Assembly: GCA_030636025.1 (NCBI GenBank)
Contig: DAOVXQ010000003.1
Coordinates: 32,481-96,480 of the forward strand
Length of the DNA stretch: 64,000 bases
Direction: 5' to 3'
From: an archaeon
GTDB lineage: Archaea > Nanobdellota > Nanobdellia > Pacearchaeales > GW2011-AR1
Shown here piece after piece: positions 1-64,000 of the stretch. The translations under genes were made by a program, and so were the position numbers. The notes under the pieces were generated by a model that was not told the DNA's origin, searched no databases, and saw only the letters and a list, made by a program, of their open reading frames with translations. Within the stretch, counting starts at the first letter, position 1, and each line of letters starts with the position of its first letter.

Positions 1-342
1 TGCAGAAATTGTCCCAGTATAATCAGGTTTGTATTGAACACTATATAAATCAGTTTTATTTCCGTAGACAAAAACAATGCTCGTGCCCTCGGTTTTTTTC
101 AAAAAATAAGGCGCAAATTCAGATTCTGTAAAATCCTCTGTTAATTCTGTCAGATTTTCTTTCTGATAAATTCCATGCTCAACAATTCTTGAAGTTTCTT
201 CTTTTAACTCTGTACTAATATCATTTATTTTTCTCGGCTCATATTTTGTGATTGCATAAGTTCTGACACTTGTTATTCCAACAATCGCCAACACAATAAT
301 CACTGCCGCCACAAGATAAAACTGCCCTTTTTTCCCTCTCAT
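1..342 (-). CDS. Partial membrane-anchored protein with archaeal class III (type IV pilin-like) signal peptide; C-terminus lies beyond the window edge
   Basis: Minus-strand ATG at 342-340 gives MRGKKGQFYLVAAVIIVLAIVGI... (basic N-terminus, G-Q, then a hydrophobic helix). The frame stays open to position 1. It is absent from the track because it is truncated. Confidence 0.5.
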   Translation of the reverse strand, partial: MRGKKGQFYLVAAVIIVLAIVGITSVRTYAITKYEPRKINDISTELKEETSRIVEHGIYQKENLTELTEDFTESEFAPYFLKKTEGTSIVFVYGNKTDLYSVQYKPDYTGTISA

Positions 343-431
343 ACAATTATTAACAATTTCTCCTATATAAATATTCAGTTTTTGTTTTGATTATTAACAT
401 TGGGATTAAGGAATGTTTTCTTGAGGAGTAG

Positions 432-650
432 ATGGGGCAAACTAAAAAGGAATTCCATAAGATTAAAAGAGGAGTAAAAGAAGTTCAAACTTATGCAGAT
501 GGTTTTAAGGTGTTTCATAATTTTGTTAGAAAGAATGTTAAGGATAAAACTACTCCTGCCGAGAAGTGTGGTATTGGAACACAAGGATTAAATAGGTGGG
601 AAGGACTTTTATTAAATAGTTTAGAACATGGGAAGCAAGATTATAGGTAG
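432..650 (+). pseudogene. C-terminal remnant of a DDE (IS6/rve-like) transposase
   Basis: The 72-aa ORF ...EFHKIKRGVKEVQTYADGFKVFHNFVRKNVKDKTTPAEKCGI resembles the conserved C-terminal tail of IS6/rve-type transposases (FxxxYNFxRxH...TPAExxGI). No catalytic core lies upstream. Confidence 0.35.
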
Positions 651-1272
651 ATGGGGTTTGGGAAGTCTCAGTCCAAACTATCATGTAGATAATAAGAAAT
701 TCCCGAATAAGATTATTACTATAATCTCTCATAAGGAAGGATATGAGGTTAAGGAAATTTTTGAGAATGATATAAAAACCAAGATTTTGGTGTATGAAGA
801 TAGAATAAAGGGATGGTTTCTTGATTTTGCAAGAAAATTAACGAAGCAGGAAAATTCGGAGTTTGTTGTAATGATGATTTGTATGAACTATCTTGAAGGA
901 AATCAACAATTTAGGGAAGGTAATTCATCAGAAAGAAACAGCACCCCAGTGTTAAAAAGAGCATTAGAAAGAATTTTTCCAGATAATAAAAATGAAATTA
1001 ATCTTTTGATTGAGAAAGTAAGACATGGACTTTTTCATGATGGAATGACTAAGCGAGGGGCTTTATTGAGATATGGTTTAGGCACTCCTTTTTTTACTTT
1101 TAATTTTGATGGTGAAGATTGGATAGAGATAGAACCTTCTTTATTTCTAAAACATTTAGAAAAGGACTTTAGTTCCTATATCAAAATATTAAAGGATGAA
1201 AAAAACAAAACAGAAAGAGAGAACTTTTGGGAGCATTACAAAGAAAGATATGAAAGAACTCCCGACATTTGA
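628..1272 (+). CDS. Hypothetical protein with an Rx4H (HEPN-like) motif
   Basis: 214-aa ORF containing VRHGLFHDG (R-x4-H). No other recognisable domain. Confidence 0.45.
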   Translation: MGSKIIGRWGLGSLSPNYHVDNKKFPNKIITIISHKEGYEVKEIFENDIKTKILVYEDRIKGWFLDFARKLTKQENSEFVVMMICMNYLEGNQQFREGNSSERNSTPVLKRALERIFPDNKNEINLLIEKVRHGLFHDGMTKRGALLRYGLGTPFFTFNFDGEDWIEIEPSLFLKHLEKDFSSYIKILKDEKNKTERENFWEHYKERYERTPDI

Positions 1273-1410
1273 CAACGAAGGAGATAATTATGATAACTCC
1301 CTAAGACTTGACAATCCCTTGCCCCAGAGCGATTGAAACTAATAGGGATTAAAGGGCGTTCTATCAAACTCGAAGAGTCTTAAAGAACAAGAATAAAGAG
1401 CAGGGTTTTA

Positions 1411-1965
1411 TTATCTAAACATTTTAATGGGGTATTTTTCACGTAATGCTGTAATTTCTGCATCGAAACCTTTTGCTTTAGCATTTCTATCCACAATACT
1501 TTCAACAAAATTCCCATAAGCTGCACATGGAACATAAGCAGCCAATCTTAAACCTAATCCTGTAACCATTTTTACTTTACCTAGTTTTGTTGAAGGAGGT
1601 TCTCTTACACCTTGACCCATCTCTTGGAAAGGTTGCATTGATTTATTTGCTAAAGTTAATGCAATAAAATATCTAACATGGTAAGGTTTTTTAAGAAGTT
1701 CAAGGTGACTACATTCATGAGCAAAATAAGCTGTTGTTAATTGTGGATCTTCTGCTAATTCTACTGGAATTCTAAAGGTGATTCCATCTAGAAATCTTTT
1801 TTCAGATTTGTCGAAAATATTTGGTCTATGTGTATAATCTATTGCTCCTGTATATCCAGATTCCATTAAAAGAGAGGGATTTCCATCTACAACAACCTTT
1901 GGATTTCTCAAATCCAAATTAAATCTTGGATATATCTGAGATAAAATGTCTTCTAATGGTTCCAT
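1411..1965 (-). CDS. Putative zinc metalloprotease (HExxH)
   Basis: 184-aa ORF with FAHECSHLELL (HExxH). Confidence 0.5.
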   Translation of the reverse strand: MEPLEDILSQIYPRFNLDLRNPKVVVDGNPSLLMESGYTGAIDYTHRPNIFDKSEKRFLDGITFRIPVELAEDPQLTTAYFAHECSHLELLKKPYHVRYFIALTLANKSMQPFQEMGQGVREPPSTKLGKVKMVTGLGLRLAAYVPCAAYGNFVESIVDRNAKAKGFDAEITALREKYPIKMFR

Positions 1966-2212
1966 AGAAGAAATAGATTACTCATAGTATTTAAAGGTTT
2001 AGACAATGTAATTATTAATAAGTAGTAAATGAAGCCCTGCTCAATCAATAAAAGCCCCTCAAAATTATTGGATTTAACAAGTTTATAACGAACTTTAGTT
2101 TGTTATGTCCTTTAGAAGGAAGTTATATCTACTTTTTTTATTTATAAATTTCATAAAACCATCTCCGCATCAATCACATTAACCTTATTAATCCTCCACC
2201 CTTTCAATAAAC

Positions 2213-2983
2213 ATGAAAATAAAATTCGGCCCATCTGGATTAGGACCTGTAAAAGACGCAATCAATAACCTCAAAAGATACCACGAATTAGGATTAAACG
2301 CCTGCGAAATCGCATTTACTTATGGAGTTTACATTAATCACGAAAAAGACATAAAAGAAATCAGAAAAACAGCTGAAAAATATGATATAAAATTAAGTAT
2401 TCACGCCCCTTACTGGATAAACCTTAACTCAAAAGAGCCAGAAAAAATTCAGGCAAGTAAAAAAAGGATTTTAAAATGTTGCGAAATCGGGGAAAAACTC
2501 AACGCTTACAGAGTTGTTTTTCATTCAGGTTATTATACTAATGGGGACAAAGAAGAAACATATCAAAACATAAAAACAGAAATTTTAGATATGCAAGAAG
2601 AAATTAAAAAGCAGGGATGGAAAATCAGACTTGCCCCCGAAGTTATGGGGAAAATAAATGTTTTTGGCAGTGTTGAAGAAATCTCGCGACTTGTCAAAGA
2701 AACTGGATGTGGGTTTTGCATTGACTTTGCACATGTTTTGGCAAGATATAAAAAAATCGATTACAATAAAGTCAAAAAATTATTCCCTCAAAAAAATTGG
2801 CACTGCCATTTTTCTGGAATTAATTATGGTGAGAAAGGTGAAAAAAATCACATTAAAACTCCAGAAGATAAACTAAAAGAATTATTAAAAAACCTGCCCA
2901 AAGAAAAAGAAATCACAATCATTAACGAAAGCCCCTGTCCTGTTGAAGACTCTATTTTAAGTTTGAAACTCGCGCAGATTTAG
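2213..2983 (+). CDS. Endonuclease IV / xylose-isomerase-like TIM-barrel protein
   Basis: 256 aa. Motifs HAPYWINL, VFHSGYY, PEVMG and CIDFAHV match the AP endonuclease family 2 pattern. Confidence 0.7.
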   Translation: MKIKFGPSGLGPVKDAINNLKRYHELGLNACEIAFTYGVYINHEKDIKEIRKTAEKYDIKLSIHAPYWINLNSKEPEKIQASKKRILKCCEIGEKLNAYRVVFHSGYYTNGDKEETYQNIKTEILDMQEEIKKQGWKIRLAPEVMGKINVFGSVEEISRLVKETGCGFCIDFAHVLARYKKIDYNKVKKLFPQKNWHCHFSGINYGEKGEKNHIKTPEDKLKELLKNLPKEKEITIINESPCPVEDSILSLKLAQI

Positions 2984-3219
2984 TCTTTCTTTGTCTGAGA
3001 AAATTCTTTCAAATATGTGCCCCTATTTTTGATAGTCCTATCAATTCCCCTAAGAATCCGATTAGCTTTCTCAGGACTTTTCCGAATCGTATTCAAAATA
3101 TAAAGCATTTTTTTAATAACAGCCTCGTAACTTTCCCTTTCATGCTCTTTCAATCTACCCAATCTCGTTTTCGTCGCCTTTTCAATTTTAATTGTTGTAA
3201 TTAAGGTATCTTTAGCCAT
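2980..3219 (-). CDS. Small ribbon-helix-helix-like protein (hypothetical)
   Basis: The ORF probably starts at MAKDTLITTIKIEKATKTRLGRLKEH... Beta-strand plus helices is typical of CopG/RHH. Its 4-nt overlap with the upstream convergent gene is only a stop overlap. Confidence 0.4.
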   Translation of the reverse strand: MAKDTLITTIKIEKATKTRLGRLKEHERESYEAVIKKMLYILNTIRKSPEKANRILRGIDRTIKNRGTYLKEFSQTKKD

Positions 3220-3347
3220 ACTAAAGTATACTTCTGAATACTTTATAAACATTCCCATATTTGTAATTATTATTAAGTTACTACAATATAGAAAGCTTTA
3301 TAAGTGGGTAATCTCTGACTAAATTAATTAAATTTGATATACCAAAC

Positions 3348-4574
3348 ATGAAAAACAAAGCAATTTTGGTTTCTTTTATAGCACTTTTCGCTATAGTTTT
3401 AACTTTGAATGCAGTAATGGCTGTTGACTTCGCAACTATCAATGAAGTTGAATTTGACGATGTTTCAATAGTTGGTTTAACTTGGGCTGGATTTGCTTCT
3501 GAGGAAGTAGAAGTTGAAGTTGAATTTACTGCAGAAGATACTGTTTCTGATGTTAGGGTTAAAGTCTATATTGAAGGATATAGGGATGAAGTCTCAGAAA
3601 TTACTTCTAGATTCAACATTGTTGATGGAAGTAAATATGTTAAGAGATTTGTAATCAGATTACCTTCAACATTGGACTTAGATGATAACCCTGAAGACTT
3701 GTCTTTAATCATAAGGATGAGTGCTAAAGGTGAGGATTCATTCGAGGAATCTTATGCAATAAAAATGCAAAAAGATTCATACAGTTTGAATTTCTTATCT
3801 ATTGAAGCAGTTCAGAAAGCTGTTGCTGGCGATGTTATTGCGCTTGACGTTGTTGTTGAAAACAACGGAGATGAAAGCCTTGAGAATATTTATGTTAGAG
3901 CCTCAATTCCTGAATTAGGCGTTTCTAAAAGGGTATATGTTGGAGATTTACTTGCTGATGGTGAAGAAAGCGACGACGATAATGATAACGACGACGACGC
4001 AACAAGCAAAAGAATCTACTTGACATTACCTCGAGACACAATTCCAGGAATCTATGATATAGAAGTTGAAGCTTATAACTACGACACTGGTATCTCAGCT
4101 AAAAAAACTATAGCTGTTGGCGGTGTTGACTCAAGTATTTTACCTGCGATAACTTCAAAAAGCATTTCTGTTGGTGAGGAAACAATCTACAGCGTAGTGA
4201 TTGTTAATCCAAGTGATAGAATGGTTGTTTACATAATAACACCAGAAGAATCTAAAGGATTAATAGTAGATGTTGCTGAACCAATTGTTACAGTCCCTGC
4301 TGATTCAAGCAGAACTGTAAAAATAAGAGTTAAGGCCACTGAAAGTGCAGATGAAGGTACACATTTGATAGTAGTGAATGTTAATTCAGAAAGCGGACTT
4401 GTAAAACAAGTTAGCCTTACTGCAAATGTAGAAGATACAGGAAGAACAGACACTGTTTTCGTATTAACAGTTATTCTTGCAATAATCTTCGTCGTGCTTT
4501 TAATCGTACTTATCGTGCTATTAACAAAGAAACCCGCAGAAACTGAAGAATTCGGAGAAACAAGTTATTATTAA
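3348..4574 (+). CDS. Secreted acidic surface protein with C-terminal membrane anchor
   Basis: N-terminal signal peptide (MKNKAILVSFIALFAIVLTLNAVMA), beta-rich acidic body, and a C-terminal TM helix (VFVLTVILAIIFVVLLIVLIVLL) followed by KKP. Confidence 0.6.
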   Translation: MKNKAILVSFIALFAIVLTLNAVMAVDFATINEVEFDDVSIVGLTWAGFASEEVEVEVEFTAEDTVSDVRVKVYIEGYRDEVSEITSRFNIVDGSKYVKRFVIRLPSTLDLDDNPEDLSLIIRMSAKGEDSFEESYAIKMQKDSYSLNFLSIEAVQKAVAGDVIALDVVVENNGDESLENIYVRASIPELGVSKRVYVGDLLADGEESDDDNDNDDDATSKRIYLTLPRDTIPGIYDIEVEAYNYDTGISAKKTIAVGGVDSSILPAITSKSISVGEETIYSVVIVNPSDRMVVYIITPEESKGLIVDVAEPIVTVPADSSRTVKIRVKATESADEGTHLIVVNVNSESGLVKQVSLTANVEDTGRTDTVFVLTVILAIIFVVLLIVLIVLLTKKPAETEEFGETSYY

Positions 4575-4622
4575 TTTTTTATTTTTTTATTTTTTTTATT
4601 GTTTCTCTTTTTTTCTTTTTAA
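4575..4622 (+). terminator. Oligo-T tract downstream of the surface-protein gene
   Basis: Runs of T6-T8 immediately follow the stop codon, which is typical of archaeal termination signals. Confidence 0.3.
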
Positions 4623-4662
4623 TGAAGTGATAATTTTATAAATTAAGAGGAGATGTAATATT

Positions 4663-5400
4663 ATGGCAAAAACACAAAAAATCAGAATTGATGTAACACC
4701 AAGAGAAATTATGTCTGCTTATGTGGCTGCACCATTTGATGAGGGTAAAAAAGCATTAGAAGAGCAAGGATACAATGTAATCTCTTTAGAAGAAAATGCT
4801 AAATTAAGAATCCAAGAAGGAAAGGATTCTAATATTCCATACAATTCAAATTGGACAAGGGAGGGGGTTGTTTATATTCCTAAAAAAGGAATTTTTTTGA
4901 CTAAAAATTCTCCCATAATGGAAAATCCAAAAAAAGCGACAGAATTTCATAAAAATGAAAAAGATTTTTATTTAAACAATGAACAAGTTGAGAAATCTTT
5001 AGCAGATTGTGTAGAAATAAAAAATAATCAAAATTTAGAAGGCAAATTTTGTAGCGACGAAGTACTTGTCTATGCTTTTGGAGGGGAAACAAATGCAAGA
5101 AATTATATAGCATTTTTAGAAAAAAATAAAAATATCAGGCAAATACCGATTTGGTTAGCAAATATGCAGGATAAACCTTTTGCTACACAAGTAATGTTAA
5201 AAGATTTGGCTAACTGGTCTGGACTTAATTGTTCTATCATTGGCCTTCAGGGTTTTCATTTTCTGCGTGGGACATATGATTATACAAAAAATACACTTGA
5301 AAAATTTGGATTTTATACCCCTAAACAGATTTCAAGTGCGTTGGAAAAAGCAAATCTTTCAGGAATTGAAAAGACTTTGATTGAAAATTTAAAACAATAA
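4663..5400 (+). CDS. Hypothetical protein
   Basis: 245-aa ORF. An AGGAG-like sequence lies upstream, and the gene is tightly coupled to the next ORF. Confidence 0.5.
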   Translation: MAKTQKIRIDVTPREIMSAYVAAPFDEGKKALEEQGYNVISLEENAKLRIQEGKDSNIPYNSNWTREGVVYIPKKGIFLTKNSPIMENPKKATEFHKNEKDFYLNNEQVEKSLADCVEIKNNQNLEGKFCSDEVLVYAFGGETNARNYIAFLEKNKNIRQIPIWLANMQDKPFATQVMLKDLANWSGLNCSIIGLQGFHFLRGTYDYTKNTLEKFGFYTPKQISSALEKANLSGIEKTLIENLKQ

Positions 5401-5401
5401 A

Positions 5402-5665
5402 ATGCAACCCCTAACCCCCCAAAAAGCCAAATTTGAATTAGAAAATTTTATGTTGCTTTTAGAAAAAATTGTAAATAATATTGATTCAAAAAAAATTGAT
5501 GTTAAAAAAATTCCAAGATTGATTTCTAAACTTGAAGGAATATATCAGCCAATATCAAGTCATATTTTAGATTTTTTCCCAAAGTCAGATTGGTATGTTG
5601 ATGGGGCAAGAAAAAAAATTAGAGAATATAGTGATAGAATTCTGGATTTCGGGCAAGTTGCTTAA
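5402..5665 (+). CDS. Hypothetical protein
   Basis: 87-aa ORF starting 1 nt after the upstream stop. Confidence 0.45.
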   Translation: MQPLTPQKAKFELENFMLLLEKIVNNIDSKKIDVKKIPRLISKLEGIYQPISSHILDFFPKSDWYVDGARKKIREYSDRILDFGQVA

Positions 5666-5682
5666 ACTTCTAAACTTATAAC

Positions 5683-5806
5683 CTTCGCTAACCTAATAAC
5701 TAATATTTATATTTTATAATATCAATCTCTTTGAAGATGAGTGATTAAGAAGAATAAGATATAAATAAAAAGAAATTTTTGGTTAGTGAACTCCAAAAAT
5801 TTCATC
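5683..5806 (+). repeat. Dispersed intergenic repeat, copy 1 (TATA-like box plus hairpin)
   Basis: ...CTTCGCTAACCTAA...GAAGATGAGTGATTAAGAAGAATAAGATATAAATAAAAAGAAATTTTTGGTTAGTGAACTCCAAAAATTTCAT, with hairpin arms AAATTTTTGG/CCAAAAATTT. Confidence 0.8.
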
Positions 5807-5894
5807 TAAAGCAAGCAATAAAAAAGTATAACAATTATTCTCTTGGAGTTTAAACCACTAAATCTTTATAAATTAATAAAACATTATACTAAAA

Positions 5895-6124
5895 TGGCTA
5901 AAAAAGAATTATTAGAAAAAGCACTTTCAGAAGTAAATAAATGTAATCCTAATTCACCAGACTATCTCTCTAAATTTTTGAAATATTATTCTCTTTTTGA
6001 AGAAGTCCATCCTGAATGTATTCGAGGATATAATTTAGGAAGTCCATATGCACGTCCAGACCCAAAACCAGGGGGCAGAGGAGATTTAGGGGGAGCAATT
6101 AAACTTCGCCATATCCGAAATTGA
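5895..6124 (+). CDS. Small hypothetical protein
   Basis: ATG-initiated version (MAKKELLEKAL...) of track ORF 5843..6124. It lies downstream of repeat copy 1. Confidence 0.35.
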
Positions 6125-6197
6125 AAAACAATTTCAGAGATATTAAAAACAAGCACTTATAGTGCATTGTTTTTTTGATATACTTCAGTAATTCTTT

Positions 6198-9062
6198 TTA
6201 AACCTCTAAACTCAACACCTTAGAAATTCCTTCTTGCATTGAAACACCATACAACACTGAAGAGGATTCTGAAATAATCGAATCATTGTGAGTAATAATA
6301 AGGTATTGCCCATTTTTCATATATCTTTTCAGCAAATACGCAAGTTTCTCTGAGTTCCTCCTGTCCAATGCAGCATCAATTTCATCAAATATATAAAAAC
6401 AATAAGGACTAAATTCCTGAATTGCAAAAATCAATGAAAGTGCAACAAGACATTGTTCTCCTCCTGAAAGCGAAGTAACATCAAAATATTTCCCACCCCC
6501 CACCTTAACAATAATATCAATCCCTGCATCAAAAACCTCTTTTTTATTCTGCGGTTCAAGAGTCACAATCCCTTTCTCACTAAGATTACTAAAATTCCTC
6601 GAAAACAAATCATTCACCTCATTCAAGGTTTGAAGAAACGCCTTTTTCTTTTTCCTGTCAATCTGCTCAATTATTTTCAAAATCTCCTCTTTCTCTTTAT
6701 CTAATTGCTCAACTTTCTCTTTTATTTTATCATATTCTGCTTTAATGTCGTCGTAAACTTCCAGTGCCCTCAAATTAACATTTCCAATTCTCGAGAAAAT
6801 ATCTTCTGAAGACTGCAACCTCCTGCAAAGTTTTTCCATGGAAAGATTAATAAATTCAACTCCCTCAAATTCTTTTATCTCATCTAAAAGAGATTCATAT
6901 TTTGCATTTATCTGTGCCCTCAAAATAGCAAAATCATTAACCTCATTCTCAAAAATCCTTTTCTCGTTCTGTTGTTTCATTAAATTCGACTCAAACATTC
7001 TAACCTTATCTTGAAAAACATTTTTCTCTGCAAACATTTTCTGATACTTCCTCTTCACAATCTCTGATTGTTCTTCTTTCTCCTCAACAATCTCCTGTTT
7101 CTCCTCGAGAACTTCCCCTAATTCAACCAACTCCTCACTTATCTCTTCCCTGTCATGCACAACCTGTTTAATCGCAACTCTTGTCCTCTCCAACTCCCTC
7201 TGTTTAATCGTAATCTCCCCGCCCAAATTCCTCTCCTCACTTCTCTGCAATTCATTAACCTCTAACTTAAGCATCTCATGCCCCTCTTCATTCGATTTTA
7301 TATGCGAAAATTTCGCCTGATTTATCGTCTGCTTTTTTTCAAATTTCTCCAACTCCAACTCAAAAAGCCTAACCTCCTCCCGATTCCTTTTCAATTGCTG
7401 TTTTTTATCCTCAATCGTCTGAAACTTAATCACATTTATCTCCCGCACATTTATCTCCTTATTCTCTCTAATTATCTTTTCCTTTAATTCATTTATTTTC
7501 TCAGAAGATTCCCTTATTTCTTTTTCAGCACCTGATAATATTTTTTTAAAATTAGAAATATCCTTATTTGTTTTATCAGAAACTTCTTTCATATGCTCCC
7601 CTGTCATTTTTGTCTTGCATAAAGGACAAATGTCAATCTTTGAAACCTGCACATTTATTTTTTCTGCTTTCTGAATTTCCTGCGTCTTAACAGCAAAAAT
7701 TTTCTCATTTTCTAAAAGCGACTTCTCCAAATCTATTATTGTTTGTCTGTTTTTATTTAAAGAATGTTTTAAATTAATAAGTGCCTCTTGGTTTTTATCC
7801 GAATTCTCCTTTATTTTTATTTCAGATTCAATTTGTTCAATCTGATTCAAAATAAAATTCGACTCATCTTTAACCCTCTGAGTCTGCCTTTTTTTATCTT
7901 CTATCTGGTTGTTCAGCGAAGAGATATTTGACTTAAGCAAATAATACTGCCTTTTCGCCTCCTCAAATCCCTCAAGCTTCGCCTTCTTTTCCTCTAATTC
8001 TTTCTTATGATTTTTCCCTTTCTCTTTAGACATTTCAGAAATTTCAATCTCAGCAGTTTTTATTGTCTCTGTAAGCATATTTTTTCTTCTGTCTAATTCA
8101 TTAAGTTGGTTTTCAAAATTTTCTTTTCTCGCACTAATACCTGCAATCTCCTGTTTTAATTCAGAAATATCTGAAAGCAATGTATCCTGTTCAAACCCCG
8201 ACGACTTCTGAATCACATTAGAAATATTATTTATTTTCTCATTCAGCAAATTTATCTCATTCTGCGTTTTAGAAATTATCTGAGATTTTTTCTCAATCTC
8301 CTGTTTTTTCAAATCAATTTTTTTATTTATCTCTTGCAATTCTTTTTGCTTTTCCTGTATTTTTTTATTAATAATCGACGCCTTGCATTTTTTTATTGTC
8401 TCTTCTAATTTTTTAAATCTAAGTGCTTGCTCCCGTTCATTTTCCAAATTCCGAAGATAATTCGTCCTTTCTCTCAAAACAGCATTTATTTGTTTTAATC
8501 TCTCCTCGGTTTTACCTAATTCTTTCAACGACTTCGTTTTTCTCATTTCATAAACAGAAATCCCTGCAACTTCCTCAATTACTTTTCTCCTGTCCTCCCC
8601 AGGCATTTTAACAAACTTTTCAATTTCTCCCTGAAGAATTATATTGAATCCGTGCGGGTCAATCGACGCCTGCCCTAAAATCTCCAAAACTTCCTGCCTC
8701 GTTTTCGTCTGGTTATTTATCAGATAAATACTCTGCCCATTTTTTTTCACAATTCTTTTAATCTTTATTTCTTTCTCATCCAACGCAAAAGTTTTATCCT
8801 CGTTATCAAAAACTATTTCAACATTTGCTTCATTAGATTTTTTGAATCTTTTATTTCCTGCAAAAATTAAATGCGACGCCTTTGCCGCCCTCATTGATTT
8901 AATGCTCAATCTCCCAAGAACAAAACAGAGTGCATCAGTAATATTGCTCTTCCCAGAACCATTCGGTCCAACAATTACATTAACATTTTTATCCAAATGA
9001 ATAGTCGTCTCTCTTGCAAAACTCTTAAATCCTTTTATTACCAACTTTTTTATATATGTCAT
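6198..9062 (-). CDS. smc: SMC-family chromosome-organisation ATPase, hinge-less, with central CxxC
   Basis: 954 aa. N-terminus KGFKSF...GPNGSGKSN (Walker A, SMC context). C-terminus LSGGEQ signature and FDEIDAALD. Long K/E-rich coiled coils. CPLC at 7617-7628 lies at the protein midpoint, and no Gly-rich globular hinge is visible. Confidence 0.85.
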   Translation of the reverse strand: MTYIKKLVIKGFKSFARETTIHLDKNVNVIVGPNGSGKSNITDALCFVLGRLSIKSMRAAKASHLIFAGNKRFKKSNEANVEIVFDNEDKTFALDEKEIKIKRIVKKNGQSIYLINNQTKTRQEVLEILGQASIDPHGFNIILQGEIEKFVKMPGEDRRKVIEEVAGISVYEMRKTKSLKELGKTEERLKQINAVLRERTNYLRNLENEREQALRFKKLEETIKKCKASIINKKIQEKQKELQEINKKIDLKKQEIEKKSQIISKTQNEINLLNEKINNISNVIQKSSGFEQDTLLSDISELKQEIAGISARKENFENQLNELDRRKNMLTETIKTAEIEISEMSKEKGKNHKKELEEKKAKLEGFEEAKRQYYLLKSNISSLNNQIEDKKRQTQRVKDESNFILNQIEQIESEIKIKENSDKNQEALINLKHSLNKNRQTIIDLEKSLLENEKIFAVKTQEIQKAEKINVQVSKIDICPLCKTKMTGEHMKEVSDKTNKDISNFKKILSGAEKEIRESSEKINELKEKIIRENKEINVREINVIKFQTIEDKKQQLKRNREEVRLFELELEKFEKKQTINQAKFSHIKSNEEGHEMLKLEVNELQRSEERNLGGEITIKQRELERTRVAIKQVVHDREEISEELVELGEVLEEKQEIVEEKEEQSEIVKRKYQKMFAEKNVFQDKVRMFESNLMKQQNEKRIFENEVNDFAILRAQINAKYESLLDEIKEFEGVEFINLSMEKLCRRLQSSEDIFSRIGNVNLRALEVYDDIKAEYDKIKEKVEQLDKEKEEILKIIEQIDRKKKKAFLQTLNEVNDLFSRNFSNLSEKGIVTLEPQNKKEVFDAGIDIIVKVGGGKYFDVTSLSGGEQCLVALSLIFAIQEFSPYCFYIFDEIDAALDRRNSEKLAYLLKRYMKNGQYLIITHNDSIISESSSVLYGVSMQEGISKVLSLEV

Positions 9063-9101
9063 TCTGTTTAAAAGAAAAAGGTATTTTTAAAGTTTGTTTG
9101 A

Positions 9102-9743
9102 CTAATACGCCCCCAAATCTTTTTGATTATTTTCTTTATGATACCTTTTATACGTGGACCAAGTCGTCCTCATTATTTCTTTATATTTCTTCCCATACTT
9201 TTTAACAAATTCCTGAGTCGTTTGATTTGAAGGATAACCTGGCCCACAATTCCCATATTTCTCGCGAATCTTTTTCATTTCATCTTCTCGTTCTACCTTC
9301 GCAATAATCGACGCAGCCGAACAAATCGGATAATTCGCATCTGCCTTGTGCTCAACAATCAACTTTATATTTTTATTATCCAAAAGATTTTTCAAATACT
9401 CCTCATACTTATAAGTGTTAATACTCGGGCAGTCAATTATCGCAGTGTCTGGATTTAGCTTATTAATAATCTGGGCTTGCTTATGTGCCTCCAACCAATT
9501 AAGATTCAAATCATCAGAATTCAGGGCATCGTCAATTTCCTTTGGCTCTACTTTAATTATTTTATACTCAAAATTTTCCTTTAAATGTTTTGATAATTTA
9601 ATCCTTTTACTATGATATAAAAATTTAGAATCCTTGACCTCCCCCAACATCTCCTCTTTTCCCTCTTCAATCATCGCTCCTGCAATAATCATTGGACCAA
9701 TAACCGGCCCCCTTCCTGCTTCATCAATTCCTAAAACTTTCAT
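9102..9743 (-). CDS. rnhB: Ribonuclease HII
   Basis: MKVLGIDEAGRGPVIGPMIIAG... (DEAGRG catalytic motif). The track ORF extends 53 codons further upstream across a tRNA on the other strand, so the start was moved to ATG 9743. Confidence 0.9.
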   Translation of the reverse strand: MKVLGIDEAGRGPVIGPMIIAGAMIEEGKEEMLGEVKDSKFLYHSKRIKLSKHLKENFEYKIIKVEPKEIDDALNSDDLNLNWLEAHKQAQIINKLNPDTAIIDCPSINTYKYEEYLKNLLDNKNIKLIVEHKADANYPICSAASIIAKVEREDEMKKIREKYGNCGPGYPSNQTTQEFVKKYGKKYKEIMRTTWSTYKRYHKENNQKDLGAY

Positions 9744-9795
9744 AAAAATAAATACATAGTTAGCTTTATAAATATAATAGGGTGTTATTTTATAT

Positions 9796-9871
9796 AGCGG
9801 GGTGGAGCAGTCTGGAGTGCTCACCGGGCCCATAACCCGGAGGTCGCGTGGTTCAAATCCCGCCCCCGCTA
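9796..9871 (+). tRNA. tRNA-Met (CAT), initiator-like
   Basis: Cloverleaf by eye: acceptor AGCGGGG/CCCCGCT, D stem GAGC/GCTC, anticodon stem CCGGG/CCCGG, loop CCCATAA. A1:U72 and GGG:CCC next to the loop are archaeal initiator hallmarks. The T arm GCG(T)GG-TTCAAAT-CCCGC has one extra nucleotide. Confidence 0.8.
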
Positions 9872-9934
9872 TAATTTTTAGGGCAGGATTTTCTAAACAC
9901 ATAATTATTTAAGGAATAAAATATTAAGTAAAAT

Positions 9935-10171
9935 ATGGAAAAACAAATAATGGATTTCAATGTATTTATAGAACAAGATGAAGATGGGATTTATGTAGCA
10001 AAAGTTCCAGAAATTGAAGGATGCTATACTCAAGGGAAAAATTTAGAAGAAGTAATTGAAAGAATTAAAGAAGCAATTGAGGTATGTTTAGAAGCAGATA
10101 AAGAAGAGATAAATCCAATGAGATTTGTAGGAATACAAAAAGTTCGTGTTGAAAGACCTCAGTTAGTTTAA
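9935..10171 (+). CDS. hicB: HicB-family antitoxin
   Basis: FNVFIEQDEDGIYVAKVPEIEGCYTQGKNLEEVIERIKEAIEVCLE is a typical HicB/UPF0150 N-terminal fold sequence. Confidence 0.8.
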   Translation: MEKQIMDFNVFIEQDEDGIYVAKVPEIEGCYTQGKNLEEVIERIKEAIEVCLEADKEEINPMRFVGIQKVRVERPQLV

Positions 10172-10172
10172 A

Positions 10173-10505
10173 ATGACAAAACTGATTACTATTTCTGGAA
10201 AGAAATTTTGCAAGATACTTGAAAAATTAGAGTTTGAAAAAATTCATGGAAAAGGAAGCCATATAAGATTCAAGCATCCTGATGGAAGAAGAACAGTTGT
10301 CCCTGTTCATGGAAATGAAGATTTAGGAAAAGGATTATTAAGAACAATTTTAAACCAAATTGATTTAACTAAAGAAGAGTATGAGAATCTGAGGAAAGAG
10401 GCTTCGTTGAATTTTTTGATTGGGCAGGTGATGCGGTTGTCGGAGAGACGTGCTGGTCCTGATGAAGTTCGAGTGTGTTTGAAGAGGTTGATAGGTGAGG
10501 GTTGA
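10173..10505 (+). CDS. hicA: HicA-family toxin with a ~40-aa GatB/YqeY-like C-terminal extension
   Basis: ISGKKFCKILEKLEFEKIHGKGSHIRFKHPDGRRTVVPVHGNEDLGKGLLRTIL is HicA. The tail SLNFLIGQVMRLSERRAGPDEVRVCLKRL resembles the C-terminal helix of GatB/YqeY domains and is visibly more GC-rich. Confidence 0.75.
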   Translation: MTKLITISGKKFCKILEKLEFEKIHGKGSHIRFKHPDGRRTVVPVHGNEDLGKGLLRTILNQIDLTKEEYENLRKEASLNFLIGQVMRLSERRAGPDEVRVCLKRLIGEG

Positions 10506-10518
10506 GAGATATAATTTA

Positions 10519-11280
10519 TTAATTCAATTTCTTTCTAATTATGTTAAGAACTGCCTCAATATCCTCAATGTCTGAGGGGTTGTTCAATGGGAATTCGAAC
10601 TTGGCATTTTCTCCGAAAATATTAACTATATACTTATTTTCTTTAAGCGATATCTTTTCTTTCTCTCTTATTTCTTCTGTGGAATTTTCTTCAGGACTCC
10701 CCCTTTCTTTTTCTTCTTGGGACTCTATTAATTTGAAATAATTTCCTTCTTTAGTTATTAGGTTGCAAAATGAAAGAAGTAAAATTGTAAATCTTACGCC
10801 TCTTTGATAATATCCTGGAGTCTTTCCGGGGGATTTGCTTTTGTAATAATTTTCAAGATCTAGGAGAGTAGGGGCGGGATTGTTTTTTATTAACTCTTCT
10901 TTTATCCCCTGATAGAGGTCGTGGTTTTTTATAACCTCTCTAAATCTCTGTTTTGCACTCTCTTCTCTTCCTGCCTTAAAATCGTAAAATAAATCAAACA
11001 TTTCCGTATTATCTACTTGATGCCATTTTTGAGTCTTTTTTTGTTCCCCATTAGAGTCCTCAAGCCCCCTAGTTTCTAAAATAAATCCCAAATATTTAAG
11101 ATAAGATAATATTCTCGACAAATTCCCTTCGCCAATAGGGGAGCCTGTTTTGATAAGATTCTCTTCGGTGAATGTTTTGCCAGTTGTAGAAATAACTTTA
11201 AGTATCTCGAATAGGTTTTTCACATTTATTACATCTCCGCTAGGGAGTTTTATATTGTATTTTTTTATCTTTTCTGCCAT
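10519..11280 (-). CDS. Hypothetical protein
   Basis: 253-aa ORF with typical local codon composition and no recognised motif. Confidence 0.5.
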   Translation of the reverse strand: MAEKIKKYNIKLPSGDVINVKNLFEILKVISTTGKTFTEENLIKTGSPIGEGNLSRILSYLKYLGFILETRGLEDSNGEQKKTQKWHQVDNTEMFDLFYDFKAGREESAKQRFREVIKNHDLYQGIKEELIKNNPAPTLLDLENYYKSKSPGKTPGYYQRGVRFTILLLSFCNLITKEGNYFKLIESQEEKERGSPEENSTEEIREKEKISLKENKYIVNIFGENAKFEFPLNNPSDIEDIEAVLNIIRKKLN

Positions 11281-11499
11281 GTTAATCTTATGGATTCGTT
11301 GTTTATAAATCTTTCTATTGTGATATGATTAGAATATATATATTCATATTGATTCATTACTCTATCTTTTTACTTTCTAATATGACAATATCTCTGATTA
11401 TATTCATAATGTCCCATAATTTGTCTTTCTTTGTGTTATAATTTGTCTACTTTGATTAAAACTATACAAAAGTATATAAAGAGAGTTTTTCTTTAATAT

Positions 11500-11615
11500 T
11501 AAAGCTAAAGCTCAATCTTGTAGCAATCGCTTGGTTCCAGACCAAGAAAGAAGTTACGGGGTGACTACAGCTAGACTGACTTCCAACCTCAGTCTGGCTG
11601 TGGGGACTTGATAAT
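11500..11615 (+). ncRNA. Candidate small structured RNA (unclassified)
   Basis: TATA-like AGTATATAAAG at ~11471-11481. Hairpins CTTGG-TTCCAGA-CCAAG and CAGCTAGACTGA-CTTCCAACC-TCAGTCTGGCTG (12 bp; one G-U that is a C-A mismatch on the other strand). A T-rich tract follows. Confidence 0.25.
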
Positions 11616-11740
11616 TTATTTATTATCTTTATATATATTAATTTCAATCACTATAAAAACTTTTGTTAGCAGGGGATATAGTTACACGAGCGTAGCGATA
11701 TCCTTACAAGTTACATAAGATACTTACACAAGATATTGAT

Positions 11741-11815
11741 GGGGCGGATGAGAGGGGAACGGTGGACGGGTGATGGACGGGAAGGCAGGGGACGGGGAGC
11801 AGAGGGCATTTAGGG
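11741..11815 (+). repeat. G-rich, C-poor tract with GGACGGG x3 and many G3-G4 runs
   Basis: GATGGGGCGGATGAGAGGGGAACGGTGGACGGGTGATGGACGGGAAGGCAGGGGACGGGGAGCAGAGGGC, which stands out in ~30% GC surroundings. Confidence 0.6.
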
Positions 11816-11882
11816 AATCTTCGATTCCGGATACACGGCGTCGCTTGGGTTAAGTTTAAATAAAAAGTTTCTAATTAGTTTT

Positions 11883-12221
11883 ATGGTTAAAAAGAAGAGT
11901 GATAAAAAAATTGATAAGGAAGTCCAGAAGAAGTTGAGGCATATTCTTTATGAGCGGGCGAAGAGGCATAGTGGGAATTTTCAGAGAGAGTTTAAGAAGC
12001 ATGTTATTGTGGCGATTACTGCTGCGCTTGGGTTTTTGATTGCGTTGAGTTGGAGGGAGCCGATTTCGGAATTTGTGGGGATTATTATTGAGCGTTTGGG
12101 TGTCGGGGACCAGATGATTTATTATAAATTTTTATCTGCGATTATTATTACAGTTATTGCGGTTTTGGCTTTGATTATTGTTTCTAAGTGGGCGATTGAG
12201 AAAGATTCTATTGGAAGTTGA
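11883..12221 (+). CDS. Small two-TM membrane protein, compositionally atypical
   Basis: 112 aa with a basic N-terminus and two hydrophobic helices. Third codon positions are rich in G/T (GCG, TTG, GTG, GGG), unlike neighbouring genes. TTTAAATA lies ~22 nt upstream of the ATG. Confidence 0.5.
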   Translation: MVKKKSDKKIDKEVQKKLRHILYERAKRHSGNFQREFKKHVIVAITAALGFLIALSWREPISEFVGIIIERLGVGDQMIYYKFLSAIIITVIAVLALIIVSKWAIEKDSIGS

Positions 12222-12372
12222 TTTGTGTGTTAAAATGTATATATTCACTTACGACATATGTCACCTACTTGCACACCTTTAAAGTCTTTCGATAGCTTTT
12301 TAAATAGGATCTTTTTCAATCACTATTTAATTGTTTAGTAAGGCTTTAAAGTAATAATTTCCTGAATTTTTT

Positions 12373-13500
12373 ATGCCTCAGAAAAGAATTATACTAAAAC
12401 CAGAAGATAAGGTAGATGAGCCTCCTCCTAATTTAAATAAAGATTGGCATTTCAGAAGAGTTGGAATTCTGAATCCTGCTGTTATTCAAAGAGATAATGA
12501 AATAGATTTGTTATCAAGATTAATTTATAAAGACCAAAGGGGATTAAATTCTTGCATTGTGAGGAATCAAGGAGTCTTAGTAGGAAAACATGTTAGGATT
12601 AAAAGAGATAAAAGAGGGTATCCTCTTGAAGAGTTGGTTTTCCAACCAGAAGGCCCTCATGGAAAAAGAGGTATTGAAGATCCAAGATTAATTAAGTTAA
12701 AATTTGAGGATCCTATTCATGCATTTCTTGTCCATCATAATGGTCATGAATATGGGGATGCCAGAACAGAATATTTAAGAACAAAAGAAGAGAATCCTAC
12801 AGAACTTTCATTATGGGAGAGATTTGGAATTTATTTCCCGAATATTGGATTAGAAGAAGCTATTGAAACAGTTTCTAGTAAAATTCATAAACAAAGATGG
12901 GAAACAGAAGATATTGAAAGATTAGGGAAAAAATCCGAAAATTACCCGCCCTCAAGTCCTTTCTTGAAAACAAAAGATTGTTGTTTATCGCCAAAGAAAA
13001 TAATTAAAGATGACCGGGAATATTATGGGGTTATTGTAAGATTATTGCCAGATATGCAAATTTTATATGTCAAGGATTTTAAAGAACTTGCAAAATATGA
13101 ATTTTGGCAGGGTGTTGTGAAAAATATAGAAGAGCATACTTTGTTGAAAATTGAAAACTGCTGGGAAAATAGCCATATTGGCTTGGCAGGCCCTCCTTTT
13201 GAAATAGATGATGGGGTTTTAATTCCTTATCACGGAGCAGTTATGAAACCCAGAGATTATAAATTTGGATTAGCATTAGCAGACCCTAATGACCCGCAAA
13301 AAATTTTAGCAAGAACAAAAGAACCAGTTTTAGTTACAACAGAACCTTGGGAAACAAATGGAGTTGTCTCAGGAAAAGTCGTATTCCCAACAGGGCATGC
13401 AATTAAAGATGGAATTATACATTGGTTTTATGGTGCTGGAGATAGATATGTTGCGCATACTACAACAACTGAAGAAGAAATATTAGATAATTTGTCTTGA
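12373..13500 (+). CDS. GH130 / DUF377-like glycosidase or glycoside phosphorylase
   Basis: 375 aa. LNPAVI, GIEDPRLIKL and YGAGDRYV are reminiscent of the 5-bladed-propeller GH130 family. Confidence 0.6.
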   Translation: MPQKRIILKPEDKVDEPPPNLNKDWHFRRVGILNPAVIQRDNEIDLLSRLIYKDQRGLNSCIVRNQGVLVGKHVRIKRDKRGYPLEELVFQPEGPHGKRGIEDPRLIKLKFEDPIHAFLVHHNGHEYGDARTEYLRTKEENPTELSLWERFGIYFPNIGLEEAIETVSSKIHKQRWETEDIERLGKKSENYPPSSPFLKTKDCCLSPKKIIKDDREYYGVIVRLLPDMQILYVKDFKELAKYEFWQGVVKNIEEHTLLKIENCWENSHIGLAGPPFEIDDGVLIPYHGAVMKPRDYKFGLALADPNDPQKILARTKEPVLVTTEPWETNGVVSGKVVFPTGHAIKDGIIHWFYGAGDRYVAHTTTTEEEILDNLS

Positions 13501-13597
13501 AAAAAATTAGAAACACAAAGCTTTAAATCTTCAAAAATACATATATTTAGAACTCACAATCATATAAAATAATTAAATTAAATATATGGAGGATAAA

Positions 13598-13783
13598 ATG
13601 AAAGGAAAAGTAAAGTTTTTCAATAGAACTAAGGGATTTGGATTTATAGCTGGAGAAGACAACAAAGAATATTTTGTTCATGAATCTGGAATAAAAGAAG
13701 GACCTATAGACGAAAACGACGAAGTTGAATTTGATGTTGAAGAAGGCGATAAGGGACCAAAAGCAGTTAATGTTAAAAAATAA
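13598..13783 (+). CDS. Cold-shock domain protein
   Basis: MKGKVKFFNRTKGFGFIAGEDNKEYFVHESGI contains the RNP1 (KGFGFI) and RNP2-like (FVH) motifs. Confidence 0.85.
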   Translation: MKGKVKFFNRTKGFGFIAGEDNKEYFVHESGIKEGPIDENDEVEFDVEEGDKGPKAVNVKK

Positions 13784-13851
13784 TATTAATTCTTAATTTT
13801 GTTAGTCAAAATATCAAGATTTTTAATTAATATAATTTATTAGGAGGAAAA

Positions 13852-13941
13852 ATGCCAAGAAATAGAGTAACAAGAAAAGTTAAAGCAAGAAGCAAACAAG
13901 CTAAACGTAGAAAGTCTCGTCAGAAAAAATTAAGGAAATAA
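13852..13941 (+). CDS. 29-aa highly basic peptide (ribosomal-protein-like?)
   Basis: TAGGAGGAAAA precedes an ATG. Product is MPRNRVTRKVKARSKQAKRRKSRQKKLRK. It is below the track length cut-off. Confidence 0.35.
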   Translation: MPRNRVTRKVKARSKQAKRRKSRQKKLRK

Positions 13942-13984
13942 GATTTTCTATCTCATTCAAAATCCATAAAAGATTTTGAAGATA

Positions 13985-14074
13985 ATGGTATTGTCGAGCA
14001 AAAGCAATTTCTTATTTATTTGTTTATTTATTTATTTACTAAAATTGCTTTTGGGAGCAGGATTGCTAATCCCG
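13985..14074 (+). pseudogene. tRNA-Ser fragment (a): D-arm remainder plus hairpin plus anticodon-arm-like sequence
   Basis: ATGGTATTGtCGAGCAAAAGCAATT-[33-nt AT loop]-AATTGCTTTTGGGAGCAGGATTGCTAATCCCG is homologous to fragment (b). It lacks an acceptor 5' strand. Confidence 0.6.
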
Positions 14075-14189
14075 CACTATAAAAATGGCACTATACTAAA
14101 AAATAGGGAAACTCAGATAATTATTTAAACTATAAAATACTTTATTCTATATGATTAAAATTAAATTAAAAGGAGGTTAAAAAATAAAT

Positions 14190-15464
14190 ATGAAAAAATC
14201 AATAAAGGTATTAAGTTTAATTTTGGGAGTAATTTTAATCAGTATGGGATTAGTTGTTGCTTATAATCAAGAGCCTAGTCAAGATATAGAAAATAACAGA
14301 TTTTTAGTAAAGTCAAATAATGGAGTACTGAAAGCTATGTTCAATGTTCACCATAATTTTGATAAAGGATTTACAACTGACTTATCTCTAGGACAATTAA
14401 AAGTTTTAGAAAGACTTGGTATCGAAGTAGAACAAGTTGAAATATATTCTATAACAGCAAGACCAATTTGTGGTGATGGAAGATGTCATCCAGTTAAAGA
14501 AGATGCTATAACATGCCCAGAAGATTGTTCAACTCAACCACCAGTAGAACCGTTTTGTGGAGATGGAATTTGTAATGGCGACGAAACAACAGAAACCTGT
14601 TCAGAAGATTGCTCAGCAGAACCAGAACCAACAGAATGTTTCCCAGATAATCAAATCCCTTGGGGAATAAACAAAGTAAATGGAGGCGTTGGCGGAAATG
14701 GAATTGTAGTGGCTGTATTAGATACAGGAGTTGATCAAGATCATCCAGATTTAGTAGGAAATATAATTGATTGTGTAGCATTCAGATATAGAACTTGTGA
14801 AGATGGAAATGGGCATGGAACTCATGTTGCAGGAACAATCTTAGCTAATGGAAATATAATTGGTGTAGCACCTCAAGCAAAATTAATGGCAATAAAAATC
14901 TTAAAAGATAATGGAAGAGGATATACAGATGATATTGCAGCAGGAATTTATTATGCAACAGATCATGGAGCAAATATAATTTCAATGAGTCTTGGTGGTT
15001 CAGAAAGTAGTCTAATAAATGAAGCAGTTGATTATGCAGTTAGTAATAATGTTTTAGTTATTGCCTCTGCAGGTAATAGCGGACCCTCTGAAGGTAGCAT
15101 ACTTTATCCAGCAGCAAATCCTGAAGTAGTTGCAGTGGCAGCATTTTGGGAATCAGATAATATGGCAGATTTCTCATCAAGAGGAATAAATGATGGAGAT
15201 TGGGTTGTAGAAGAGAGAGAAATTGAATTTACAGCCCCCGGTGTATATGTTGAATCAACATATAAAGATGGATGTTATGCAGTTTATTCAGGAACATCAA
15301 TGGCTGCACCACATATAACAGGCATTGCAGCAAGAGACTGGCAAGAAAGTGCTTCATTAACAAGAACTCATCTACAAAGTTTAGCAGAATCTTATACACT
15401 TAATGTTTATGACTATGGACAAAGTGGAGACGATATAGAAGCTGGACTTGGACTGCCAATTTAA
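14190..15464 (+). CDS. Secreted subtilisin-like serine protease (S8) with Cys-rich N-terminal repeats
   Basis: Signal/TM at the N-terminus. Catalytic triad motifs are DTGVDQDHPDL, HGTHVAGT and GTSMAAPH. There are two CGDGxC...C(P/S)EDC modules. Confidence 0.9.
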   Translation: MKKSIKVLSLILGVILISMGLVVAYNQEPSQDIENNRFLVKSNNGVLKAMFNVHHNFDKGFTTDLSLGQLKVLERLGIEVEQVEIYSITARPICGDGRCHPVKEDAITCPEDCSTQPPVEPFCGDGICNGDETTETCSEDCSAEPEPTECFPDNQIPWGINKVNGGVGGNGIVVAVLDTGVDQDHPDLVGNIIDCVAFRYRTCEDGNGHGTHVAGTILANGNIIGVAPQAKLMAIKILKDNGRGYTDDIAAGIYYATDHGANIISMSLGGSESSLINEAVDYAVSNNVLVIASAGNSGPSEGSILYPAANPEVVAVAAFWESDNMADFSSRGINDGDWVVEEREIEFTAPGVYVESTYKDGCYAVYSGTSMAAPHITGIAARDWQESASLTRTHLQSLAESYTLNVYDYGQSGDDIEAGLGLPI

Positions 15465-15510
15465 TCCAATTTTTTCTTTATTTTTCTCTTTTTTTATCAC
15501 AACACAAACC

Positions 15511-15517
15511 TTTAAAT
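15511..15517 (+). promoter_or_regulatory. TATA-like box upstream of tRNA-Ser fragment (b)
   Basis: TTTAAAT lies within ACACAAACCTTTAAATTCT, centred ~28 nt upstream of GCCGACA. The same 19-mer recurs at 16224-16242. Confidence 0.5.
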
Positions 15518-15541
15518 TCTCAATCTTTCTTTTATTTTTAA

Positions 15542-15682
15542 GCCGACATCGCATACCCCTCTGGGCATACCCAAAGGGCACAAGCAAGAGCCTCTGAGGA
15601 GGTAATGGTATTGCCGAGCAAAAGCAATTTTAGTATATAGATAAAAATAAGGAATTGCTTTTGGGAGCAGGATTGCTAATCC
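15542..15682 (+). pseudogene. tRNA-Ser fragment (b): 5' half with two insertions, ending after the anticodon loop
   Basis: GCCGACATCGCATA + 49-nt insertion (15556-15604) + ATGGTATTGC + hairpin CAAAAGCAATT/AATTGCTTTTG + CAGGA-TTGCTAA-TCCAG. No T arm or 3' acceptor follows. Confidence 0.65.
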
Positions 15683-15745
15683 AGTCAAACAAAATAGGGC
15701 AGTTAGTAAATAAATTCTTATAAATGATAATTATTTAGAAAATTC

Positions 15746-16216
15746 ATGTCGCATAGAAAAATCAATTCAATCATTGAAGGTTGTATGCCAGATACCCCAA
15801 GACAATTGATGTATACTGGAATTGAATTAGATATCCCTAAAAATGCAAATGTCTTATTTTGGAGTCATGAGGTTCATCCCTTGAGATATTTATTGTATGG
15901 AAAAACTAAAAATTTTACAGATCTTGAAATAATTAATAATCCTTTTTTTCAATTTAAATTAGGATTAGATGTTAATAAGTTAATTAAGGGAGGGTTACCT
16001 TTAAGAGATTATGACCCTAAGTTTAGACAGACATTTGATACTCAAAGATCAATTACAACAAGAGATGGAAGAATTTATATTAAAGCACTACATTTCCAAG
16101 ACCGTTGGAGACGTTATCTTGATGCAGTTCAAACAATACTTAAAGAGAGTGGGGAGATTTTTAGAGGAGAGAAAACTGAAAACGATTTTTATAAGAACCC
16201 TAGTGGGGCGTGGTAA
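15746..16216 (+). CDS. Hypothetical protein (cassette ORF)
   Basis: 156-aa ORF lying between tRNA-Ser fragments (b) and (c). Confidence 0.45.
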   Translation: MSHRKINSIIEGCMPDTPRQLMYTGIELDIPKNANVLFWSHEVHPLRYLLYGKTKNFTDLEIINNPFFQFKLGLDVNKLIKGGLPLRDYDPKFRQTFDTQRSITTRDGRIYIKALHFQDRWRRYLDAVQTILKESGEIFRGEKTENDFYKNPSGAW

Positions 16217-16233
16217 TATATTAAACACAAACC

Positions 16234-16240
16234 TTTAAAT
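16234..16240 (+). promoter_or_regulatory. TATA-like box upstream of tRNA-Ser fragment (c)
   Basis: Same ACACAAACCTTTAAATTCT block as at 15501-15520, ~30 nt upstream of GCCGACA at 16267. Confidence 0.5.
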
Positions 16241-16266
16241 TCTTAAAATATTGTATATTTTCATAA

Positions 16267-16339
16267 GCCGACATCGCATACCCCTCTGGGCATACCCAAA
16301 GGGCACAAGCAAGAACCTCTAAGGAGGTAATGGTATTGC
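16267..16339 (+). pseudogene. tRNA-Ser fragment (c): acceptor 5' strand plus 49-nt insertion plus D-arm remainder
   Basis: Identical to (b) over GCCGACATCGCATA[49 nt]ATGGTATTGC except for two G-to-A differences in the insertion. It diverges after the D arm. Confidence 0.65.
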
Positions 16340-16395
16340 GGAAATATTCCATAACAATGGATTTTTAAGGCATATCTGCTTTGCAGATATGAAAA

Positions 16396-16476
16396 GCCGA
16401 CATCGCATAATGGTATTGCACTAGATTGCTAATCTAGACCCTTCGGGGTTCCCAGGTTCGATTCCTGGTGTCGGCG
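16396..16476 (+). tRNA. tRNA-Ser (GCT)
   Basis: Acceptor GCCGACA/TGTCGGC, discriminator G, anticodon arm CTAGA-TTGCTAA-TCTAG, long variable arm ACCCTTCGGGGTTC, T arm CCAGG-TTCGATT-CCTGG. Total 81 nt. Confidence 0.9.
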
Positions 16477-16507
16477 TAATATGGCTGAAAGCCATACACC
16501 AAGAATT

Positions 16508-16565
16508 TAATCCTGTGTAGGGGTGCTGCAGGGGATGTGCCCCTGCTTCGTTCCTGGTGTCGGCG
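16508..16565 (+). pseudogene. tRNA-Ser fragment (e): 3' portion from the anticodon loop to the acceptor end
   Basis: TAATCCTGTGTAGGGGTGCTGCAGGGGATGTGCCCCTGCTTCGTTCCTGGTGTCGGCG. The last 19 nt match the intact tRNA 3' end apart from a 1-nt deletion. The trailer hairpin is paralogous to the trailer of the intact gene. Confidence 0.6.
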
Positions 16566-16706
16566 TTAAAGGGGCTGTAAGCCCCTCAATTCTCCAAGAA
16601 TTCCAACCAGTGTCTGGTTTGATTCACTCCAGACAAAATCATACGTAATAATTTCATAGTAGTTACAAATGATAAAATTTAAATATGTTGTTTTTCTATA
16701 AAAATT

Positions 16707-17255
16707 ATGATAACCCCGATTGAAGTCAAACCAAAAGAATACAAATCTACTTGGGACCCAGAAATTTCCCTGCACACTAAAGAATTAAATTCCGGAGTGG
16801 GTATTGCATTAGTTGAAGACATTCTCTGTGAGAACAAAATACAAAGAAAAAGGTCATTAGCCCATGTTTATTATGACGGAAAAAAAGATTTTGATTTAAA
16901 AACTGCAGACAGGACATTAGAAGGACTCTTTTCTGGATTTCACAACCCATTAATTTATATCGCTTACAATAGATTTAATGTCTCTGAATTAGATCATTTC
17001 GTTAATCCTATGTTTGACCATATTAACAACTGGATTCATAACAATGGCGGAACAATCAAAGATTTTGACGATACCTATGAAGGAAAAAGAAAAATTAGCG
17101 GGCGAATAGTCAATATCTCAATTCAATGGAAAGAACTTACCTTATTAAATAACTCTGTAAGAATAGTATACAGAGATTCAAACAAAGTAATTCTTAATCC
17201 AGAACCCCAAGGATATAAACAAATAAATATCCCAGACAAAATAAATAATCTCTAA
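16707..17255 (+). CDS. Hypothetical protein
   Basis: 182-aa ORF with no recognised motif. Confidence 0.45.
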   Translation: MITPIEVKPKEYKSTWDPEISLHTKELNSGVGIALVEDILCENKIQRKRSLAHVYYDGKKDFDLKTADRTLEGLFSGFHNPLIYIAYNRFNVSELDHFVNPMFDHINNWIHNNGGTIKDFDDTYEGKRKISGRIVNISIQWKELTLLNNSVRIVYRDSNKVILNPEPQGYKQINIPDKINNL

Positions 17256-17318
17256 TTATTAAGTCAACCCTTCCAAATATTTAAATAGTTGTTTAGTTTA
17301 ATTTTAAAAAAGAGGAAA

Positions 17319-17903
17319 ATGGTATGGCTAGAAGTTGAAACAAAAGTTAGAATTAATAATGTTAGTAAACTAAGAGAGAAAATTAAAAAAATAGCCAAAC
17401 TTGAAAAAAAAGAATCTCGTTCTGACGATTATTTTGCATTGCATAGAAAATTCCGAAGACACGGCTACCCAAAAAAAGCATTTAGAATAAGGCACAAACC
17501 AAATAAACACGAAATTAATTTCAAAAAAAGATTATACAAATACTGGGACGATTACATTGTTGTAAAAAAAGAATACGAATTTGAAACAAAAAACCCAGAC
17601 GAATTTTTAGCATTAATGTTTGACTTGGGTTTTGTCCAATGGATAAAAAAATTCAAAACTTCTGAATCCTACACACATAAAAAAGATAAACGAATTATAA
17701 TTGAAATTAATAAAGTCAGGCACCTTGGCTATTTTATGGAAATAGAATACCTTTGCAAACAAAATGAAATGAAAAAAGCAAAAAAGAAAATCAGGGATGT
17801 TTTAAAAGAATTAGAAATAAAAAAAGAAGATGTCGATAATGTCGGTTATACAAAAAGACTTTGGGATAAAGGAATTAAAGATAAAAAACATTGGGTGGAT
17901 TGA
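17319..17903 (+). CDS. CYTH-domain protein (CyaB-like class IV adenylyl cyclase / triphosphatase)
   Basis: MVWLEVETKVRI carries the ExExK signature at the N-terminus. The size and beta-rich basic sequence fit a triphosphate tunnel enzyme. Confidence 0.65.
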   Translation: MVWLEVETKVRINNVSKLREKIKKIAKLEKKESRSDDYFALHRKFRRHGYPKKAFRIRHKPNKHEINFKKRLYKYWDDYIVVKKEYEFETKNPDEFLALMFDLGFVQWIKKFKTSESYTHKKDKRIIIEINKVRHLGYFMEIEYLCKQNEMKKAKKKIRDVLKELEIKKEDVDNVGYTKRLWDKGIKDKKHWVD

Positions 17904-17979
17904 AATAATTCATCAAAGATATGCGGGAACTACTGTTCTTCAAAGCGTTTAATATTTTAAGATATAATAATAAAATAAA

Positions 17980-19899
17980 ATGACAAAATACATAACAAAA
18001 AAAAGTGGCAAGTATTGGCCAAGCAAAGAAATGAAAAAAATTGCATGGGTTAACGACGATAAAATCTACAAACAGGCAGATAAAAATCCAGTTAAATTCT
18101 GGGAAAAATTAGCTAAAGAAGGTTTGGTTTGGAAAAAGCAATGGGATAAAGCTTATGTAGAAAAACTACCTTATTTCCAATGGTTTAAGGGTGGAAAATT
18201 AAATTTTTGCGTTAATTGTTTAGACCGGCATCTTGGAAAAGATAAAACTGCTTTGATTTGGATTCCAGAACCTGTAAAAGAAAAACCAGTTAAATTAAGC
18301 TATGGAGAATTGCACGAAAAAGTCTGCAAGTTTGCAAATGTTTTGAAAAAACTAGGGGTCAAGAAAAAAGATGTCGTGGCAATTTACCTCCCGATGATTC
18401 CAGAAACCTTGATTACAATGTTGGCTTGCACAAGAATCGGGGCAATTCATTCAGTTGTCTTCAGCGCCTTTTCTTCAGATGCATTAAAAGCAAGAATTCA
18501 GGACGGAAAAGCAAAAGTTCTTATCACCTCTGAGGGATATTACCGACGAGGGAAAAAAGAATTATTGTTAAAGAAAGCAAAAAAAGCAGTGACAGGAACA
18601 AGTGTAAAAAAAATTATTGTAGTCAGCAGATTTGGAAAAAAAGTTTCTGGAACTAAGTATCTTGATTTCCAGAAAGAATTAGAAAAAGCAGATTCATATT
18701 GCAAACCAGAAATAATAAACTCAGAAGATACAATGTTTATACTTTATACTTCTGGAACAACAGGAAAACCCAAGGGGATTGTCCACGATACAGGCGGGTA
18801 TGCAACTCAGGCATACTGGACAGCAAAATGGAATTTCAACTTGCACGAAAATGACATCATGTGGTGCACTGCCGACGTCGGATGGATTACAGGACACACT
18901 TATGCCTTTTATGGCCCATTATTAAATGGGGCAACAACATTAATTTTTGAAGGAAGCCCAGATTTCCCAAATCCTGGAAGATGGTGGGACATCATTGACA
19001 AAAATAAAGTTACCGTATTTTACACAGCTCCGACAGCAATTAGAATGTTTATGAAATTTGGAGATAGGTGGGTGAAAAAATACAAGTTTAGCAGTTTGAA
19101 AATCTTAGGAACTGTTGGAGAGCCAATTGATGAAGATGCATGGGACTGGTATTTTAAAAAAATCGGAAAATCAAGATGTCCGATTATTGACACTTGGTGG
19201 CAGACAGAAACAGGGGGCACTTTAATAAATGCCCTGCCGGGGATTGGACCCTTTATCCCAACTGTTGCTGGAAAATGTTTCCCTGGAACAAAACACATTG
19301 TTGTTGATAAAAATGGAAAGAAAGTTAAAACAGGTAAAACAGGAAATTTAGTTCAATGCTCGCCCTTTGCTCCAGGAATGCTTCACGGAGTTTACAAAAA
19401 TCATAAAAAATATATAGAAACTTACTGGAAAAGATTTAAAAAATATTATGATACCAGCGACGGGGCTTACATAGATAAACAAAATCAGATAAGAATAACT
19501 GGAAGAACAGATGATGTTATGAAAGTCGCCGGGCACCGGCTTGCAACTGCTGAGCTGGAAAATGCAATAAATGAAAGTAAAATCGTAAGCGAATCAGCAG
19601 TAGTCCCAGTCCCTCACAAAATTAAAGGAGAAGTCCCAATCGCATTTATTGTTTTAAAAAAACACAACCCTTCCGAAGCACTTGAGAAACAATTAAAAAA
19701 ACAAGTGGATAAATCAATCGGACCAACTGCCCGCCCGTCAAAAATTTATTTTGTTAAACAATTACCTAAAACTCGTTCAGGAAAAATTATGAGGCGAATT
19801 TTAAAAGCATTATTGGTTGGCGAAGAACCTAAAGGTTTAATGACACTGGTTAATCCGAAATCTGTTGAAGAGATAAAAGAAATAATCTCCAAAAAATAG
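17980..19899 (+). CDS. acs: Acetyl-CoA synthetase (AMP-forming)
   Basis: 639 aa with YTSGTTGKPKG, DVGWITGH, GEPI and the C-terminal KTRSGKIMRR. Confidence 0.95.
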   Translation: MTKYITKKSGKYWPSKEMKKIAWVNDDKIYKQADKNPVKFWEKLAKEGLVWKKQWDKAYVEKLPYFQWFKGGKLNFCVNCLDRHLGKDKTALIWIPEPVKEKPVKLSYGELHEKVCKFANVLKKLGVKKKDVVAIYLPMIPETLITMLACTRIGAIHSVVFSAFSSDALKARIQDGKAKVLITSEGYYRRGKKELLLKKAKKAVTGTSVKKIIVVSRFGKKVSGTKYLDFQKELEKADSYCKPEIINSEDTMFILYTSGTTGKPKGIVHDTGGYATQAYWTAKWNFNLHENDIMWCTADVGWITGHTYAFYGPLLNGATTLIFEGSPDFPNPGRWWDIIDKNKVTVFYTAPTAIRMFMKFGDRWVKKYKFSSLKILGTVGEPIDEDAWDWYFKKIGKSRCPIIDTWWQTETGGTLINALPGIGPFIPTVAGKCFPGTKHIVVDKNGKKVKTGKTGNLVQCSPFAPGMLHGVYKNHKKYIETYWKRFKKYYDTSDGAYIDKQNQIRITGRTDDVMKVAGHRLATAELENAINESKIVSESAVVPVPHKIKGEVPIAFIVLKKHNPSEALEKQLKKQVDKSIGPTARPSKIYFVKQLPKTRSGKIMRRILKALLVGEEPKGLMTLVNPKSVEEIKEIISKK

Positions 19900-19947
19900 A
19901 GTTTTTACTATAACAATTATTATAAATCTAATATTAATATATTAACT

Positions 19948-20319
19948 ATGGACCCCCCAAAGTATTTTGTTTTAACTCCTGATAAAAAAGAGATTGATTG
20001 GTTAATCTTAAAAGTGGATACTAATGCTAAATTAGAAGAGAGATTAAGTGAAATAAGTTGTGTTAATTATAATGTTGGTATTATTTATTATGATGGAAGA
20101 AAAGGTTGGGATAAAGGGGTTGCACATTATGAAATCCCTCTTGACCCGTGGAATAGAATTATTTTAGGTATAGATAAAGAAAGAAACCTTAAGCTTTTAC
20201 AAGACCCAAAAGAAGATTTTGAGGTTACAATAAAAGAAATAAATGATATAAGGGCTGAAGCATTAAGAGAATATAAAGACCCGGTCTTATTAGCAATAGG
20301 ATATATTGCTTGTAGTTAA
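19948..20319 (+). CDS. Hypothetical protein
   Basis: 123-aa ORF. Confidence 0.4.
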   Translation: MDPPKYFVLTPDKKEIDWLILKVDTNAKLEERLSEISCVNYNVGIIYYDGRKGWDKGVAHYEIPLDPWNRIILGIDKERNLKLLQDPKEDFEVTIKEINDIRAEALREYKDPVLLAIGYIACS

Positions 20320-20361
20320 TTTCTCAAAAACATTTAAATATCTATTTTATCTTAATATAAA

Positions 20362-21879
20362 ATGAGGATTAATATTTTAATCGGCGGAAAAGCAGGGCAG
20401 GGAATCAACAAAATTTCTGAAATAGTTTCGCAAGTTTTAGTTTCTCAGGGGTATTTCACATTTAATTATCGGGATTACCCTTCGCTTATCCGGGGCGGAC
20501 ATAATTTTAACATTCTTTCGGTTTCTGACAAAAGAGTTGGAAGTTATGAAACTAAATTAGATATAATTATTGCAATGGATGAAAATACTATTGAAAAACA
20601 CAAATTAGAATTAAAAAAACAAGGAGTGATTGTTGGGCATAAGACCTTGGAGGATTTGGGAAGAAACTTAAATGTTGCCCTCGCAGGTTGCCTGATTAAA
20701 ATTTTAGGAATAAATAAAGAATCATTAATTGATGAAGTGCAAAAACAATTTAACAGTAAAGAAAGTAATTCTGCAGCTGAAAAAGGATTTGAATCTCAGA
20801 AGCAAAAGTTTGATTTGAAAAAATTAAATAATAAAATTTCAATTATGGCTGGTTCGCAGGCAGTTGCACAAGGTGCTGTGAATTCCAGAATTGATTTATA
20901 TTTGGCATACCCAATGACTCCAGCGACAGGAGTCATGCACGAGTTGGCTTCAAACCAGATTGAAAATAAATTAATGGTATTTCAACCAGAAAATGAAATT
21001 ACTGTTGTAAATGCAGGATTAGGAGCGTCATTTGCAGGAGCAAAAGTCATGGTCGGAACCTCTGGCGGAGGCTATGATTTAATGACAGAAGGTTTAAGTT
21101 TGCAAGGAATGTCTGAAATCCCATTGGTAGTTTATTTGGCCTCAAGACCAGGCCCTGCAACAGGAGTCCCAACTTATTCAACTCAGGCAGATTTAGATGT
21201 TGCTTTACGAGGAGGACACGGGGAATTCCCGCGAGTCGTAATTGCACCAGGAGACCCAATCGAATGCATTGAAAAAACAAACGAAGCATTTTACCTCGCT
21301 GAAAAATTTGGAACATTGTCAATTGTTTTAAGCGACAAACATTTAGCAGAATCTGAATTTAGTTCAGATAGAAAACCAAAAAAACCACTAAAAGTTGAAA
21401 TTAAAAGAAAATTACTCGGAGAAGGAATTATCAAAACTTCTTCTTATGAACATGATGTCGTCGGGAACACAACTGAAAATGCAAAATTAACACAAGAAAA
21501 TGCAGATGCCAGAGTTGCAAAATATGAAAACATTAAAAAAGAATGCTCTAAATTTGAGATGATTAAAATTTATGGAAAAAAGAATTCAAAAAATTTGATT
21601 ATCGGATGGGGAAGCACAAAGACAGTTATTTTAGATGCAATTGAAAATTTGGATTATAAATTTTTGCAGGTTTTGTATGTAAAACCATTATCAAATGAGA
21701 TTAAAAAAGAAATCCAAAAAGCAGATAAAGTTATTTTAGTTGAGCAAAATGTTACAGGACAATTAGGAAGATTAATCAGAGAAAAAACAGGAATAAAAAT
21801 CAAGAACAGAATTTTAAAATACGACGGAAGACCTTTTGCAAGTGATGAATTAAAAAGAGGGATTGAAAAAATAAAATGA
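20362..21879 (+). CDS. 2-oxoacid:ferredoxin oxidoreductase, fused gamma-alpha subunit
   Basis: N-terminus MRINILIGGKAGQGI is gamma-like, followed by an alpha-like YPMTPAT core. There is a 4-nt overlap with the beta gene. Confidence 0.85.
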   Translation: MRINILIGGKAGQGINKISEIVSQVLVSQGYFTFNYRDYPSLIRGGHNFNILSVSDKRVGSYETKLDIIIAMDENTIEKHKLELKKQGVIVGHKTLEDLGRNLNVALAGCLIKILGINKESLIDEVQKQFNSKESNSAAEKGFESQKQKFDLKKLNNKISIMAGSQAVAQGAVNSRIDLYLAYPMTPATGVMHELASNQIENKLMVFQPENEITVVNAGLGASFAGAKVMVGTSGGGYDLMTEGLSLQGMSEIPLVVYLASRPGPATGVPTYSTQADLDVALRGGHGEFPRVVIAPGDPIECIEKTNEAFYLAEKFGTLSIVLSDKHLAESEFSSDRKPKKPLKVEIKRKLLGEGIIKTSSYEHDVVGNTTENAKLTQENADARVAKYENIKKECSKFEMIKIYGKKNSKNLIIGWGSTKTVILDAIENLDYKFLQVLYVKPLSNEIKKEIQKADKVILVEQNVTGQLGRLIREKTGIKIKNRILKYDGRPFASDELKRGIEKIK

Positions 21880-22703
21880 CAATCAATTTAAAAACAAACC
21901 AACAAAATACTTGGTGTCCAGGATGTCCAAACTTTATGATACTTGAAAGTGTGAAACAAACAATTACAAAATTAATTAACAAAGGTGCAAAACAAGAGGA
22001 TTTCGCAATGGTCACAGATATTGGATGTCATGCAAAAATATTTGATTACATAAATATAAGTGGAATTTATGGATTGCACGGAAGAGCCCTGCCAACAGCA
22101 TTTGGAATAACACTCGGAAACCCAAATTTAAAAGTCCTGGCATTCATGGGTGACGGTGCAGTGTATTCAGAAGGAATAGCCCATTTCATTCATGCAGGAA
22201 GATTAAATTCAAACATGACTTTAATTATCCACGACAACCAGAGCTTTTCTTTAACAACAGGACAAAACACCCCTGTTTCTCAGCAAGGATACAAAAGCAA
22301 GGCATACCCTTTAGGAGAATTCAACAAACCAATGAACCCAATTAAACTCGCCCTGGCATCAAACATAAATTTCATCGCAAGATGCAATGCAAAAGACATT
22401 AAACACACAGCAGAAATTTTACAAAAAGCAATAGAACACAAAGGATTCTCATTTGTAGAAATTATTCAGGACTGTTTAATATTTAATAAAGAAGCAAATA
22501 ATAAAGATTCATTAATGTATAAAATCCAAGACAATAAAAACAAATTAAAAGCAGAAAAATTAGCAGACGAATGGGATTATAATGATAGAAAGGGCAAAAT
22601 TGCCCTCGGCGTTTTATATTGTGAGGAAAAACCGATGTTGAGCGAGGAATGGCCTCAATTAAAAAACTTAATAAAAAAGAAAGTTGGTTGGAAAAATAAA
22701 TAG
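21876..22703 (+). CDS. 2-oxoacid:ferredoxin oxidoreductase, beta (TPP-binding) subunit
   Basis: WCPGCPNF near the N-terminus and a GDGA...S TPP-binding motif. Confidence 0.85.
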   Translation: MTINLKTNQQNTWCPGCPNFMILESVKQTITKLINKGAKQEDFAMVTDIGCHAKIFDYINISGIYGLHGRALPTAFGITLGNPNLKVLAFMGDGAVYSEGIAHFIHAGRLNSNMTLIIHDNQSFSLTTGQNTPVSQQGYKSKAYPLGEFNKPMNPIKLALASNINFIARCNAKDIKHTAEILQKAIEHKGFSFVEIIQDCLIFNKEANNKDSLMYKIQDNKNKLKAEKLADEWDYNDRKGKIALGVLYCEEKPMLSEEWPQLKNLIKKKVGWKNK

Positions 22704-22712
22704 AGATTTAAA

Positions 22713-23570
22713 ATGGGTGATAAAAATAATATTCTTAAAATAGAGTCACAGTTGCAACAGGGGGTTAAGATGGTTGCAATGATTGCACCAAGTTTTGTCG
22801 TGGATTTCCAATACCCCTCGATAATAAATAAATTATGTAAACTTGGGTTTGATAAATCTGTTGAATTGACTTTTGGTGCAAAAATGATTAATCGAGAGTA
22901 TCATAAAAAATTAAAAAAAGCAAAAGAATTAGTTATTGCTACTGCCTGTCCGGGAATTGTAAATAGTATAAAAAACAAATACCCGCAATATGTAAAAAAT
23001 TTGATTTTAGTTGATAGTCCCGTGGTTGCAATGGGAAAAATTTGCAGAAGAGAATACCCTAAACATAAATTAGTTTTTATTTCTCCTTGTGATTTTAAAA
23101 AAACAGAAATAGAAAATTCAGAATATATTGATTATGTTATTGATTATGAACAATTAAAAGAATTATTCAAAAAAAATAAAATCGTAAAAAATAACTGCCC
23201 GATTTTATTTAATAAATTCTATAATGATTATACTAAAATTTATCCTCTCGCAGGAGGGTTAGGGAAAACCGCGAATTTAAAAGGAATTCTCAAACAAGAA
23301 GAGATTCTTGCTTTAGACGGAATTAAAAAAGTGTTTAAATTTTTAGATAATCCAAATCCAAAAATAAAATTTTTAGATGTTTTATTTTGTGTTGGGGGAT
23401 GTATTGGAGGACCAAAAACAACTAAAAAATTAACAATTCCTCAAAAAAGAAAAAAGGTTTTAGATTATTTAAAAAAAGCAAAAGATGAAGACATCCCTGA
23501 AGATAGGAAAGGCCTGATTGAAAAAGCAAAAGGGATTAAGTTTAGTGGTAAGTGTTGGTTTAGTAAGTAA
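22713..23570 (+). CDS. Minimal [FeFe]-hydrogenase large-subunit-like protein (H-domain only)
   Basis: 285 aa. MIAPSF, ATACPG (versus TSCCP), ISPCDFKKTE (versus MPCxxKKxE) and FCVGGCIGGP (versus MACxGGCxxGGG). No ferredoxin-like N-terminal domain. Confidence 0.6.
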   Translation: MGDKNNILKIESQLQQGVKMVAMIAPSFVVDFQYPSIINKLCKLGFDKSVELTFGAKMINREYHKKLKKAKELVIATACPGIVNSIKNKYPQYVKNLILVDSPVVAMGKICRREYPKHKLVFISPCDFKKTEIENSEYIDYVIDYEQLKELFKKNKIVKNNCPILFNKFYNDYTKIYPLAGGLGKTANLKGILKQEEILALDGIKKVFKFLDNPNPKIKFLDVLFCVGGCIGGPKTTKKLTIPQKRKKVLDYLKKAKDEDIPEDRKGLIEKAKGIKFSGKCWFSK

Positions 23571-23609
23571 TTTAATAAATAACCAATAATTTTGTATAAA
23601 ATAATATGG

Positions 23610-23709
23610 ATTAAACTTTCGTAACTTAAGTTTTGCAGACAAGTGATTAAGAAGAATAAGATATAAATAAAAAAGAAATTTTTGGTTAGTGAAACTCCAA
23701 AAATTTTAT
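23610..23709 (+). repeat. Dispersed intergenic repeat, copy 2
   Basis: ATTAAACTTTCGTAACTTAAG...GCAGACAAGTGATTAAGAAGAATAAGATATAAATAAAAAAGAAATTTTTGGTTAGTGAAACTCCAAAAATTTTAT. Confidence 0.8.
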
Positions 23710-23788
23710 AGGATATTTCAGAACTATTCTTCCCATAATAAATCTCCCCCACAATAATCCTTATAAACTATTTTAATTCAAATAAATT

Positions 23789-24259
23789 ATGGATTTAACT
23801 AAACTTCCCGAATCCCCAATATATACCCATAAATCTGAAGACCTGATTTTAAAACAAATAGTTAGACAAACTTCTTTTTTAGGAGAATTAGAAAAAAGAA
23901 TATGCAGAACTTTAGATATAACAAAACCTTGGCAGCACGAATTAAGCTATCCTGATGAAACTAATTTTGAGAATGCAAAAAAGGTTGAAACAGGAAATTT
24001 AACATTTGCAAAAGAAAATTCTTCTTTTTCTGGAACAAGATTAAAAAATATTAGAGATACGCTAAAATCTGTTTATGAGGGGAAAGGATTTATAATTAAA
24101 GGAAAAGATATTGAAAAAGAAAAAACCCCTGAAGGATTATCTGTTCCTAAAGATTATTATCAAAATACAGTTTTAATTGTAGAAAAAGGAAACCAAAAAT
24201 ATCAAATTAATATTTGGCAGGGAGGCGAATATATCATTCATATAACAGATGACATTTAA
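23789..24259 (+). CDS. Hypothetical protein
   Basis: 156-aa ORF downstream of repeat copy 2. Confidence 0.4.
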   Translation: MDLTKLPESPIYTHKSEDLILKQIVRQTSFLGELEKRICRTLDITKPWQHELSYPDETNFENAKKVETGNLTFAKENSSFSGTRLKNIRDTLKSVYEGKGFIIKGKDIEKEKTPEGLSVPKDYYQNTVLIVEKGNQKYQINIWQGGEYIIHITDDI

Positions 24260-24749
24260 AGAAATTCACAAAACAATAACAGAATCAAAAGTATTCCAAA
24301 ACTTTAAACAAGAATACCCTTCTGCAGAACTTATTATCGGATTTTTCATTATAGATTTTATAAGTAATGATACTCAGAAAGCGTTAGATTATAAAACAGA
24401 TAGTAAAATATTTACATTTTCCTTAAATGAAAATAATGAAATAACTTTAAAAGAAGATAAATTAATTGAAACTCCTGATAAACCAGATTTGGAAGAAATC
24501 TCAGGAGATATAAAAATTGATTTAGATGAAATTCAATCTATGGCAGAAAAATCTGCTGTTGAAAATAATATTAAAAGCAAATTTCACAAAATAATTGCTG
24601 TTTTGCAAAAAAATGAAAACAAACAAATCTGGAATTTGACTTGTATGTTAGACGAATTAATTATTTTACATATTTTAATAGATGCAAACACAGGAGAAAC
24701 CATTAAGTTTGAAAAAAAGAGCATGATGGATTTTGTGAAGAAACGATAG
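24249..24749 (+). CDS. Hypothetical protein
   Basis: 166-aa ORF overlapping the upstream gene by 11 nt. Confidence 0.4.
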   Translation: MTFKEIHKTITESKVFQNFKQEYPSAELIIGFFIIDFISNDTQKALDYKTDSKIFTFSLNENNEITLKEDKLIETPDKPDLEEISGDIKIDLDEIQSMAEKSAVENNIKSKFHKIIAVLQKNENKQIWNLTCMLDELIILHILIDANTGETIKFEKKSMMDFVKKR

Positions 24750-24765
24750 CCATTTAGAAAATTAT

Positions 24766-25011
24766 TTATTCATAAACATTTTTTCTATGTTCAAATCTTA
24801 AAAAAATAAGAACTCCTTCACGAAAAGTATAAATTATTCTATAATGTTTAACATAAATAGTTCTCTCACCCTTCAAATCATATTTTAAAGGCTTACCAAT
24901 TTCAGAGTTATCTATAATTTTTTTAACTTGTTTAATTAATTTTTGTTTAATAAAAGAATCAACCTTTTTCACATCTTTTTCAAATTTTTCAGTATAAATG
25001 GTTCTTACCAT
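24766..25011 (-). CDS. RelE/ParE-family toxin
   Basis: 81 aa. FEKDVKKV...IGKPLKYDLKGERTIYVKHYRIIYTF...ILIFLRFEHRKNVY is the typical RelE/ParE pattern. It overlaps the antitoxin gene by 7 nt. Confidence 0.75.
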   Translation of the reverse strand: MVRTIYTEKFEKDVKKVDSFIKQKLIKQVKKIIDNSEIGKPLKYDLKGERTIYVKHYRIIYTFREGVLIFLRFEHRKNVYE

Positions 25012-25265
25012 TTTTTTAATTCTTTTAAAAAATCATCACTTTCCATTTCTTTAAACCTGCCTTCTTCAATATCTTTCCAAGCTTCTTCAACCCTCTTTAT
25101 AGTTTTAATATCTTCTTCAAGAATAACATTATCAATTTTTTTTAAAATAATCAAATCATTATCTTTAATTGTAGCAAATACACTGCCTTCTTTCAAACCT
25201 AAACTCTCACGAATTCCTATAGGCAAAACAATTTGTCCCTTGCTACTCATTTTCGTAATTTCCAT
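25005..25265 (-). CDS. AbrB/MazE/SpoVT-family antitoxin
   Basis: SSKGQIVLPIGIRESLGLKEGSVF is the swapped-hairpin AbrB motif. Confidence 0.8.
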   Translation of the reverse strand: MEITKMSSKGQIVLPIGIRESLGLKEGSVFATIKDNDLIILKKIDNVILEEDIKTIKRVEEAWKDIEEGRFKEMESDDFLKELKKW

Positions 25266-25455
25266 AACCTAGTAAGAATTTCTTACTATATAAATATTTC
25301 TAAAAGATTTAAAATAAAAATTTTGAGATAAAAACACCAAAATTTAAGAAACATCAGAATCATCCCCAACCTCCTTATTTTTATCAGTTATAAAAAATCA
25401 ACCCAATATTTAAAAACAACCCCTTCCTATTATTCTCATAAAAAGGAGAAACAAT

Positions 25456-26937
25456 ATGTCAGACATAGATAAATTAATTCAGGAAATTAGTCCACATTAT
25501 AAAAAGAAAAAAGAACCCTCTTCAGAACACAAATTAGTCTATGACTCGACAACAGAAACATTAGAGCCGATTTATTTTTGGATTTTGGATTTTATGAACG
25601 GAATGTTCCGCGGAGATGTAACTAAAGTTATTGACAATTTCGCGTCGTCACCTGGCTCAGGACATTTCGGGGAAATCGGGCAAAAAGCTTCTGTAATGCA
25701 ACAACAAGCAATGAACATAATGGGGCAAGTCAACACAGTCCTAAAATCAGTTATAAATCTAATTTATGATTTAAAAGAATTCCAAATAAGATTAAAAAAT
25801 TATGAAGATGCAAACTCCGACGACAAATCAAAAGCAGAATACGGGAATTTAACATTAAAACAAATCTGGATGGACCAAGTAGATATAAAAAGAGGGCAAG
25901 GAAGCATAAATGGCTTGGCCTCAGGAAACCTGCAGTTCATAACCTTAAGGGATGCATTCATGGCAATTAAATCTCCTGAAGATGTAGACAAAAAAGATGT
26001 AGATTTAAATGAAAGAGTAAAAAGAATTTTAAAACCGCGACTTGCTGAATTCATTGAATGGAAAAAAAGAAGCGGGCAGGAATTAACAAAAAGATTTGAA
26101 ATTGAAAGAAGCTATTTGAAAAGCCAGGTCAACACTTTAAAATTATACGCAAGATGGGCAAAGCCATATTTAAAAGCAACTCAGCAATTAGAATCAAACG
26201 AAAAATTAGGAGAAAATCCTGCATTGGTCAATATCTTTAATACATTAATGTTAGAACTGACAATCTTAGGAAAATCATCTGTAAATGTAAAAGAAGCAGT
26301 TATTACAAAAGACCTGCCAAAAGATTTCGCAAAAATAAAAAAATTAAGAAAATATTATTCAATAGTTGTGATTGATTTTAATTTCAGAGGAATCCCAAGC
26401 AAGGCGGGACAGCATTATGTTTTCGGGGGCAGAGCAGAAGTAACATTCAAATCATATACATTAAACGAAGACGAGCTAACACTATTAAAAGACAAATTAG
26501 ACAAATCAGATTTAGAAGATTCACTAAAACTAATTCAGGGAATGACAGACGAATCACTAATGCAATTAAATCAAGACATAGAAGATTTTTTAGACTCTGA
26601 AAAAAAAGCAGAAAAAGAAAAAGCAAAATTTGAAGAGGAGGATACAAATCCTTTTTCTGCATTGTTCTCTGGTTTAAAATGGAAAAAGAAGGAAAAACCA
26701 AAAGAAGAAGACAAAAGTGCAGAGAAATTGAAACAATTAAAAGAAAGAGGAATCAAGAAAGATAATTATTCTGAAGAATATATTCGGAGCATGGCAGAGG
26801 CAGGGGCAATAAATTCTTGTTTTAGTATTTTTGATATTTATAAAAAGGCCCATGGAATGGCTGCGTTCCCTTATGCAGAGGAAGCTGAAACAAAAGCGCC
26901 TCAGACAGAAGCAGAGAAATGGTTTGGGTTTAAGTGA
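25456..26937 (+). CDS. Large hypothetical protein (first gene of a + strand cluster)
   Basis: 493-aa ORF preceded by AAAAGGAG. K/E-rich C-terminal third. No motif recognised. Confidence 0.5.
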   Translation: MSDIDKLIQEISPHYKKKKEPSSEHKLVYDSTTETLEPIYFWILDFMNGMFRGDVTKVIDNFASSPGSGHFGEIGQKASVMQQQAMNIMGQVNTVLKSVINLIYDLKEFQIRLKNYEDANSDDKSKAEYGNLTLKQIWMDQVDIKRGQGSINGLASGNLQFITLRDAFMAIKSPEDVDKKDVDLNERVKRILKPRLAEFIEWKKRSGQELTKRFEIERSYLKSQVNTLKLYARWAKPYLKATQQLESNEKLGENPALVNIFNTLMLELTILGKSSVNVKEAVITKDLPKDFAKIKKLRKYYSIVVIDFNFRGIPSKAGQHYVFGGRAEVTFKSYTLNEDELTLLKDKLDKSDLEDSLKLIQGMTDESLMQLNQDIEDFLDSEKKAEKEKAKFEEEDTNPFSALFSGLKWKKKEKPKEEDKSAEKLKQLKERGIKKDNYSEEYIRSMAEAGAINSCFSIFDIYKKAHGMAAFPYAEEAETKAPQTEAEKWFGFK

Positions 26938-26984
26938 AAAGAAGGAGTAAATTACATATATCTTCACAAAATAACTTATTTCAT

Positions 26985-27286
26985 ATTAAACTTAAAAACC
27001 ACGCTAACCTAAGTTTGTTCTTTTCTTAAAATCATATAAAGTTAATAAGTTTCACAGACGAGATTATAAATAAAAAGAAATTTTTGGTTAAATTAAGGAA
27101 GGGTGACTTGTTAAGTATCTCAAGGGAAGATGACTTGTTAAGAAACCGTTAGGTGTCTTACGATTCCATACGATCCTTAATTTCATAGAATATTACAAAA
27201 CTAATTTTAGGTTTCCTTAGGACATATATCTCTGGATTGCACATGAAATATCTATCAATTAAACTTAAAAACACCCTTAATCTAAC
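26985..27286 (+). repeat. Dispersed intergenic repeat, copy 3, disrupted by a 90-nt nested insertion and flanked by imperfect direct repeats
   Basis: ATTAAACTTAAAAAC... occurs at 26985 and 27258. The core AGATTATAAATAAAAAGAAATTTTTGGTTA is interrupted at 27091-27180 and resumes TTTCATAGAATAT as in copy 5. Confidence 0.7.
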
Positions 27287-27295
27287 AAGAATACC

Positions 27296-27586
27296 ATGGA
27301 ATTTACACCAATAAAATGGAAAGATGTTGTAAGAGAATTTAAAATCCCGAAATCAGAATACAAACTATTTCAAAAGCCATTAACCAGAGGATACGACAGA
27401 ATCCCGCAAACACAATCTTTTGATTCTCTTAAAAACATAGATTATAATTTAAAAATACTCGACTATAAAACAAAAAAAGATTTAGAATACCCAACGCTTT
27501 CACCATTTCATGGTTCTTATGGCGGGGCAGACGGTTATCAATCATCAATGCCCAAAGCTTCAACATCAAATTATTCTGTTAATTAG
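27296..27586 (+). CDS. Hypothetical protein with S/G/Y-rich tail
   Basis: 96-aa ORF. Confidence 0.4.
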   Translation: MEFTPIKWKDVVREFKIPKSEYKLFQKPLTRGYDRIPQTQSFDSLKNIDYNLKILDYKTKKDLEYPTLSPFHGSYGGADGYQSSMPKASTSNYSVN

Positions 27587-27651
27587 GTTTAAAAATTTTC
27601 TAAAAATATCAATTACCAAAACCTTAAATAATTCAACTCCTTATAATTAAC

Positions 27652-28170
27652 ATGAAAAAAGAACAATCTAATCAAGAGAATGAAGACCAAGAAATATCTT
27701 TAAACTGGAGTTCAGAACCTTCAAAACCAAAATCAGAAAAAATAAAACAAGAAGACGAAGAACCAGAAATAGAAGATATTGTAGAAGAAACTTTTTCTCC
27801 GCAACCAACACAAATATCTACAACTTTAGAACAAGAACAAATTCAAGACCAGCCAATTCAAAATTTAGAAACCGATTTGCAAAATGCCTCTGGACAAAAT
27901 CTGGAACAAGAGCAAACAATAACTTATGATTCAAATGCAGGAGCTTATGATTCTGAACCAGCATTAATGGGCTCTCCATCACTTAAACAAAGTCCACAAG
28001 GAATTCAACAATCAACAAAATTTGAATCTCCTTCTGCTTGGAGACAGGCAAAAATTCAAAACTCTGCATGGGAACAATCAAAAATAAACGAAACTACCCA
28101 CATTAATCCAACAGATATTAAAAAATACAATCCATTCTCAGAAGATTTTGCAAAAAGAAGGAGAAAATAA
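27652..28170 (+). CDS. Q/E/S-rich low-complexity protein
   Basis: 172-aa ORF, acidic, Q-rich and probably disordered, with a basic C-terminus KRRRK. Confidence 0.4.
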   Translation: MKKEQSNQENEDQEISLNWSSEPSKPKSEKIKQEDEEPEIEDIVEETFSPQPTQISTTLEQEQIQDQPIQNLETDLQNASGQNLEQEQTITYDSNAGAYDSEPALMGSPSLKQSPQGIQQSTKFESPSAWRQAKIQNSAWEQSKINETTHINPTDIKKYNPFSEDFAKRRRK

Positions 28171-28222
28171 ATATTAATCTAAATAAATAATTATTTAAAT
28201 AACAATCCCCTTAAAAAAGAAA

Positions 28223-30019
28223 ATGGTGAACTACGAGAATTTTTATAATGGTGCAGATTCTGCTTTAATACCAAGTTATAATCCTGTTGGCTATCAGATT
28301 GATGTAGGAGAAATTGGGACTGCCCTTGACCCAAGAACTGCAAATCAATTAGGAGAAGTCAATCACAAAATGAATCCGGGTGTTAAAACAGTTGAAGTTC
28401 AGGGAGTTTCTGCAGACGTATTAGAATCTATCCCAGACCAGCATTTAGATGAATTAAAAAGATTAATGAAATTAACAGGAGTTAATCCATCTTTTCATGC
28501 ACCAATAATCGAAGCTTCGGGTGTTGGAGAAAAAGGATGGAATGAAGAGACAAGAGAATCAGCAGAAAGACAATTAAAATCAGCAGTTCTTAGAAGCCAT
28601 AAATTAGACCCAGAGGGAAATATTTCTGTAACAGTTCATTCAACAGCCCAGCTTCCTGAAATGAGGCCTGTTACAAAAACAGAAGATGGAAAAATCAAGG
28701 AAGGACCTTTCTGGGTTATTGACCCTGATTCAGGACAAATCGGACAATTGCCAAGAGAAAAAAGATATTTCCCAGAAGAAGGAAAATTCGAAGGCAAAGA
28801 AATGCCATTTGAACCTGAAAAAGAATTAGCAAAACTAAACAATGACCAATGGATGAGCCAGCTTTCAGACATTAATAGGTATTCAAACTATGGTGAAGAA
28901 ATAATTAGTAAATTAAAAACAGAGGGAAGATTAAATCCAGAAGTTTTATCTAAACTTAAGCAAGGATTTGATGCAGAACAATTTAAAGGCGAGGAAGAAA
29001 AATCATATTTAAAAAATTTGCAAAAAGACATAAATCACGGGCAAATTTATCTAAGAGATTCTTATAGAAATATGAAATCATTATTTGATAAAGCTTATGC
29101 AAGTTCTAAGGGGGAAGATAAAGAAAGATTGTCTGGATTTGCAAAATGGGCTGCTCCAATAGTTGAAAATGGGATTGAAAATGACCCAGAGAAATTAGAA
29201 AAATTTTCAGAAGTAATTGAAAGAGGATTGAAAACACTCGGAGCAATAAAATCCCCACAAAAATTTCAGGAATTAAATAATTTTGTCGTCGATAAATCTG
29301 CAGAAACTTTTGCAAATATTGCTACATCTTCATTTGAAAAATTTGGAAACACTACCCCAATTATAAATATTGAAAATCCACCTGCAGGCGGAGGACTAAG
29401 CAAGGCAGAAGATTTGAAAGAACTTATTGAATCATCAAGAGATAAATTAAAACAAAACTTAATTAAAAAAGGAATGGGCAAATCAGAAGCAAAACAAACA
29501 GCAGAAAAATTAATCGGCGCAACATGGGATATCGGACATATAAATATGCTAAGAAAACAAGGATACACAAAAGAAGATATTATTAAACAAACTAAAACAA
29601 TTGCTCCATTCGTAAAACATGTCCATCTTTCTGATAATTTTGGAATGGAGCATACAGAACTCCCAATGGGAATGGGCAATGTTCCAACCAAAGAAATATT
29701 AAAAGAATTAAAGAAAAAAGGATTTAAGGGAAAGAAAATTGTTGAAGCTGGAAATTGGTGGCAGCATTTTGCAGACAAGGGCGGGGGAAATCCAATCTAC
29801 CCTACTCTTCAAAATTTCGACTCTCCATTATATTCAAGTGGTACAGGCCCAACCTGGAGCCAATTGGGTGGCTATGGCACATATTTTTCAGGGCAAGGTG
29901 CAATCAGCCCACAAGTACACCATTCACTTTACGGGGCAGGATTTTCAAATCTTCCTCAAGAACTCGGTGGAGAAATTCCAGGAACACAAAGCAGATTTTC
30001 CGGGACCCCTAATCAATAA
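28223..30019 (+). CDS. Xylose-isomerase-like TIM-barrel protein with a large internal insertion and low-complexity tail
   Basis: N-terminal part ...FHAPIIEASG...VTVHST and C-terminal part WDIGHINM...HVHLSDNFGMEHTELPMGMGNVP...IVEAGNWW resemble AP-endonuclease-2/sugar isomerase barrels split by ~270 aa. The G/S/Q/Y-rich tail spans ~80 aa. Confidence 0.55.
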   Translation: MVNYENFYNGADSALIPSYNPVGYQIDVGEIGTALDPRTANQLGEVNHKMNPGVKTVEVQGVSADVLESIPDQHLDELKRLMKLTGVNPSFHAPIIEASGVGEKGWNEETRESAERQLKSAVLRSHKLDPEGNISVTVHSTAQLPEMRPVTKTEDGKIKEGPFWVIDPDSGQIGQLPREKRYFPEEGKFEGKEMPFEPEKELAKLNNDQWMSQLSDINRYSNYGEEIISKLKTEGRLNPEVLSKLKQGFDAEQFKGEEEKSYLKNLQKDINHGQIYLRDSYRNMKSLFDKAYASSKGEDKERLSGFAKWAAPIVENGIENDPEKLEKFSEVIERGLKTLGAIKSPQKFQELNNFVVDKSAETFANIATSSFEKFGNTTPIINIENPPAGGGLSKAEDLKELIESSRDKLKQNLIKKGMGKSEAKQTAEKLIGATWDIGHINMLRKQGYTKEDIIKQTKTIAPFVKHVHLSDNFGMEHTELPMGMGNVPTKEILKELKKKGFKGKKIVEAGNWWQHFADKGGGNPIYPTLQNFDSPLYSSGTGPTWSQLGGYGTYFSGQGAISPQVHHSLYGAGFSNLPQELGGEIPGTQSRFSGTPNQ

Positions 30020-30060
30020 TCAACACATTTTTAAATAAAAGTATATTAATATAATAAAAG

Positions 30061-30924
30061 ATGGTGAAAAAAATAAACAATTCTAAAGGCAATAAACTTA
30101 GTGTAGCTCCTAAACAATTATCTCAAAAACAAATAAAAAATTTCCCTTCTTTAAAACTTAAAACAGAAAAAGATATCGCGATGGACTTTGCTGAAAAGGC
30201 CTACAAAAAATTCGACAAATTAATAAAATCAATAATTTTGTTTGGTTCAACAATTAAACAAACAAACACCTCTAACTCAGACATTGATATAATTTTAATT
30301 GTAGACGACGCTAGTATTAATTTTGATGATAAATTAGTTTCATGGTATAGGGAAGAATTAGGAAAATTAATCCAAAAAAATCCTTACAAAAAAGATTTGC
30401 ACATCAACACAATTAAATTAACAACATGGTGGCAGGATTTATCAAGGGGCGACCCAGTTGTAATTAATATGTTAAGATACGGAGAATCAGTAATAGATTT
30501 TGGCGGATTTTTCAATCCATTAAAAATTCTCCTTCAGCAAGGTAAAATCAAACCAACACCAGAATCAATTTACACTGTTTTAAATAGAATCCCTGGACAC
30601 ATTTTAAGAAGCAGATTATCTGAATTAAGTGCAATCGAAGGATGCTATTGGGCATTTGTCGAATCTGCACAGGCATTATTAATGTCTGTCAAAGTTCTCC
30701 CGCCAAGCCCAGAGCACATTTCAATTTTACTAAAAGAACATTTCGTAGATAAAAAATTAATTAAAATGAAATGTGTTACAGATTTCAGAGATTTATATGA
30801 ACTTCATAAAAAAATAACTCATGGAGAAATTAGAAATTTAGACGGAAAAATCATTGATGGCTGGCAGGAAAAATCCGAAGATTTTTTCAAAAGCACTTTG
30901 AAATTAATTGATGAAATTATCTGA
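30061..30924 (+). CDS. Nucleotidyltransferase-domain protein (Pol-beta superfamily), paralogue of the core of 42504..44306
   Basis: ILFGSTIKQTNTSNSDIDIILIVDD (GS...DxD). The shared block GKIKPTPESI...ALLM also appears in the 600-aa protein. Confidence 0.65.
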   Translation: MVKKINNSKGNKLSVAPKQLSQKQIKNFPSLKLKTEKDIAMDFAEKAYKKFDKLIKSIILFGSTIKQTNTSNSDIDIILIVDDASINFDDKLVSWYREELGKLIQKNPYKKDLHINTIKLTTWWQDLSRGDPVVINMLRYGESVIDFGGFFNPLKILLQQGKIKPTPESIYTVLNRIPGHILRSRLSELSAIEGCYWAFVESAQALLMSVKVLPPSPEHISILLKEHFVDKKLIKMKCVTDFRDLYELHKKITHGEIRNLDGKIIDGWQEKSEDFFKSTLKLIDEII

Positions 30925-31000
30925 TTAAATATTTAAATTAATTCTAAAATTTCTTAAACATATTCTAATTTAGATATGATAACCCAACTAATTAAAATTA

Positions 31001-31056
31001 TAAGATATAAATAGGAAAAGTGAATTTGGGTTAGATTTATCTTCCCAAATTTCATT
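31001..31056 (+). repeat. Dispersed intergenic repeat, copy 6 (divergent)
   Basis: TAAGATATAAATAGGAAAAGTGAATTTGGGTTAGATTTATCTTCCCAAATTTCAT. The hairpin arms carry compensatory changes relative to copy 1. Confidence 0.65.
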
Positions 31057-31140
31057 TAAAATAAACTTCTCATCTCCAAAGCTCATCTGTTTTTAAGAGA
31101 TTTAAAAAATAAAATAATCAAAGAAAATTTTTAACTAAAA

Positions 31141-31890
31141 TCACTCGGTTTTTCCTTTTGATTGTTTTTTAGCATCCTCAAGAATTTCATAAAATTTTAC
31201 AATGTCCTTACCCTTTAAATTTTCTGTTAAGTACGGAACTATATTTTTTTGTATTTTTTTCTCATAATTCTCTCGATTAGTCTCAAACATTTTAGAATAT
31301 CTCATTGCAACAAGACCCTTGCCGGTTTTTATTAATTCTTTAATAAAATCTAATGTCTCTTTTTCTTCTGGCTTTGAATACTCACTTTCATAAAGTTTTC
31401 TAACTACTTCACTCATTTCCCCAAAATCCTGGTCATGAAGAACCTTGCTCATTTCTCGAACTTTTTGATGTAATTTAGTTATATCTGTATAAGTTTGCGC
31501 TTTATCCCCCTGATAACTTTCCTTTAATCCCCCAAGTTCTTGCTCTATAACGGTTAATCCAACATCTCTTAAATCTTTTTCATTAATTCCCTTAAGAATC
31601 TCTTCTAAACTTTCAGTAGCTGTTTTATTTGCTTTTCCTTTATTTTCAGTAATTTTAATCCTCAATCCATTAGAAAATTCCTGTTGACTATTTCTAAATA
31701 ACTCTCTTACATTAGTGTCAGGACTAATTTTTTCGATTATTTTATTTAATCCTTCAGAATACTGTTTATCATATCCATTTTTTTGAAGGTCGATAGCCGC
31801 ATCCCTATATGTTTTATATTTTCTAAAAAAGCCATCAAAGTCATTAAAACTTGCCATTTTATTTTTTAATTTTATTAATTTACCTAACAA
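31141..31890 (-). CDS. Hypothetical protein
   Basis: 249-aa ORF. Confidence 0.45.
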   Translation of the reverse strand: MLGKLIKLKNKMASFNDFDGFFRKYKTYRDAAIDLQKNGYDKQYSEGLNKIIEKISPDTNVRELFRNSQQEFSNGLRIKITENKGKANKTATESLEEILKGINEKDLRDVGLTVIEQELGGLKESYQGDKAQTYTDITKLHQKVREMSKVLHDQDFGEMSEVVRKLYESEYSKPEEKETLDFIKELIKTGKGLVAMRYSKMFETNRENYEKKIQKNIVPYLTENLKGKDIVKFYEILEDAKKQSKGKTE

Positions 31891-31981
31891 CTTAAACTAT
31901 ATAAACCTTTCTATTGGTAGAACTATAAAGTAGTAACATAACAGAAACATTTATATATGCAGATTTTTTAGATATTTTACA

Positions 31982-32176
31982 ATGAAACACACAAGATGTA
32001 AAAGATGCAACAGAAGAAAATCAACAGGAATCATAAGGCAAAAAGATGTCTGCAATAGTTGTTACGAAGTAATCAATAAAGACAATTATTTCAGAATCAA
32101 ATCAGGAAAATCAATCCCAAAAGATTTTACAATGATAATTGAGTTAGATAAAAACGGAAAGATTATTAGTTTTTAG
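31982..32176 (+). CDS. Small zinc-ribbon protein
   Basis: CKRCNRRK...CNSCYE (CxxC-x17-CxxC). Confidence 0.4.
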   Translation: MKHTRCKRCNRRKSTGIIRQKDVCNSCYEVINKDNYFRIKSGKSIPKDFTMIIELDKNGKIISF

Positions 32177-32234
32177 GATGTTGAAATGAAAGACAAAACT
32201 TTAGAACAAGAAATAAAAGAACATAAAGAAAAAC

Positions 32235-32627
32235 ATGGCGATAGCGTGGGTTTCTCAATTTAATAATTTTGCATTTAGATTGCCAAATGATGAAAATGAA
32301 GGAGCATATAGAGAAGTAATAAAACAACAAGGAAATCTAGATAAAACCTACAAAGAAACCTTTCCTTTTAATGTATTTGGAGAACCTGATGACTTCAAAG
32401 GGTACAGTCAGTTATATATAAATCAAACTAGAAGAGAATTTTTTGATACAATTGATAGAGTTATTAAAGAAACCGGTATTTCAGTGAGTAGAATTAAGAA
32501 ACTACAAGGTTTAAGAAATAAACCAGGCATAAAAAAAGATTCTTGGCAAGTTTTATATAAATTAGTTTTCCCTGTATATAAAAAATTAAGAGAAATGGGT
32601 TATACTAATGCAGATTTAAGAATATAA
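32235..32627 (+). CDS. Hypothetical protein
   Basis: 130-aa ORF. Confidence 0.4.
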   Translation: MAIAWVSQFNNFAFRLPNDENEGAYREVIKQQGNLDKTYKETFPFNVFGEPDDFKGYSQLYINQTRREFFDTIDRVIKETGISVSRIKKLQGLRNKPGIKKDSWQVLYKLVFPVYKKLREMGYTNADLRI

Positions 32628-32672
32628 AAAAGATTTAAATAAGTTTAATTCTTTGGAGGGGGAGAGGTTAAG

Positions 32673-33119
32673 ATGAAAATTGAGCTTAAAAAATTTGGAT
32701 TTACAGATTATTTTCGAGTCCTTTTAATGACTCTGGACAAAAAATATTCTAAGGAACGTGATGACACTTTTTTTAGTTATTTTTTTAAAGGGTTAAAATC
32801 AGTATTCCCAAATGATTCTTATGAATTTTCAATTTTGGTAAATGAAAAATTTGCAGGAAATATAGGGCTTTTTAATCCTAAAAATGAGGTTTATGAATTA
32901 GGTTATATGGTTTTAAGAGATTATAGGATGAAAGGAATCGCTAGTAATGCCATTAACAAAATTATAAAAAAGGGATTTGAAGAATTAAATATTTCAAAGA
33001 TTTTTGCTATAACTGATTTCGAAAACAAAGAATCTCAGAAAGTTTTGAGAAAAAACAAATTTAAATTAGTGAAAAGAGATAAAACTAAAAAAGAATTAAT
33101 TTGGGAGAGGATAAAATGA
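32673..33119 (+). CDS. GNAT-family N-acetyltransferase
   Basis: 148 aa. ...YRMKGIASNAINKIIKKGF... is an acetyl-CoA-binding motif-A-like sequence (R/Q-x-x-G-x-A). Confidence 0.6.
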   Translation: MKIELKKFGFTDYFRVLLMTLDKKYSKERDDTFFSYFFKGLKSVFPNDSYEFSILVNEKFAGNIGLFNPKNEVYELGYMVLRDYRMKGIASNAINKIIKKGFEELNISKIFAITDFENKESQKVLRKNKFKLVKRDKTKKELIWERIK

Positions 33120-33595
33120 AAATCCGCAAAGCAACTAAAAAAGATATCTCTGAAATAATTAATCTACTAAAAGAATATGAAAAATATATGTATAAAATAG
33201 ATAATTCTAAAAATCCGTGGATAAAAAGAAAAAAGAATATTGATAAAAGAATAGAAAAAGATATTTTACAAGTTATTAAATCTAAAAATGATGAGATTGT
33301 TGTTGTAGAGATTGATAAATCTTTAGTGGGATTTATTTGGTTTTCTAAAGAAAAACCTAATTGGATTCATAAAATTAAATCAACAGGTAAAATAAATTAT
33401 ATGTTTGTATTGCCAAAGTTTAGAGGCAAAGGTATTTCATCAAAATTAAAAAATGAAACATTCAAATGGTTTAAAAAAAATCAAGTAAAATGGATAGGAT
33501 TAAATGTTCATAACAATAATCCAAAATCTCATAAAATATACAAAAAATGGGGCTTTGAAGATTATGAAATTGAAATGTGGAATGAGTTGAAATAA
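33116..33595 (+). CDS. GNAT-family N-acetyltransferase
   Basis: MKIRKATKKDISEII...PKFRGKGISSKLKNE... contains RGKGIS motif A. The ATG was chosen instead of the TTG used in the track. Confidence 0.6.
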   Translation: MKIRKATKKDISEIINLLKEYEKYMYKIDNSKNPWIKRKKNIDKRIEKDILQVIKSKNDEIVVVEIDKSLVGFIWFSKEKPNWIHKIKSTGKINYMFVLPKFRGKGISSKLKNETFKWFKKNQVKWIGLNVHNNNPKSHKIYKKWGFEDYEIEMWNELK

Positions 33596-33713
33596 CATAC
33601 ATTCTCCCATTCAAAAAACGCCTTGTAAAAATCAGGCAAGGATTTAATAAAACTAAGCCTCTTAGAAAATAACCCTCCAAACATTTATAAACTCCGTAAG
33701 ATAATTCTACCAT

Positions 33714-34346
33714 ATGGTAGAAAATATTACCAACTTAGAAATAGAAATAATCCGTTTATATAAAAATAATTATCTTAAAGAGATTTACATAAGAGAGATG
33801 GCTAAATTACTTGAAAAAAGCCATGTTACTCTTCTTCCTCACTTAAAAAATCTTGAAAAAAGAAATATCCTAATTTCAAAAATTTCTGGTAAAAATAAAA
33901 ACTACAAACTAAATATGGGCAATAATCTATCTAAGGAATATATTTCTATGGCAGAAAAACAAGATACTATTTCCATAATAAAAAAAGAGTTTTTTATAAA
34001 AAAAATTTATGATGAAACTCTAAATTTAGATTTAAATGGGATTATGGCACTATTTGGGAGTTATGCATCTGGGACATATAATAAAAAGAGTGACATAGAT
34101 TTATTTTACATAGGTTCAATCACAGAAAATCAAAAAAAATCAATAAAAAACATGGGAAGACTTTACAAAAAACGCATTCATTTAAGTGTTATGAATTTAA
34201 ACCAATTCAAAAAATCTTTAAAAGAAAATATAATAATAACCAAAGAAATAATAAAAAACCACATAATCCTGCAAAATTCAGACACATTCATAAATTCATT
34301 ATGGAAATATTATAATGGAAAAAGAGAATTTAACATGGTGTTTTAA
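33714..34346 (+). CDS. Nucleotidyltransferase (MNT-type antitoxin) with N-terminal wHTH
   Basis: LFGSYASGTYNKKSDIDLFYIG (GSxxxG...DxD). Confidence 0.7.
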   Translation: MVENITNLEIEIIRLYKNNYLKEIYIREMAKLLEKSHVTLLPHLKNLEKRNILISKISGKNKNYKLNMGNNLSKEYISMAEKQDTISIIKKEFFIKKIYDETLNLDLNGIMALFGSYASGTYNKKSDIDLFYIGSITENQKKSIKNMGRLYKKRIHLSVMNLNQFKKSLKENIIITKEIIKNHIILQNSDTFINSLWKYYNGKREFNMVF

Positions 34347-34818
34347 AAAAGAAAGAGGATTAAAAATAATTGAAACTAATGAGAATCTTGTTAAAACATA
34401 TTTAAAAAAGTCAAAGAGTGCATTAAATATGCTTAATTCAGCAATTAGCAAAGATGAACTTGATTGGGTTTTAGACACTTCGTATTATGCAAAATATTTT
34501 TCAGTTTATGCTCTTTTTATGAAGATTGGAATTAAATGTGAAATACACGATTGCACAATATCTGCACTTAAGATATTTGTTGAAGAAGGAATTTGCACTA
34601 AAGAAATATATGAAGAACTTGAAAAATCCAAAGAATTAAGAATAAATGCATTATACTATGAAAAAGAATTTGGGAGGCAAGATATTATAGAAAGAGCAGA
34701 TAAAACTCCTGATTTTTGCTTAAAAATTGAAAAGATTATTAACAATATTACCAACGATGAGATTAATAGCATTAGAAATAAGTTTATTGATTTTGAAAAA
34801 ACACAAACCCCCCACTAA
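34315..34818 (+). CDS. HEPN-domain protein (toxin partner of MNT)
   Basis: It overlaps the MNT gene by 32 nt. The helical protein has LKKSKSALNMLNSAI...YYAKYFSVYALFMKIG, typical of the HEPN N-terminal helices. Confidence 0.6.
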   Translation: MEKENLTWCFKKERGLKIIETNENLVKTYLKKSKSALNMLNSAISKDELDWVLDTSYYAKYFSVYALFMKIGIKCEIHDCTISALKIFVEEGICTKEIYEELEKSKELRINALYYEKEFGRQDIIERADKTPDFCLKIEKIINNITNDEINSIRNKFIDFEKTQTPH

Positions 34819-35702
34819 GCAACCTTCTCTTTTTTCTTAGGATACAAATCAACATAATCTAAATTTTTTCCAATTTTCGGATGTTCTTTTTTAATTAAAT
34901 CAATCGCCTGTGTAATATCCATATCTTTTTGTGCAACTATTGCATGATATTTTTCCCTCGCCATTTTCAAACCAGTAGCTAAAACATCAACATCTGTTTC
35001 TGAAACTTTACAATGCTTTTCTAAATATTCATGAGTTTTTTTAATTCCACTCATCCCCTGACCCCGCATATCAAACTTATCCCTTCTTGCTAATTTTTTT
35101 AACCTCGCTGAATTTTGAGAAAGAAGCTGAAATTCCTTTGGAGACAAGTCACCAATTTTTCTGTTCCCACTAATTACATCGTCCAAAATTGGAGCAAGTG
35201 CTTCATACATTCTTGGCTTCTCGGTTTTCTCTAAATATTTTTTAGCACTTTTCCTATATTTTTCAAATCCCTCAACCTCATAACTATTATCCTCAACAAC
35301 TTTTTTTAAAGGAAAATATTTAATTTCATCTAAGACAGAATTAGGAACATAACTTTTCTTATAATTTTTTAAAATTCTTTCAACTTGTGGGGGTGAGCGT
35401 TTTATAAATGCAGAAGCATCCCCGATTAATGCAACTTTATTTTTATTTGGTTCTATATTACTTATCCTGCTCAAAATATCATCAACATTTATCTCCTCTG
35501 CAATAGCTTCTAATTTTTGTCCAGTAATAATTAAAACAATTCCACCCCCCACCAACCCCAACCCAATAAAAAACCAAACCTTACTAATCGTTGACGAAAT
35601 ATCAATAACTGCCCCAGTCAATCCAGCAAACGGCTGAAAAATAATTATAAAAATTCCCAATAAAATTAAACCAAAACCAAATTTTTTAAACCTGTTTTTC
35701 AT
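34815..35702 (-). CDS. Membrane protein (2 N-terminal TM helices) of unknown function
   Basis: 295-aa ORF. The first 9 codons and the promoter lie inside the 68-bp direct repeat. Confidence 0.55.
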   Translation of the reverse strand: MKNRFKKFGFGLILLGIFIIIFQPFAGLTGAVIDISSTISKVWFFIGLGLVGGGIVLIITGQKLEAIAEEINVDDILSRISNIEPNKNKVALIGDASAFIKRSPPQVERILKNYKKSYVPNSVLDEIKYFPLKKVVEDNSYEVEGFEKYRKSAKKYLEKTEKPRMYEALAPILDDVISGNRKIGDLSPKEFQLLSQNSARLKKLARRDKFDMRGQGMSGIKKTHEYLEKHCKVSETDVDVLATGLKMAREKYHAIVAQKDMDITQAIDLIKKEHPKIGKNLDYVDLYPKKKEKVA

Positions 35703-35742
35703 AAATAAAATTAGATGAATGTTTATTTAAATGTTTAGAAAA
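35675..35742. repeat. 68-bp direct repeat, left copy (island boundary)
   Basis: AACCAAATTTTTTAAACCTGTTTTTCATAAATAAAATTAGATGAATGTTTATTTAAATGTTTAGAAAA is identical by eye to 38262-38329. Confidence 0.9.
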
Positions 35743-36050
35743 TTATTTTAAACAAGTTTAATTCTTTAAAATATAAGAAATTCTATGCCTATGATACAAT
35801 TAAAATTATTTCTCATTTTAAAGGCGCATTTCTTTTCTTTACTAAATCATTTCTCTTACCTATTAAAAGAACAAAAAACATTAGCCCAAAAAATAATTCT
35901 TCTCGATAAAGTCAAGACTATCTGTCCGTAGGACCAAAAGTTCCCCCTTTTATATTTTAGGCTTTTTGAATTTTTCTTTTCAGGTGGGGAGGGGGTGGTG
36001 CCGACGACATTAAATTAGAGAGATTGCCCGACTTTTTTGCTTCTTTCTTT

Positions 36051-36497
36051 TTAAGAAAGAAGATGAGGAGTTCCGTTGTTTGCATAAGAATAAATGAGCC
36101 ACGAATTTCCTAGAGATCCACTTATAAAAACTACGCTTCCACCGCTTAAAGCTATTTCAATTTGTTTTTGTCCATGATTCTTAATGTGGCAACTCATTCC
36201 GTAAAACGGAGAACCGACATCTATATGCCCTTGACCTTGTTCATCCAAATAAATACTTCCATTATTCAGTTGAGCCTGAACAGAACCTACCATAAAATTC
36301 TGAACTAAAGGAGTATTTTTTCCTGCTCCAAGATCTCCACGAGATTTATTAATGCTACCCTCTATTTGATTATGACAATCTCTACAAATATCAGGCCTTA
36401 AATTTGATTGGTCATCATTGCCCATATATTTTTGAGCAACCAAGTGGTGAGTTGTTAACTTCTTTTCTTTTCCACAAAAACTACAAATTACAACCAT
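36051..36497 (-). CDS. HNH-like zinc-finger nuclease domain protein with beta-rich C-terminal domain
   Basis: CSFCGKEKKLTTHHLVAQKYMGNDDQSNLRPDICRDCHNQIE (CxxC...HH...N...CxxCH). Confidence 0.6.
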   Translation of the reverse strand: MVVICSFCGKEKKLTTHHLVAQKYMGNDDQSNLRPDICRDCHNQIEGSINKSRGDLGAGKNTPLVQNFMVGSVQAQLNNGSIYLDEQGQGHIDVGSPFYGMSCHIKNHGQKQIEIALSGGSVVFISGSLGNSWLIYSYANNGTPHLLS

Positions 36498-36503
36498 TTT
36501 ATT

Positions 36504-37481
36504 TTAATCCTCGATCTTTATATCTGCATATGAATTTTTTATAAATTCCAAGTATTTTTTGTGAATCTTTAAATTTCTCTTTTGTATTTCAATAAGTTTT
36601 TGAAGCCTCTTTACAAGGGGGTTTTCCAAAGTGTAATATTCTAGGGGGTTCTTTTTTCCAGGGTAGCGTGAAAAATTAAAGTGAGGTTCTATAAAAAAAT
36701 TCAAAGTTGAACTTACTGCATGAGAGGTTCCACCATAAACCATAGACTCTGCATGTCTAAGTGCGATATGCCTAAGAAATTCTCCAGTTACATTAAGTGC
36801 TTCTTTCTCCTCTTGTTCGCTTATTCCAATTCCCTCCTCTCTTTTTATTTTAGAAAAGGCCTTAATATTGCTAATCCATTCATTTGCAAGTTCTTCTTCT
36901 GTAAGTTTGTCTAACTTTTTAGCTTCAAACGTTTCTGCATTAAGTAATACCTTATCCATCTCCGAGAGGTTCTGGTCTAAAATTTCAAGATTGTCTGAAT
37001 AAATTTTTCCCTTTTCACTAACGCTCTTAATAATTCCTTCTGCCTCAATAACTTTTTTTTGATAGTCTTCTAGGTTTAATTTTTTAATCATAGGTATTTC
37101 TTTTAACTTGGGATTATTCTTTATAGCCTCCTTTAAATTAATAGTTTTTTTTAGGTTGGCTTTAATATCTTCGAGGTGTTTTTTAGAAGGGAAATGCCCA
37201 ACCTTTTCTTTTAATTCCTGTGATTTAAGAATCTCATTTAGCAAAAAGAGTGCTTTTGTGCTTTTCTCCACACTTTGTTGAAATGAAGATACAGAATTTG
37301 GGTATTTCTTATTTTCAAATAAAATTTTAGAGGATTCAAGATCTTCTTCTGCAATTTTTATTAATTCAAAAGCATAATCCACTTCTTTCTGATATTCTAG
37401 CCTTCTCTGGATATCTTCCTTTCCAGGCCCTTCTGGCATTTTCTTTAAAGCTTTTTCAACAGATTCTGGATCTGATATCAT
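36504..37481 (-). CDS. HEPN-domain protein with a ~170-aa coiled-coil insertion
   Basis: The N-terminal helices AEEDLESSKILFENKKYPNSVSSFQQSVEKSTKALFL and the C-terminal NFSRYPGKKNPLEYY match the HEPN (xxRYP) pattern. RHIALRH is also present. Confidence 0.55.
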   Translation of the reverse strand: MISDPESVEKALKKMPEGPGKEDIQRRLEYQKEVDYAFELIKIAEEDLESSKILFENKKYPNSVSSFQQSVEKSTKALFLLNEILKSQELKEKVGHFPSKKHLEDIKANLKKTINLKEAIKNNPKLKEIPMIKKLNLEDYQKKVIEAEGIIKSVSEKGKIYSDNLEILDQNLSEMDKVLLNAETFEAKKLDKLTEEELANEWISNIKAFSKIKREEGIGISEQEEKEALNVTGEFLRHIALRHAESMVYGGTSHAVSSTLNFFIEPHFNFSRYPGKKNPLEYYTLENPLVKRLQKLIEIQKRNLKIHKKYLEFIKNSYADIKIED

Positions 37482-37990
37482 GAACTTCTCTCCTTTTCTT
37501 CAGGATAAAAATATTTATCATGAATTTCTTTTACTCCCAAGTCACTTTTTGCTAATTTCATTTCCTTCATCATCTCATCTCCTTTTTCCCTAGTTAGTGG
37601 CTTGAAGGTTCTACCATAATCAATATAATCTGCATTTGTCCATTTTTCCAGAGAATCTTTTGATAATTTCAGGTTTATTTTTTCTTCATTTAATTTAACC
37701 CAAAACCTGAAAAAGACTAATATAAAAATTCCCAGAACAATAAAGTTAAAGCCCTTAAGTGAAATCTTTCCATTAATCAAATCATAAACCCCGGTTGCTA
37801 AGTAGCTTCCTAGAATTGCGAACAAAATTCCATACATAAAAAACTCTGATTCTCTTATTTTCTGCGTCAAAGATTTTTCATGATCATAATAAGATTCTAA
37901 AATTTTTCCTTTATCTTTTTTGCTTAAATACACTCTTCCGCCCTCGGGATTTTCACCCATTCTTTCAGTCCAAGATTTTTCTTCTTCCAT
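37478..37990 (-). CDS. Two-TM membrane protein (first gene of the island operon)
   Basis: 170 aa with TM helices FFMYGILFAILGSYLATGVY and FNFIVLGIFILVFFRFWV. ATGA overlap with the next gene. Confidence 0.5.
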   Translation of the reverse strand: MEEEKSWTERMGENPEGGRVYLSKKDKGKILESYYDHEKSLTQKIRESEFFMYGILFAILGSYLATGVYDLINGKISLKGFNFIVLGIFILVFFRFWVKLNEEKINLKLSKDSLEKWTNADYIDYGRTFKPLTREKGDEMMKEMKLAKSDLGVKEIHDKYFYPEEKERSS

Positions 37991-38261
37991 AAAATTCCGA
38001 ATGCTAACCCCTTAATATATTTATTTATAATGAACTCCCAAATGAAATAGAAAAATTTGGGTGTAACGAAGTGAAACCTTTTACCCTTTGTTATGAGAAA
38101 TTTTAATTTCGCGGGTTTTCTCGTCGGTTGGGTAAAAGAAGTTTTTCTCTGAAAACAAAGTTTTCAGCTATCTGTCCGAAGGGCGCGGGCTTATCTCTCC
38201 TATCGTTAGGGTGGGAAGAAAAGAAAAATTAAAATTTGGGCGAAGCCAAGCAACACCCTTT

Positions 38262-38329
38262 AACCAAATTTTTTAAACCTGTTTTTCATAAATAAAATTA
38301 GATGAATGTTTATTTAAATGTTTAGAAAA
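38262..38329. repeat. 68-bp direct repeat, right copy (overlaps the ppsA stop codon)
   Basis: Identical to 35675-35742. It contains a truncated copy of the start of gene 34815..35702 and ends at the last codons of ppsA. Confidence 0.9.
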
Positions 38330-41135
38330 CCTCGCTAAATTCATCCTCATTATTATCAAAACTATATTCATATTTATTTTCTTCTGGAACAGGGGGATTA
38401 TACACTCCGATATTATTATCTTCTGCCCCACTAACGCCCCCATCCTCTGATTTTTCAACAGGTTCTTCAACCCCCTCATTCTTTTCTTCAATCGGTTCTT
38501 CAATATCTTCTTGAACATCTTCTGCCCGAGCACCCTTAATCTCTTTTACTCTTTCTTCAACCCCCTCAAAATTATCAACAGGTTTAATTGGCTCTTGTTT
38601 CAATTCTTTTTCCAGAGCTTTTTTCTTTTTATAACATTCCTTACAACAAAGATTGTCCTGATTCTCCCTGGGCTTAAATGGAACAGTCGCCTCCTTCCCG
38701 CATTCAGAACAAATTATATTAAACCCCCATTTTTTCCTTTTAGGTTTCGCCTCAACAAACTTTTCCTTAAATTCAACAGGTTTTTCTTTCTCAAACTTTC
38801 TTTCATAAATCGGTTTAGGTTCCTCAATCTTTTCTTCAATCACTGGAGCAACTTCTTCCACAAAAGAATCTTCCAACTCTTTAATCAAAACAGAAACATC
38901 ATAACCAGCGTCAGCATTAACAGAAATAGAATCAATCCCATTCTTAAAAAGAAATTTCACTATTTCTTTTTTACTTCCTGCCTGCCCACAAATACTTGTT
39001 TCAATATTATATTTTTTGCAAACTTCAATAACTTTTTTTATCTGAGACAAAATTGCGGGATGAGACTCGTCATATAAATACTGAACATCATCATTGCCCC
39101 TATCAACACCCAATGTAAACTGAGTCAAATCATTTGTCCCAAAACTAACAAAATCAACATTCTCTTTGCAAATGTCTTCGATAATTTGAACAGAAGCAGG
39201 AGTTTCAATCATAACCCCGAACTGAATATTCGGCAATTTTATCTTATCAAAATACTCTTTTGCTTGTTTAATTTCTTCAACAGAAATAATCTGTGGGAAC
39301 ATAATCCCAATTTTTTTATCAGGATATTTCTCAGCAACTTGTTTAACCGCCAAAAGTTCTGCTTCAAATATTTTAAGATGCTTTAAACTAAATCTAATCC
39401 CGTGAAATCCCAGCATTGGATTAATTTCTTCTTCAGGTGCCCCCTCTAATGTTCCATATTCATCACTCCTAATATCAGAACTTCTTATCCAAACTAATTT
39501 AAAATACTCTGCAATTTTTTCAATCCCTTCTCTTAAAAGTTGAGTGTACTCTTCAAGTTTATTTTCCTTTTCATACTGCAAAGGATGCTTGCCAGAACTC
39601 GCAATAACTCCCTCCAACCTCATCAAACCAACAGAATCAATTTTAGATTCAGCAGCCCGTTCAGCAAAATCCGGCAAATCAACAATCACCTTTAATTTAA
39701 CTTTTGAAGTTTCTATGACCGGTTTAATTTCTGCCAAGGTGGTTTCAGCAACAGCACCCTCATAAATTTTCCCAGTGCTTCCATTAACAGTAATTTTCAT
39801 TCCATCTTTTAATCTCTCTGTCGCCCCATCTGCCCCGACAACAGCTGGAATCCCCATCTCTCGACTCACAATAGAAGCATGCGAAGTTATCCCTCCCTCG
39901 TCAGTAACAATGGCATTTGATTTCTGCATACTAACAACCATATCCGGATTAGTCATTTTTGTAACAAGAATATCTCCTTTTTTAATTTTAGAAAGGTCAT
40001 CCATTGTATTAATTATTTTAACAACCCCGACACCAATCCCAGGACTAGCCGGCTCTCCTTTCAAAATAACATTACCAGAAATCTTTCCTGTCTTCTCTTT
40101 GGCCTTCAAGGTTGTAATTGGTCTTGACTGCAAAATATAAACTTTATCTTCTTCAATACCAAACTCAATATCTTGTGGCTTTCCATAATGCTCTTCTAAT
40201 TTAATTGCATAATCTCCAACCTCAAGAATTTGTGCATTTGACAAAACCTGACTCCTACTTTTTTCTAAACTTAATTTAACAATCTCATTCTCTCCAGAAC
40301 CAGTTCTAACTATTGCAATTTTTTTATCTGCTGTTTTAACTTTCTGAACATGCAAATCTCTTGAAACAATATAATGGTCTGGTTTAATTTTACCAGAAAC
40401 AATGCCCTCACCCAAACCATAAACCGCCTCAATTACAATATTCTCATCTAAATTAACAGGGTCTCTGGAAAAAACAACACCCGACTTTTCTGAATCAACC
40501 ATTTTCTGAACAACAACTGCAAGCAAGGATTCCTCTTCCTTAAAGCCCTTTTTATTCCGATAATAAATTGCCCTCGCTGTATACAAACTCGCAAAACATT
40601 TTTTAATATATTCAATTAATTGATGGTCTCCTTTAACATTCAAAAAACTTTGTTGCTGTCCTGCAAAACTCGCATCTACTAAATCCTCTGTCGTTGCAGA
40701 ACTCCGAACAGAAACAAAAATCGGCTCCTGCGAATTTTTCAAAATAGTCAAAGCATCTGAAGAAACTCCTTTCTCATCAATTTTTTCAGTCCCCAAAATA
40801 TGATATGCCTCAAGAATTTCTTTTTTTAAATCATCAGGGATATTCTGCTCAATAATCATTTCCCGAATTTCTTTTGCTTTTTCAGTCAGCTCAGAAGTAT
40901 TTTCCATATCAATTCCAATAATAATATTCGCAATTCTTTCTTTCAATCCACTATTGCCAATAAAATACTCAAAAGACTGGGCAGTCGCAACAAATCCTTG
41001 TGGCACAGGAAATTTATGATTATACATCTCGCCCAGCGACGCCCCCTTCCCCCCGACAATATCAACATTCTTATTACTCAGCTCAGCAAACCACTTAATA
41101 TACTTGTCATCAAAATCAACCCTTTTTGTTTCCAT
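38322..41135 (-). CDS. ppsA: Phosphoenolpyruvate synthase (pyruvate, water dikinase) with a ~165-aa C-terminal zinc-ribbon/acidic extension
   Basis: 937 aa. ATP-grasp N-terminus (GGKGASLGEM), phosphohistidine region GGITSHASIVSREMGIPAV, and PEP-utilising TIM domain (GTNDLTQ). Extension: CSECGKEATVPFKPRENQDNLCCKECY plus an E/D-rich tail. Confidence 0.9.
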   Translation of the reverse strand: METKRVDFDDKYIKWFAELSNKNVDIVGGKGASLGEMYNHKFPVPQGFVATAQSFEYFIGNSGLKERIANIIIGIDMENTSELTEKAKEIREMIIEQNIPDDLKKEILEAYHILGTEKIDEKGVSSDALTILKNSQEPIFVSVRSSATTEDLVDASFAGQQQSFLNVKGDHQLIEYIKKCFASLYTARAIYYRNKKGFKEEESLLAVVVQKMVDSEKSGVVFSRDPVNLDENIVIEAVYGLGEGIVSGKIKPDHYIVSRDLHVQKVKTADKKIAIVRTGSGENEIVKLSLEKSRSQVLSNAQILEVGDYAIKLEEHYGKPQDIEFGIEEDKVYILQSRPITTLKAKEKTGKISGNVILKGEPASPGIGVGVVKIINTMDDLSKIKKGDILVTKMTNPDMVVSMQKSNAIVTDEGGITSHASIVSREMGIPAVVGADGATERLKDGMKITVNGSTGKIYEGAVAETTLAEIKPVIETSKVKLKVIVDLPDFAERAAESKIDSVGLMRLEGVIASSGKHPLQYEKENKLEEYTQLLREGIEKIAEYFKLVWIRSSDIRSDEYGTLEGAPEEEINPMLGFHGIRFSLKHLKIFEAELLAVKQVAEKYPDKKIGIMFPQIISVEEIKQAKEYFDKIKLPNIQFGVMIETPASVQIIEDICKENVDFVSFGTNDLTQFTLGVDRGNDDVQYLYDESHPAILSQIKKVIEVCKKYNIETSICGQAGSKKEIVKFLFKNGIDSISVNADAGYDVSVLIKELEDSFVEEVAPVIEEKIEEPKPIYERKFEKEKPVEFKEKFVEAKPKRKKWGFNIICSECGKEATVPFKPRENQDNLCCKECYKKKKALEKELKQEPIKPVDNFEGVEERVKEIKGARAEDVQEDIEEPIEEKNEGVEEPVEKSEDGGVSGAEDNNIGVYNPPVPEENKYEYSFDNNEDEFSEVF

Positions 41136-41210
41136 AGATAAAAATAATCCTGTTTATATTTAAAGTTTGTGGGAGTGGAGAAGACGAATTTAATAATAAA
41201 TGAATAACAA

Positions 41211-41771
41211 TCACCCATCAACTTTCTTAACCTTCTCAATCTCAACAACAACCTTTGTTTTGCAAGGCAATTTAGGAGTAGCTTTCTTAAAAAATCTTCG
41301 AACTTTTGGAAGATTCAAATCTCCTTCAAAATAAGCAACAAAAATAGGTCTGCCCTTTTTGACAATCGCAGCCCGCCCATCTGGCGAACCAAAACTTTTT
41401 GTCATTCCTGTCTGCACCCTTTCACCTTTACTAGCCCCAGAATAAACCCTATTATTTCTCAAAATATTATGCGGATAACAATGGCACCTCAAAAAATAAT
41501 TCTTAGGCATTAATTTATTCAAATCTTTATTCAAAGTCTGCCGAACTGCCTCCAACGCCAAATCTCGTATCTGAATATTCTCCTCAGTCGAAAGCGTAAC
41601 CTTAATTGGAAACTCTCCACCATCAAATTTTTTAATATTCCCCATATTAAATTTAACAATTTTCTGCGGCGGCACTGTTTTATTATATGTAAGGTGCTGT
41701 TTTTTAGACCTACGAGTATTCACAATCGGTTTTCTTTTCGAATACGCCAGTGCTTTTCTTACTTTAGCCAT
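41211..41771 (-). CDS. rpl10e: Ribosomal protein uL16 (L10e)
   Basis: 186 aa. The N-terminus MAKVRKALAYSKRKP...KIVKFNMGN... and CHCYPHNILRNN are typical of L10e. Confidence 0.85.
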   Translation of the reverse strand: MAKVRKALAYSKRKPIVNTRRSKKQHLTYNKTVPPQKIVKFNMGNIKKFDGGEFPIKVTLSTEENIQIRDLALEAVRQTLNKDLNKLMPKNYFLRCHCYPHNILRNNRVYSGASKGERVQTGMTKSFGSPDGRAAIVKKGRPIFVAYFEGDLNLPKVRRFFKKATPKLPCKTKVVVEIEKVKKVDG

Positions 41772-41772
41772 T

Positions 41773-42039
41773 TTAATTAATTAAATCTCCAAAAACTTTT
41801 CTTTCAAAATCCTTTAATTCTTGTTCTTCATTTGGAAAAAGATAATCATATTTTTTATCCTCAATCCCATAAATTCGCATATTTGCTCCACCCATAGTGC
41901 TAACTCTAGAACCGTTTGGGAGAGGAAAATCCTCATCAACAATAATCTTTTCAATATGGTGTCCATTAATTATCCCCTGCTCTGGAATATTAATTCCATC
42001 ACACATGAATTCCATATCTAAGTAAAGTTCTTTTCCCAT
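41773..42039 (-). CDS. Hypothetical protein between two r-protein genes
   Basis: The start was moved to MGKELYLDMEF... (ATG 42039), immediately after the stop of the upstream gene. The longer track ORF would overlap rpl35ae. Confidence 0.45.
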   Translation of the reverse strand: MGKELYLDMEFMCDGINIPEQGIINGHHIEKIIVDEDFPLPNGSRVSTMGGANMRIYGIEDKKYDYLFPNEEQELKDFERKVFGDLIN

Positions 42040-42040
42040 T

Positions 42041-42295
42041 TTATCTAACTTCAACCTCATCATTTCTTGCCTGTCCAGGCAATCCTTTTTCAAAAATCGC
42101 CCTAACAAGTCCTTTATTTCCGTGAGCAGAACTTATCTTTCCCTTAATCTTTCTCCCTGCAGGCGAAGTCCACTCAACATCCTTGCCAACAAACTTCCCA
42201 GCATCTTCTCTAGACTTCGCATCTACATCTAAAATAAAATGCCTTTCATGGATTCGCTTCAACCCCCTTCGAAACTGAATTACTTTTGCTTTCAT
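42041..42295 (-). CDS. rpl35ae: Ribosomal protein eL33 (L35Ae)
   Basis: KAKVIQFRRG...FVGKDVEW...GKISSAHGNKGLVRAIFEKGLPGQA. Confidence 0.8.
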   Translation of the reverse strand: MKAKVIQFRRGLKRIHERHFILDVDAKSREDAGKFVGKDVEWTSPAGRKIKGKISSAHGNKGLVRAIFEKGLPGQARNDEVEVR

Positions 42296-42347
42296 AAATT
42301 CTTTAGAAAAAATAGGTTTTTAAAGGTTATGACAAGAAATTTCTATT

Positions 42348-42498
42348 CTTCGCTAATCTAATTATCTATATCTTATAATATCGATCTCTTTGAAGATGAG
42401 AATTATAGTTTATACAAACTGCTCTTCTCTAAATCTCATAAGTTTTGAAAGATATAAACAAAAAGAAATTTTGGGTTAGTAAACTTCCAAAATAAATT
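42348..42498 (+). repeat. Dispersed intergenic repeat, copy 4 (divergent, with an extra ~45 nt)
   Basis: CTTCGCTAATCTAATTATC...ATCGATCTCTTTGAAGATGAG...GATATAAACAAAAAGAAATTTTGGGTTAGTAAACTTCCAAAATAAATT. Confidence 0.65.
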
Positions 42499-42503
42499 AA
42501 ATC

Positions 42504-44306
42504 TCACAAAACAATCTCAAACTTGCCCAACTCTTTTTTCAAAAAATCCAGCATCTTACTATCCAAACCAATCCCATCCCCCTTAAACTCACTCAAAACT
42601 TTATTTAATTCATTAACATCACTCTTAACAATTTTCCCACCCTCAATTTTCTGCACATTTTTTTCAGAAACTAAAAAACTCGGTTTTGTCAAAAACAATT
42701 CAGAGTGTTTCCCACCATGAGTCAAAACAATTTTCGCTTTTTCCAGCAATCCCAAATCCCTCCTCTGCCCATACTCAATCAAACTCTCAACCAAATAAAC
42801 AGAATCCTTTCTTAAATCTTCAAATTTTTGCTTTGGAATATCCTCTTTCTTTTTAGCATATTTCTTCTCAACCTTAATCAAATCATGCAGAGTATGCAAA
42901 AATTTAGGATTCCCCTTCCCCCGATTTACAATTTCTTTTTCATATTCTTTAATCAATAAACTTTCATTCTTATTTCCAAACAGCGACTTCATTATCTTAA
43001 AAACATTCTCGTAAATTTCCTTAAGCGTCTTTTTCTGCATTCTTTTTTCAATGTCCACTCGTAGTTCCCTCAATCTTTTCAAATAATCCTCAGAATCCTT
43101 CAACAATCTGTCAATATCCTTTCCAGAAACTTCTTTAACTTTTCCATGTTCATACCCCTTATAATATTTAATCATAACCTCATCCAATATATCCCAATAT
43201 TTTTTCTCTAACATTTTTTCTTTATCTACAAAAATTCTTTTCATCTCTGCAACAGTTTCTTTAATATTTGTTGGAGGCAAACCATACAACATTAAAAGTG
43301 CCTGACTCGGCATTGAAACCCCCCAGTAAATATCTCCAATTAAAATATCCAACAATTTTCTTTTTGCAATTTCCTGAGTTTTGTCCCCCGCAGACATAAA
43401 CATATCAATTGATTCTGGACTTGGTTTAATCTTGCCCATTTTCAAAAGAAGTTTCCAGGGTAAAAATCCGCCCCTATCATATAATGGTGCTCCATCTCTT
43501 AAAAAAGTATAAAAAACAGGATTCGCATCCTTAACACCGTCCCAAAATTCAGTCAGCAAATAAACTTGCGGACTCAACTTATTCTGAACCCCTGCCAACT
43601 CTCCTGCCTGCATAACATAAGAATAAATAATATTCCTCAATTTGTCCTTCAACTCCAATCTCGGCATCCGCTTAACATCTGTATCATCAATTATAATATA
43701 AACATCAACATCACTTGTCTTAATCGCCTCTCCCCGAACCAAACTCCCGCCGACAACATAACTATAAACATACTTCTCAAACTTTTTCAAAACCAAAGAT
43801 TTATGAATCTGCGCAACCCTCAATGACCCTAAAATCCCTTTGTCATAAAGCGGGAAAGCCATCCCAATCGCCTCGATAACCTCGTACTTGCTGTCCATGC
43901 AAATCTCCCACAAATCCCTCTCCAAAAACAAATTAAGCCAAATATTCTGTTTAGACTCCTGAATCTTTTTCACAATTTCTAATTTAACTTTATTAAATTC
44001 CTTCTCCTTATCATCTGGCAAAACAACAAGCAAATGCATTGGCTTTTTCTTTTTCTCTTCGTCAGGCAATTCATTTTCTTCATCAAAAATCTCTGCTGCC
44101 TGTGGCGGAATTATCCCAATCGCCTGAACAAACCGATACTTTTTATTAATAAATTTTTTAATAGAATCTAATCTCTCCCGAGTCTTCTGCATTTCTTTCT
44201 GCTGTTTTTCAGAAGGAACATTCTGTGCATTCGGAATCGGCTTTCCATTAACCTCTGGAGTCTGATACTGCTTATCATCCAAAGTCTTTTCATTTTCTTC
44301 TGCCAT
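42504..44306 (-). CDS. Large nucleotidyltransferase-domain protein
   Basis: 600 aa. GGSLVRGEAIKTSDVDVYIIIDD, and the block GKIKPSPESI...ALLMLYG is shared with 30061..30924. Confidence 0.6.
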   Translation of the reverse strand: MAEENEKTLDDKQYQTPEVNGKPIPNAQNVPSEKQQKEMQKTRERLDSIKKFINKKYRFVQAIGIIPPQAAEIFDEENELPDEEKKKKPMHLLVVLPDDKEKEFNKVKLEIVKKIQESKQNIWLNLFLERDLWEICMDSKYEVIEAIGMAFPLYDKGILGSLRVAQIHKSLVLKKFEKYVYSYVVGGSLVRGEAIKTSDVDVYIIIDDTDVKRMPRLELKDKLRNIIYSYVMQAGELAGVQNKLSPQVYLLTEFWDGVKDANPVFYTFLRDGAPLYDRGGFLPWKLLLKMGKIKPSPESIDMFMSAGDKTQEIAKRKLLDILIGDIYWGVSMPSQALLMLYGLPPTNIKETVAEMKRIFVDKEKMLEKKYWDILDEVMIKYYKGYEHGKVKEVSGKDIDRLLKDSEDYLKRLRELRVDIEKRMQKKTLKEIYENVFKIMKSLFGNKNESLLIKEYEKEIVNRGKGNPKFLHTLHDLIKVEKKYAKKKEDIPKQKFEDLRKDSVYLVESLIEYGQRRDLGLLEKAKIVLTHGGKHSELFLTKPSFLVSEKNVQKIEGGKIVKSDVNELNKVLSEFKGDGIGLDSKMLDFLKKELGKFEIVL

Positions 44307-44367
44307 ACTTAGAATAAAAATATAGTGTATTTAAAGTTTAGCATCACTCAAAAATAACAAATTCCCT

Positions 44368-44913
44368 TTAACTACAAAATTCACATCCATTTTCAAAGCA
44401 CATACATTCAGGTTCATAGTATTCTTTAGGATGTTTGCAGGAAGGACATTCCTCAGGGGGCTCTGTCCCCTCGTGAACATACCCACATTTTGAACATTTC
44501 CATCTAATTGGTTTTTTCCTTTTCCAGACAGTTCCCTTCTCAACCATTTCAAGAATCTTTTTATATCTGGCTTCATGATGTTTTTCTACTTCTGAAATTT
44601 CCTTAAAAAGTTTTACAGCCTCGGCATTCTCCTCTTCTTCAGCATCTTTCTGCATTTGCGGATACATTTCAGAATTCTCATAATGCTCTCCCTCAATTGC
44701 CGCCTTAAGATTTTCCGCAGTAGAACCAATCCCATTCAAAAGTTTAAACTCATCTTTCGCATGCTGAATTTCATTCATCGCAGTCTCTTCAAAAATTTTC
44801 GCAACATAATGATAATTTTCTTTTCTCGCAACTTTCGCAAAATAACCATATTTATTTCTCGCCTGACTTTCCCCAGCAAATGCTTTTTTCAAATTTTCCT
44901 CTGTTTTTGTCAT
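44368..44913 (-). CDS. rbr: Rubrerythrin
   Basis: Ferritin-like ExxH motifs (EIQHAKDE, EGEHYE, EKHHEARY) plus the C-terminal rubredoxin CSKCGY...CPSC. Confidence 0.85.
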   Translation of the reverse strand: MTKTEENLKKAFAGESQARNKYGYFAKVARKENYHYVAKIFEETAMNEIQHAKDEFKLLNGIGSTAENLKAAIEGEHYENSEMYPQMQKDAEEEENAEAVKLFKEISEVEKHHEARYKKILEMVEKGTVWKRKKPIRWKCSKCGYVHEGTEPPEECPSCKHPKEYYEPECMCFENGCEFCS

Positions 44914-44991
44914 TTTATTAAATAAGATTTAGTTTTATTTAAATGTTTTTATATCTAAAATTAAAAATAACTAATCTCTTGTTTTTTATTT

Positions 44992-47070
44992 TTAAGAAGT
45001 ATTATCAAGGCACTTTTGTCTTGCCCTGTCTTCAATTATTTTTTCACATAAGCTTTTATCATTAGTTTGTATTCCAACATCTCTGTAACATTTGTCCCCA
45101 ATATGGCTATCAGTTATTTTGTCACAATAACTAGCATCCCCTGTTTTCTCTGCAACCCCCACATAACATTCTGCTTGTAAAGAACTATCTTCCATTTCTT
45201 CGCAAACACCAACATCCCCCTTTTGTTCTGCAACCCAAAAATAACATTTTTCCCGTAAAGAATTATCAACCACATTGTCACAAATATTAGCATCCCCTGT
45301 GTGTTCTGCAACATTAACATAACATTTATTTTTGTGTTCACTATCATAAACTATGTTTTCACAAATCTCAAAATCACTCTTACTTATTGCAACATCAATA
45401 TAACAGCCCGCCCTTTCAATATTATCTTCTATCTCCCCGCAAAGTTCAACACTATTCGGGGGTCTCGGTGGTAAATCTCCAATTTCAATCTCTTCTAAAT
45501 CATTTTTATATTTCTTAAAATAAGCATCTGCTATAGGTTCTGGGAACGGAGCACCACTGTCTGGTCCAGTGCCAACTGCGATAACATAGTTTTCATGTGC
45601 CCAAACCATTGAAACCCTGTCTTGATATACTTTTTGACCCTTATACTCTTTTAAAACAAAATTTTTATTTAATGTAGTCAGCTGTTTAACTAAGTTTTCC
45701 ACATACTCCCTGTTTTCATATGGACAAACAAGCCCGATACCAACCTTTTCATCTTTATCATACAATGCTACACAACACTTTATTGTCCCTATTTGCTCAC
45801 CTTCATCTGTAAATAATGGCACTTGTGATTCTTTACTAGGACCATATTCTGATTTAACATATTCATAATCTTCAATATCCTTTTCTATAAGAAATTTAGA
45901 GCAATCTTTAGACTCTTCATCGCCCCCAAATAATTTTTTAAACCACCCAAGAAATTTATCCCATAACTTACTGCTCACACAATTTCCATTAATACATAAA
46001 TTAGTCTCGCATTCAAAATTATTTTCACATTTTTCATCATCTCCAAACTGATTTACAAATGCATCATTTTCAGCAGAACAATAGCTCCCTGATTTCCTAT
46101 AACCGTATGGATAACATTTTTCTTCTAATTCACAGCCACTACAAGGATAAAATATCTCTTTATCTTCATCATCTTCTGGACAAGGAGGACAATCTCCTCC
46201 GCACATTCTAACTTTATCTTTACATTCTGGTTCAGGCTCGCATTCTCCAATTCCGCACCCTTTTGGTTGAAATTTAACTTCTATAATATCTTCAACAGAA
46301 CCGCAAGAACCTGTTTCTTTTGTATAAACTTTAAACCTAACTTTTGTAACTCCTCCGGCAGGCTTTTCTGCTTTTCCAGTATGGATAAAATATCCTTTAT
46401 TATCTGTTTTCTGCAAATCAGGAGTATGCCACCTATCATCATACATCTGCCCATAAAAAGCATAATCTGGAAGATGATTCCCCTGTGAATCAAAAACTTC
46501 AATTATAATTTTCACATCCTCACCAATTTGATAGCTTCCTTTATTGAATGTTACTTTTATTTTAGCAGCACATATTTCAGGTCCAGGTCCAACATCTGGA
46601 CAATCATCTTCAACAGAAATTTTACATACCCACCCCCCGATTTCACACTTGCACTCAGGAATTTTTGTCCCATCTTCACAAACATAATATTTTATTTCTC
46701 CTTCATTACATTGTTTTTCATCATCATCATCATCATCTTCTTTTTCTACAGGAGGTTCTAATTCAAGCACTATACATTCACAACCACAACTTCCTTGAAC
46801 AGCTCCATCAGGACATTCTAAGGTACAAAAAGCTTCACAACAATCCTTATCACATTTTTCCCCTTCTTGACAAATGCCATCTCCACAAATTTCTTCTTCT
46901 ATTGGAGCTGTCTCAATTCCGTCAGTTTCATTATCTTCAACAACTTTTCCAGTAATTTTATTCCAAACCCCATTAAACAAATTAGCAGAAACAAAACTAA
47001 CAGAACTAATCACACTAATTAACAATACAGATATTAATAATAATCCTAAGATTGCACCCTTTTTTTTCAT
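44992..47070 (-). CDS. Secreted cysteine-rich repeat protein
   Basis: 692 aa with a signal peptide, a CGDGICQEGEKCDKDCC module, a poly-D tract, and ~5 C-terminal ~36-aa repeats of type C-x-(V/I)-(A)-x3-GD-x3-C. Confidence 0.6.
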   Translation of the reverse strand: MKKKGAILGLLLISVLLISVISSVSFVSANLFNGVWNKITGKVVEDNETDGIETAPIEEEICGDGICQEGEKCDKDCCEAFCTLECPDGAVQGSCGCECIVLELEPPVEKEDDDDDDEKQCNEGEIKYYVCEDGTKIPECKCEIGGWVCKISVEDDCPDVGPGPEICAAKIKVTFNKGSYQIGEDVKIIIEVFDSQGNHLPDYAFYGQMYDDRWHTPDLQKTDNKGYFIHTGKAEKPAGGVTKVRFKVYTKETGSCGSVEDIIEVKFQPKGCGIGECEPEPECKDKVRMCGGDCPPCPEDDEDKEIFYPCSGCELEEKCYPYGYRKSGSYCSAENDAFVNQFGDDEKCENNFECETNLCINGNCVSSKLWDKFLGWFKKLFGGDEESKDCSKFLIEKDIEDYEYVKSEYGPSKESQVPLFTDEGEQIGTIKCCVALYDKDEKVGIGLVCPYENREYVENLVKQLTTLNKNFVLKEYKGQKVYQDRVSMVWAHENYVIAVGTGPDSGAPFPEPIADAYFKKYKNDLEEIEIGDLPPRPPNSVELCGEIEDNIERAGCYIDVAISKSDFEICENIVYDSEHKNKCYVNVAEHTGDANICDNVVDNSLREKCYFWVAEQKGDVGVCEEMEDSSLQAECYVGVAEKTGDASYCDKITDSHIGDKCYRDVGIQTNDKSLCEKIIEDRARQKCLDNTS

Positions 47071-47200
47071 TTATTTTAAAAGAATATGTGGTATTTAACT
47101 TTTTGGGTTTTATGAATCTGGTAGAAATTAAACTAGTCAAGAGATAAACTAATTTATCAAACTAATTCCAAAAAATAACAACCTTTTCAAATAAACCTAA

Positions 47201-47410
47201 TTACATCCCTAAAAATTTAAACAATTCAAGGACCATAAATACCGGCCAAACAATAGCTTTTAAGAATCCTAAAACTCCCATCCAAAAGCCAGTTGCACTA
47301 GAGATATAATAAATTGCAGCCCCAATAAAACCAAGACCATAAAATGCCCCTCCGCAAGAATCACAAGGATTTATTTTACAATTCTTTATTTTTTTCTTCA
47401 TAATTTTCAC
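47201..47410 (-). CDS. Small membrane protein
   Basis: 69 aa with CDSCGG followed by two hydrophobic helices. Confidence 0.4.
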   Translation of the reverse strand: MKIMKKKIKNCKINPCDSCGGAFYGLGFIGAAIYYISSATGFWMGVLGFLKAIVWPVFMVLELFKFLGM

Positions 47411-47458
47411 CTCCTAATTTCTAATGTCTTTTAGATTTAAATAGTTTACTAAATGGAC

Positions 47459-48339
47459 GGCTCTGTTGAAAATCTCCTAGCATACAAGATTTAAATTGTG
47501 TGCTATTCCCTTACAAAATATTTCTGTTCTCATTCCTGCAATCTTTTTGGCTTTAATCGTTCCACCATACTTTCTTTTTATCGCAGAAAATCCTGCCTCA
47601 ACATTACTTCTTAAATTATATTCCCTTTGATTCCAGTTTTTCATTTGCTTTTTTCTAAAATGCCCTCGATGAATATTCTTTTTTAATGGGATAAATGTTT
47701 GGATGGATTTCCAATAGCATAATTCATAAAGCCATTCAGCACAGTAACCCTTATCTCCAGAAAAGATTTTAACGTCGCTGATTCTCTTTAAAAGATATTT
47801 TACATCTTGCATATCATGTCTAGGGGTTGTTCTAATTCTCATCACTAAAAACTTTTTAGTTTTCACGTCCAGCAAGGCTGAAAGTTTGGTATAATCTTTT
47901 GGATTTGTTCCATTAATCCTTTTCAAATAATGAAACCCTGGATTTGTTTTGGAAAATCCTGTTCCATCAATAGCGACTTTTCCCGACGACAAACCTGCAG
48001 TTATCTTCAAAAGTTTTTGCCACAAACCAACAGGAATTCTTTTTCTACTTCTACACAATGCAGAATAAGTTGAACATTTTTGTCCAAACATATCTAAAGT
48101 TTTCTCAACTCTCCTTAAACTTAATTGACAAACTTGCATTATCAAAAGTCCAGAAATATGATTTTCAAGTTTATACTTTTTTGGTCCAAATCTATGCAAA
48201 AATTCAGGATATTTAATTTTTTTAAGCAACCGCTTAATTTTTATTTGAAGATTTCTTATATGTTTCATGTTTATCACCTCAGATAAACATAGTTTTCAGG
48301 GTAGATATATTTTACCCTGAAGACTTTTTCAACAGAGCC
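47459..48339 (-). mobile_element. Intact IS4/IS5-type insertion sequence (881 bp)
   Basis: 14-bp perfect terminal inverted repeats, GGCTCTGTTGAAAA (47459-47472) and TTTTCAACAGAGCC (48326-48339). 9-bp target duplication TAAATGGAC (47450-47458 and 48340-48348). Single transposase ORF. Confidence 0.85.
47477..48277 (-). CDS. DDE transposase (IS4/IS5 type)
   Basis: AIDGTGF (D), GDKGY (D) and YNLRSNVEAGFSAIK, which is the Y-x2-R-x3-E-x6-K signature. Confidence 0.85.
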   Translation of the reverse strand: MINMKHIRNLQIKIKRLLKKIKYPEFLHRFGPKKYKLENHISGLLIMQVCQLSLRRVEKTLDMFGQKCSTYSALCRSRKRIPVGLWQKLLKITAGLSSGKVAIDGTGFSKTNPGFHYLKRINGTNPKDYTKLSALLDVKTKKFLVMRIRTTPRHDMQDVKYLLKRISDVKIFSGDKGYCAEWLYELCYWKSIQTFIPLKKNIHRGHFRKKQMKNWNQREYNLRSNVEAGFSAIKRKYGGTIKAKKIAGMRTEIFCKGIAHNLNLVC

Positions 48340-48343
48340 TAAA

Positions 48344-48422
48344 TGGACCTACCAGAGATCGCGGCCTCTTTAATAAAAAGAGGTCATCCCCACAGGGAAA
48401 CTGCTGAATTCTCGGTGTAAAC
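48344..48422 (-). pseudogene. tRNA-Val 3'-half copy V3 (with 44-nt replacement in the T arm)
   Basis: TGGACCTACCAGAGATCG[CGGCCTCTTTAATAAAAAGAGGTCATCCCCACAGGGAAACTGCTG]AATTCTCGGTGTAAAC. The IS target duplication lies in its 3' end. Confidence 0.65.
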
Positions 48423-48506
48423 TAATGGGTCAAATTACTTCTTTTTTGAAAGAACAATATTTCACTTAACAGAAAGACATATAAATACAAAAAGTATACT
48501 TTTAGT

Positions 48507-48725
48507 ATGCAACTTAGAATTAAAGAAGAAACACACCTTGCAATTACAAAACTTAAAGAACAACTTTTGCTAGATTCTTATGATGATGTTATCTGGCATT
48601 TTATTGAACCTTTTCTTCCTTTGTCTAATTCAAGCGAAAGTTTAAGAAAAGAAGCCTTAGATGAATTTAAAAAAGGAGAAACAATTTCTTTTGAAGAAAT
48701 TTTAGCTGAGCATGAAAAAGATTGA
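48507..48725 (+). CDS. Putative antitoxin (partner of RelE-like toxin)
   Basis: 72-aa ORF overlapping the toxin gene by 14 nt. Confidence 0.45.
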   Translation: MQLRIKEETHLAITKLKEQLLLDSYDDVIWHFIEPFLPLSNSSESLRKEALDEFKKGETISFEEILAEHEKD

Positions 48726-48957
48726 ATTTTCTTCAAAAGCAAAAAAGAAATATTTTAAATTACCCTTTAATATAAGAAATTTTATTAATGCAAGATTAAA
48801 AGATTTACAAAATGAAAAAAGAGTTGATATTAAAAAATTACAGGGCTATAAAAGTTGTTTTAGATTAAGAATTGGCGGATATAGAATTTTATTAGAATTA
48901 CAAAATAATATCTGGATTGTATTTGATATAGATACTAGAAAAAAGGTTTATGGATAA
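48712..48957 (+). CDS. RelE/ParE-family toxin
   Basis: KKLQGYKSCFRLRIGGYRILLELQNNIWIVFDIDTRKKVY. Confidence 0.7.
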   Translation: MKKIEFSSKAKKKYFKLPFNIRNFINARLKDLQNEKRVDIKKLQGYKSCFRLRIGGYRILLELQNNIWIVFDIDTRKKVYG

Positions 48958-49035
48958 TTTATAATATATTCAAAGGTTAATAATTTAATAATTTACTAAT
49001 ATAGTTAGGGGGATGAATTTATATTTAAAAAAACA

Positions 49036-49113
49036 TGGACCTACGCGGGATCGCGGCCTCTTTAATAAAAAGAGGTCATCCCCACAGGGAAACTGCTGAA
49101 TACTCGGTGTAAA
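49036..49113 (-). pseudogene. tRNA-Val 3'-half copy V2 (with 44-nt replacement in the T arm)
   Basis: TGGACCTACGCGGGATCG[same 44 nt as V3]AATACTCGGTGTAAAT, followed by a ~40-nt block shared with V1. Confidence 0.65.
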
Positions 49114-49151
49114 TAATCATATACCTTTAGTAACTATTTTGGTAATAATCA

Positions 49152-50072
49152 TTATTTCCCATTAATCATAAATTTCCTAAAATAAACCTTCTCTTTCTTT
49201 GTTGTATGCCATGTTTCATCATCTCCGCCAAAGAACAAACTAAACATAACTTGATTAATGCCATAACTTTTTTTCTTCCTTAAATTTATCTTTCTCTCCA
49301 ATACTCTCTTTCCATTAACCCATGCGAAAATTGTGTCCTTCTTTTTTGGATTTTCGGAGAGTTTCATGCGCATTTTAATATTATACCATTTATTTGGCTC
49401 AATAAACACTTTTTTATTTTTGTATTTGTATATCTGGTCATCTCCCTGATTTGTTTTCCTATCTGGATAATACATATATTGCACAAGATATGCTTTATGA
49501 GATTCTTTTATTAGATCCCTACAATACCATTCATATTTTATAATTTCTTTACTAATAGTTCTCATTTGAGCTAATATTTTCTCTTTACTTTCATCGGACC
49601 TGACGATTTTTTTTAGCATCTTAAATTCTTTTGATAAAGGTCTTTTTTGAATTACTAATTTTTCAAAATCTGTCTCTCTCCACATTAACCTAGCAGAAAA
49701 ACCGTTTTGATATTGTTCTTGTGTTCCCCCACACCCCATTGAAGCTCCTCCGCCGAATCCTGGAAGCTTTCCCCCACGAACAAAATCAAAATTGTCTCCA
49801 AACATAATATCATATTCAAAAGTAGCATCGTCTAAATTTCTTGGAAAATTTAATCTCCAAAAAGAGCCCCCTTTGCTTTCAGTGTCTTTTGGAATTGTTA
49901 TTTCTAAAACTTTCTCGCCTTTCTTTTTTATAATTCTACATCTTTTTTCAGCAACACCCCTTCTTGGTTCAGAACCCCAATCTTTGATAAAAGTATCAAC
50001 ATCATATAAGCCAATCTTATGATCTGCAAAATCAATAACCTTTAAGTACAAATTTTCTTTTTTATTTTCCAT
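49152..50072 (-). CDS. Cassette ORF, possibly polysaccharide-lyase-like
   Basis: 306 aa. GGKLPGFGGG...GCGGT...NGFSARLMWRE is reminiscent of the PF14099-type lyase fold. This is a weak call. Confidence 0.35.
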   Translation of the reverse strand: MENKKENLYLKVIDFADHKIGLYDVDTFIKDWGSEPRRGVAEKRCRIIKKKGEKVLEITIPKDTESKGGSFWRLNFPRNLDDATFEYDIMFGDNFDFVRGGKLPGFGGGASMGCGGTQEQYQNGFSARLMWRETDFEKLVIQKRPLSKEFKMLKKIVRSDESKEKILAQMRTISKEIIKYEWYCRDLIKESHKAYLVQYMYYPDRKTNQGDDQIYKYKNKKVFIEPNKWYNIKMRMKLSENPKKKDTIFAWVNGKRVLERKINLRKKKSYGINQVMFSLFFGGDDETWHTTKKEKVYFRKFMINGK

Positions 50073-50104
50073 CTATTAAATGAGCTATTTAGACTTTAAA
50101 AACA

Positions 50105-50145
50105 TGGACCTACCAAGGATCGAACCTGGGAATACTCGGTGTAAA
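50105..50145 (-). pseudogene. tRNA-Val 3'-half copy V1
   Basis: TGGACCTACCAAGGATCGAACCTGGGAATACTCGGTGTAAAT has 1 mismatch to the intact gene over its 3' half and breaks in the anticodon loop. Confidence 0.75.
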
Positions 50146-50200
50146 TAATAATACCCTAAAGGTAACTATTTTAGTAATAAACTTTTGTGTTTATTTTAGT

Positions 50201-50938
50201 TCATATATCCTTACTATATCCTTTCCATTTCTTTTTAAATATTTTATAATAATTATCATCCCATATTTTTTTTTGTTTTTTCTTTCCTAAAACAAAACTA
50301 GAAGCTCCCCCCTCGTGATATACAAAAACCTCGGGATTAATATAAACATTATACTTTTTTTTATAAAGAGTAAACAATATATCTATATCTTCTCCAGAAG
50401 CAATTAGATACTCTTCTGAAAAACCTCCAATTTCGTCAAGTATTTTTTTCTTGAATAACAAAAACTCTCCCCAAACCCCCTGATTCCATCTCTTTAACTT
50501 TATCAAACTACTTGCTTGATTAAGGAGAGGTGACTTTTTTATTGATTTTATCCTTTTTGTTTCAATACCAAAATTATAATTCCATAAGGTTAATGGAGAA
50601 ACCATCCCACATTTTTTATCTTTTTCAAAAGGTTTTCTCAATTTTTTAAACCAACCTTTTGGAACTATGGTATCATTATTAGCAATACAAATAAACTTCC
50701 CAGAAGATAGTTCTATCCCCTTATTCCATGCCTTTGCTAAATCTGTTCTTTTATTAAATCTATAACAAATATCTGAAGATTTTTTTATAAAATTAATTGC
50801 TTTTTTGTCTTTTGAACCATTATCTATTAAGATTAGTTCATAATTACAATTAGTATATTGTCTAATACTTGAAATAAATCTTTTAGTTATTTCTAGGTTA
50901 TCTATCACAACTGCAATAATTGAAAGTTCTTTGTTCAT
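50201..50938 (-). CDS. Family 2 glycosyltransferase
   Basis: LSIIAVVIDNLEITKRFISSIRQYT...ELILIDNGSKD...NNDTIV. Confidence 0.75.
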   Translation of the reverse strand: MNKELSIIAVVIDNLEITKRFISSIRQYTNCNYELILIDNGSKDKKAINFIKKSSDICYRFNKRTDLAKAWNKGIELSSGKFICIANNDTIVPKGWFKKLRKPFEKDKKCGMVSPLTLWNYNFGIETKRIKSIKKSPLLNQASSLIKLKRWNQGVWGEFLLFKKKILDEIGGFSEEYLIASGEDIDILFTLYKKKYNVYINPEVFVYHEGGASSFVLGKKKQKKIWDDNYYKIFKKKWKGYSKDI

Positions 50939-50969
50939 CTTATTCTCTTTTTTTATTTATTATAAAAAA

Positions 50970-51040
50970 TGGACCTACCAGGGATCGAACCTGGGAATAC
51001 TCGGTGTAAACGAGTCAGTTTGCCACTAGCTTATAGGTCC
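50970..51040 (-). tRNA. tRNA-Val (TAC)
   Basis: Sense strand: GGACCTA TA AGCT AGTGGCA AACT G ACTCG TTTACAC CGAGT ATTC CCAGG TTCGATC CCTGG TAGGTCC A. Total 71 nt with one C-A mismatch in the D stem. Confidence 0.8.
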
Positions 51041-51121
51041 TTAAAATATTATTGATTTTTATATTTTATAAAGTTAATTATTTAAAATTTTTGGCAAGGT
51101 TATAAAGAAATAATAATATTC

Positions 51122-52102
51122 TTATGCTCTTGATTCAATTAAACCAGCAATATAATCTCTAGCACCTTGAACAGCTTCCATTTCTTCAGAAGTTACTGCA
51201 GCCGGGGTTGAATATTTTTCTCTGGGCAATGCTACAGAACAAACTAAAGAAGGTTTTACTATTCTTGGTTCACATCTATCATTTCTGTTTTCTGCCCAAG
51301 TTGTCCAAGCTCCACCCACAATAGATTTTCCTCTTGCCTGTATATATTCACTACCATGTTCTCCACCTTCAGGTCTTAAATAATTATCAGCGTTTAATCC
51401 TATTGATAATGAAAATTTTCTACCTTCATGTTTAAATTCAAATTCCGGTGCCTCATCAAATCCACCAGATGCAAAATATTGTGTCCATTGATTTACATTT
51501 TTTAAAGCTCCATTAGGTAAAGGTAAACTTTTAACAGCATCTTCTAAATTTAAATTAAACCACCAATCATCAACAACACCCAATCTACCTTTTGCACTTG
51601 AATTAACTAAAGCCATAGGTTTTTCAATAGTTTCAGCAAGTTTTCCTTCTGGCTCTCTTCCAACATAAGCAGCACATAAACTTAATACATATTTGTCTCC
51701 AAATCTATTTCCTTCCACCGTAGTTTTAAAGAAATTAGTGCCCATTGCATCATGATCAAATCTTTTATGAAATCTACCGCTCCTTTGTAAAGAAGATACT
51801 GCCTCATTAACTAATTTTTCAGTAAATCCCTCTGCGTTTTTAGCTCCAGCCAATAATAATAAACATGCACCCATTCCTCCACCTTCATTTCCTAAAGCAT
51901 TCATAAGATTATTTTGTGTAGCTCTTGCTCCTTGAACTGAACCACCATTATATACTGCAATCGCTTGACCAAATTCTTCAGGACTATCTAGAATTATACC
52001 TTGCCTATAATCATCTCTATCCACCCCTTCAATTTGTGATTCTCCACTAAAACTCTCTGGAGTTGTTTTACATTGTTTTTCTGGATTAGTAATTTTTGCC
52101 AT
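51122..52102 (-). CDS. Hypothetical protein, compositionally atypical (G/A-rich, K-poor)
   Basis: 326-aa ORF adjacent to the tRNA-Val 5' side. Confidence 0.45.
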   Translation of the reverse strand: MAKITNPEKQCKTTPESFSGESQIEGVDRDDYRQGIILDSPEEFGQAIAVYNGGSVQGARATQNNLMNALGNEGGGMGACLLLLAGAKNAEGFTEKLVNEAVSSLQRSGRFHKRFDHDAMGTNFFKTTVEGNRFGDKYVLSLCAAYVGREPEGKLAETIEKPMALVNSSAKGRLGVVDDWWFNLNLEDAVKSLPLPNGALKNVNQWTQYFASGGFDEAPEFEFKHEGRKFSLSIGLNADNYLRPEGGEHGSEYIQARGKSIVGGAWTTWAENRNDRCEPRIVKPSLVCSVALPREKYSTPAAVTSEEMEAVQGARDYIAGLIESRA

Positions 52103-52240
52103 TTTCTTTAAATTATAACTGCATTAATCCTTTTTAAAGATTCCGTTAATGTTATCACTTAAAAATTAAGAAATATTGCCGAGTAGAATTCAAATTTACA
52201 CTTCACAAATATTTATAAATTAACAACAACAAAAAATTAT

Positions 52241-52675
52241 ATGCCAATACAAACAGTTGAAGTAAGGATTAAGAAACTGCATCCAGATGCAAAGATTCCA
52301 ACTATTGGAACAGGCCACTCTGCAGGATTTGACATTTATTCTATAGAAGACAAAGTAATTCCTCCAGGAGAAACAGCCACCATAGAAACAGGAATTGCAT
52401 TAGAAATCCCAATCGGAAAAGTAGTTTGTTTATGGGACAGGAGCGGAATGGGTTCTAATTCACAGCACAGATTTGCAGGACTTTTAGATTCAGATTACCG
52501 AGGAGAATATAAAATAGTAATTCACAACCATAATAAAAAACCTTATGAAATAAAAAAAGGAGACAAAATTGTCCAAGGAGTTATACAAGATTATTACAAA
52601 CCAATTTTCAAAGAAGTCAAAGAACTTTCAGACTCTCAAAGAAGCGAAGGAGCATTTGGTTCAACAGGAAAATAG
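52241..52675 (+). CDS. dut: dUTP diphosphatase
   Basis: GHSAGFDIYS, WDRSGMG, GLLDSDYRGE and the C-terminal RSEGAFGSTG. Confidence 0.9.
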   Translation: MPIQTVEVRIKKLHPDAKIPTIGTGHSAGFDIYSIEDKVIPPGETATIETGIALEIPIGKVVCLWDRSGMGSNSQHRFAGLLDSDYRGEYKIVIHNHNKKPYEIKKGDKIVQGVIQDYYKPIFKEVKELSDSQRSEGAFGSTGK

Positions 52676-52717
52676 AAACAACTAAATTTAAATATCAATT
52701 ATTCTAATCAATTTTAT

Positions 52718-52788
52718 GCGCCAGTAGTTTAGTGGTAGAATATCTCGTTGCCAACGAGGTGACCCGAGTTCAATTCTCGGCTGGCGCA
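52718..52788 (+). tRNA. tRNA-Gly (GCC)
   Basis: Acceptor GCGCCAG/CTGGCGC, anticodon arm TCTCG-TTGCCAA-CGAGG, T arm CCGAG-TTCAATT-CTCGG. Confidence 0.85.
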
Positions 52789-52842
52789 TTTTTTATTTTC
52801 AGTCTCATATATTCTTTTATAATAGAATTTCATTGGATTTTT

Positions 52843-53394
52843 ATGGATTGGATAATATTTTTAAGCGATTTAATTAGATTTGCGATAATTACTGGAGCAA
52901 TATCATATATAATAAAATATTATTTTGATAAAAAATTTGAAGAATTTAAAAATAGAATGGAACAGGAAAAAATTAGATTTTCAAAACTACATGAAAAAAG
53001 AGGAGAAGTAATTTGCAAACTCTATGGGTTACTTGATGATTTAGATAAAACAATGGGCATTTTAACTAGTCCTGCAGAATTTACAGGAGACCTTCCAAGA
53101 AAAGAAAAAATTCAGAATGCCGCGGAATCTGGAGATAGGTTTGTAGAATATTATTCTAAGAATGCAATTTATTTTAGAGAAGATATTGAGATTCTACTAA
53201 ATGAATTAAAAAGTAACTTCAGAAAATCATTTATAATTTATAACCTTAGCCCACATCATGGAGAAAAAGAATGGGATGAAAAGATTAAAGCATGGGAGAT
53301 AATTATTGACAAGATTCCTCCCCTAAAAAAGAAACTTAAAGACGAGTTTAGAAGAATTTTGGGAGTTCATACAAAAATAAGGTTAAAAAAATAA
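52843..53394 (+). CDS. Membrane-anchored hypothetical protein
   Basis: The start was moved to MDWIIFLSDL..., because the track ORF start overlaps tRNA-Gly. Confidence 0.45.
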   Translation: MDWIIFLSDLIRFAIITGAISYIIKYYFDKKFEEFKNRMEQEKIRFSKLHEKRGEVICKLYGLLDDLDKTMGILTSPAEFTGDLPRKEKIQNAAESGDRFVEYYSKNAIYFREDIEILLNELKSNFRKSFIIYNLSPHHGEKEWDEKIKAWEIIIDKIPPLKKKLKDEFRRILGVHTKIRLKK

Positions 53395-53418
53395 AAAACT
53401 ATATTACTGAATTCTATA

Positions 53419-53628
53419 TCAAAATTTAACTCCAATCATTTCTAAAAATTTGAGGATTAATGCTACAGCTATTAAAAGAATTGCTACATAAAAGAAAATT
53501 ATAATAAAAATTGCAGGCCCTCCTAATGAGGCAAATAAAAGTGGAGACAAAAGCGCCCCCATGATTATAAATACAATAATTGCAAATACTCCTTGTAATA
53601 AGTCTTCAAAATCATTTCTTCTTCTCAT
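53419..53628 (-). CDS. Small two-TM membrane protein
   Basis: 69-aa hydrophobic ORF. Confidence 0.4.
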   Translation of the reverse strand: MRRRNDFEDLLQGVFAIIVFIIMGALLSPLLFASLGGPAIFIIIFFYVAILLIAVALILKFLEMIGVKF

Positions 53629-53854
53629 TTTTATTTACCTCCTTTTCCTTATTTTTATCATTAAATATAAATAAATCTAAAATTTTCCACGTCGCCATAA
53701 GTATAAATAATGCAAATATTATTTTTATTAAAAGTGCAATGTGTTCATCTGGAATATCATAATTAAAAAATATCCCTAATACTCCAATCACAGAGAATAT
53801 TATTGTAATTACAATTGCCTTCTCACTAGTTTTTAATTCATGCACGCCTCTCAT
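53612..53854 (-). CDS. Small two-TM membrane protein
   Basis: 80-aa ORF overlapping the downstream gene by 17 nt. Confidence 0.4.
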   Translation of the reverse strand: MRGVHELKTSEKAIVITIIFSVIGVLGIFFNYDIPDEHIALLIKIIFALFILMATWKILDLFIFNDKNKEKEVNKNEKKK

Positions 53855-53934
53855 AAAATTTAATTAAGCCCAAGGTATATAAATTTATTGTAACAAAATA
53901 AAAACATATAAGATTTTACCCACAGCAGGCACAT

Positions 53935-54279
53935 TCAACCACCAAAACTCCCAGAACCAAATTTTACTAAGATTTTCCTAATCTCATTAATAGTTTCTTG
54001 TTGATTTTGTTTATCAGACATTCTGACAAATCTCATTAATACATCTACCAAACTTTCCCTATCCAATAATTTCGATTTATATCCATCTGTAATAAAATAA
54101 AACCTAAATGATTTATATTTAAGTTCCTTAATTACAATTCCACCAACACTCCCTAAAACTTTTCCTTTTTTTGGATTGTCCTCTAAAGAATACATTTGCC
54201 TAAAAATTATTTTAGATTCACTTTTAAATTTTTTTAAAATCTTATTTTTTAGAATTTCATCAATACTTACTTTGGCCAT
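53935..54279 (-). CDS. Putative RelE/HigB-fold toxin
   Basis: GKVLGSVGGIVIKELKYKSFRFYFITDG. It overlaps the upstream small gene by 13 nt. Confidence 0.4.
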   Translation of the reverse strand: MAKVSIDEILKNKILKKFKSESKIIFRQMYSLEDNPKKGKVLGSVGGIVIKELKYKSFRFYFITDGYKSKLLDRESLVDVLMRFVRMSDKQNQQETINEIRKILVKFGSGSFGG

Positions 54280-54473
54280 TTTTTATCTGCCTCTTTTATG
54301 GCCTCTTCAATAGGAATAAATCTCTCATCAGACATTAAAAATTCCTTTAATTGCTCTTTAACTGCTAATGAATAAATCCTTTTAAGAATATCCTCATAAC
54401 TCTCGCCTTTAATCCCGAAAGAAGATATTTTGTCTTTTGTTTTTTTACTTAATTGAATTGTTGTTGTTTCCAT
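54267..54473 (-). CDS. Putative antitoxin
   Basis: 68-aa helical ORF immediately upstream of, and overlapping, the toxin-like gene. Confidence 0.4.
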   Translation of the reverse strand: METTTIQLSKKTKDKISSFGIKGESYEDILKRIYSLAVKEQLKEFLMSDERFIPIEEAIKEADKKWPK

Positions 54474-54569
54474 TTAATCTATAATTACTATGGTGGCTAT
54501 AGTTTTTAAATATTTCCATCATTCCAAAAATGGACCTAACGTCCACCCTCAAATCAAAAAAAATTAAAT

Positions 54570-55022
54570 TTATTCAAGCTGTGCTCGGTTTCCTTGACCT
54601 TTCATTCCAGAGCCCTGCATCAAACCTTGCTTCAAACCTTTTCCACCGCCGAAACCAGTTCCCTCTCTAAGACCAACGCCATTTCTCAAACCAAGCTCTG
54701 CCCTCAACTCCGAAGCTCTTGCAAAATCTCCTGCCACTCCAGCCTCGTGAGCTTCGACAAATGTCGCAAAATTATCCTCAGTCACAACAGTTAATACTCG
54801 CGGACTTCTCCCAGATTCAGTCATCAAACTAACCCAAGAATCGTAATCTAAATTGTCAAAAGCATCTTGCATTGGTTCATGTCTTTCTTCAGAATAGTCT
54901 GGTCCTTCAACAGAATAATTTCCTTGATAAGCTGCAACAAAACTAATTCCCAAAAGAGCAACCATCCCCAAAGCAAACACGCCCAACATCTTTTTATTTT
55001 CCATTTTTATTTTACCTCCCAT
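54570..55022 (-). CDS. Secreted protein with Gly-rich C-terminal tail
   Basis: Signal/TM MLGVFALGMVALLGISFVAA. The tail is GLRNGVGLREGTGFGGGKGLKQGLMQGSGMKGQG. Confidence 0.45.
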   Translation of the reverse strand: MGGKIKMENKKMLGVFALGMVALLGISFVAAYQGNYSVEGPDYSEERHEPMQDAFDNLDYDSWVSLMTESGRSPRVLTVVTEDNFATFVEAHEAGVAGDFARASELRAELGLRNGVGLREGTGFGGGKGLKQGLMQGSGMKGQGNRAQLE

Positions 55023-55084
55023 GATTTAATTAAATAAATAAGATTAAGTTTCTTTATAAGAAAGATGGACTTGAAGTCATAAAA

Positions 55085-55345
55085 TTATTCCCCCCTAAAA
55101 ATACTCTTCGTAACCGCAACAATCCAACCCCAATGCAAAGCCAGATGAATCAGAACAAGAAGCCCCATAATAAGGCCGCTCCAATCATGCAATATAGAAA
55201 TATTACTAAAACTTAAAGTTCTATAAGCAGAAACTCCAACAATTTTTATTAATCCAGGCCATTTAATCAAACCAGTAATAAAACAAATAAAAAAAGATAT
55301 TGCCAATCCAACATCAATCCAATAATTTAATTTTAATTTATTCAT
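55085..55345 (-). CDS. DUF4405-like membrane protein
   Basis: 86 aa. YWIDVGLAISFFICFITG...HDWSGLIMGLLVLIHLALHW. Confidence 0.45.
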   Translation of the reverse strand: MNKLKLNYWIDVGLAISFFICFITGLIKWPGLIKIVGVSAYRTLSFSNISILHDWSGLIMGLLVLIHLALHWGWIVAVTKSIFRGE

Positions 55346-55703
55346 TTTGCAAGTCCCCTCTTTTTAATTCTTCTGCAATATCTTTTATTAATGCAGGAGA
55401 AAATGCATACTCTTCTCGAATATCTTCCAAAACACTATCCCCAGTATAACTTTCTTCCAAATTAAACTCTATAACCATCCTAGACAGAAGAACATTAGAA
55501 TCAATTTCCCACAAGTCTGCTACCTCTTGAACTGTTAATAATTTCATCTCATTTCCTTCAATCTCAACAGAATGCTCATGCCCGTCCTCATGTTCATGCT
55601 CTTCAAAATTTGAATAAGATAAATATCCAAAAATTCCAAATAAAGAACCAATAATCATCACCAAAACAAAAATTGTTATTTTTTTCATTTTAAGATTAAA
55701 CAA
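55338..55703 (-). CDS. Membrane-anchored His/Glu-rich (metal-binding?) protein
   Basis: N-terminal TM helix followed by EEHEHEDGHEHSVE. Confidence 0.45.
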   Translation of the reverse strand: MFNLKMKKITIFVLVMIIGSLFGIFGYLSYSNFEEHEHEDGHEHSVEIEGNEMKLLTVQEVADLWEIDSNVLLSRMVIEFNLEESYTGDSVLEDIREEYAFSPALIKDIAEELKRGDLQNE

Positions 55704-55721
55704 TTTTCACTTATAAGTAAT

Positions 55722-55738
55722 GTGGACTCCAAGTCCAC
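55722..55738. promoter_or_regulatory. Perfect palindrome GTGGACT-CCA-AGTCCAC in a divergent promoter region
   Basis: 7-bp arms. Related half-sites RTGGACY occur at 54530-54546 and 55065-55080, each upstream of a minus-strand gene start. Confidence 0.4.
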
Positions 55739-55779
55739 CCAATTTAAAAGTATTTAAACTTCTGATTATTTATTATAAA

Positions 55780-56496
55780 ATGCCAGTGCAACAATTAACC
55801 GGGAGGGTAATTAGCCAAGGATTAGGTCAGGGTCTCGGAAGACTCATGAACTTCGGAATTGGAACCGAAATAATTTACTCGTTTGTAATAATCGTCTGCA
55901 GTTTAATGATTTATTTTGGAACAAGAGAATTATACGAACTAAGCAAACACAAAGGAATCAAATACTTCAGATTGTCGTTTCTATTTTTCGCACTCGCTTA
56001 TTTTTTCCGGTCGTTCATAAAAATAATTCTCTTTTATTTCAACAAACAAGAAATCAGAACAATCCTTCCTTTTTTCGGCAACATCACATTATTCATATTT
56101 GTATATTTCAGCATAATCGCAATTTTTTATCTCATTTATAGTGTCATGCACAAAAAATACAAACAAAAATACATCATCTCCCTCGCGCACATCACTGCAA
56201 TAATCATATCGATAATAATGACATTATCTGGATTCCCCATCATATTATAGTTATCACTAAATCTATTACTCTTCATATTTATCGGACTCGCAGTTTACAC
56301 CGCATACCATCAATCCAAAAAAAAGAAATCCCTTAACCTCTACACAATTTACTTACTACTTTCTATCTTCTGGATTTTTAACATCATAGACATCATAGTC
56401 CCGAATTTTTTACAAACATTTCAACTAATTATTTATCTCGCTTCCTCAGGAATATTTCTAACAATTTTATACAAGGTTCTTAGAAAAACAAACTAA
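55780..56496 (+). pseudogene. Polytopic membrane protein gene interrupted by one in-frame TAG (56248-56250)
   Basis: The ORF from ATG 55780 stops at TAG 56248. The same frame then stays open for 81 more hydrophobic codons to TAA 56494-56496. The next gene starts at 56498. Confidence 0.55.
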
Positions 56497-56497
56497 A

Positions 56498-56761
56498 ATG
56501 GCAAAAAGAAACAGATTAGAAATAATAAAAGACATCTTAAAAATTATCCAGGAAAATCATCCAATAAAACCAACACCCTTACTTAGGAGAACAAACATTT
56601 CTTCATCCAGATTCAAGGAATATTATTTAGAATTATTAGATAAAGAATTTATAAAACAAACTCATGGAAAAAATAAAAAAATTACTCTGACAAAAAAAGG
56701 TTATAAATATCTAGAAAAATATCTGACAATAATAAATTTTATTGATGAATTTGAATTGTGA
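56498..56761 (+). CDS. Winged-helix DNA-binding protein
   Basis: 87 aa. RLEIIKDILKII...PTPLLRRTNISSSRFKEYYLELLDKEFI... Confidence 0.5.
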   Translation: MAKRNRLEIIKDILKIIQENHPIKPTPLLRRTNISSSRFKEYYLELLDKEFIKQTHGKNKKITLTKKGYKYLEKYLTIINFIDEFEL

Positions 56762-56830
56762 TTATTTTGATAATTACAACCCACACAACAAATCAAAAAA
56801 CTTTAAATATCTTCTTTTTCTTCAATCTTT

Positions 56831-57967
56831 ATGAATAAAACAATCCAAGAAAAACTCGCTCTTATAAAAAGGAACACAGAAGAGATTTTAACTGAAGATG
56901 ATTTAGTGAAATTATTGGAAAGTGGAACTCCCCTAAAACATTATATTGGTTTTGAAATTTCTGGGAAAATTCATTTAGGAACTGGATTAATGTGCATGTC
57001 AAAGGTTAAAGATTTAATGGACGCGGGAGTTGAGTGCAGTGTTTTTTTAGCAGACTGGCACTCGTGGATTAATGATAAGCTCGGCGGAGATTTAGATGTA
57101 ATTAAAAAAATTGCTGTAGGATATTTTAAAGAAGGATTAAAAACAAGTTTAAAATGCGTCGGTGGAAATCCAGAAAAATTAAAATTTGTTTTAGGAAGTG
57201 AATTATATCACAACAACGATAAATTCTGGGCAACAGTAATTGATGTCAGCAAACACACCTCTTTATCAAGAATGCAGAGAAGCATTACAATTCTCGGGAG
57301 AAAAGAAGAGGGCAAAGTGGATTTTGCAAAATTAATTTACCCGCCAATGCAGGTCGCAGATATTTTTGCTCAGGGAATTAATATCCCCCAATCAGGGCTT
57401 GATCAAAGAAAAGCACAGGTGATTGCAAGAGATGTAGCAAAGAAATTAAGTTTCTGTCCATTGAAAAATAAAAAACAAGAAATAATCAAACCTTGTGCAG
57501 TCCACCATCATTTAATTTTAGGATTAGGAAAACCAACCGAATGGCCTTTGCCAAAAGAAAGAATGCAGGAATTATGGTCTATTTTAAAAATGAGCAAATC
57601 AAAACCAGACACTTGTGTTTTTATCCACGACTCTCCTGAAGAAATAAAAAGAAAAATAAACAAAGCATTTTGCCTGGAATGTGAAATTGAATTTAATCCA
57701 ATTATGGATTGGTGCAAAAGTTTGATTTTCCCAATAAAAGGAAAATTAGAAATTAAAAGACCTGAAAAATTCGGAGGAAACATAAATTTTGAAAATTATG
57801 AAGATTTAGAAAAATCTTTTTCAGAAAAATCATTACATCCAGCAGATTTAAAATCTGGAGTTGCCGACGCATTAATAGAAATTTTAGCTCCTGCAAGAAA
57901 ACATTTTGAAAAACCAAAAATCAAAAATATGTTAAAGGAAATGGAAAAATTAGCGATTACAAGATGA
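56831..57967 (+). CDS. tyrS: Tyrosyl-tRNA synthetase (archaeal type)
   Basis: HYIGFEISGKIHLG (HIGH region), KMSKS, IKRPEKFGG and LHPADLK parallel the M. jannaschii TyrRS as remembered. Confidence 0.85.
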   Translation: MNKTIQEKLALIKRNTEEILTEDDLVKLLESGTPLKHYIGFEISGKIHLGTGLMCMSKVKDLMDAGVECSVFLADWHSWINDKLGGDLDVIKKIAVGYFKEGLKTSLKCVGGNPEKLKFVLGSELYHNNDKFWATVIDVSKHTSLSRMQRSITILGRKEEGKVDFAKLIYPPMQVADIFAQGINIPQSGLDQRKAQVIARDVAKKLSFCPLKNKKQEIIKPCAVHHHLILGLGKPTEWPLPKERMQELWSILKMSKSKPDTCVFIHDSPEEIKRKINKAFCLECEIEFNPIMDWCKSLIFPIKGKLEIKRPEKFGGNINFENYEDLEKSFSEKSLHPADLKSGVADALIEILAPARKHFEKPKIKNMLKEMEKLAITR

Positions 57968-58012
57968 TTGAATTTCCAATTAATTTAAATAACCCCTTTC
58001 CTTATTTTAATC

Positions 58013-58216
58013 ATGATGTTCAAATCAATAATCGGATTGATTATATTATTTTTAATTAGAAAATATCTTCACACAACCCTTTGCAGTTACGGCTCACTAA
58101 TCTGCATTTTCTGGTCAATCATACTTTACTCCTCTATGGCAATCATAGCAATTTATTGGATTATCAAAATAAAAAACTGGTTCAATCAAAAAAAGGAAAT
58201 CAAATCAGATAATTAA
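58013..58216 (+). CDS. Small membrane protein
   Basis: 67-aa hydrophobic ORF. Confidence 0.35.
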   Translation: MMFKSIIGLIILFLIRKYLHTTLCSYGSLICIFWSIILYSSMAIIAIYWIIKIKNWFNQKKEIKSDN

Positions 58217-58337
58217 TATTAATTATTAATTGCGATTATCTAAAATATTCGTTGTTATCTTTTAGTTTTTTTAGGTGTTAAAAAATTTAAATCACAAATG
58301 CAAACTTTAAAATAAGGTCAATTCTTTTAATAAATAT

Positions 58338-58940
58338 ATGATTAAAACAATTATTTTTGATTTGGCAGAAGTGTATCTCAAGGGTTTTTGTGGTATAGAA
58401 GATTATTTTAAAGATATATTGGATTTGAAAGCCATAGAAATCAAGGAAAAACTTCAAGGTCCAGAATTCAAATTGTTAATGGAAGGTAAAATAACGGAAG
58501 ATAAATTCTGGGAAAAACTAATTCAACGAAATAATTGGAGGATTGGAATAGATGAATTCAAGAAAGCAATTAGAAATAATTTTGATGAAATTAAAGGAGT
58601 GAGAGAAATTATTGAAAAGCTTAAAGACAATGGTTTCAAATTGGGATTGCTTTCTGACCATGCGAGAGAGTGGATAAATCATTGTAATGGAAAATTCGAT
58701 TATCATAAATTATTTCATTCTACACAATACTCTTTTGAAGTTGAATGTTGTAAGACAGATAAAAAAATCTTTGAGTTACTGCTTAAAAAGTTAGGTGAAA
58801 AATCAGAGAATTGTTTATTTATTGACGATAGTGAAAAAAATATTGCAGTCGCTAAATCAATTGGTTTAAATGTAATCCAATTTAAAAACCCCAAACAACT
58901 TAAAAAAGAATTGACCTCTTTCGCAATAATAATCAACTAA
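58338..58940 (+). CDS. HAD-superfamily hydrolase
   Basis: MIKTIIFDLAEV (motif I variant), LLSDH (motif II) and FIDDSEKN (motif IV). Confidence 0.6.
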   Translation: MIKTIIFDLAEVYLKGFCGIEDYFKDILDLKAIEIKEKLQGPEFKLLMEGKITEDKFWEKLIQRNNWRIGIDEFKKAIRNNFDEIKGVREIIEKLKDNGFKLGLLSDHAREWINHCNGKFDYHKLFHSTQYSFEVECCKTDKKIFELLLKKLGEKSENCLFIDDSEKNIAVAKSIGLNVIQFKNPKQLKKELTSFAIIIN

Positions 58941-59059
58941 GAGCTAAAATCTAAATTACACATAATACAAACAAACTAATCAAAATTTTTAGAACATATT
59001 ACAATATTCATTCATTCAATCTCAATAATATTTATATACAATTCTTTTCATAAAAAATT

Positions 59060-60031
59060 ATGAACAATGAACCAATTTTAATTTTAGCAGACCCTAACGG
59101 AAATGCATGGGATTTTGCAAAAGAAATATACAACAAACTTAATTCCAGCGAGGATAGAAACAGAAGGTATCATTTAGGAGAAGTTGAAATAAAAAAATTC
59201 AATGATGGCGAAATTTTCGCAGAAATAAAAGAAAATGTTCGAAAGAAAACCTGTTTCTATGTCCACGACTCTTCAATGAACCCGCAAGACTGGGCAATCT
59301 CTCTTGCAATAATAAATGACTCTTTGATGAGAAGTTCTGCAGGAAAAATAAATAACATCTTACCCTATATGAAATACTCTCGGCAGGACAGAATGGCATC
59401 GCCAAGAACTCCAATAACCTCATCAGTAATAGCAAAAATAATCAACCAAAGAGCATACAGAGTAATAACAACAGATTTACACAACCCAACAATTCAAGGA
59501 TTTTACGACATCCCCTTCGACAACCTAAAAGCATACCCGGTAATTATTAATCATCTCAAAAAAAATTACCCAGAATTTTTAGAAAACGCAATTTTAGTTG
59601 CACCCGATATTGGAAGTGCGAAAAAAGTCGAGGGATATGTTAAAAGATTAGGATTAGACATCGCAATTGCAAATAAAAAAAGAAAAGAAGCCGGCGTCGT
59701 CGGAGAAATGACAATAATCGGTGATGTTCAGGGGAAAAATGCAATAATTGTAGACGACATGATTGATACAGGCGGAACATTGATTAAGGCATCTGAAGTT
59801 TTAAAAGAAAAGGGTGCCAAAGAAATCTGGGCTTGTGCAACTCACGGACTTTTCAGCAACAACTCAATAGAAAAATTAGAAAATTCATCATTCAAAAAAA
59901 TCATAATCACAGATTCGATTCCCCAAAAATCTAAGGGAAAAATTGAAGTCATCTCATTGACAAAATTATTTGCCGAGGCAATTTTCAGAATTTCTCATGG
60001 CAAGTCAATTAGTGAGATGTTTAGGAATTAA
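59060..60031 (+). CDS. prs: Ribose-phosphate pyrophosphokinase
   Basis: YMKYSRQDR and AIIVDDMIDTGGTL (PRPP-binding loop). Confidence 0.9.
   Translation: MNNEPILILADPNGNAWDFAKEIYNKLNSSEDRNRRYHLGEVEIKKFNDGEIFAEIKENVRKKTCFYVHDSSMNPQDWAISLAIINDSLMRSSAGKINNILPYMKYSRQDRMASPRTPITSSVIAKIINQRAYRVITTDLHNPTIQGFYDIPFDNLKAYPVIINHLKKNYPEFLENAILVAPDIGSAKKVEGYVKRLGLDIAIANKKRKEAGVVGEMTIIGDVQGKNAIIVDDMIDTGGTLIKASEVLKEKGAKEIWACATHGLFSNNSIEKLENSSFKKIIITDSIPQKSKGKIEVISLTKLFAEAIFRISHGKSISEMFRN
59982..60025. repeat. Direct repeat, left copy (last 44 nt of prs coding sequence)
   Basis: TTTTCAGAATTTCTCATGGCAAGTCAATTAGTGAGATGTTTAGG recurs at 60951-60994 with 3 mismatches. Confidence 0.8.
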
Positions 60032-60072
60032 CGTTTGCCCTTATCTTAAATCAGATAATCCTAATAATTTTT

Positions 60073-60147
60073 ACAGATAAGCGATTAAAAATAATAAGAT
60101 ATAAATAAAAAGAAATTTTTGGATAGTAAAACTCCAAAAATTTCATA
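60073..60147 (+). repeat. Dispersed intergenic repeat, copy 5
   Basis: ACAGATAAGCGATTAAAAATAATAAGATATAAATAAAAAGAAATTTTTGGATAGTAAAACTCCAAAAATTTCAT. Confidence 0.8.
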
Positions 60148-60295
60148 GAATATAAAACTAATTTTTGTTTAACGAAAGACTTAAATAAGAACATAATTTC
60201 TATATGTTAAGGTGTCAGGGAATGCCTTAAGTCTTCGGACATCCTGCTTATGTATCCCCGGCTCTGGACTTTGTCAAGACCGGATTTTATTTAAA

Positions 60296-60847
60296 ATGGT
60301 TAAAAGAATTTCTGTTTATATTGATGGTGCAAATTTTTATTATGGATTAAAAACTATCAATCAAAGATATTCTGATATCTTTTTTGATTTTGAAAGATTT
60401 GTTAAAAAAATTGTAGGAGAAAATAAACTCGTCACAATTTATTATTACAATGCCCCATTAAAAGAAAATTTCAATAAATATGTTTATTGGAATCAAATGA
60501 AATTTTTTGCCCGCCTTAGAAAAATCCCTAAATGCAAGGTAGTTCTCTGTAAAAGACAAAAAAGGGTTGATGGAGATGATAAAGAATATTATATCATCAA
60601 GGGTGACGATATTCATTTATCTTTAGATATGTTAAAGGATGCCTGCAAGAATAAATATGACAAAGCAATTTTAATTTCAGGAGATGGAGATTTTACTCAA
60701 TTAGTAAATTATGTAAAAAAAGAAAACAAGGAAGTTGAAATCTATGCTTTCAAAAATTTAACTTCTGTTGATTTGATTAATAAGGCAAATAAACATTTTT
60801 GGATTGACAAGAAAATGGTTAATAAGTTTTTTTGGAGAAAAAACTAA
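60296..60847 (+). CDS. NYN-domain (LabA/DUF88-like) putative RNase
   Basis: MVKRISVYIDGANFYYG...AILISGDGDF. The start was moved to ATG 60296, because the longer track ORF runs through a GC-rich structured leader. Confidence 0.7.
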   Translation: MVKRISVYIDGANFYYGLKTINQRYSDIFFDFERFVKKIVGENKLVTIYYYNAPLKENFNKYVYWNQMKFFARLRKIPKCKVVLCKRQKRVDGDDKEYYIIKGDDIHLSLDMLKDACKNKYDKAILISGDGDFTQLVNYVKKENKEVEIYAFKNLTSVDLINKANKHFWIDKKMVNKFFWRKN

Positions 60848-60950
60848 TAAATCAATTTAAGAAAAAATAAATATAAAAAACATCCAGCAACCACAAAATC
60901 ACTAGAGATTATGCTCACAATTTAGTTTATGGGGTTTTTGAGTAGTCGTG

Positions 60951-60994
60951 TTTTCAGAATTTCTCATGGCAAGCCTATTAGTGAGATGTTTAAG
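60951..60994. repeat. Direct repeat, right copy (duplicate of the prs 3' end)
   Basis: TTTTCAGAATTTCTCATGGCAAGCCTATTAGTGAGATGTTTAAG would read VFRISHGKPISEMFK* in the prs frame. Confidence 0.8.
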
Positions 60995-61186
60995 TGAATA
61001 ATTTTGATCTCTTAATTAAGATCTACTATAAATGTATCGCTCCTCAAAAAATTCTACAAAGAAAATAAGGTTAAAATCTTTTCTCTGAGTCCTCCTCCTG
61101 TTCCAAAGGTTAAGGAGTTTTTGGAATCAAAATTAAATCATCATCAAATAGTTTTTAAGAGATTTCTCCCTAGCCTTTACCTAATT

Positions 61187-61807
61187 TTAACCCTTTTTTA
61201 TCTGTTCAATCTTTCCTTTATTGATTTTCATTAATCTTGTTTTTCTTTCAATCTGTTTTCCTAAAAGATATGGTTTACCTAATTCTAAAAACTCTGCCCA
61301 AGAAGTTGAAAGAAAAGGGTTTTTAGTTCGGCGGTTTTCTTCAACATAATTGACTTTTTCTATTAAAAGCGGGCTTTCAGTGTTCAAGTTGAGATCTTTA
61401 TAATTAGGAATTATAATGTTTATTAGTTTCTTTACCGAAGGCCCCTGTCCTTTATTATCAACTTCCTCCATAGAACCTAAAGCCTCATAAAGACCTCTAC
61501 TTTCCTGAGGCACATCTTTACAAGTTTCAGTATAGGTAATGTCTCCAGGATTAAAATAGCCACCACTACCAAATATCTCTGACATAGTTGATGAACTGTA
61601 GCTATCTGAAGACCAGTCCTGTCTTGTTGAAAGCCCCTTAATTTCTTGAGAAAATCCCTTTACAGGATCCCTTACAGTAATACCTGAAAATATATATGCT
61701 TTTACATTTCCACAAACTACTGGGGAACAAATTTCTTTTCCATCTGCATTTTCAGTATTTTCATTTACCATACAAGAGTAATAACAACCCTCTTTAACTA
61801 ATTTCAA
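61187..61807 (-). CDS. Hypothetical protein
   Basis: 206-aa ORF. Confidence 0.4.
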   Translation of the reverse strand: MKLVKEGCYYSCMVNENTENADGKEICSPVVCGNVKAYIFSGITVRDPVKGFSQEIKGLSTRQDWSSDSYSSSTMSEIFGSGGYFNPGDITYTETCKDVPQESRGLYEALGSMEEVDNKGQGPSVKKLINIIIPNYKDLNLNTESPLLIEKVNYVEENRRTKNPFLSTSWAEFLELGKPYLLGKQIERKTRLMKINKGKIEQIKKG

Positions 61808-61835
61808 CCGATAATAATCGGCTTTTTAAGAAAAT

Positions 61836-62525
61836 CTACTTTTTCATAGCTCTAATTACAAAATTAAGAATCTTATTTTCCGCCTTTCTTATATGTTCCT
61901 GAATTGTTGAAAAAGAGGTTTTTGTTAATATTGTTAATTTATCCAAACTTATTTTTCTAGGATATTCATAATATCCATTATTCAAAGCAAGATTTAATAT
62001 CTCTTCTTGTTTTTTTGTTAATTCAGGAAATATTGTCAGAAACCCAAAGTTCTTCAACTTCTCTTTTTTAAATTCCAACAACTCAAATTCATATTCAGAC
62101 TCCCCTACTGAAATCAACTTCTCTAGATTTTTTCTACCTATAGAAGCAACTTTAAATTCTTCCCACCCGTCTTTATGCCATATGACTGGCTCGAAATGTA
62201 TTAACTCTGGATTATATGCTACACCAACCATTAATTTCGATTCTCTGGTCTCGGCGTGCGAGGTAATCATAACAAAACAATCTCCCTCAAGTTCTAAAAA
62301 CTCCAGTCGCCGCCCATTCCTTGCATTCTTAAGTTTTCTAATTTCTCTAAAATATTTTCTTCTAGATTCAGGTTCTCCATATATTTTGCCGACGAGGACA
62401 AAATAATGTCTTCGAGATTTAGAGTAATTGTTTACAGGATAATAAAAAACCTCTACATTGTTATTTTTTATCGCTTGAGTAAGAGGACTTTCTATATCAA
62501 GAACCTTAAATTTTAGTATCCACAT
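61836..62525 (-). CDS. Bat-type (HTH_10) transcriptional regulator
   Basis: C-terminal LTKKQEEILNLALNNGYYEYPRKISLDKLTILTKTSFSTIQEHIRKAENKIL. Confidence 0.65.
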   Translation of the reverse strand: MWILKFKVLDIESPLTQAIKNNNVEVFYYPVNNYSKSRRHYFVLVGKIYGEPESRRKYFREIRKLKNARNGRRLEFLELEGDCFVMITSHAETRESKLMVGVAYNPELIHFEPVIWHKDGWEEFKVASIGRKNLEKLISVGESEYEFELLEFKKEKLKNFGFLTIFPELTKKQEEILNLALNNGYYEYPRKISLDKLTILTKTSFSTIQEHIRKAENKILNFVIRAMKK

Positions 62526-62581
62526 ATAACCGATAATTAACGGGAGTTTATAAATTTTGGCTTATTTCCGTATTAAACAAT

Positions 62582-64000
62582 TCACTCCATCCCCGGATAA
62601 CCCATTCCATTTCCAACAGGACTTTTGTTTCCCTTAGAAGCCAAAACATCATCAATTCTTAAAATCATTATTGCAACCTCTGTTGCCGACGAAATCGCCT
62701 GCGACTTTATTTTAACTGGTTCAATAATCCCCTCGTGCAGGGCATCTTCAATACGATTATTGAAGATATTAATCCCTGCGTATTTTTCCCCAGAGTCATG
62801 TCTTGATTTTAATTCAGTAAGAACATCAATCGGGTCTAAACCTGCATTTTCTGCAAGAGTTAAAGGAATAAATTCCAATGCATTTGCAAATTCTTGAACA
62901 GCCAACTGCTCCCTGCCAGAAAGAGAATTAGCAAATTCCCTTAACATTTTAGACAACTCCATTTCAATAGCCCCTGCTCCTGCAACTATTTTTTTAGTTT
63001 TAATCACAGAAACAACATCACCCAACCCATCTTTCAAAGCCCGCTCCATTTCATCCATAACATGCTCGCTCCCGCCATGAATTAAAATAGTCAAAGTTTT
63101 AGGATTCTCACAACCCCGAACATAAGTCATTGATTCATCTCCCTGTTTAACTTCTTCAACAACCTGTGCCTTGCCCAACTCACCTTCAGAAAGTTCATTC
63201 AAGTTACTTACAATCCTCCCACCAGTTGCACGAGCCAAACCTTCCATATCAGATTTAGCAACCCGCCTGCACGCATAAATTCCTTTCTTCGCCAAATAAT
63301 ACTGCACAACATCTGCAATTCCCTTCTGACAAAAAATTACATTCGCCCCGGAAAACTTTATCTTTTCAACAATCTGTTTCAACAATCTCTCTTCCCTATT
63401 AACAAAATCCTGCAACTGCTCTGGAGCAGTAATCGAAATCTTAGCATCTCCTTCAGGATTTTTCAACTCCAACGCATCTGAAACCAACGCAATCTTCGCC
63501 TCATCAATCTTCAAAGGCATATCCATCGAAACCCGCCCCTTATCAATAATAATCCCCTTAATCAACTCAGTGTCCTCAATCCCATAACTTTTATTCTTAA
63601 CAATCTTAATATTCTCCAAATCAATTTCCTTTTCATCAATTTGTCTAATCGCTTCAACAATAATATTTGCAAATTTCTCTTTAACTGCCTCTGCCCCCTT
63701 CCCTGTCATCGCCGTCATTGCAATAAATTTCAAAACATCACCCTGCTCGTCCACACTAACAGACAATTCCTCTAAAAATCTTTTTGTTTTATTTGAAGCT
63801 AAATTATAACCCTTAGTTATAACTGTCGGATGTATTTTCATGTCTAATAATTTTTCTGCATTTTCTAATAATTTCCCAGCCAGCATAACTGCAGTCGTAG
63901 TTCCGTCGCCAACTTCTTTCTCTTGTGTCTTTGCAATCTCAACCATCATCTTCGCTGCAGGATGTTCAAGTTCCATTTGCTCCAAAATCGTAACCCCGTC
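62582..64000 (-). CDS. ths: Thermosome subunit (group II chaperonin), N-terminus beyond the window edge
   Basis: ...[13 protein letters not shown]..., [11 protein letters not shown], and the C-terminal GMGYPGME tail. Confidence 0.9.

Follow-up and report, generated by a model that had tools for sequence, protein, structure and literature searches.

We describe a family of short non-coding repeats that is dispersed between the genes of a small DPANN (Pacearchaeota-like) archaeon and whose members share a polar unit, an A-rich tract followed by an AT-rich hairpin, in one and the same orientation. Our preferred explanation, which we hold tentatively and at somewhat below an even chance, is that these are lineage-specific, non-autonomous dispersed repeats of the same general kind as the bacterial REP/BIME elements and loosely MITE-like; the family resembles such repeats more than it resembles a promoter or a known RNA gene. 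To our knowledge, dispersed hairpin repeats, which are well studied in bacteria, have barely been described in DPANN archaea. The genomes of these organisms are tiny, and a non-coding repeat that is retained in one of them is notable. On present evidence the family is modest and confined to its lineage, with a practical use as a strain marker.

Members of the family and their anatomy

Six copies, all on the + strand, had originally been predicted in the window (the whole stretch of 64,000 nucleotides analysed here), and all six were borne out by pattern and profile searches. The pattern TATAAAYAN{4,9}AATTTN{0,2}GGNTAR matched six times against 0.01 matches expected and had no match on the - strand of the window, an nhmmer profile of the core retrieved exactly these six copies with E-values of 3.6e-17 to 9.4e-7, and the covariance model search yielded no family member on the - strand. 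Scaffold walking in ENA extended the sequence by 17.7 kb to the left and by 6 kb to the right, about 88 kb in total with the window, and a seventh, degenerate copy lies 16.6 kb left of the window, again on the + strand (L165, positions 1001-1066, 28 bits). The uniform orientation corresponds to a two-sided p of 0.03 for 6/6 copies and of 0.016 for 7/7 with the copy on L165; with only seven copies, this bias is confounded with local gene orientation. A permuted relative suggested at 38025-38075 did not hold up, as neither nhmmer nor the covariance model matched there and BLAST gave a 12-nt match only; this segment is the promoter of the - strand gene 37478-37990, plus an unrelated palindrome. 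With the copies numbered 1 to 6 by coordinate, the features are as follows.

5661-5812, + strand: copy 1, one of the two best-preserved long copies
5661-5696, + strand: copy 1, module A/X, beginning on the stop codon of gene 5402-5665
5704-5728, 5730-5741 and 5742-5758, + strand: copy 1, modules B, C (TTTGAAGATGAG) and D
5756-5771, + strand: copy 1, A-rich "TATA-like" tract
5772-5782 / 5793-5803, + strand: copy 1, hairpin with loop TTAGTGAACT
23581-23716, + strand: copy 2, with X-like TAACCAATAATTT, module A at 23610-23630, and modules C and D
23658-23674 and 23675-23685 / 23697-23707, + strand: copy 2, A-rich tract and hairpin with a basal G.T pair
26985-27257, + strand: copy 3, the longest copy
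26985-27012, 27053-27062, 27061-27076 and 27077-27087, + strand: copy 3, module A, module C, A-rich tract and 5' arm
27184-27257, + strand: copy 3, modules F and G, also found in the L159 orthologue of copy 6
27258-27285, + strand: second module A at copy 3, 82% identical to 26985-27012
30950-31066, + strand: copy 4, divergent, between convergent genes
31002-31019 and 31018-31030 / 31044-31056, + strand: copy 4, A-rich tract and hairpin of 13 bp with one bulge
42349-42498, + strand: copy 5, divergent, 3' end eroded
42449-42467 and 42468-42475 / 42486-42493, + strand: copy 5, A-rich tract and hairpin of 8 bp including a G.T pair
60040-60172, + strand: copy 6, with X-like GATAATCCTAAT, modules C and D, and A-rich tract at 60096-60111
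60112-60123 / 60133-60144, + strand: copy 6, hairpin of 12 bp (z = -4.05)
60145-60165, + strand: copy 6, module F; module G deleted relative to the L159 orthologue
60173-60847, + strand: NYN/LabA gene with its own promoter, adjoining copy 6
59982-60023, + strand: left 42-bp direct repeat, the last codons of the PRPP synthase gene
60951-60992, + strand: right 42-bp direct repeat, 95% identical to the left one and still encoding the PRPP synthase C-terminus and stop

The conserved unit is polar, such that the A-rich tract (AAGATATAAATAAAAAG) precedes an AT-rich stem of 8-13 bp, with the asymmetric motif TTAGTRAAACT in its loop and CAT behind it. Around this unit the copies are mosaics of optional modules with indels, and they decay by indels. 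Modules A/X, B, C and D may stand upstream and modules F and G downstream; X/B/C are shared by copies 1 and 5 (92% identity over 42349-42400), C/D by copies 1, 2 and 6, and F/G by copy 3 and the L159 copy, and private inserts occur in copies 2, 3 and 5 (34-48 nt in the last). Copy 3 has kept its 5' arm alone, the loop and most of the 3' arm being replaced by a unique segment of about 90 nt with a 10-bp stem of its own (27090-27099 / 27174-27183) and an internal 27-nt tandem repeat. Since module A is duplicated at 26985-27012 and 27258-27285, 28-bp direct repeats bracket this copy; the second module A also serves as the promoter of gene 27296-27586 (TATA CTTAAAAA, PWM score 10.8).

The family is found in one species only and is lineage-specific. 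About 90 kb of sequence from the nearest relatives (72-78% PRPP-synthase identity), whose loci were reached through their PRPP synthase homologues, contained no copy and no analogous TATA-plus-hairpin site, in GTDB genomes, JGI metagenomes and IMG/VR the pattern had chance matches only, all without the 3' arm, and BLAST of phage and plasmid records gave no match. Likewise, a scan against Rfam 15 gave no match to the repeat at E <= 1, with four tRNAs as the only matches in the window at gathering or E <= 1, and no spurious ORFs across the element are on record in the protein databases.

The hairpin and its stem variants

By RNAfold, copies 1, 2 and 6 form a stem of 11-12 bp, copy 4 one of 13 bp that contains a bulge and copy 5 one of 8 bp, and a hairpin is kept at 8/8 loci despite four different stem variants (AAATTTTTGG, GAATTTGGG, AAATTAAGGA and AAACTT.GG). 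The arms on which the original prediction was built all exist, but several belong to other copies than those named: the canonical AAATTTTTGG/CCAAAAATTT is indeed found in copies 1 and 2, with copy 6 rather than copy 5 as the third, whereas the variant AATTTGGG/CCCAAATT belongs to copy 4 (31018-31056) and ATTTTGGG/TCCAAAAT to copy 5 (42468-42493). In the stem of copy 4, GGG/CCC stands in place of TGG/CCA, and an upstream TAACCCAA (30980-30987) is complementary to the altered 5' arm. Three pairs do change on both sides, in line with the compensatory substitutions that had been proposed, but these changes are not statistically significant because 53/500 shuffles do as well; in this alignment of few sequences 89% of the cells are paired, and slid controls perform clearly worse. 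Templated repair, without selection, can also produce compensated changes in a palindrome. Among the non-Watson-Crick cells of the model-fitted alignment, four are G.T, which pair on the + strand only, and one is A.C, the - strand counterpart.

Copies 1 and 5 fold as a long hairpin of about 110 nt, which recalls a REP doublet; in copy 1, where modules A/B pair with the A-rich tract and the 5' arm, this fold has a z of -2.87. A proposed X:Y pairing joins TAACCNAA with TTNGGTTA. An extended palindrome around the core or hairpin was not supported. For an inverted second unit upstream there are weak hints only: alignment of arm against arm gave p = 0.08, 0.035, 0.6, 0.5, 0.33 and 0.79 for copies 1-6, nhmmer finds no such unit, and the covariance model gave weak - strand matches at 26977-27039 (20.6 bits) and 42336-42378 (15.2 bits).

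Genomic setting and the strain-variable junction at copy 6

At 6/7 loci the first recognisable module begins 0-90 nt past the stop codon of a co-oriented gene, and the hairpin follows 81-138 nt past that stop. Copies 1, 2 and 3 lie, as predicted, between such a stop codon and a small + strand ORF, and so does copy 6, not copy 5 as had been thought. Correspondingly, copy 4 is one of the two divergent copies that lack a downstream + strand gene, as the original prediction had it, but the other is copy 5, since copy 6 precedes the NYN gene. Copy 5 is placed between two - strand genes, 10 nt past the stop of gene 42504-44306, and copies 4, 5 and the L159 orthologue of copy 6 aim into the 3' end of a convergent gene.

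The copies in the window are spaced 17.9, 3.4, 3.9, 11.4 and 17.6 kb apart, with housekeeping genes such as those for SMC, PPDK and ribosomal proteins between them, and this dispersed, unclustered arrangement led us to reject origin ORB boxes. Copies 2-4 fall within 9 kb of DNA in which orphan genes and toxin-antitoxin pairs are frequent. We rejected a provirus or defence island there, as no PHROG matched and PADLOC returned weak nucleotidyltransferase matches and the NYN gene. The only IS within about 88 kb is a DDE-type element at 47459-48339, whose transposase is single-copy among the indexed sequence and whose ends (GGCTCTGTTGAAAA) are unrelated to the repeat, so that a relationship between the two was dismissed. 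No transposase or recombinase able to act on the element, no integrase and no Y1_Tnp/HUH gene was seen in the window and its flanks of about 24 kb. A diversity-generating retroelement was likewise rejected, as the differences between copies show no specificity for adenine and a reverse transcriptase is lacking.

Comparison with a sister strain of 96.7% identity (L159) covers copy 6 only, the sister-strain contig at copy 1 ending inside the neighbouring gene. Both strains have copy 6 at this locus, one of them with a deletion of module G, and synteny breaks exactly at the 3' end of the element, homology stopping at 60165. The NYN gene beyond this point is missing at the site in the sister strain and has 86% DNA identity to a different MAG (L164); it is horizontally spread accessory cargo that stands beside the repeat rather than being part of it. 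The pair of 42-bp direct repeats brackets copy 6 together with the NYN cassette, 969 bp in all. The core of copy 6 is better conserved than neutral sites, differing between the strains at 1/70 positions, compared with 6/64 in the upstream modules (p = 0.054) and 23/324 at third codon positions (p = 0.096). No empty site that would show mobility was found for copy 6 in the two strains.

We infer the following scheme for how the element is copied, what causes its strand bias and how it may act at the RNA level. The hairpin with its asymmetric loop would be the part that is recognised during copying, probably as a single-stranded hairpin and by an enzyme encoded elsewhere in the genome, and recognition of a single strand would explain why every copy lies on the same one. 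New copies would land just after gene stop codons and would then decay through insertions, deletions and module replacement, while also acting as homology patches or hot spots beside which accessory cassettes accumulate. A copy behind a co-oriented gene is probably co-transcribed with it, and in that case its hairpin, with the T5 tract, may serve as a terminator or as a structure at the 3' end. If the hot spots for cassette exchange are real, they would help to explain how accessory and defence genes are swapped among strains of reduced symbionts.

Relation to known repeats and competing explanations

REP sequences are defined as stem-loops of 20-40 nt with an unpaired GTAG or CGTC at one stem end, and such GTAG/CGTC families have been reported from bacterial phyla only (PMC3733652). 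The archaeal repeat has neither tetranucleotide at a stem end on either strand; its stem is preceded by AAAAAG and followed by CAT(A/C/T), and TAGT occurs only inside the loop. What it has in common with REP/BIME elements are short, imperfect and polar palindromes that are intergenic and mostly lie behind gene ends (PMC3733652), the mosaic assembly from modules that may be absent, stems that vary with compensated changes and G.T pairing, families that are specific to a species and number at most tens of copies, and side effects that have been proposed on termination and mRNA stability (PMC3733652). It differs in its archaeal host, in the conserved A-rich tract of about 20 nt before the stem, in the single orientation of all copies and in that inverted dimers are not demonstrable. 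Speaking against the preferred reading as a REP/BIME-like repeat, conservation takes in the A-rich tract and extends about 20 nt 5' of the hairpin, further than REP units usually show, and this extended conservation could mean a sequence-specific function, for example a promoter or a protein-binding site.

A more specific and rather improbable version is an archaeal REPIN/RAYT or IS200/IS605-type element, in which a trans-encoded HUH-type enzyme would cut and paste the single-stranded hairpin, giving a strict orientation relative to the replication strand and, through landings at stop codons, hot spots for cassette exchange. Like these systems and the related PATEs, the family consists of non-autonomous, hairpin-bearing repeats without terminal inverted repeats or target duplications, and strand-specific mobilisation of a single strand is what biases their orientation relative to replication; if this were true here, it would imply a hairpin-recognising enzyme in these organisms. 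The cognate RAYT, a Y1 HUH transposase, is a single-copy gene usually flanked by the repeats, whereas in 88 kb we saw no Y1/HUH transposase, the doublet symmetry is statistically weak (copy 1, p = 0.08) and no conserved cleavage tetranucleotide was found. With MITEs, such as the Correia elements of Neisseria or those of archaea, the repeat shares its small size, its non-coding, dispersed and intergenic nature, and a type of element that can carry promoter- or terminator-like sequences and exists in presence/absence and internal-deletion variants. The original suggestion of a MITE-like element or cassette boundary agrees with the species restriction, the absence of coding, the mosaic structure and the junction at copy 6; nevertheless, terminal inverted repeats and short target-site duplications are both absent, the flanking 28- and 42-bp repeats occurring at 2/6 loci only, and the element is therefore not a classical MITE.

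The junction at copy 6 also bears on the least probable of the readings that we considered, a recombination site at cassette boundaries (integron-attC-like or lox/dif-like), whose inverted arms and asymmetric spacer would let a site-specific recombinase insert or excise accessory genes next to the element. The 10-bp inverted arms around an asymmetric spacer of 9-13 nt, the uniform orientation, the position of copy 6 exactly at a strain-variable junction beside a horizontally spread NYN cassette, the direct repeats that bracket this element plus cassette (42 bp) and copy 3 (28 bp), and the orphan- and toxin-antitoxin-rich surroundings of copies 2-4 would all fit, and attC sites are likewise imperfect palindromes in one orientation at cassette boundaries, with structure conserved above stem sequence. 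However, no gene for an integrase or recombinase was seen in the 88 kb, there is no array, housekeeping genes lie between copies that are 3.4-17.9 kb apart, and the neighbouring genes have their own promoters, unlike an integron or CALIN, in which two or more sites less than 4 kb apart flank promoterless cassettes and IntI is encoded nearby or elsewhere; essential genes lie between copies 3.4-18 kb apart, so recombination of direct sites would be lethal. Moreover, the stem ends lack R''/R' boxes (RYYYAAC/GTTRRRY) and conservation is strong outside the stem, the spacer exceeds the core-site lengths known for tyrosine recombinases, the L164 NYN cassette has no such site, the bracketing direct repeats copy a local gene end or promoter and not the hairpin, and the junction evidence comes from one junction. 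Less improbable, though still unlikely, is a cis-acting 3'-UTR element or terminator; its hairpin, which has T5 tracts on either strand and, on the - strand, a T-rich tail, would end or stabilise adjacent transcripts and be maintained for that reason. By analogy with bacterial REPs, such a role could hold alongside our preferred explanation. It would account for 6/7 copies lying about 100 nt past the stop of a co-oriented gene, for the first T5 run after the stops of genes 5402-5665 and 22713-23570 being the 5' arm of the element, for the - strand hairpin being directly followed by TTTCTTTTTATTTAT, as in copy 5 shortly behind its - strand gene, for the - strand structures 65-90 nt after the convergent gene at copy 4 and in L159, and for G.T pairs readable on the + strand only. 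Yet most genes in the window end without such a hairpin, copy 4 has no T5 run, no - strand gene arrives from the right at copies 1, 2, 3 and 6, archaeal termination needs oligo-T alone, and the conserved A-rich tract, the loop and the species restriction would be left unexplained. A scan for bacterial-style terminators and promoters was uninformative.

Slightly less probable than the terminator is a promoter with an operator, or a small-RNA gene, in which ATATAAATA would be the TATA box and transcription would start in the hairpin loop, about 21 nt past TATAAATA. The palindrome, centred on the start site, would then bind a dimeric regulator. The transcript would be either a short RNA whose 5' end, CUCCAAAAAUUUCAU, is conserved, or an antisense RNA that runs into convergent genes. 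In favour of this, AAGATATAAA(T/C)A is the most invariant block across all copies, the rigid 21-nt spacing of this organism would put the start in every copy within 1-3 nt of the centre of the palindrome, the core has changed little between strains, and copies 4, 5 and the L159 copy would yield antisense RNAs to gene 3' ends. Against it, sequences 3' of the hairpin differ among copies, an operator is not expected to tolerate four arm sequences, and a transcript started in the loop would lack the hairpin, yet the G.T pairs suggest a + single strand with both arms. As for the small-RNA family that had been proposed, we found no positive support in the form of an Rfam match at E <= 1, and a large structured RNA was rejected, longer folds being no better than shuffles (z = -0.9 and +1.3). 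Two further candidates were rejected: a trans-acting antisense RNA to leaderless AUGAAA starts, for which the extra ATGAAATTTTTGGAG matches in the window are the copies themselves, and coding on the - strand (MKFLEF...), where frames vary between copies and no promoter is present. The claim of a mobile promoter is not supported. The promoter consensus of this organism is aaAc-TTTAAATA, with its end 21 nt upstream of the start codon in 22/37 genes, whereas the upstream aaAc element and the TTTA start are missing from the repeat and no start codon or conserved RNA lies at +21 from its box. Behind copies 1, 2, 3 and 6 the downstream gene is in each case preceded, at the usual distance, by a canonical promoter of its own, and the repeat box scores 1.1-6.5 bits on the organism's own matrix, compared with 10.8-16.1 for the true promoters of the same intergenic regions and a median of 12.9 for real promoters; scores like those of the repeat box are reached at about 0.4-2% of window positions. 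The motif is distinct from the generic promoter consensus, contrary to the concern raised with the original prediction. As a caution, AT-rich "TATA-like" motifs should be scored against the organism's own promoter consensus.

Core, copies and modules of the repeat

Six related copies, all on the + strand, lie in the window, as the original prediction had proposed. The core common to the six places, (A/G)AGATATAAA(T/C)A-AAAAG-GAAATTTTTGG-TTAGTRAAACT-CCAAAAATTTC-AT as read by eye, gives a gapped pattern that matches the window six times, always on the + strand, against 0.01 expected. An nhmmer core profile returns the same six copies only (E = 3.6e-17 to 9.4e-7) and no - strand member, and a covariance model agrees on membership. 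The copy numbering of the prediction proved to be scrambled, and the supposed permuted partial relative at 38025-38075 does not belong to the family by nhmmer, covariance model or sequence comparison. The shared core of the predicted outline stands, but the elements are longer and more modular in build. A walk along ENA scaffolds, which extended the DNA by 17.7 kb to the left and 6 kb to the right, added one degenerate copy 16.6 kb left of the window (on L165, the DNA on that side), followed by modules B and C at L165 1095-1133; this gives a density of ~7 copies per 88 kb in a single orientation.

Copies of the repeat and their stems
5661-5812, + strand: copy 1, stem of 11-12 bp
23581-23716, + strand: copy 2, stem of 11-12 bp
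26985-27257, + strand: copy 3, new 10-bp stem
30950-31066, + strand: copy 4, 13-bp stem with a bulge
42349-42498, + strand: copy 5, 8-bp stem
60040-60172, + strand: copy 6, stem of 11-12 bp, as in its orthologue on L159, a contig of the sister strain
L165 1001-1066, + strand: degenerate copy, 28 bits, mismatched stem AAACTT.GG/CC..AAGTTT

Optional modules of the repeat
A/X, 5' of the core: ATTAAACTT...CGCTAACCTAA
B, 5' of the core
C, 5' of the core: TTTRMAGAYRAG
D, 5' of the core: YGATTAAGAAGAATAAG
F, 3' of the core: AGAATAT..AAAACTAATTTT
G, 3' of the core: ..TCTCTGGRTTGCACA..

Modules X, B and C are common to copies 1 and 5 (92% identity), C and D to copies 1, 2 and 6, and F and G to copy 3 and the L159 orthologue of copy 6; copies 2, 3 and 5 carry private insertions, and modules A and G have no occurrence elsewhere in the window. 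Copy 3 has kept the 5' arm alone, followed by a unique replacement of ~90 nt that contains its own stem, and is bracketed by 28-bp direct repeats that correspond to module A; the second repeat serves as the promoter of the next gene.

The window has a G+C content of 32% and encodes the archaeal ribosomal proteins L35Ae and L10e, SMC, PPDK and POR subunits together with numerous orphan proteins; its sequence is also present in the ENA and Logan assemblies of SAMN18200493 and in the NCBI contig (97,884 bp). The proteins nearest to its PRPP synthase are labelled Candidatus Pacearchaeota or Nanoarchaeota by their sources, and the best match outside its own organism is 78% identical. Pattern scans of species-representative genomes, JGI metagenomes and IMG/VR yielded chance matches only, all without the 3' arm, phage and plasmid records held no match to the repeat, and ~90 kb of DNA from relatives (PRPP synthase 72-78% identical) contained neither a copy nor analogous TATA-plus-hairpin sites.

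Hairpin and A-rich box

A stem is found at this place in every locus, and 89% of cells pair in a model-fitted stem alignment, a value that drops to 75% or less when the partner columns are slid. Compensatory changes had been predicted, and three pairs do change on both sides, but the covariation is not significant because 53 of 500 shuffles do as well. The non-Watson-Crick cells of this alignment comprise four G.T, which pair on the + strand only, against one A.C, their - strand counterpart, which is a weak hint that the single-stranded + form of the hairpin matters. When short folds are compared with shuffles, copy 6 alone stands out (z = -4.05); longer folds of copy 3 (z = +1.3) and of its L159 relative, the copy 6 orthologue (z = -0.9), are no better than shuffles. 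Modules X and B of copies 1 and 5 show partial complementarity to the 5' arm/loop and the A-rich tract, so that these copies fold as a single long hairpin (copy 1: z = -2.87; 1 of 200 shuffles folds equally well), and in copy 4 an upstream TAACCCAA matches the altered arm TTGGGTTA. As a general family feature, such a second pairing of upstream modules with the core is only suggestive: alignment p values for copies 1-6 are 0.08, 0.035, 0.6, 0.5, 0.33 and 0.79. No inverted second unit was detected by nhmmer, and the covariance model gave weak - strand matches at 26977-27039 and 42336-42378 and nothing stronger.

Host promoters in the window consist of a TTTAAATA-like octamer after aaAc; its end lies exactly 21 nt upstream of the start codon in 22 of the 37 genes, so that the mRNAs are leaderless. 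This geometry is unusually rigid across the 37 gene starts and implies that nearly the whole transcriptome lacks leaders. Scored with a matrix derived from these promoters, the ATATAAATA of the repeat reaches 1.1-6.5 bits against a median of 12.9 for real promoters, and 0.4-2% of window positions score as high. Genes downstream of copies 1, 2, 3 and 6 have their own promoters at the right distance in the spacers (10.8-14.8), the L35Ae promoter lies on the opposite strand in the copy 5 spacer (16.1), and copies 4, 5 and the L159 orthologue point toward the 3' end of a convergent gene. The repeat is thus neither the generic promoter consensus of the organism nor, as had been suggested, a mobile promoter of its neighbours.

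Gene ends, a strain junction and the nature of the repeat

At six of the seven loci, the exception being copy 5, the element follows a co-oriented gene: the first module that can be recognised starts 0-90 nt past the stop codon of this gene, and the hairpin lies 81-138 nt past it. Copy 6 offers the only testable strain junction; the contig of the other strain with copy 1 stops short of the element. L159 (SAMN18200496) and the window are 96.7% identical across the PRPP synthase gene and copy 6, with 1 change in 70 nt from core AAGATATAAA to module F, 6/64 in the upstream modules and 23/324 at third codon positions, so that conservation of the core is a trend only (p = 0.054 and 0.096). The strains cease to align at window 60165, where the element has its 3' end. 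Beyond this point, module G and two unrelated - strand genes follow in L159, and in the window an NYN/LabA gene under its own promoter (60173-60847), which matches the PADLOC candidate defence family HEC-09. This unit shares 86% DNA identity with L164 4154-4859, a contig of another MAG (GCA_030593225.1) where the repeat element is absent, and at the 90% level its protein falls in a cluster of 17 members drawn from numerous samples. Since the housekeeping proteins of the nearest relatives reach only ~78%, the NYN gene and its promoter are a single-gene cassette that spreads horizontally. A 42-bp direct repeat, formed by the last PRPP synthase codons, brackets copy 6 and the NYN unit in the window. 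The element therefore adjoins strain-variable, horizontally acquired DNA at this single testable site.

Our preferred but tentative reading is that of a mosaic repeat of the REP/BIME or MITE-like kind that is non-coding, young and restricted to the species; what is recognised in it is likely the conserved polar hairpin. The original prediction of a MITE-like element is partly supported in this broad sense, but the copies lack both terminal inverted repeats and short target duplications. The repeat also lacks the GTAG/CGTC tag that defines REPs, fails the defining tests of attC sites and host promoters, and matches no Rfam family even at E <= 1. We therefore assign it only to the broad class of hairpin repeats dispersed between genes, of which it is a new, lineage-specific member.

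A 3'-end or terminator element, compatible with the preferred reading, is an unlikely full account. Such a role of the hairpin is possible from the sequence, since two upstream genes meet their first T5 run past the stop in the 5' arm of the element itself and on the - strand a T-rich tail immediately follows the hairpin (at copy 5, 10 nt past the stop of the gene at 42504-44306), but it would not be general. Quite improbable, given the low box scores, is a weak promoter with an operator, or a short-RNA gene, which keeps a place for the small-RNA family first proposed in spite of the Rfam result: by the 21-nt rule a start, were the box to fire, would fall within the loop of the hairpin, at 1-3 nt from the centre of the palindrome. 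The junction at copy 6 would suit a recombination site at cassette boundaries, the most doubtful of these accounts.

On the mosaic-repeat reading, copying would proceed by recognition of the hairpin, a mechanism that we infer together with the cause of the one-strand orientation; the copies lie behind gene ends, decay by indels and in at least one case fall at a hot spot where accessory genes are exchanged. Two features merit genome-wide follow-up, the uniform strand and the cassette junction.

Mobility genes, accessory genes and other repeats

Gene tables of the window and flanks list no HUH/Y1 transposase, integrase or recombinase. The sole transposase in reach belongs to an 881-bp DDE_Tnp_1 IS (47459-48339) with no second copy on record, whose 14-bp terminal inverted repeats (GGCTCTGTTGAAAA) and 9-bp target duplication (TAAATGGAC) are unrelated to the family, and we rejected it as the mover. 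It sits at the 3' end of one tRNA-Val-like copy. Toxin-antitoxin-type pairs and orphan genes are concentrated at 23.6-38 kb, where copies 2-4 also lie.

Toxin-antitoxin-type pairs
10173-10505: HicA
24766-25265, - strand: RelE/AbrB
33714-34818: MNT/HEPN
36504-37481: HEPN
L165 1322-2333: further locus of this group

tRNA-derived repeats
48343-48421, 49035-49113, 50099-50145 and 50970-51040, - strand: intact tRNA-Val(TAC) gene and three extra copies of its 3' part
15540-15617, 16265-16342 and 16396-16476: intact tRNA-Ser(GCU) gene and two adjoining copies of its 5' part
14043-14103 and 15653-15713: separate repeats with the tRNA-Ser(GCU) anticodon arm

Each extra tRNA-Val copy lies immediately 5' of a - strand gene start, two with an insert of ~40 nt in the T-arm region, and they resemble either intron-bearing pseudo-tRNAs or the outcome of serial integration at tRNA-Val. 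The tRNA-Ser 5' parts have a 47-nt D-loop insert and are 89% alike; these pieces may be parts of split, intron-containing or duplicated tRNAs, and ARAGORN and Rfam detected the intact gene alone. Two relatively G+C-rich, non-coding stretches (35900-36020 and 38100-38260), both with CTATCTGTCCG, may be structured RNAs, with no match in Rfam. SMC appears split into ORFs of 156 and 704 aa in the strain from SAMN18200496, the sister strain (L166 2-2601); a frameshift or a mistake in assembly could account for this. Two - strand ORFs that lie 2.6 kb from each other share a perfect 68-nt repeat (35675-35742 and 38262-38329), which spans a promoter and their opening codons (MKNRFKKFG). Across the two strains, an 82-nt module with promoter-like sequence, the palindrome CCGATAATAATCGG and first codons MV(N/K) precedes three unrelated small proteins (window 61757-61838, L159 1771-1852 and 2389-2470), a second arrangement with a conserved head and a variable body.

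What the first reader, a model, noticed from the sequence alone, without database searches (positions are those of the whole stretch)
6198..9062. SMC-type ATPase with a Rad50-like CxxC at the coiled-coil apex instead of a hinge domain
- The head domains are SMC-like, not Rad50/SbcC-like: KGFKSF...GPNGSGKSNITDAL, the C-terminal NVNLRALE...LSGGEQ...FDEIDAALD, and VLYGVSMQEGISKV.
- The protein is only 954 aa.
- Its centre is continuous K/E-rich coiled coil with a single CPLC (nt 7617-7628, residue ~478 of 954).
- No Gly-rich globular hinge is recognisable.
- A zinc-hook-style dimerisation module on an SMC head would be an unusual chimeric architecture for the main chromosome-organising ATPase of a reduced archaeon.
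- No Mre11, ScpA or ScpB gene is adjacent.
Basis: partly seen in the sequence, partly recalled or inferred. Interest (0 to 1): 0.65.

Follow-up and report, generated by a model that had tools for sequence, protein, structure and literature searches.

The report
SMC with zinc hook replacing hinge
In a group of tiny DPANN archaea, the chromosome-organising SMC ATPase has lost its usual hinge domain and carries a Rad50-type Cys-x-x-Cys zinc hook at the tip of its arms; until now this chimera was known only as a laboratory construct.

Summary
The 954-aa ORF at 6198-9062 lies on the minus strand. Its ATPase heads are SMC-type: 500 bits against the SMC model, versus 91 for Rad50 and 110 for ASRP. 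No SMC hinge is detectable. The arms are about 300 residues of helix each and meet at a 14-residue loop containing CPLC (aa 479-482).

The CxxC sits at the same position in all 120 close homologues and in every full-length relative down to 39% identity. A profile of the central 101 residues finds the Pyrococcus Rad50 zinc hook as its top two PDB hits. The AlphaFold model of this region (pLDDT 93) superposes on that hook with TM 0.84.

The protein aligns in the same order with hinge-bearing Woesearchaeota SMCs on both sides of the apex. About 200 residues of hinge correspond to 10-25 residues of hook. The gene occupies the same locus as the hinge-type gene, just downstream of RNase HII.

I conclude it is the orthologous SMC of a Pacearchaeota/Woesearchaeota clade with its hinge replaced by a zinc hook. 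It is a natural counterpart of the engineered, functional B. subtilis Smc(Zh). I found no published description.

Zinc binding, dimerisation, the kleisin partner and sole-copy status are untested. It is a new variant of a known kind.

The parts
6198..9062 (-). smc gene encoding the 954-aa hook-type SMC (stop codon included).
   Evidence: ORF list and translation. NCBIfam SMC_prok_B scores 500 bits. It has 63-73% identical homologues of 954 aa in Pacearchaeota and Nanoarchaeota MAGs.
8562..9062 (-). N-terminal ATPase head lobe (aa 1-167). It includes Walker A GPNGSGKSN (aa 32-40, window 8943-8969) and the Q-loop IILQGEI (aa 141-147, window 8622-8642).
   Evidence: Coordinates and motifs. PDB hit to Pyrococcus Smc head 5xei, query aa 1-247, 340 bits. 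Foldseek alignments to Smc head chains are 45-50% identical over about 166 columns.
7644..8561 (-). Ascending coiled-coil arm (aa 168-473, about 303 residues from head boundary to Cys479). It has a conserved helix break at aa 345-352 (window 8007-8030).
   Evidence: AlphaFold2 helices 167-344, 353-414 and 421-473. Arm length is almost invariant across the clade. It aligns in the same order with aa 1-483 of hinge-type SMCs.
7602..7643 (-). Apex loop SKIDICPLCKTKMT (aa 474-487), the predicted zinc hook.
   Evidence: It is the non-helical loop between the two long helices in both models. The fragment model has pLDDT 93.4. Its best Foldseek match is the Rad50 Zn hook 1l8d, TM 0.84, rmsd 2.7.
7617..7628 (-). 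CPLC (Cys479, Pro480, Leu481, Cys482), the predicted zinc ligands. One protomer supplies two of the four.
   Evidence: Positions. Invariant in 39 of 39 aligned sequences and present in 120 of 120 homologues. Aligns with CPVC of P. furiosus Rad50.
7593..7595 (-). Invariant His490, eight residues after the second Cys. The spacing matches the His in the Pyrococcus Rad50 hook CPVCGRELTDEH.
   Evidence: Invariant column. Alignment to 1l8d.
6582..7601 (-). Descending coiled-coil arm (aa 488-827, about 292 residues from Cys482 to the head boundary). It has a conserved break SEERNLG at aa 608-614 (window 7221-7241) and joint-region breaks at aa 731-741 and 760-765.
   Evidence: AlphaFold2 helices 488-587, 592-609, 615-730, 742-759 and 766-827. 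It aligns in the same order with aa ~683-1143 of hinge-type SMCs.
6201..6581 (-). C-terminal ATPase head lobe (aa 828-954). It contains the signature LSGGEQ (window 6453-6470), Walker B/D-loop FYIFDEIDAALD (window 6363-6398) and H-loop IITHN (window 6285-6299).
   Evidence: Coordinates. PDB hits to Smc C-terminal head chains 1e69, 3kta_B and 1xew_Y.
9102..9902 (-). RNase HII gene immediately upstream on the same strand. It is the conserved syntenic partner of smc in this lineage and is context, not part of the protein.
   Evidence: Pfam RNase_HII, 141 bits. It lies upstream on the same strand in 37 of 55 loci. It also flanks the hinge-type gene (L058) and the apex-less type (L061, L062).
3348..4574 (+). 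408-aa FixG_C/NPCBM_assoc-like protein, convergent downstream. It is the second syntenic marker of the locus and is context only.
   Evidence: Pfam. Present in 28 of 55 loci. Homologous to the 433-aa gene downstream of the hinge-type SMC in L058, phmmer E 5e-35.

Best explanation
This is the orthologous SMC (condensin-type chromosome-organising ATPase) of a clade of DPANN archaea labelled Pacearchaeota, Woesearchaeota or Nanoarchaeota. In this clade the ~200-residue globular hinge has been replaced in situ by a short Rad50-type zinc hook.

**Shown:**
- SMC-type heads with all ATPase motifs intact.
- Full-length coiled-coil arms of about 300 residues.
- No hinge.
- An invariant CPxC...H motif at the exact apex.
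- Sequence and predicted-fold similarity of that apex to the Rad50 hook.
- Alignment in the same order, and shared synteny, with hinge-bearing SMCs.

**Inferred mechanism:**
- Two protomers each contribute Cys479 and Cys482 to one tetrahedrally coordinated Zn2+. This forms a constitutive homodimer joined at the arm tips, as in Rad50.
- The arms align into a rod, and the heads engage and disengage with ATP.
- A kleisin not yet identified presumably bridges the heads.
- The complex then acts on the chromosome as Smc-ScpAB does.

**Basis for feasibility:** a B. subtilis Smc whose hinge was swapped for the Pyrococcus Rad50 hook supported normal growth (PMC5344682).

**Origin (inferred):** recombination with a Rad50- or ASRP-type hook is more likely than convergence, roughly 60:40.
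For: **Heads**
- NCBIfam: SMC_prok_B 500 bits and SMC_prok_A 487 bits, against ASRP 110 and Rad50 91.
- PDB: Pyrococcus Smc head 340 bits against Rad50 about 50 bits.
- Foldseek on the full model returns condensin, Smc5/6 and P. yayanosii Smc head plus joint.

**No hinge**
- Shown by Pfam, the hinge HMM and the AlphaFold2 helices.

**Hook**
- The CxxC is at the homologous position in 120 of 120 homologues.
- D477, C479, P480, L481, C482 and H490 are invariant.
- CPxC is retained in all full-length relatives down to 39% identity.
- A profile of aa 430-530 finds 1l8d and 6zff (P. furiosus Rad50 hook) as the top two of 177,635 PDB sequences, E 2.8e-4.
- 23 of 23 members hit Pfam Rad50_zn_hook.
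- hhalign against the Pyrococcus hook: probability 94.5%, CPLCKTKMTGEH aligned to CPVCGRELTDEH.
- The fragment model has pLDDT 93.4.
- The model's best Foldseek hits among 350,542 chains are 1l8d_B and 1l8d_A (TM 0.84, rmsd 2.7), plus 6zff_B (TM 0.84).

**Replacement, not a new family**
- Query aa 1-476 and 485-954 align in the same order with aa 1-483 and 683-1143 of hinge-type P0164.
- Arm lengths are 303/292 residues, against 314-329/303-309 in the hinge-bearing relatives.
- In the head tree the hook clade has 91-93% bootstrap support.
- Its most similar heads (49-54% identity) are hinge-bearing SMCs of Woesearchaeota-labelled MAGs.

**Same locus**
- RNase HII lies upstream and an NPCBM-like gene is convergent downstream. 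This holds for the hinge-type (L058), the hook-type (window and 37 of 55 loci) and the apex-less type (L061, L062).

**Breadth**
- 53 GTDB species genomes carry the motif.
Against: - **No direct evidence for the mechanism.** Zinc binding and dimerisation are untested, and no multimer prediction was available.
- **Hook similarity is suggestive, not decisive.**
  - The Pfam hook hit is just below the gathering score: 23.1 against 24.3 bits on the fragment, and 16 bits in the full-length protein.
  - Foldseek E-values for the hook are weak (1e-2), as expected for a helical hairpin.
- **No kleisin found.**
  - No ScpA or ScpB turned up in the window or in 60 related loci, 681 kb in total.
  - The ring-closing partner is therefore unknown.
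  - This is equally true of the hinge-type loci of the sister lineage.
- **Sole-copy status unchecked.** I could not scan whole genomes, so a second SMC, or the presence or absence of Rad50-Mre11 in the same genomes, is untested.
- **The tree has limits.**
  - It is neighbour-joining on heads only, with no Rad50 or ASRP outgroup.
  - The exact sister group is unresolved (10% bootstrap).
- **Modest full-length model.** Its confidence is only moderate (pLDDT 73, pTM 0.30).
Confidence: 0.8

Rival explanations
1. It is a Rad50/SbcC-family double-strand-break repair ATPase that has been mistaken for an SMC. The hook would then be unremarkable.
For: - It has a central CxxC with Rad50-hook similarity.
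- Its length (954 aa) is nearer to archaeal Rad50 models (872-895 positions) than to typical SMC (about 1150 aa).
- Rad50 models do give weak full-length hits of 31-91 bits.
Against: - SMC models score 487-500 bits, against at most 91 bits for any Rad50 model, whose cut-offs are 700-1087.
- PDB Smc heads score 340 bits against about 50 for Rad50.
- It aligns in the same order with hinge-type SMCs along both arms.
- It shares its locus with hinge-type SMC genes.
- No Mre11 or metallophosphatase gene is adjacent, in the window or in the 55 loci.
- The SMC-style Walker B/D-loop FDEIDAALD and the SMC joint region match 5xei.
Confidence: 0.02
2. It is a member of, or an additional paralogue akin to, the archaea-specific SMC-related proteins (ASRP: ClsN/coalescin, Sph1/2). 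These are already known to carry a zinc hook. It would then coexist with a canonical SMC elsewhere in the genome.
For: - ASRPs are archaeal, SMC-like and carry a zinc hook (PMC9389158).
- The NCBIfam ASRP model gives a 110-bit hit.
- Whole genomes could not be checked for a second SMC.
Against: - ASRP scores 110 bits against a cut-off of 300, and far below SMC at 500 bits.
- The ASRP model has 593 positions, whereas this protein has 954 aa with full-length SMC arms.
- It occupies the same RNase HII-linked locus as the hinge-type SMC of Woesearchaeota MAGs. That argues for orthology rather than paralogy.
- Its heads are 49-54% identical to hinge-type DPANN SMC heads.
Confidence: 0.05
3. It is the SMC orthologue, but the CxxC is not an intermolecular zinc hook. 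It might stabilise the hairpin turn, form a disulfide or redox switch, or bind another metal or partner. Dimerisation would then rest on arm-arm or head contacts only.
For: - There is no experimental or multimer-model evidence for zinc-mediated dimerisation.
- Related ~800-aa proteins inside the same clade have neither hinge nor any CxxC. Apex-independent dimerisation may therefore be possible in this lineage.
- The Pfam hook score is below the gathering threshold.
Against: - Only two Cys per chain sit at the apex, so a tetrahedral site needs a second chain. This is the defining logic of the Rad50 hook (established knowledge; PMC7752040).
- The motif matches Rad50 beyond the cysteines: Pro at +1, a hydrophobic residue at +2, Thr-x-Glu-His at +5 to +8 after the second Cys, and flanking helices.
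- The predicted fold superposes on the zinc-bound hook structures.
- The absolute conservation of both Cys across deep divergence indicates strong constraint.
Confidence: 0.1
4. It is an SMC-like component of an anti-phage or anti-plasmid defence system (Lamassu LmuB, Wadjet JetC or similar), not a housekeeping protein.
For: - PADLOC models hit the protein: mad3 166 bits, LmuB 85 bits, JetC 27 bits.
- A HicAB toxin-antitoxin pair lies 0.9 kb upstream.
Against: - The PADLOC hits are generic SMC-head similarities and lie far below the 500-bit SMC score.
- No defence partner genes are conserved next to it. The conserved neighbour is RNase HII.
- The gene is present at the same locus across 53 species-level genomes with strong purifying conservation. 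Defence islands are typically patchy.
Confidence: 0.02

Closest known systems
Canonical prokaryotic Smc (Smc-ScpAB condensin; TIGR02168/TIGR02169), e.g. Pyrococcus and B. subtilis Smc
   Same: - Head lobes, all ATPase motifs and the joint region match.
- Arm length is within about 5%.
- It aligns in the same order along both arms.
- It shares a genomic locus with the hinge-type orthologues of the sister lineage.
   Different: - It has no hinge domain (PF06470 absent). About 200 residues are replaced by a 10-25 residue CPxC loop.
- As a result it scores below both equivalog cut-offs: 500 against 567 bits, and 487 against 729 bits.
- No ScpA or ScpB has been found so far.
Rad50/SbcC zinc hook (PF04423; PDB 1l8d, 6zff)
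   Same: - The CPxC sits at the exact apex of an antiparallel coiled coil.
- The extended motif CP[LV]C-x3-[LIM]T-x-EH is shared.
- The predicted hairpin superposes at TM 0.84.
   Different: - The heads are not Rad50-type (at most 91 bits).
- There is no Mre11 partner nearby.
- The arms are homologous to SMC arms.
Engineered Smc(Zh): B. subtilis Smc with its hinge swapped for the P. furiosus Rad50 zinc hook (Burmann et al. 2017, PMC5344682); and the reciprocal Rad50-MukB-hinge chimera (Tatebe et al. 2020, PMC6969161)
   Same: The architecture is identical: SMC heads and arms joined by a Rad50-type hook. The engineered protein supported normal growth on rich medium, so this design can work.
   Different: - This protein is natural and ancient: the clade has diverged to 39% identity.
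- It is fixed in at least 53 species-level genomes.
- The replaced segment is much smaller than the transplanted Pyrococcus hook-plus-coiled-coil cassette.
ASRP family (ClsN/coalescin, Sph1/Sph2; NF045487; Yoshinaga et al. 2022, PMC9389158)
   Same: Both are archaeal SMC-superfamily proteins with a central zinc hook.
   Different: - ASRP is a separate clade from SMC, and its model has 593 positions.
- This protein scores 110 bits against the ASRP cut-off of 300, and 500 bits on SMC.
'Hinge-less' SMC variants of marine Actinobacteria (Sussfeld et al. 2025, PMC12153180)
   Same: Both have SMC-type heads, a coiled coil and no hinge.
   Different: - Those are bacterial and explicitly lack a CXXC motif.
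- Here a conserved hook takes the hinge's place.
- The apex-less ~800-aa relatives noticed here (P0137 etc.) resemble them more closely.

Membership tests
SMC proper (prokaryotic Smc, TIGR02168/TIGR02169) | SMC-type ABC ATPase head with Walker A, Q-loop, signature motif, Walker B/D-loop and H-loop. | tested here: met
   All motifs are present. Pfam SMC_N scores 173 bits. The Pyrococcus Smc head scores 340 bits.
SMC proper (prokaryotic Smc, TIGR02168/TIGR02169) | Globular hinge dimerisation domain (PF06470) at the centre. | tested here: not met
   There is no PF06470 hit at E<=10 and no hit with a sister-group hinge HMM. AlphaFold2 shows only a 14-residue loop.
SMC proper (prokaryotic Smc, TIGR02168/TIGR02169) | Score above the curated equivalog cut-off. 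| tested here: not met
   It scores 499.9 against 567.35 bits (SMC_prok_B) and 487.2 against 729.4 bits (SMC_prok_A). The match falls in two stretches that skip the hinge.
SMC proper (prokaryotic Smc, TIGR02168/TIGR02169) | Long antiparallel intramolecular coiled-coil arms of SMC length, homologous to SMC arms. | tested here: met
   Helices span aa 167-473 and 488-827. Arms are 303/292 residues, against 314-329/303-309 in hinge-type relatives. The alignment with hinge-type SMCs keeps the same order.
SMC proper (prokaryotic Smc, TIGR02168/TIGR02169) | Orthology: descent from, and same locus as, canonical SMC genes. | tested here: met
   The hook clade has 91-93% bootstrap support among hinge-bearing SMCs. 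It shares the RNase HII / NPCBM-like flanks with hinge-type L058.
SMC proper (prokaryotic Smc, TIGR02168/TIGR02169) | Works with a kleisin (ScpA) and a kite subunit (ScpB). | tested here: inconclusive
   No ScpA or ScpB was found in the 64-kb window or in 60 loci. Whole genomes could not be searched. The hinge-type loci of the sister lineage also lack an adjacent ScpA.
Rad50/SbcC | Central CxxC zinc hook at the coiled-coil apex. | tested here: met
   This rests on sequence and predicted fold only. Zinc binding is not testable with these tools.
Rad50/SbcC | Rad50-type head, scoring above the Rad50 model cut-offs. | tested here: not met
   The best Rad50 model scores 91 bits against a cut-off of 700. 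SbcC scores 21 bits against 478.
Rad50/SbcC | Partner nuclease Mre11/SbcD, usually in the same operon. | tested here: not met
   There is no metallophosphatase or Mre11 family in any window ORF of >=100 aa. No conserved neighbour of that kind appears in the 55 loci.
ASRP (ClsN/Sph, NF045487) | Score above the curated ASRP cut-off; short (~600 aa) architecture. | tested here: not met
   It scores 109.7 bits against a cut-off of 300. The protein is 954 aa, against a 593-position model.
Defence SMC-likes (Lamassu LmuB, Wadjet JetC, PADLOC) | Best match to a defence-family model, with cognate partner genes adjacent. | tested here: not met
   Only generic head hits were found: mad3 166 bits, LmuB 85 bits, JetC 27 bits. 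The neighbours are RNase HII and housekeeping genes.

The most novel reading that the evidence does not exclude
In these reduced genomes the hook-SMC may be the only long-armed SMC-superfamily ATPase, with no separate Rad50-Mre11 and possibly no ScpAB kleisin. It would have taken over Rad50's hook and combine chromosome organisation with Rad50-like tethering of DNA between complexes, or run an SMC cycle that needs neither hinge nor canonical kleisin. The ~800-aa descendants that have also lost the hook would then mark a further step towards a minimal SMC.
Probability: 0.1. Interest if true: 0.85.

Novelty: new variant of a known kind. Interest (0 to 1): 0.62.

Why it matters
What the SMC hinge actually does is a long-running question. 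Proposed roles include DNA binding, a DNA entry or bypass gate, and contact with the heads during loop extrusion.

The only evidence that the hinge fold is dispensable comes from one engineered B. subtilis chimera (PMC5344682) and a reciprocal yeast Rad50 chimera (PMC6969161). Here evolution has done the same experiment and kept the result:
- The result persists across a whole archaeal clade that has diverged to 39% identity.
- Arm length is held almost constant.
- The gene stays at the same locus.

This gives:
- **A hinge-free SMC for biochemistry.** It occurs naturally, has been optimised by selection, and can be expressed recombinantly for structural and loop-extrusion work.
- **Evidence that apex modules move between families.** Dimerisation modules appear to be exchanged between Rad50-like and SMC proteins.
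- **A graded series at one locus.** Hinge, hook and no apex all occur there, which can be used to ask which apex functions are essential.

It also shows that hinge-based search strategies and the curated SMC models, which this protein fails on score, systematically miss such proteins.

Tried and rejected
- **Plus-strand translation.** Translating the stated coordinates on the plus strand gives no ORF; the gene is on the minus strand.
- **Looking for ScpA by adjacency.**
  - The neighbours of hook-type P0002 have none.
  - The neighbours of hinge-type P0152, P0161 and P0154 have none either.
  - ScpA was adjacent only in a euryarchaeal locus and a Naiadarchaeales locus.
- **Searching for ScpA with sequence models.**
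  - phmmer and jackhmmer with those ScpA/ScpB seeds found nothing in the window or the 60 loci.
  - A 115-sequence ScpA HMM also found nothing there.
- **Candidate kleisins next to smc.**
  - I considered the unannotated 245-aa gene downstream of smc (4663-5400) and the 253-aa gene at 10519-11280.
  - They have no Pfam support (no hit at E<=0.01), only a weak PADLOC match for the 253-aa gene (17.7 bits), and no ScpA-HMM hit.
- **Resolving the sister group.** The specific Woesearchaeota sister grouping has only 10% NJ bootstrap. I therefore claim only clade monophyly and nearest similarity.
- **Defence-system reading.** Rejected after the PADLOC scan.
- **Chance CxxC or assembly artefact.** Rejected because the motif is conserved in over 100 independent clusters and 53 genomes.
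- **Prior descriptions.**
  - Eight literature searches found no report of a natural SMC with a zinc hook.
  - The nearest paper describes hinge-less actinobacterial SMCs without a CXXC.
  - Subscription-only papers were not searchable.

Full report
**1. Observation.**
The window holds a 954-aa ATG-to-stop ORF at 6198-9062, on the minus strand.
- Walker A: GPNGSGKSN (aa 32-40)
- Q-loop: IILQGEI
- Signature motif: LSGGEQ
- Walker B/D-loop: FYIFDEIDAALD
- H-loop: IITHN

The protein has seven cysteines and a single CxxC. That CxxC is CPLC at aa 479-482, which is window 7617-7628. Pfam finds SMC_N at 173 bits. It finds no SMC_hinge even at E<=10. It gives a weak Rad50_zn_hook hit at aa 478-507 (E 0.011).

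**2. The heads are SMC-type.**

| Evidence | SMC | Rad50 | Other |
|---|---|---|---|
| NCBIfam models | SMC_prok_B 500 bits, SMC_prok_A 487 bits | 91 bits | ASRP 110, SbcC 21 |
| PDB sequence search | Pyrococcus Smc head 5xei, 340 bits | about 50 bits | none |

- The SMC models match in two stretches that skip the hinge, which is why the scores fall below the curated cut-offs.
- Foldseek on the full-length AlphaFold2 model (pLDDT 73) returns condensin, Smc5/6, cohesin and the P. yayanosii Smc head with joint.
- PADLOC gives only generic head similarities.

**3. The centre is a coiled-coil hairpin, not a hinge.**
- The full-length model has helices at aa 167-344, 353-414 and 421-473. A loop at aa 474-487 follows, then helices at aa 488-587, 592-609 and 615-730.
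- A separate model of aa 430-530 reaches pLDDT 93.4. It is helix, 14-residue loop, helix, with both cysteines in the loop.
- A hinge HMM built from sister proteins recognises 98 of 150 relatives but not this protein.

**4. The apex is a Rad50-type hook by sequence and predicted fold.**
- The CxxC is at the homologous position in 120 of 120 homologues of 63-100% identity.
- D477, C479, P480, L481, C482 and H490 are invariant in a 39-sequence alignment.
- A profile of the central 101 residues, searched against 177,635 PDB sequences, returns the P. furiosus Rad50 zinc hook entries 1l8d and 6zff as its top two hits (E 2.8e-4 and 5.7e-4). The next hit is at E 0.11.
- All 23 members of the central-region alignment hit Pfam Rad50_zn_hook. 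The best E is 2e-5, and the window fragment scores 23.1 bits, just under the 24.3-bit gathering score.
- hhalign against the Pyrococcus hook sequence gives 94.5% probability over 45 columns. CPLCKTKMTGEH pairs with CPVCGRELTDEH, with the same Cys-to-His spacing.
- Foldseek on the fragment model ranks 1l8d_B and 1l8d_A first among 350,542 chains (TM 0.84, rmsd 2.7 A) and 6zff_B at TM 0.84. The E-values are weak (1e-2), as is usual for helical hairpins.

**5. Distribution.**
- The closest homologues come from MAGs labelled Candidatus Pacearchaeota or Nanoarchaeota. They are annotated 'chromosome segregation SMC family protein', and none has a precomputed hinge domain.
- A scan of one genome per GTDB species for [LI]D[IT]CPLC[KQ]T found 53 genomes.
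  - All carry Pacearchaeota, Woesearchaeota or Nanoarchaeota labels, or the unspecific 'archaeon', except one 'Dojkabacteria' bin that is probably misassigned.
  - In these genomes the protein is 945-960 aa where complete (longer where an intein is inserted), 46-73% identical to the window protein, and has the hook at about aa 479.
- An exhaustive HMMER search of 1.84 billion cluster representatives shows a sharp divide.
  - The nearest full-length representatives (39-69% identity, 946-1023 aa) all carry a central CPxC. Variants seen are CPLC, CPFC, CPTC, CPVC, CPMC, CPIC and CPKC.
  - More distant representatives are hinge-bearing SMCs, mostly of 1100-1200 aa.

**6. It is a replacement within one orthologous gene.**

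*Collinearity.* The window protein aligns in the same order with hinge-type relatives on both sides of the apex. For P0164, query aa 1-476 match aa 1-483 and query aa 485-954 match aa 683-1143. About 200 residues of hinge therefore correspond to 10-25 residues of hook.

*Arm length* (residues from each head boundary to the apex module):

| Form | N-arm | C-arm |
|---|---|---|
| Hook type (nearly invariant across the clade) | 303 | 292 |
| Hinge type (nearest relatives) | 314-329 | 303-309 |

*Head tree.* This is a neighbour-joining tree of 113 representatives.
- The hook-type proteins, together with four ~800-aa relatives, form one clade with 91-93% bootstrap support.
- The most similar heads outside the clade (49-54% identity) belong to hinge-bearing SMCs. 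The named ones come from Woesearchaeota-labelled MAGs.
- The exact sister group is unresolved (10% bootstrap). The tree contains only SMC sequences, with no Rad50 or ASRP outgroup.

*Synteny.*
- RNase HII lies immediately upstream on the same strand in 37 of 55 loci.
- An NPCBM/FixG_C-like surface protein lies convergent downstream in 28 of 55 loci.
- The same two genes flank the hinge-type SMC in a Woesearchaeota MAG (L058). The matches are phmmer E 1e-60 and 5e-35 against the window genes.

**7. Partners.**
- Pfam scans of every window ORF of >=100 aa found no ScpA, ScpB, Mre11 or Rad50.
- smc-scpA(-scpB) operons do exist in a euryarchaeal locus and a Naiadarchaeales locus.
- A 115-sequence archaeal ScpA HMM built finds nothing at E<=10 in the window plus 60 loci, 681 kb in total. 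That set includes the hinge-type Woesearchaeota loci.
- The kleisin is therefore unlinked or absent in this whole lineage, whatever the apex type. Whole genomes could not be searched.

**8. Mechanism.**

Shown: the architecture, the conservation and the homology described above.

Inferred:
- Each chain offers only two cysteines at the apex. A tetrahedral zinc site therefore needs two chains, as in Rad50. This gives a homodimer joined at the arm tips.
- The SMC-type arms and heads then run the usual ATP cycle.

This design is known to be workable. Burmann et al. replaced the B. subtilis Smc hinge with the P. furiosus Rad50 hook and obtained normal growth on rich medium. They concluded that the fold of the dimerisation domain is irrelevant for chromosome segregation (PMC5344682). 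Tatebe et al. showed the reciprocal swap in fission yeast Rad50 (PMC6969161).

**9. Comparison with the literature.**
- Yoshinaga et al. 2022 list Rad50 and ASRP as the SMC-related families with a zinc hook, and do not include SMC proper (PMC9389158).
- Sussfeld et al. 2025 describe hinge-less SMCs in marine Actinobacteria that explicitly lack a CXXC (PMC12153180).
- Burmann et al. collected SMC sequences using hinge alignments as queries, which would exclude this family.
- Eight full-text searches found no description of a natural SMC with a zinc hook. Subscription-only literature was not covered.

**10. Verdict.**
- The finding and its interpretation are supported.
- I file it as a new variant of a known kind: an SMC orthologue with a Rad50-type hook in place of the hinge.
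- It fails two formal SMC membership criteria, the hinge and the curated score. It meets the head, arm, descent and locus criteria.
- Open points are zinc binding and dimerisation, the kleisin, whether it is the only SMC-superfamily long-arm ATPase in its genome, and whether the hook came from Rad50 or arose by convergence.

Noticed in passing
Related proteins P0137 (804 aa), P0139 (801), P0142 (779), P0144 (781); loci L061:6279-8693 and L062:7001-9346: These are 'apex-less' mini-SMCs from Pacearchaeota-labelled MAGs.
- Their SMC heads are 42-46% identical to the window protein, and they fall inside the hook clade in the head tree.
- They have no hinge, no CxxC and almost no cysteine.
- They lack about 130 residues of each distal arm plus the hook. 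Homology resumes at the conserved arm break (window protein aa 608-626).
- They sit at the same RNase HII-linked locus, so they look like secondary losses of the hook.
- How they dimerise is unknown.
   Followed up: partly
Homologues P0044, P0052, P0063, P0073, P0088, P0091, P0098, P0106, P0112, P0120; L021:3145-7575; L035:3142-7572: Many hook-SMC homologues carry an intein inserted in the Walker A loop, after the Lys of GPNGSGK.
- Most carry a LAGLIDADG homing-endonuclease intein and are about 1475-1490 aa.
- P0088 carries a mini-intein and is 1116 aa.
- The window copy has no intein.
- Several hinge-type relatives of about 1660-1800 aa probably carry one too.
   Followed up: partly
window 9795-9872 (+) and 9102-9902 (-): A tRNA-Met gene lies inside the 5' end of the 266-aa RNase HII ORF on the opposite strand. 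The RNase HII domain starts at aa 57 and homologues are about 215 aa, so the true start codon is probably an internal Met.
   Followed up: partly
Representatives P0148 (943 aa), P0153 (963 aa) and the ~800-870-aa group incl. P0213, P0214, P0224, P0237, P0240, P0245 (L059:3340-5841): These are hinge-bearing SMCs with short arms. P0148 and P0153 have about 200-230 residues per strand, roughly 85-100 fewer than the main class. The named example, P0245, is from Naiadarchaeales and has an adjacent scpA. Together with the apex-less class, this recalls the multimodal arm-length distribution reported for SMCs (PMC5344682).
   Followed up: no
window 9935-10505 (+): A HicB-like antitoxin (78 aa) and a HicA toxin (110 aa, with a GatB_Yqey-like tail) lie as a pair just upstream of the RNase HII-smc unit.
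   Followed up: no
L004 (JAFCCB010000021.1): This contig is filed under 'Candidatus Dojkabacteria bacterium'. It carries a hook-SMC 69% identical to the window protein and the archaeal NPCBM-like neighbour. It is most likely an archaeal contig placed in the wrong bin.
   Followed up: partly
window 38322-41135 (-): A 937-aa PEP-utilising enzyme (PPDK_N, mobile domain and PEP-binding domain) carries a C-terminal treble-clef zinc finger, PF23477.
   Followed up: no
window 47477-48277 (-): A DDE_Tnp_1 transposase ORF suggests an insertion sequence in this otherwise compact genome segment.
   Followed up: no
window 30061-30924 (+), 33714-34346 (+), 36504-37481 (-), 36051-36497 (-): Several ORFs carry nucleotidyltransferase (NTP_transf_2/Polbeta), HEPN or HNH domains. 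They may be toxin-antitoxin or defence-type modules.
   Followed up: no

Follow-up and report, generated by a model that had tools for sequence, protein, structure and literature searches.

Partial tRNA-Ser copies around an intact tRNA-Ser(GCT) gene of a DPANN archaeon, most likely scars of small gene cassettes inserted serially into the anticodon loop

The window analysed here is a stretch of 64,000 nucleotides from a low-GC DPANN archaeon, whose relatives carry the labels Woesearchaeota, Pacearchaeota and Nanoarchaeota. It contains an intact tRNA-Ser(GCT) gene set among partial tRNA-Ser copies and small protein-coding genes, and the tRNA-Ser pieces named in an original prediction from the letters alone were all found where it placed them. 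The locus is laid out as follows, the relics being delimited by sequence anatomy.

13947-14103 (+): piece (a), a relic 5' half without acceptor strand, composed of a D-loop-insertion remnant (3' part; 13947-13984), ATGGTATTGT (13985-13994), the 26/27 hairpin (13999-14053), GGAG, CAGGA and TTGCTAA (14054-14069) and a type B tail (14070-14103)
14190-15464 (+): cassette cargo 1, a secreted subtilase (Peptidase_S8, Pfam E = 2e-54)
15501-15520 (+): promoter-like block of BRE/TATA type, ending 21 nt 5' of (b)
15542-15713 (+): piece (b), a relic 5' half, composed of tRNA positions 1-14 (15542-15555), a 49-nt two-hairpin D-loop insertion (15556-15604), the 3' part of the D arm (15605-15614), the 26/27 hairpin (15619-15663), GGAG, CAGGA and TTGCTAA (15664-15679) and a type A tail (15680-15713)
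15746-16216 (+): cassette cargo 2, a 156-aa protein (ORF156) with no Pfam match
16224-16339 (+): piece (c), cut off past position 25, composed of a promoter block (16224-16243), positions 1-14 (16267-16280), the 49-nt insertion (16281-16329) and the 3' part of the D arm (16330-16339)
16340-16395 (+): leader of the intact tRNA-Ser, with a TATA-like TTTTTAAGG (16362-16370) and a hairpin CATATCTGC...GCAGATATG (16371-16391)
16396-16476 (+): piece (d), the intact and presumably functional tRNA-Ser(GCT)
16477-16507 (+): trailer of (d), a hairpin GGCTGAAAGCC and then CCAAGAATT
16508-16565 (+): piece (e), a decayed relic 3' half
16566-16634 (+): trailer of (e), with a second CCAAGAATT at 16594-16602
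16707-17255 (+): a 182-aa ORF between the relics and a conserved ORF204-ACS-POR block

Within the window, GCCGACATCGCATA occurs only at 15542, 16267 and 16396, the core of the 49-nt insertion only at 15559 and 16284, AATTGCTTTTGGGAGCAGGATTGCTAATCC only at 14043 and 15653, and TTCCTGGTGTCGGCG only at 16462 and 16551, while window shuffles give 0.00-0.01 expected matches for each. An independent ENA assembly (L001) matches positions 12309-16496 with one mismatch, and the arrangement is therefore not an assembly artefact. The intact gene was called by ARAGORN at the predicted position and scores 62.3 bits against the Rfam tRNA model, and its leader also stands before a (b)-type piece in L069/L053. 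The lone fragments gave no Rfam tRNA detection, even with a permissive threshold.

The 5' pieces show a composite anatomy. As originally described, (a) and (b) share the hairpin arms CAAAAGCAATT/AATTGCTTTTG without a difference while their loops are unrelated, and (b) and (c) have the same 49-nt insertion, with 2 differing positions. The similarity of (a) to (b) runs ~35 nt past TAATCC (repeat family D3, a 61-nt repeat of 75% identity), forming a conserved ‘tail’ rather than arbitrary flanking sequence. Piece (a), previously taken to begin at 13985, truly starts at 13947, positions 13947-13984 being the 3' part of another D-loop insertion, homologous to the L059 and L067 insertions; remnant and tail together have homologs in L059, L067 and L062. 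Equivalents of (b) are present in L034, L053/L069, L055, L059 and L061. That (a) and (b) differ in both D-loop insertion and tail type speaks against the single insertion-bearing ancestor that had been proposed. Nor does the insertion appear ancestral in a working gene: one scan for uninterrupted tRNA-Ser with the D-loop insertion and one for the same with the 26/27 hairpin returned none, and the tRNA-linked copies are all relic pieces. We infer that neither structure has a part in tRNA function.

Piece (c) is of another kind than (a) and (b). It ends after the D arm, between TTGC and GGAAAT at position 25, without reaching the anticodon arm, so that the earlier statement that every copy diverges at the anticodon stem-loop does not apply to it. 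It corresponds to a 129-nt unit found in tandem repeats in the sister strain L084, and analogous pieces occur in L059 and L038. The promoter-like block does precede both (b) and (c), at 15501 and 16224, as had been noticed, but it is not special to them: a variant lies at 13512, before a cold-shock gene, and others precede modules of L034, L045, L057 and L058. It is the generic strong promoter of the organism.

On the 3' side, (e) carries TAA and TCCTG. A 7-bp hairpin stands where the variable arm and the 5' strand of the T stem would be, followed by TTCG-TTCCTGG TGTCGGC G, and the piece has an internal 11-nt duplication (16516-16526 / 16527-16537). The anticodon stem strand CAGGA of (a) and (b) pairs with TCCTG of (e), in (b) at 5/5 positions, and that of (b) does not pair with TCTAG of (d), which supports the proposal that the uninterrupted tRNA-Ser came in on an element. 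The suggested joining of (b) to (e) holds for this stem, but (e) is without the T-stem 5' strand, and ARAGORN rejects the joined product. The junction at (e) is degraded in the window (ATTTAA, not TTGCTAA). As predicted, (d) and (e) have paralogous trailers, each with a hairpin and then CCAAGAATT (at 16499 and 16594), and the trailer of (e), with its hairpin and CAACCAGTG, is homologous to the 3'-half trailer of L045. The last element presumably has its right end in the trailer of (d). Part of (e) could instead be a tandem duplication, given that TAATCCTGTGTAGG resembles the next trailer, and the palindrome GTCTGG..CCAGAC (16612-16634) may tentatively be regarded as a further remnant.

ORF156, with a TATA-like TTATAAAT upstream at 15718-15725, has five known homologs, several of them near tRNA-Ser or tRNA-Val genes, and the tail upstream of it is also conserved in L005. 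The ORF156 unit has direct repeats of ~100 nt on both sides, and simple homologous recombination could account for its having been gained or lost.

Comparison with related loci reveals a fixed break point. Homology to tRNA-Ser runs exactly as far as the anticodon loop in all of the 17 distinct relic 5' halves, which come from 13 loci (a count that takes in two from the window). The loop reads TTGCTAA in 15 of them, TCGCTAA in L062 and TTGCCAA in L068, and past this point all 17 switch to related tails. Arrays of two or three modules with varied cargo are present on three metagenome contigs (L057, L058 and L067). In L057, three consecutive units of promoter, 5' half, tail and cargo have differing acceptor stems, the oldest units being the most decayed, and L058/L060 and L067 contain arrays of 5' halves as well. 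The array cargo includes NYN, MNT/HEPN, MazF-like and AstE/AspA proteins, a deoxyribosyltransferase and a subtilase.

Cargo also turns over between close relatives. In L084 (96% identical), a 29-aa ORF is followed directly by promoter and (c)-type units and then by the tRNA; both cassettes are missing, that is, the whole of 13947-15500 with the subtilase and the hairpin-tail-ORF156 unit, and the putative deletion of (a) and the subtilase has a 5-nt filler and no repeat. L069 is syntenic downstream (identity 56% for ORF204, 74% for ACS and 70% for POR), lacks the 182-aa ORF at this position and, like L034 and L055, shows nothing but a (b)-type piece and the tRNA at the site, with no cargo gene. 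This presence/absence variation contradicts one identical arrangement in all relatives, an element of the case that the original prediction had set against itself, and the 17 halves with their conserved break, the arrays of L057, L058 and L067 and the absence of the cassettes from L084 and L069 support its repeated anticodon-loop integration. L045 has a complete 3' half and more 3' fragments downstream of its intact gene, and, in keeping with nesting, the outermost fragments (TGGTGGCG) correspond to the outer 5' half (GCCACCA). It has the only clean right junction among the loci, and its element ends are inverted repeats (GTAACAGTTAGTAG / CTACTAACTGTTAC), with GATAG / CTATC beside the loop.

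The window also has a tRNA-Val gene that seems to be subject to cassette stacking, in an array of opposite polarity to that at tRNA-Ser.

47477-51040 (-): second array, at tRNA-Val(TAC)
51040-50970 (-): tRNA-Val(TAC)
50938-50201 (-): GT2 gene
50145-50105 (-): tRNA-Val 3' half #1
50072-49152 (-): PL14 lyase gene
49113-49036 (-): tRNA-Val 3' half #2
48421-48344 (-): tRNA-Val 3' half #3
48277-47477 (-): DDE transposase

The single-gene cassettes here each end in a 3' half beginning at the anticodon loop TTTACAC, and a conserved AAAATAGTTAC motif precedes halves #1 and #2.

Most likely, the partial tRNA-Ser copies are scars of small gene cassettes that entered the resident gene one by one at its anticodon loop. 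We assign a probability of about 0.7 to the full reading, in which the locus is a stack of small cassettes, site-specifically integrated in that loop, without an integrase and with their own promoter and tRNA-Ser(GCT). Each cassette would be built from the tail, as its conserved left end, along with one or two cargo genes, a promoter of its own and a complete tRNA-Ser(GCT), and would recombine site-specifically with the 7-nt loop TTGCTAA. The strands of the anticodon stem would serve as natural inverted repeats around this loop, the arrangement classically found at core sites of tyrosine recombinases. Integration would split the resident gene, and the incoming copy would restore function and become the next target. 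Promoter-bearing 5' halves, (a) and then (b), would thus collect upstream, each with its tail and cargo (subtilase, ORF156), and 3' halves, here (e), would collect downstream and decay. Since the cassettes encode no recombinase, it would be supplied in trans. Later homologous or illegitimate recombination among the repeated modules may delete or duplicate units, and would explain the truncated (c) and the sister strain without both cassettes. What can be read directly from the loci is how the pieces are built, that the break point is fixed and the tail conserved, that cargo turns over in relatives and old pieces decay, and that tRNA-Val has an array of its own; from there we infer the recombinase type, a circular intermediate and whether each event was a gain or a loss.

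In line with the original statement, no integrase was found among 29 ORFs of the window and 10 cassette-region ORFs, each scanned singly, and none of the recurrent families of 117 neighboring ORFs is an integrase; DDE transposases alone were detected. The viral collection, scanned three times for a free attP or a circular form, yielded no more than phage tRNAs and chance matches, and no anticodon-arm mimic was found in the related loci examined. Points against the integration-scar reading, besides these negative results and the single clean right junction, include the 26/27 hairpin: its stem is identical in the window and L034, a locus found by a D-arm pattern and not by the hairpin pattern (which forces stem identity in the other loci), and no neutral-scar model predicts this. 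Piece (c) and the widespread leaders of the form ‘first 14 nt + hairpin + spacer + tRNA’ are likewise not explained by anticodon-loop integration.

Integrons combine IntI, attI and attC cassette arrays, and a comparable platform is conceivable here, if unlikely, with the relic modules (promoter, 5' half, 26/27 hairpin and tail) as working recombination sites and/or cargo promoters or leaders and one host recombinase capturing and shuffling single-gene cassettes at tRNA anticodon loops. The cassettes are always tiny (0.3-1.8 kb), with one or two genes and never an integrase, hairpin repeats lie between them, and toxin-antitoxin pairs, NYN and HEPN/MNT are usual integron or defence-island cargo. 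Furthermore, L034 has the hairpin stem and the GGGAGCAGGATTGCTAA segment in exactly the form of the window, with a different functional tRNA, one genome has two arrays with related end motifs, and the hairpin module is present in places that are not tRNA contexts, too (L056, L063, L064). By contrast, the tRNA-derived parts decay in older modules (L057, L067: GTTACATA, TCACATA), modules are simply missing in L084, ORF156 has its own TATA-like box and does not need the tRNA promoter, and no IntI-like gene, attC consensus or recombinase was found; hairpin conservation in most loci is partly forced by the search pattern. tRNA halves form the boundaries here, and new cassettes appear to enter beside the intact tRNA, which each of them renews. 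Far less probable is local segmental duplication with illegitimate or homologous recombination among tRNA-Ser paralogues, without site-specific integration, in which unequal crossing-over and deletions within a tRNA-Ser gene cluster would have given rise to the partial copies and trapped neighboring genes. The lineage clusters tRNA-Ser isoacceptor genes, (c) units stand in tandem in L084 and L038 and trailer and 3'-end units in L033 and L019, and both the direct repeats bounding the ORF156 unit and the repeat-free deletion in L084 suit such events. Left unaccounted for are the shared loop stop of 17 independent 5' halves and their homologous non-tRNA tails, unrelated cargo at orthologous positions, acceptor stems that differ inside one array, and the mirror-image tRNA-Val array with its loop-exact boundaries.

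Split and tri-split tRNA genes occur in Nanoarchaeum equitans and Caldivirga maquilingensis, and archaeal introns and split sites typically lie at positions such as 14/15, 26/27 and 37/38. A working split or multi-intron tRNA-Ser, the original alternative, would have (b), or (c) and (a), together with (e) transcribed apart, paired via their flanks, cut by the splicing endonuclease at bulge-helix-bulge (BHB) motifs and ligated, the insertion and hairpin being introns. The insertions do resemble such sites, with breaks at 37/38 and 25/26, and the 5' pieces have good promoters at the usual distance. In L045 the 5'-half trailer can pair with the 3'-half leader (8 + 14 bp), L059 shows that the lineage splices, having a tRNA-Ser with an anticodon-loop intron called by ARAGORN (BHB central helix TTGC/GTAA, hand-checked), and between the window and L034 the insertion has a compensatory change in its 3' hairpin (CCTC/GAGG versus CCTG/CAGG). 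However, the piece boundaries are without a strict BHB, relaxed ones being weak (3/4 pairs in the central helix), and the piece ends overlap (TAATCC, ATGGTATTG) rather than abut. The decayed (e) has no T arm, and ARAGORN rejects all joined constructs, including the L045 halves. The locus already has an intact gene with the same anticodon, the 5'-piece acceptor strand of L069 and L045 matches no nearby 3' strand of a complete half, and two scans returned no uninterrupted tRNA-Ser with either insertion. This alternative is largely refuted, and is the least probable of all.

Serial cassette integration, the preferred reading, has partial precedents. Integration within tRNA genes has reportedly been divided into sublocation classes, by Williams in 2002. 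Elements of the SSV and pNOB8 types insert at archaeal tRNA genes by means of an integrase, with ‘gene capture’; there too partial tRNA copies form direct repeats on either side of the foreign DNA, the anticodon loop, between the inverted repeats of the stem, is where crossover takes place, one intact tRNA stays, and captured genes are left behind. The present cassettes differ in their size and in having no integrase, whole or partitioned, the element seems to bring a complete tRNA and promoter rather than just an att-length fragment, and promoter-bearing 5' halves persist, as relics with structured insertions. Integrase-mediated archaeal tRNA integration is also treated in PMC3293823 and PMC9897764. 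In Caldiarchaeum subterraneum, an integrating element left a 5' fragment of tRNA-Thr(GGU) upstream of the intact tRNA, with an insert of ~1.8 kb between them that encodes a putative recombinase, in a heterogeneous population; extra sequence in the tRNA-derived att copy was tied to integration, and the process was suggested as an origin of disrupted or split tRNA genes (Sugahara et al. 2012, PMC3293823). The fragment before an intact tRNA, the heterogeneity and the extra sequence recur here. In place of the single fragment of C. subterraneum, however, the present loci have arrays with several halves and lack a recombinase, the element brings a replacement tRNA, and two tRNAs show the same pattern. 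In Prochlorococcus islands, repeated integration of tycheposons, bacterial elements of mostly 10-20 kb with their own tyrosine (rarely serine) recombinase and a replication module, produces arrays of partial tRNAs (Hackl et al., 10.1101/2020.12.28.424599). Large size, own recombinase and replication module are all absent here, but in both systems, on the preferred reading of the present one, repeat integration at one tRNA pushes older elements outward, partial tRNA copies alone separate neighbors, and the adaptive or defensive cargo differs by strain.

The window contains a single tRNA-Ser(GCT) gene (16396-16476), found by both ARAGORN and Rfam, which is accompanied by three partial 5' copies of a tRNA-Ser, (a), (b) and (c), and one partial 3' copy, (e). 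The repeated pieces lie where the original prediction had placed them, each is confined to this one locus within the 64-kb window, and the shuffled-sequence expectation for chance matches to them is ~0. The first 14 nt of the tRNA are repeated at 15542 and 16267 and its last 15 nt at 16551, while the predicted 49-nt insertion, a two-hairpin insertion in the D-loop, has copies at 15556-15604 and 16281-16329 that differ by 2 substitutions. A further hairpin, inserted between tRNA positions 26 and 27 (the 26/27 hairpin), recurs together with the anticodon segment at 14043 and 15653. The locus has the form of an att scar, with part-tRNA direct repeats around non-tRNA DNA and a complete tRNA at one end. 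The true start of (a) is at 13947, earlier than predicted, and the 38 nt ahead of its ATGGTATTGT represent the 3' part of a D-loop insertion that is not of the type found in (b) and (c); complete versions of this other type occur in the related loci L059 and L067. Similarity between (a) and (b) extends ~35 nt past TAATCC (repeat family D3), (c) terminates where the D arm ends, at position 25, and (e) lacks the 5' strand of the T-stem and contains an 11-nt duplication. The promoter block predicted ahead of the pieces is not specific to the locus, being the generic strong promoter of the genome, found also at 13512 before a cold-shock gene. A strongly basic 29-aa ORF (MPRNRVTRKVKARSKQAKRRKSRQKKLRK, 13852-13941), has a Shine-Dalgarno-like GGAGG, and its 3' end adjoins relic (a) on the left or runs into it. 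The AlphaFold2 model of ORF156, the 156-aa protein encoded after (b), was unusable (6 homologues, mean pLDDT 36.9), and another 29-aa ORF is called near the ORF156 homologue in the related contig L004.

L001, assembled independently from the same sample, is identical to window positions 12309-16496 except at one base. L001 ends at 16496 and two further contigs (L002 and L003) begin at 16442, giving a 55-nt overlap (16442-16496). That assemblers break within the locus is a sign of strain heterogeneity rather than of a chimera, and suggests that strain variants coexist at the 3' side of the intact tRNA-Ser, where these assembly ends lie. For annotation, strongly promoted half-tRNA relics of this kind may be miscalled or may break assemblies; two independent assemblies break within this locus. 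The host is an archaeon with a G+C content of 32%, and the MAGs bearing related loci carry the labels Woesearchaeota, Pacearchaeota and Nanoarchaeota.

Species-representative genomes were scanned for the insertion-bearing Ser D arm and metagenomes for the hairpin, which together returned ~30 archaeal loci. These include 17 distinct relic 5' halves in which tRNA-Ser homology runs exactly to the anticodon loop and is followed by related non-tRNA tails; the loop at the break is TTGCTAA in 15 of the 17, with one-base variants in the other two (L062 and L068). The exception to this fixed boundary is (c), which ends at position 25. Tail type A (NNTAGG-YWACAAAAGTGTAACAGTTAGTAG) is present as a variant in (b) of the window, and type B (..ACTATAAAATGGGCACTATA..) in (a). 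In the locus L057, a unit made up of a promoter, a 5' half, a tail and cargo occurs three times in succession, with acceptor stems unlike one another (GCCAACG, GCTGCAG and GCCACCA). Decay and insertions are heaviest in the unit farthest upstream, and the unit farthest downstream is pristine, matching exactly the first 39 nt of the tRNA of a related contig, L005. Arrays of like kind occur in L058/L060 and in L067, and L057 and L067 have different cargo behind the same module. Unit by unit, the cargo comprises NYN nucleases, an MNT/HEPN pair, a MazF-like pair, an AstE/AspA-like enzyme, a deoxyribosyltransferase-like protein, the subtilase that follows (a), and ORF156. Elsewhere in the window (30061-37481) lies a toxin-antitoxin/defence-type gene cluster with two nucleotidyltransferase (MNT-like) genes, a HEPN-domain gene and a weak PIN_6 match (E = 5e-4, below the Pfam cutoff), which the tRNA-Ser cassette cargo of relatives resembles in kind.

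The anticodon stem CAGGA of (a) and (b) forms 5 of 5 pairs with TCCTG of (e), and 3 of 5 with TCTAG of the intact gene, so that a hybrid of an element-borne 5' half and a resident 3' half would be defective. The unrelated acceptor stems within the L057 array make the same point, and on these and the following grounds we think that the inserted element would carry a complete tRNA. In the related locus L045, the intact gene, equipped with a promoter of its own, is situated within the inserted DNA; downstream are a complete 3' half starting at TTGCTAAG and then more 3' fragments. The outermost of these (TGGTGGCG) is complementary to the outer 5' half (GCCACCA), a nested order that serial insertion would predict. 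The ends of the L045 element are inverted repeats, consisting of 14 nt (GTAACAGTTAGTAG / CTACTAACTGTTAC) plus GATAG/CTATC right beside the loop, and the junctions reconstruct CTATC TTGCTAA GATAG, so that the reconstructed attP would be a mimic of the anticodon arm. Tyrosine recombinases use inverted arms around a 7-8 nt overlap, and the L045-type geometry would fit an enzyme of this family. The 8-nt repeat and inverted ends of L045 could also be read as a single transposon insertion, a reading weakened by the mismatched acceptor strands and by the rejection of the join by ARAGORN; the junctions come from different nested events.

No site-specific recombinase was detected by Pfam among 29 window ORFs, in agreement with the prediction that the window holds no integrase, nor among 10 ORFs of cassette regions or, for 117 neighbouring ORFs, among their recurrent families. 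The recombinase-type matches were DDE transposases only (window 47477-48277; related locus L055). A free attP or circular form was not found in IMG/VR, and no free attP mimic was found in the related loci collected; scans of the viral collection for tails and Ser-type tRNA halves returned only phage tRNA-Ser genes and chance matches in coding sequences. With none found among these ORFs, the enzyme would have to be supplied in trans unless the elements have long been dead, against which the strain-level differences argue.

A second array (47477-51040) lies at a tRNA-Val gene of the same genome, and consists of the following features in order along the minus strand.

51040-50970, minus strand: tRNA-Val(TAC), head of the chain
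minus strand, following tRNA-Val(TAC): GT2 glycosyltransferase gene
50145-50105, minus strand: 3' half #1, 41 nt, from the anticodon loop TTTACAC, one mismatch
minus strand, between 3' halves #1 and #2: PL14 lyase gene
49113-49036, minus strand: 3' half #2, T arm replaced by ~42 nt
48421-48344, minus strand: 3' half #3, T arm replaced by ~42 nt
47477-48277, minus strand: DDE transposase, end of the chain

All three 3' halves begin at the anticodon loop TTTACAC, and the tRNA direct repeats of an att scar are present here too. The ~42-nt T-arm replacement in the two older halves starts with CAGCAGTTTCCCTGTGGGGATGACC..., and a conserved AAAATAGTTAC... motif ahead of halves #1 and #2 resembles the right end of the L045 element. 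The array has the opposite polarity to the Ser array, mirroring it as it should if Val cassettes carry a 3' half and not the whole gene. With this second array, the cassette process appears to be general in the host genome. A likeness between the extra hairpin of (e) and the tRNA-Val replacement segment came to a 7-nt match only and was discarded, as was a tRNA-Gly-like 18-mer at 31293, a chance match inside coding sequence. The tRNA-Val genes of relatives likewise have upstream partial 5' copies (L004 5803-6468; L007 ~880-1057): in L004 the first 14 nt of tRNA-Val are repeated 75 nt upstream and the ORF156 homologue begins 50 nt past the gene, and in L007 a 5' half ending in TTTACAC lies upstream.

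Among relatives, cassette DNA is present in some and absent from others (L084, L069, L034, L055). L069 shares downstream synteny with the window (identities of 56% for ORF204, 74% for acetyl-CoA synthetase and 70% for POR), and its site has a (b)-type piece, a ~90 nt spacer, the tRNA and nothing more; L034 and L055 are similar. In the sister strain L084 (96% identity), the 29-aa ORF is followed directly by the promoter and (c)-type units and then by the tRNA, and both 13947-15500 ((a) and the subtilase) and the hairpin-tail-ORF156 unit are missing. Because the ORF156 unit is flanked in the window by ~100-nt direct repeats (promoter, positions 1-14, insertion and D arm), it may have been lost from L084 through homologous deletion. 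Two near-identical contigs from different samples, L005 and L006, have the ORF298-ORF156-homologue block in common; immediately upstream of it, L005 has tRNA-Ser(GCT) (446-500) and L006 unrelated sequence (~190-215), a rearrangement break point beside the tRNA.

The original prediction had offered, as an alternative to integration, that the pieces belong to a split or multi-intron tRNA system. The pieces do not abut but overlap, by ATGGTATTG for (c)/(a) and by TAATCC for (b)/(e). A strict BHB scan of 13900-16700, covering every pairing including trans and permuted ones, returned AT-rich noise only, and a relaxed scan of each junction gave at most 3 of 4 central pairs at the hairpin and nothing at the 49-nt insertion. 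The flanks of the halves in L045 do pair, yet with a symmetric loop and no BHB. ARAGORN rejected every (b)+(e) construct and accepted (b) with the 3' part of the intact gene. A working split tRNA-Ser is thus disfavoured by the lack of a BHB, by the rejected joins and by the adjacent intact gene with the same anticodon. For a multi-intron tRNA with BHB introns, no BHB bounds the insertions, and neither the genome nor the metagenome scan returned an uninterrupted, otherwise complete tRNA-Ser with the two-hairpin D-loop insertion or the 26/27 hairpin. The alternative fails in both forms. Other RNA identities fared no better: at a permissive threshold, Rfam detected no piece singly and matched only tRNAs and SRP RNA in the locus and 8 related loci, and, by eye, the leader hairpins and the 26/27 hairpin mismatch the C/D-box, H/ACA and k-turn consensus. 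Separately, L059 (7974-7834, minus strand) contains an intact tRNA-Ser(GCT) with an anticodon-loop intron, reported by ARAGORN as i(38,47) and by our own reading ~57 nt at 37/38 with a 4-bp central BHB helix (TTGC/GTAA), indicating that the lineage has ordinary BHB splicing.

tRNA fragments are common as integration scars in Archaea and Bacteria (PMC9897764). In Caldiarchaeum, an insert separates an intact tRNA from a 5' fragment that lies upstream, and the tRNA has gained extra sequence; it was proposed that disrupted tRNA genes can arise in this way (PMC3293823). Tycheposon islands contain chains of partial tRNAs from repeated integration (10.1101/2020.12.28.424599). The present loci differ from the known cases in host lineage, in their miniature, recombinase-free cassettes, in the complete tRNA with promoter that the element seems to carry, in that 5' halves with promoters and structured insertions persist, and in having two arrays of opposite polarity within a single genome. 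In tycheposons, a tyrosine recombinase facing inward lies at the element end beside the partial tRNA, accompanied or not by a replication module, and none was found here. Integrons possess IntI and attI, and their cassettes are bounded by attC sites (R''/R' core motifs); by contrast, no integrase was found here, and the cassettes are bounded by tRNA halves and tails, in which no attC core motifs were seen by eye. Beyond the favoured reading of serial cassette integration into the anticodon loop, a more novel one, put forward tentatively with a probability of roughly 0.3, is that Woesearchaeales-type DPANN may practise integron-like capture of promoter-equipped mini-cassettes on tRNA anticodon loops (Ser-GCT and Val-TAC), with the recombinase supplied in trans. 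If so, the fresh tRNA of each Ser cassette would renew the attachment site, half-tRNA modules with the 26/27 hairpin and tail would be functional recombination or expression elements and not debris, and split, insertion-bearing tRNA genes would be a steady by-product and natural intermediates toward split tRNAs. If cassette integration is the right reading, small DPANN genomes would gain and lose accessory genes via miniature cassettes without a recombinase of their own, and tRNA anticodon loops would be hot spots for such genes (proteases, glycosyltransferases, toxin-antitoxin systems and nucleases). The loci form a graded series of intact gene, freshly split, insertion-laden and decayed halves, which bears directly on the origin of split and intron-rich archaeal tRNA genes, a question made testable by population metagenomes of these lineages.

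The (c)-like pattern, in which a tRNA-Ser is preceded by its own first 14 nt, occurs in at least 12 species-level genomes. The order is promoter, exact 14-nt copy, covarying hairpin, degenerate 3' part of the D arm (..ATGAATGC..), a 10-55 nt spacer and the complete tRNA-Ser, and the loci are as follows.

(c)-like leaders, several tRNA-Ser anticodons: L010, L015, L018, L019, L021, L023, L028, L031, L033, L044, L050, L051

The last 17-19 nt of the tRNA are often copied 30-270 nt downstream of the gene, and the copies are decaying. Units of (c) type, comprising positions 1-14, the D-loop insertion, the D arm and spacer, occur in tandem in L084 (1099-1575, period 129 nt) and L038 (50-233, period 116 nt), and one L084 unit has a 16-nt deletion within the insertion. 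The leaders are probably truncated relics that recombination between repeats has reshaped; the regularity of their boundaries (14/15, 25/26 and the T loop) hints at further site-specific events. A casposon-like 14-nt target duplication was considered for the doubled first 14 nt and set aside, since a degenerate similarity extends on into the D arm. Relaxed BHB scans of the leaders, taken as first 14 nt, spacer and tRNA, gave no consistent motif.

The two-hairpin D-loop insertion occurs in three sequence types. The window and L034 have the same stem in the 26/27 hairpin and the same GGGAGCAGGATTGCTAA after it, although their functional tRNAs differ at ~10 positions, and the hairpin module CGAGCAAAAGCAATTT..AAATTGCTTTTGGGAG also occurs without adjacent tRNA-derived sequence in three loci (L056 143-190, L063 3622-3669 and L064 1384-1433). 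Possible identities for the hairpin are a small, dispersed mobile palindrome and a signal for recombination or expression. In L050 (~2535-2440, minus strand), a tRNA-Ser has a doubled anticodon loop, CTAGAAA and CTTGAAA (anticodons AGA and TGA), surrounding a ~42-nt insertion with two hairpins, which looks like a cassette-free footprint.
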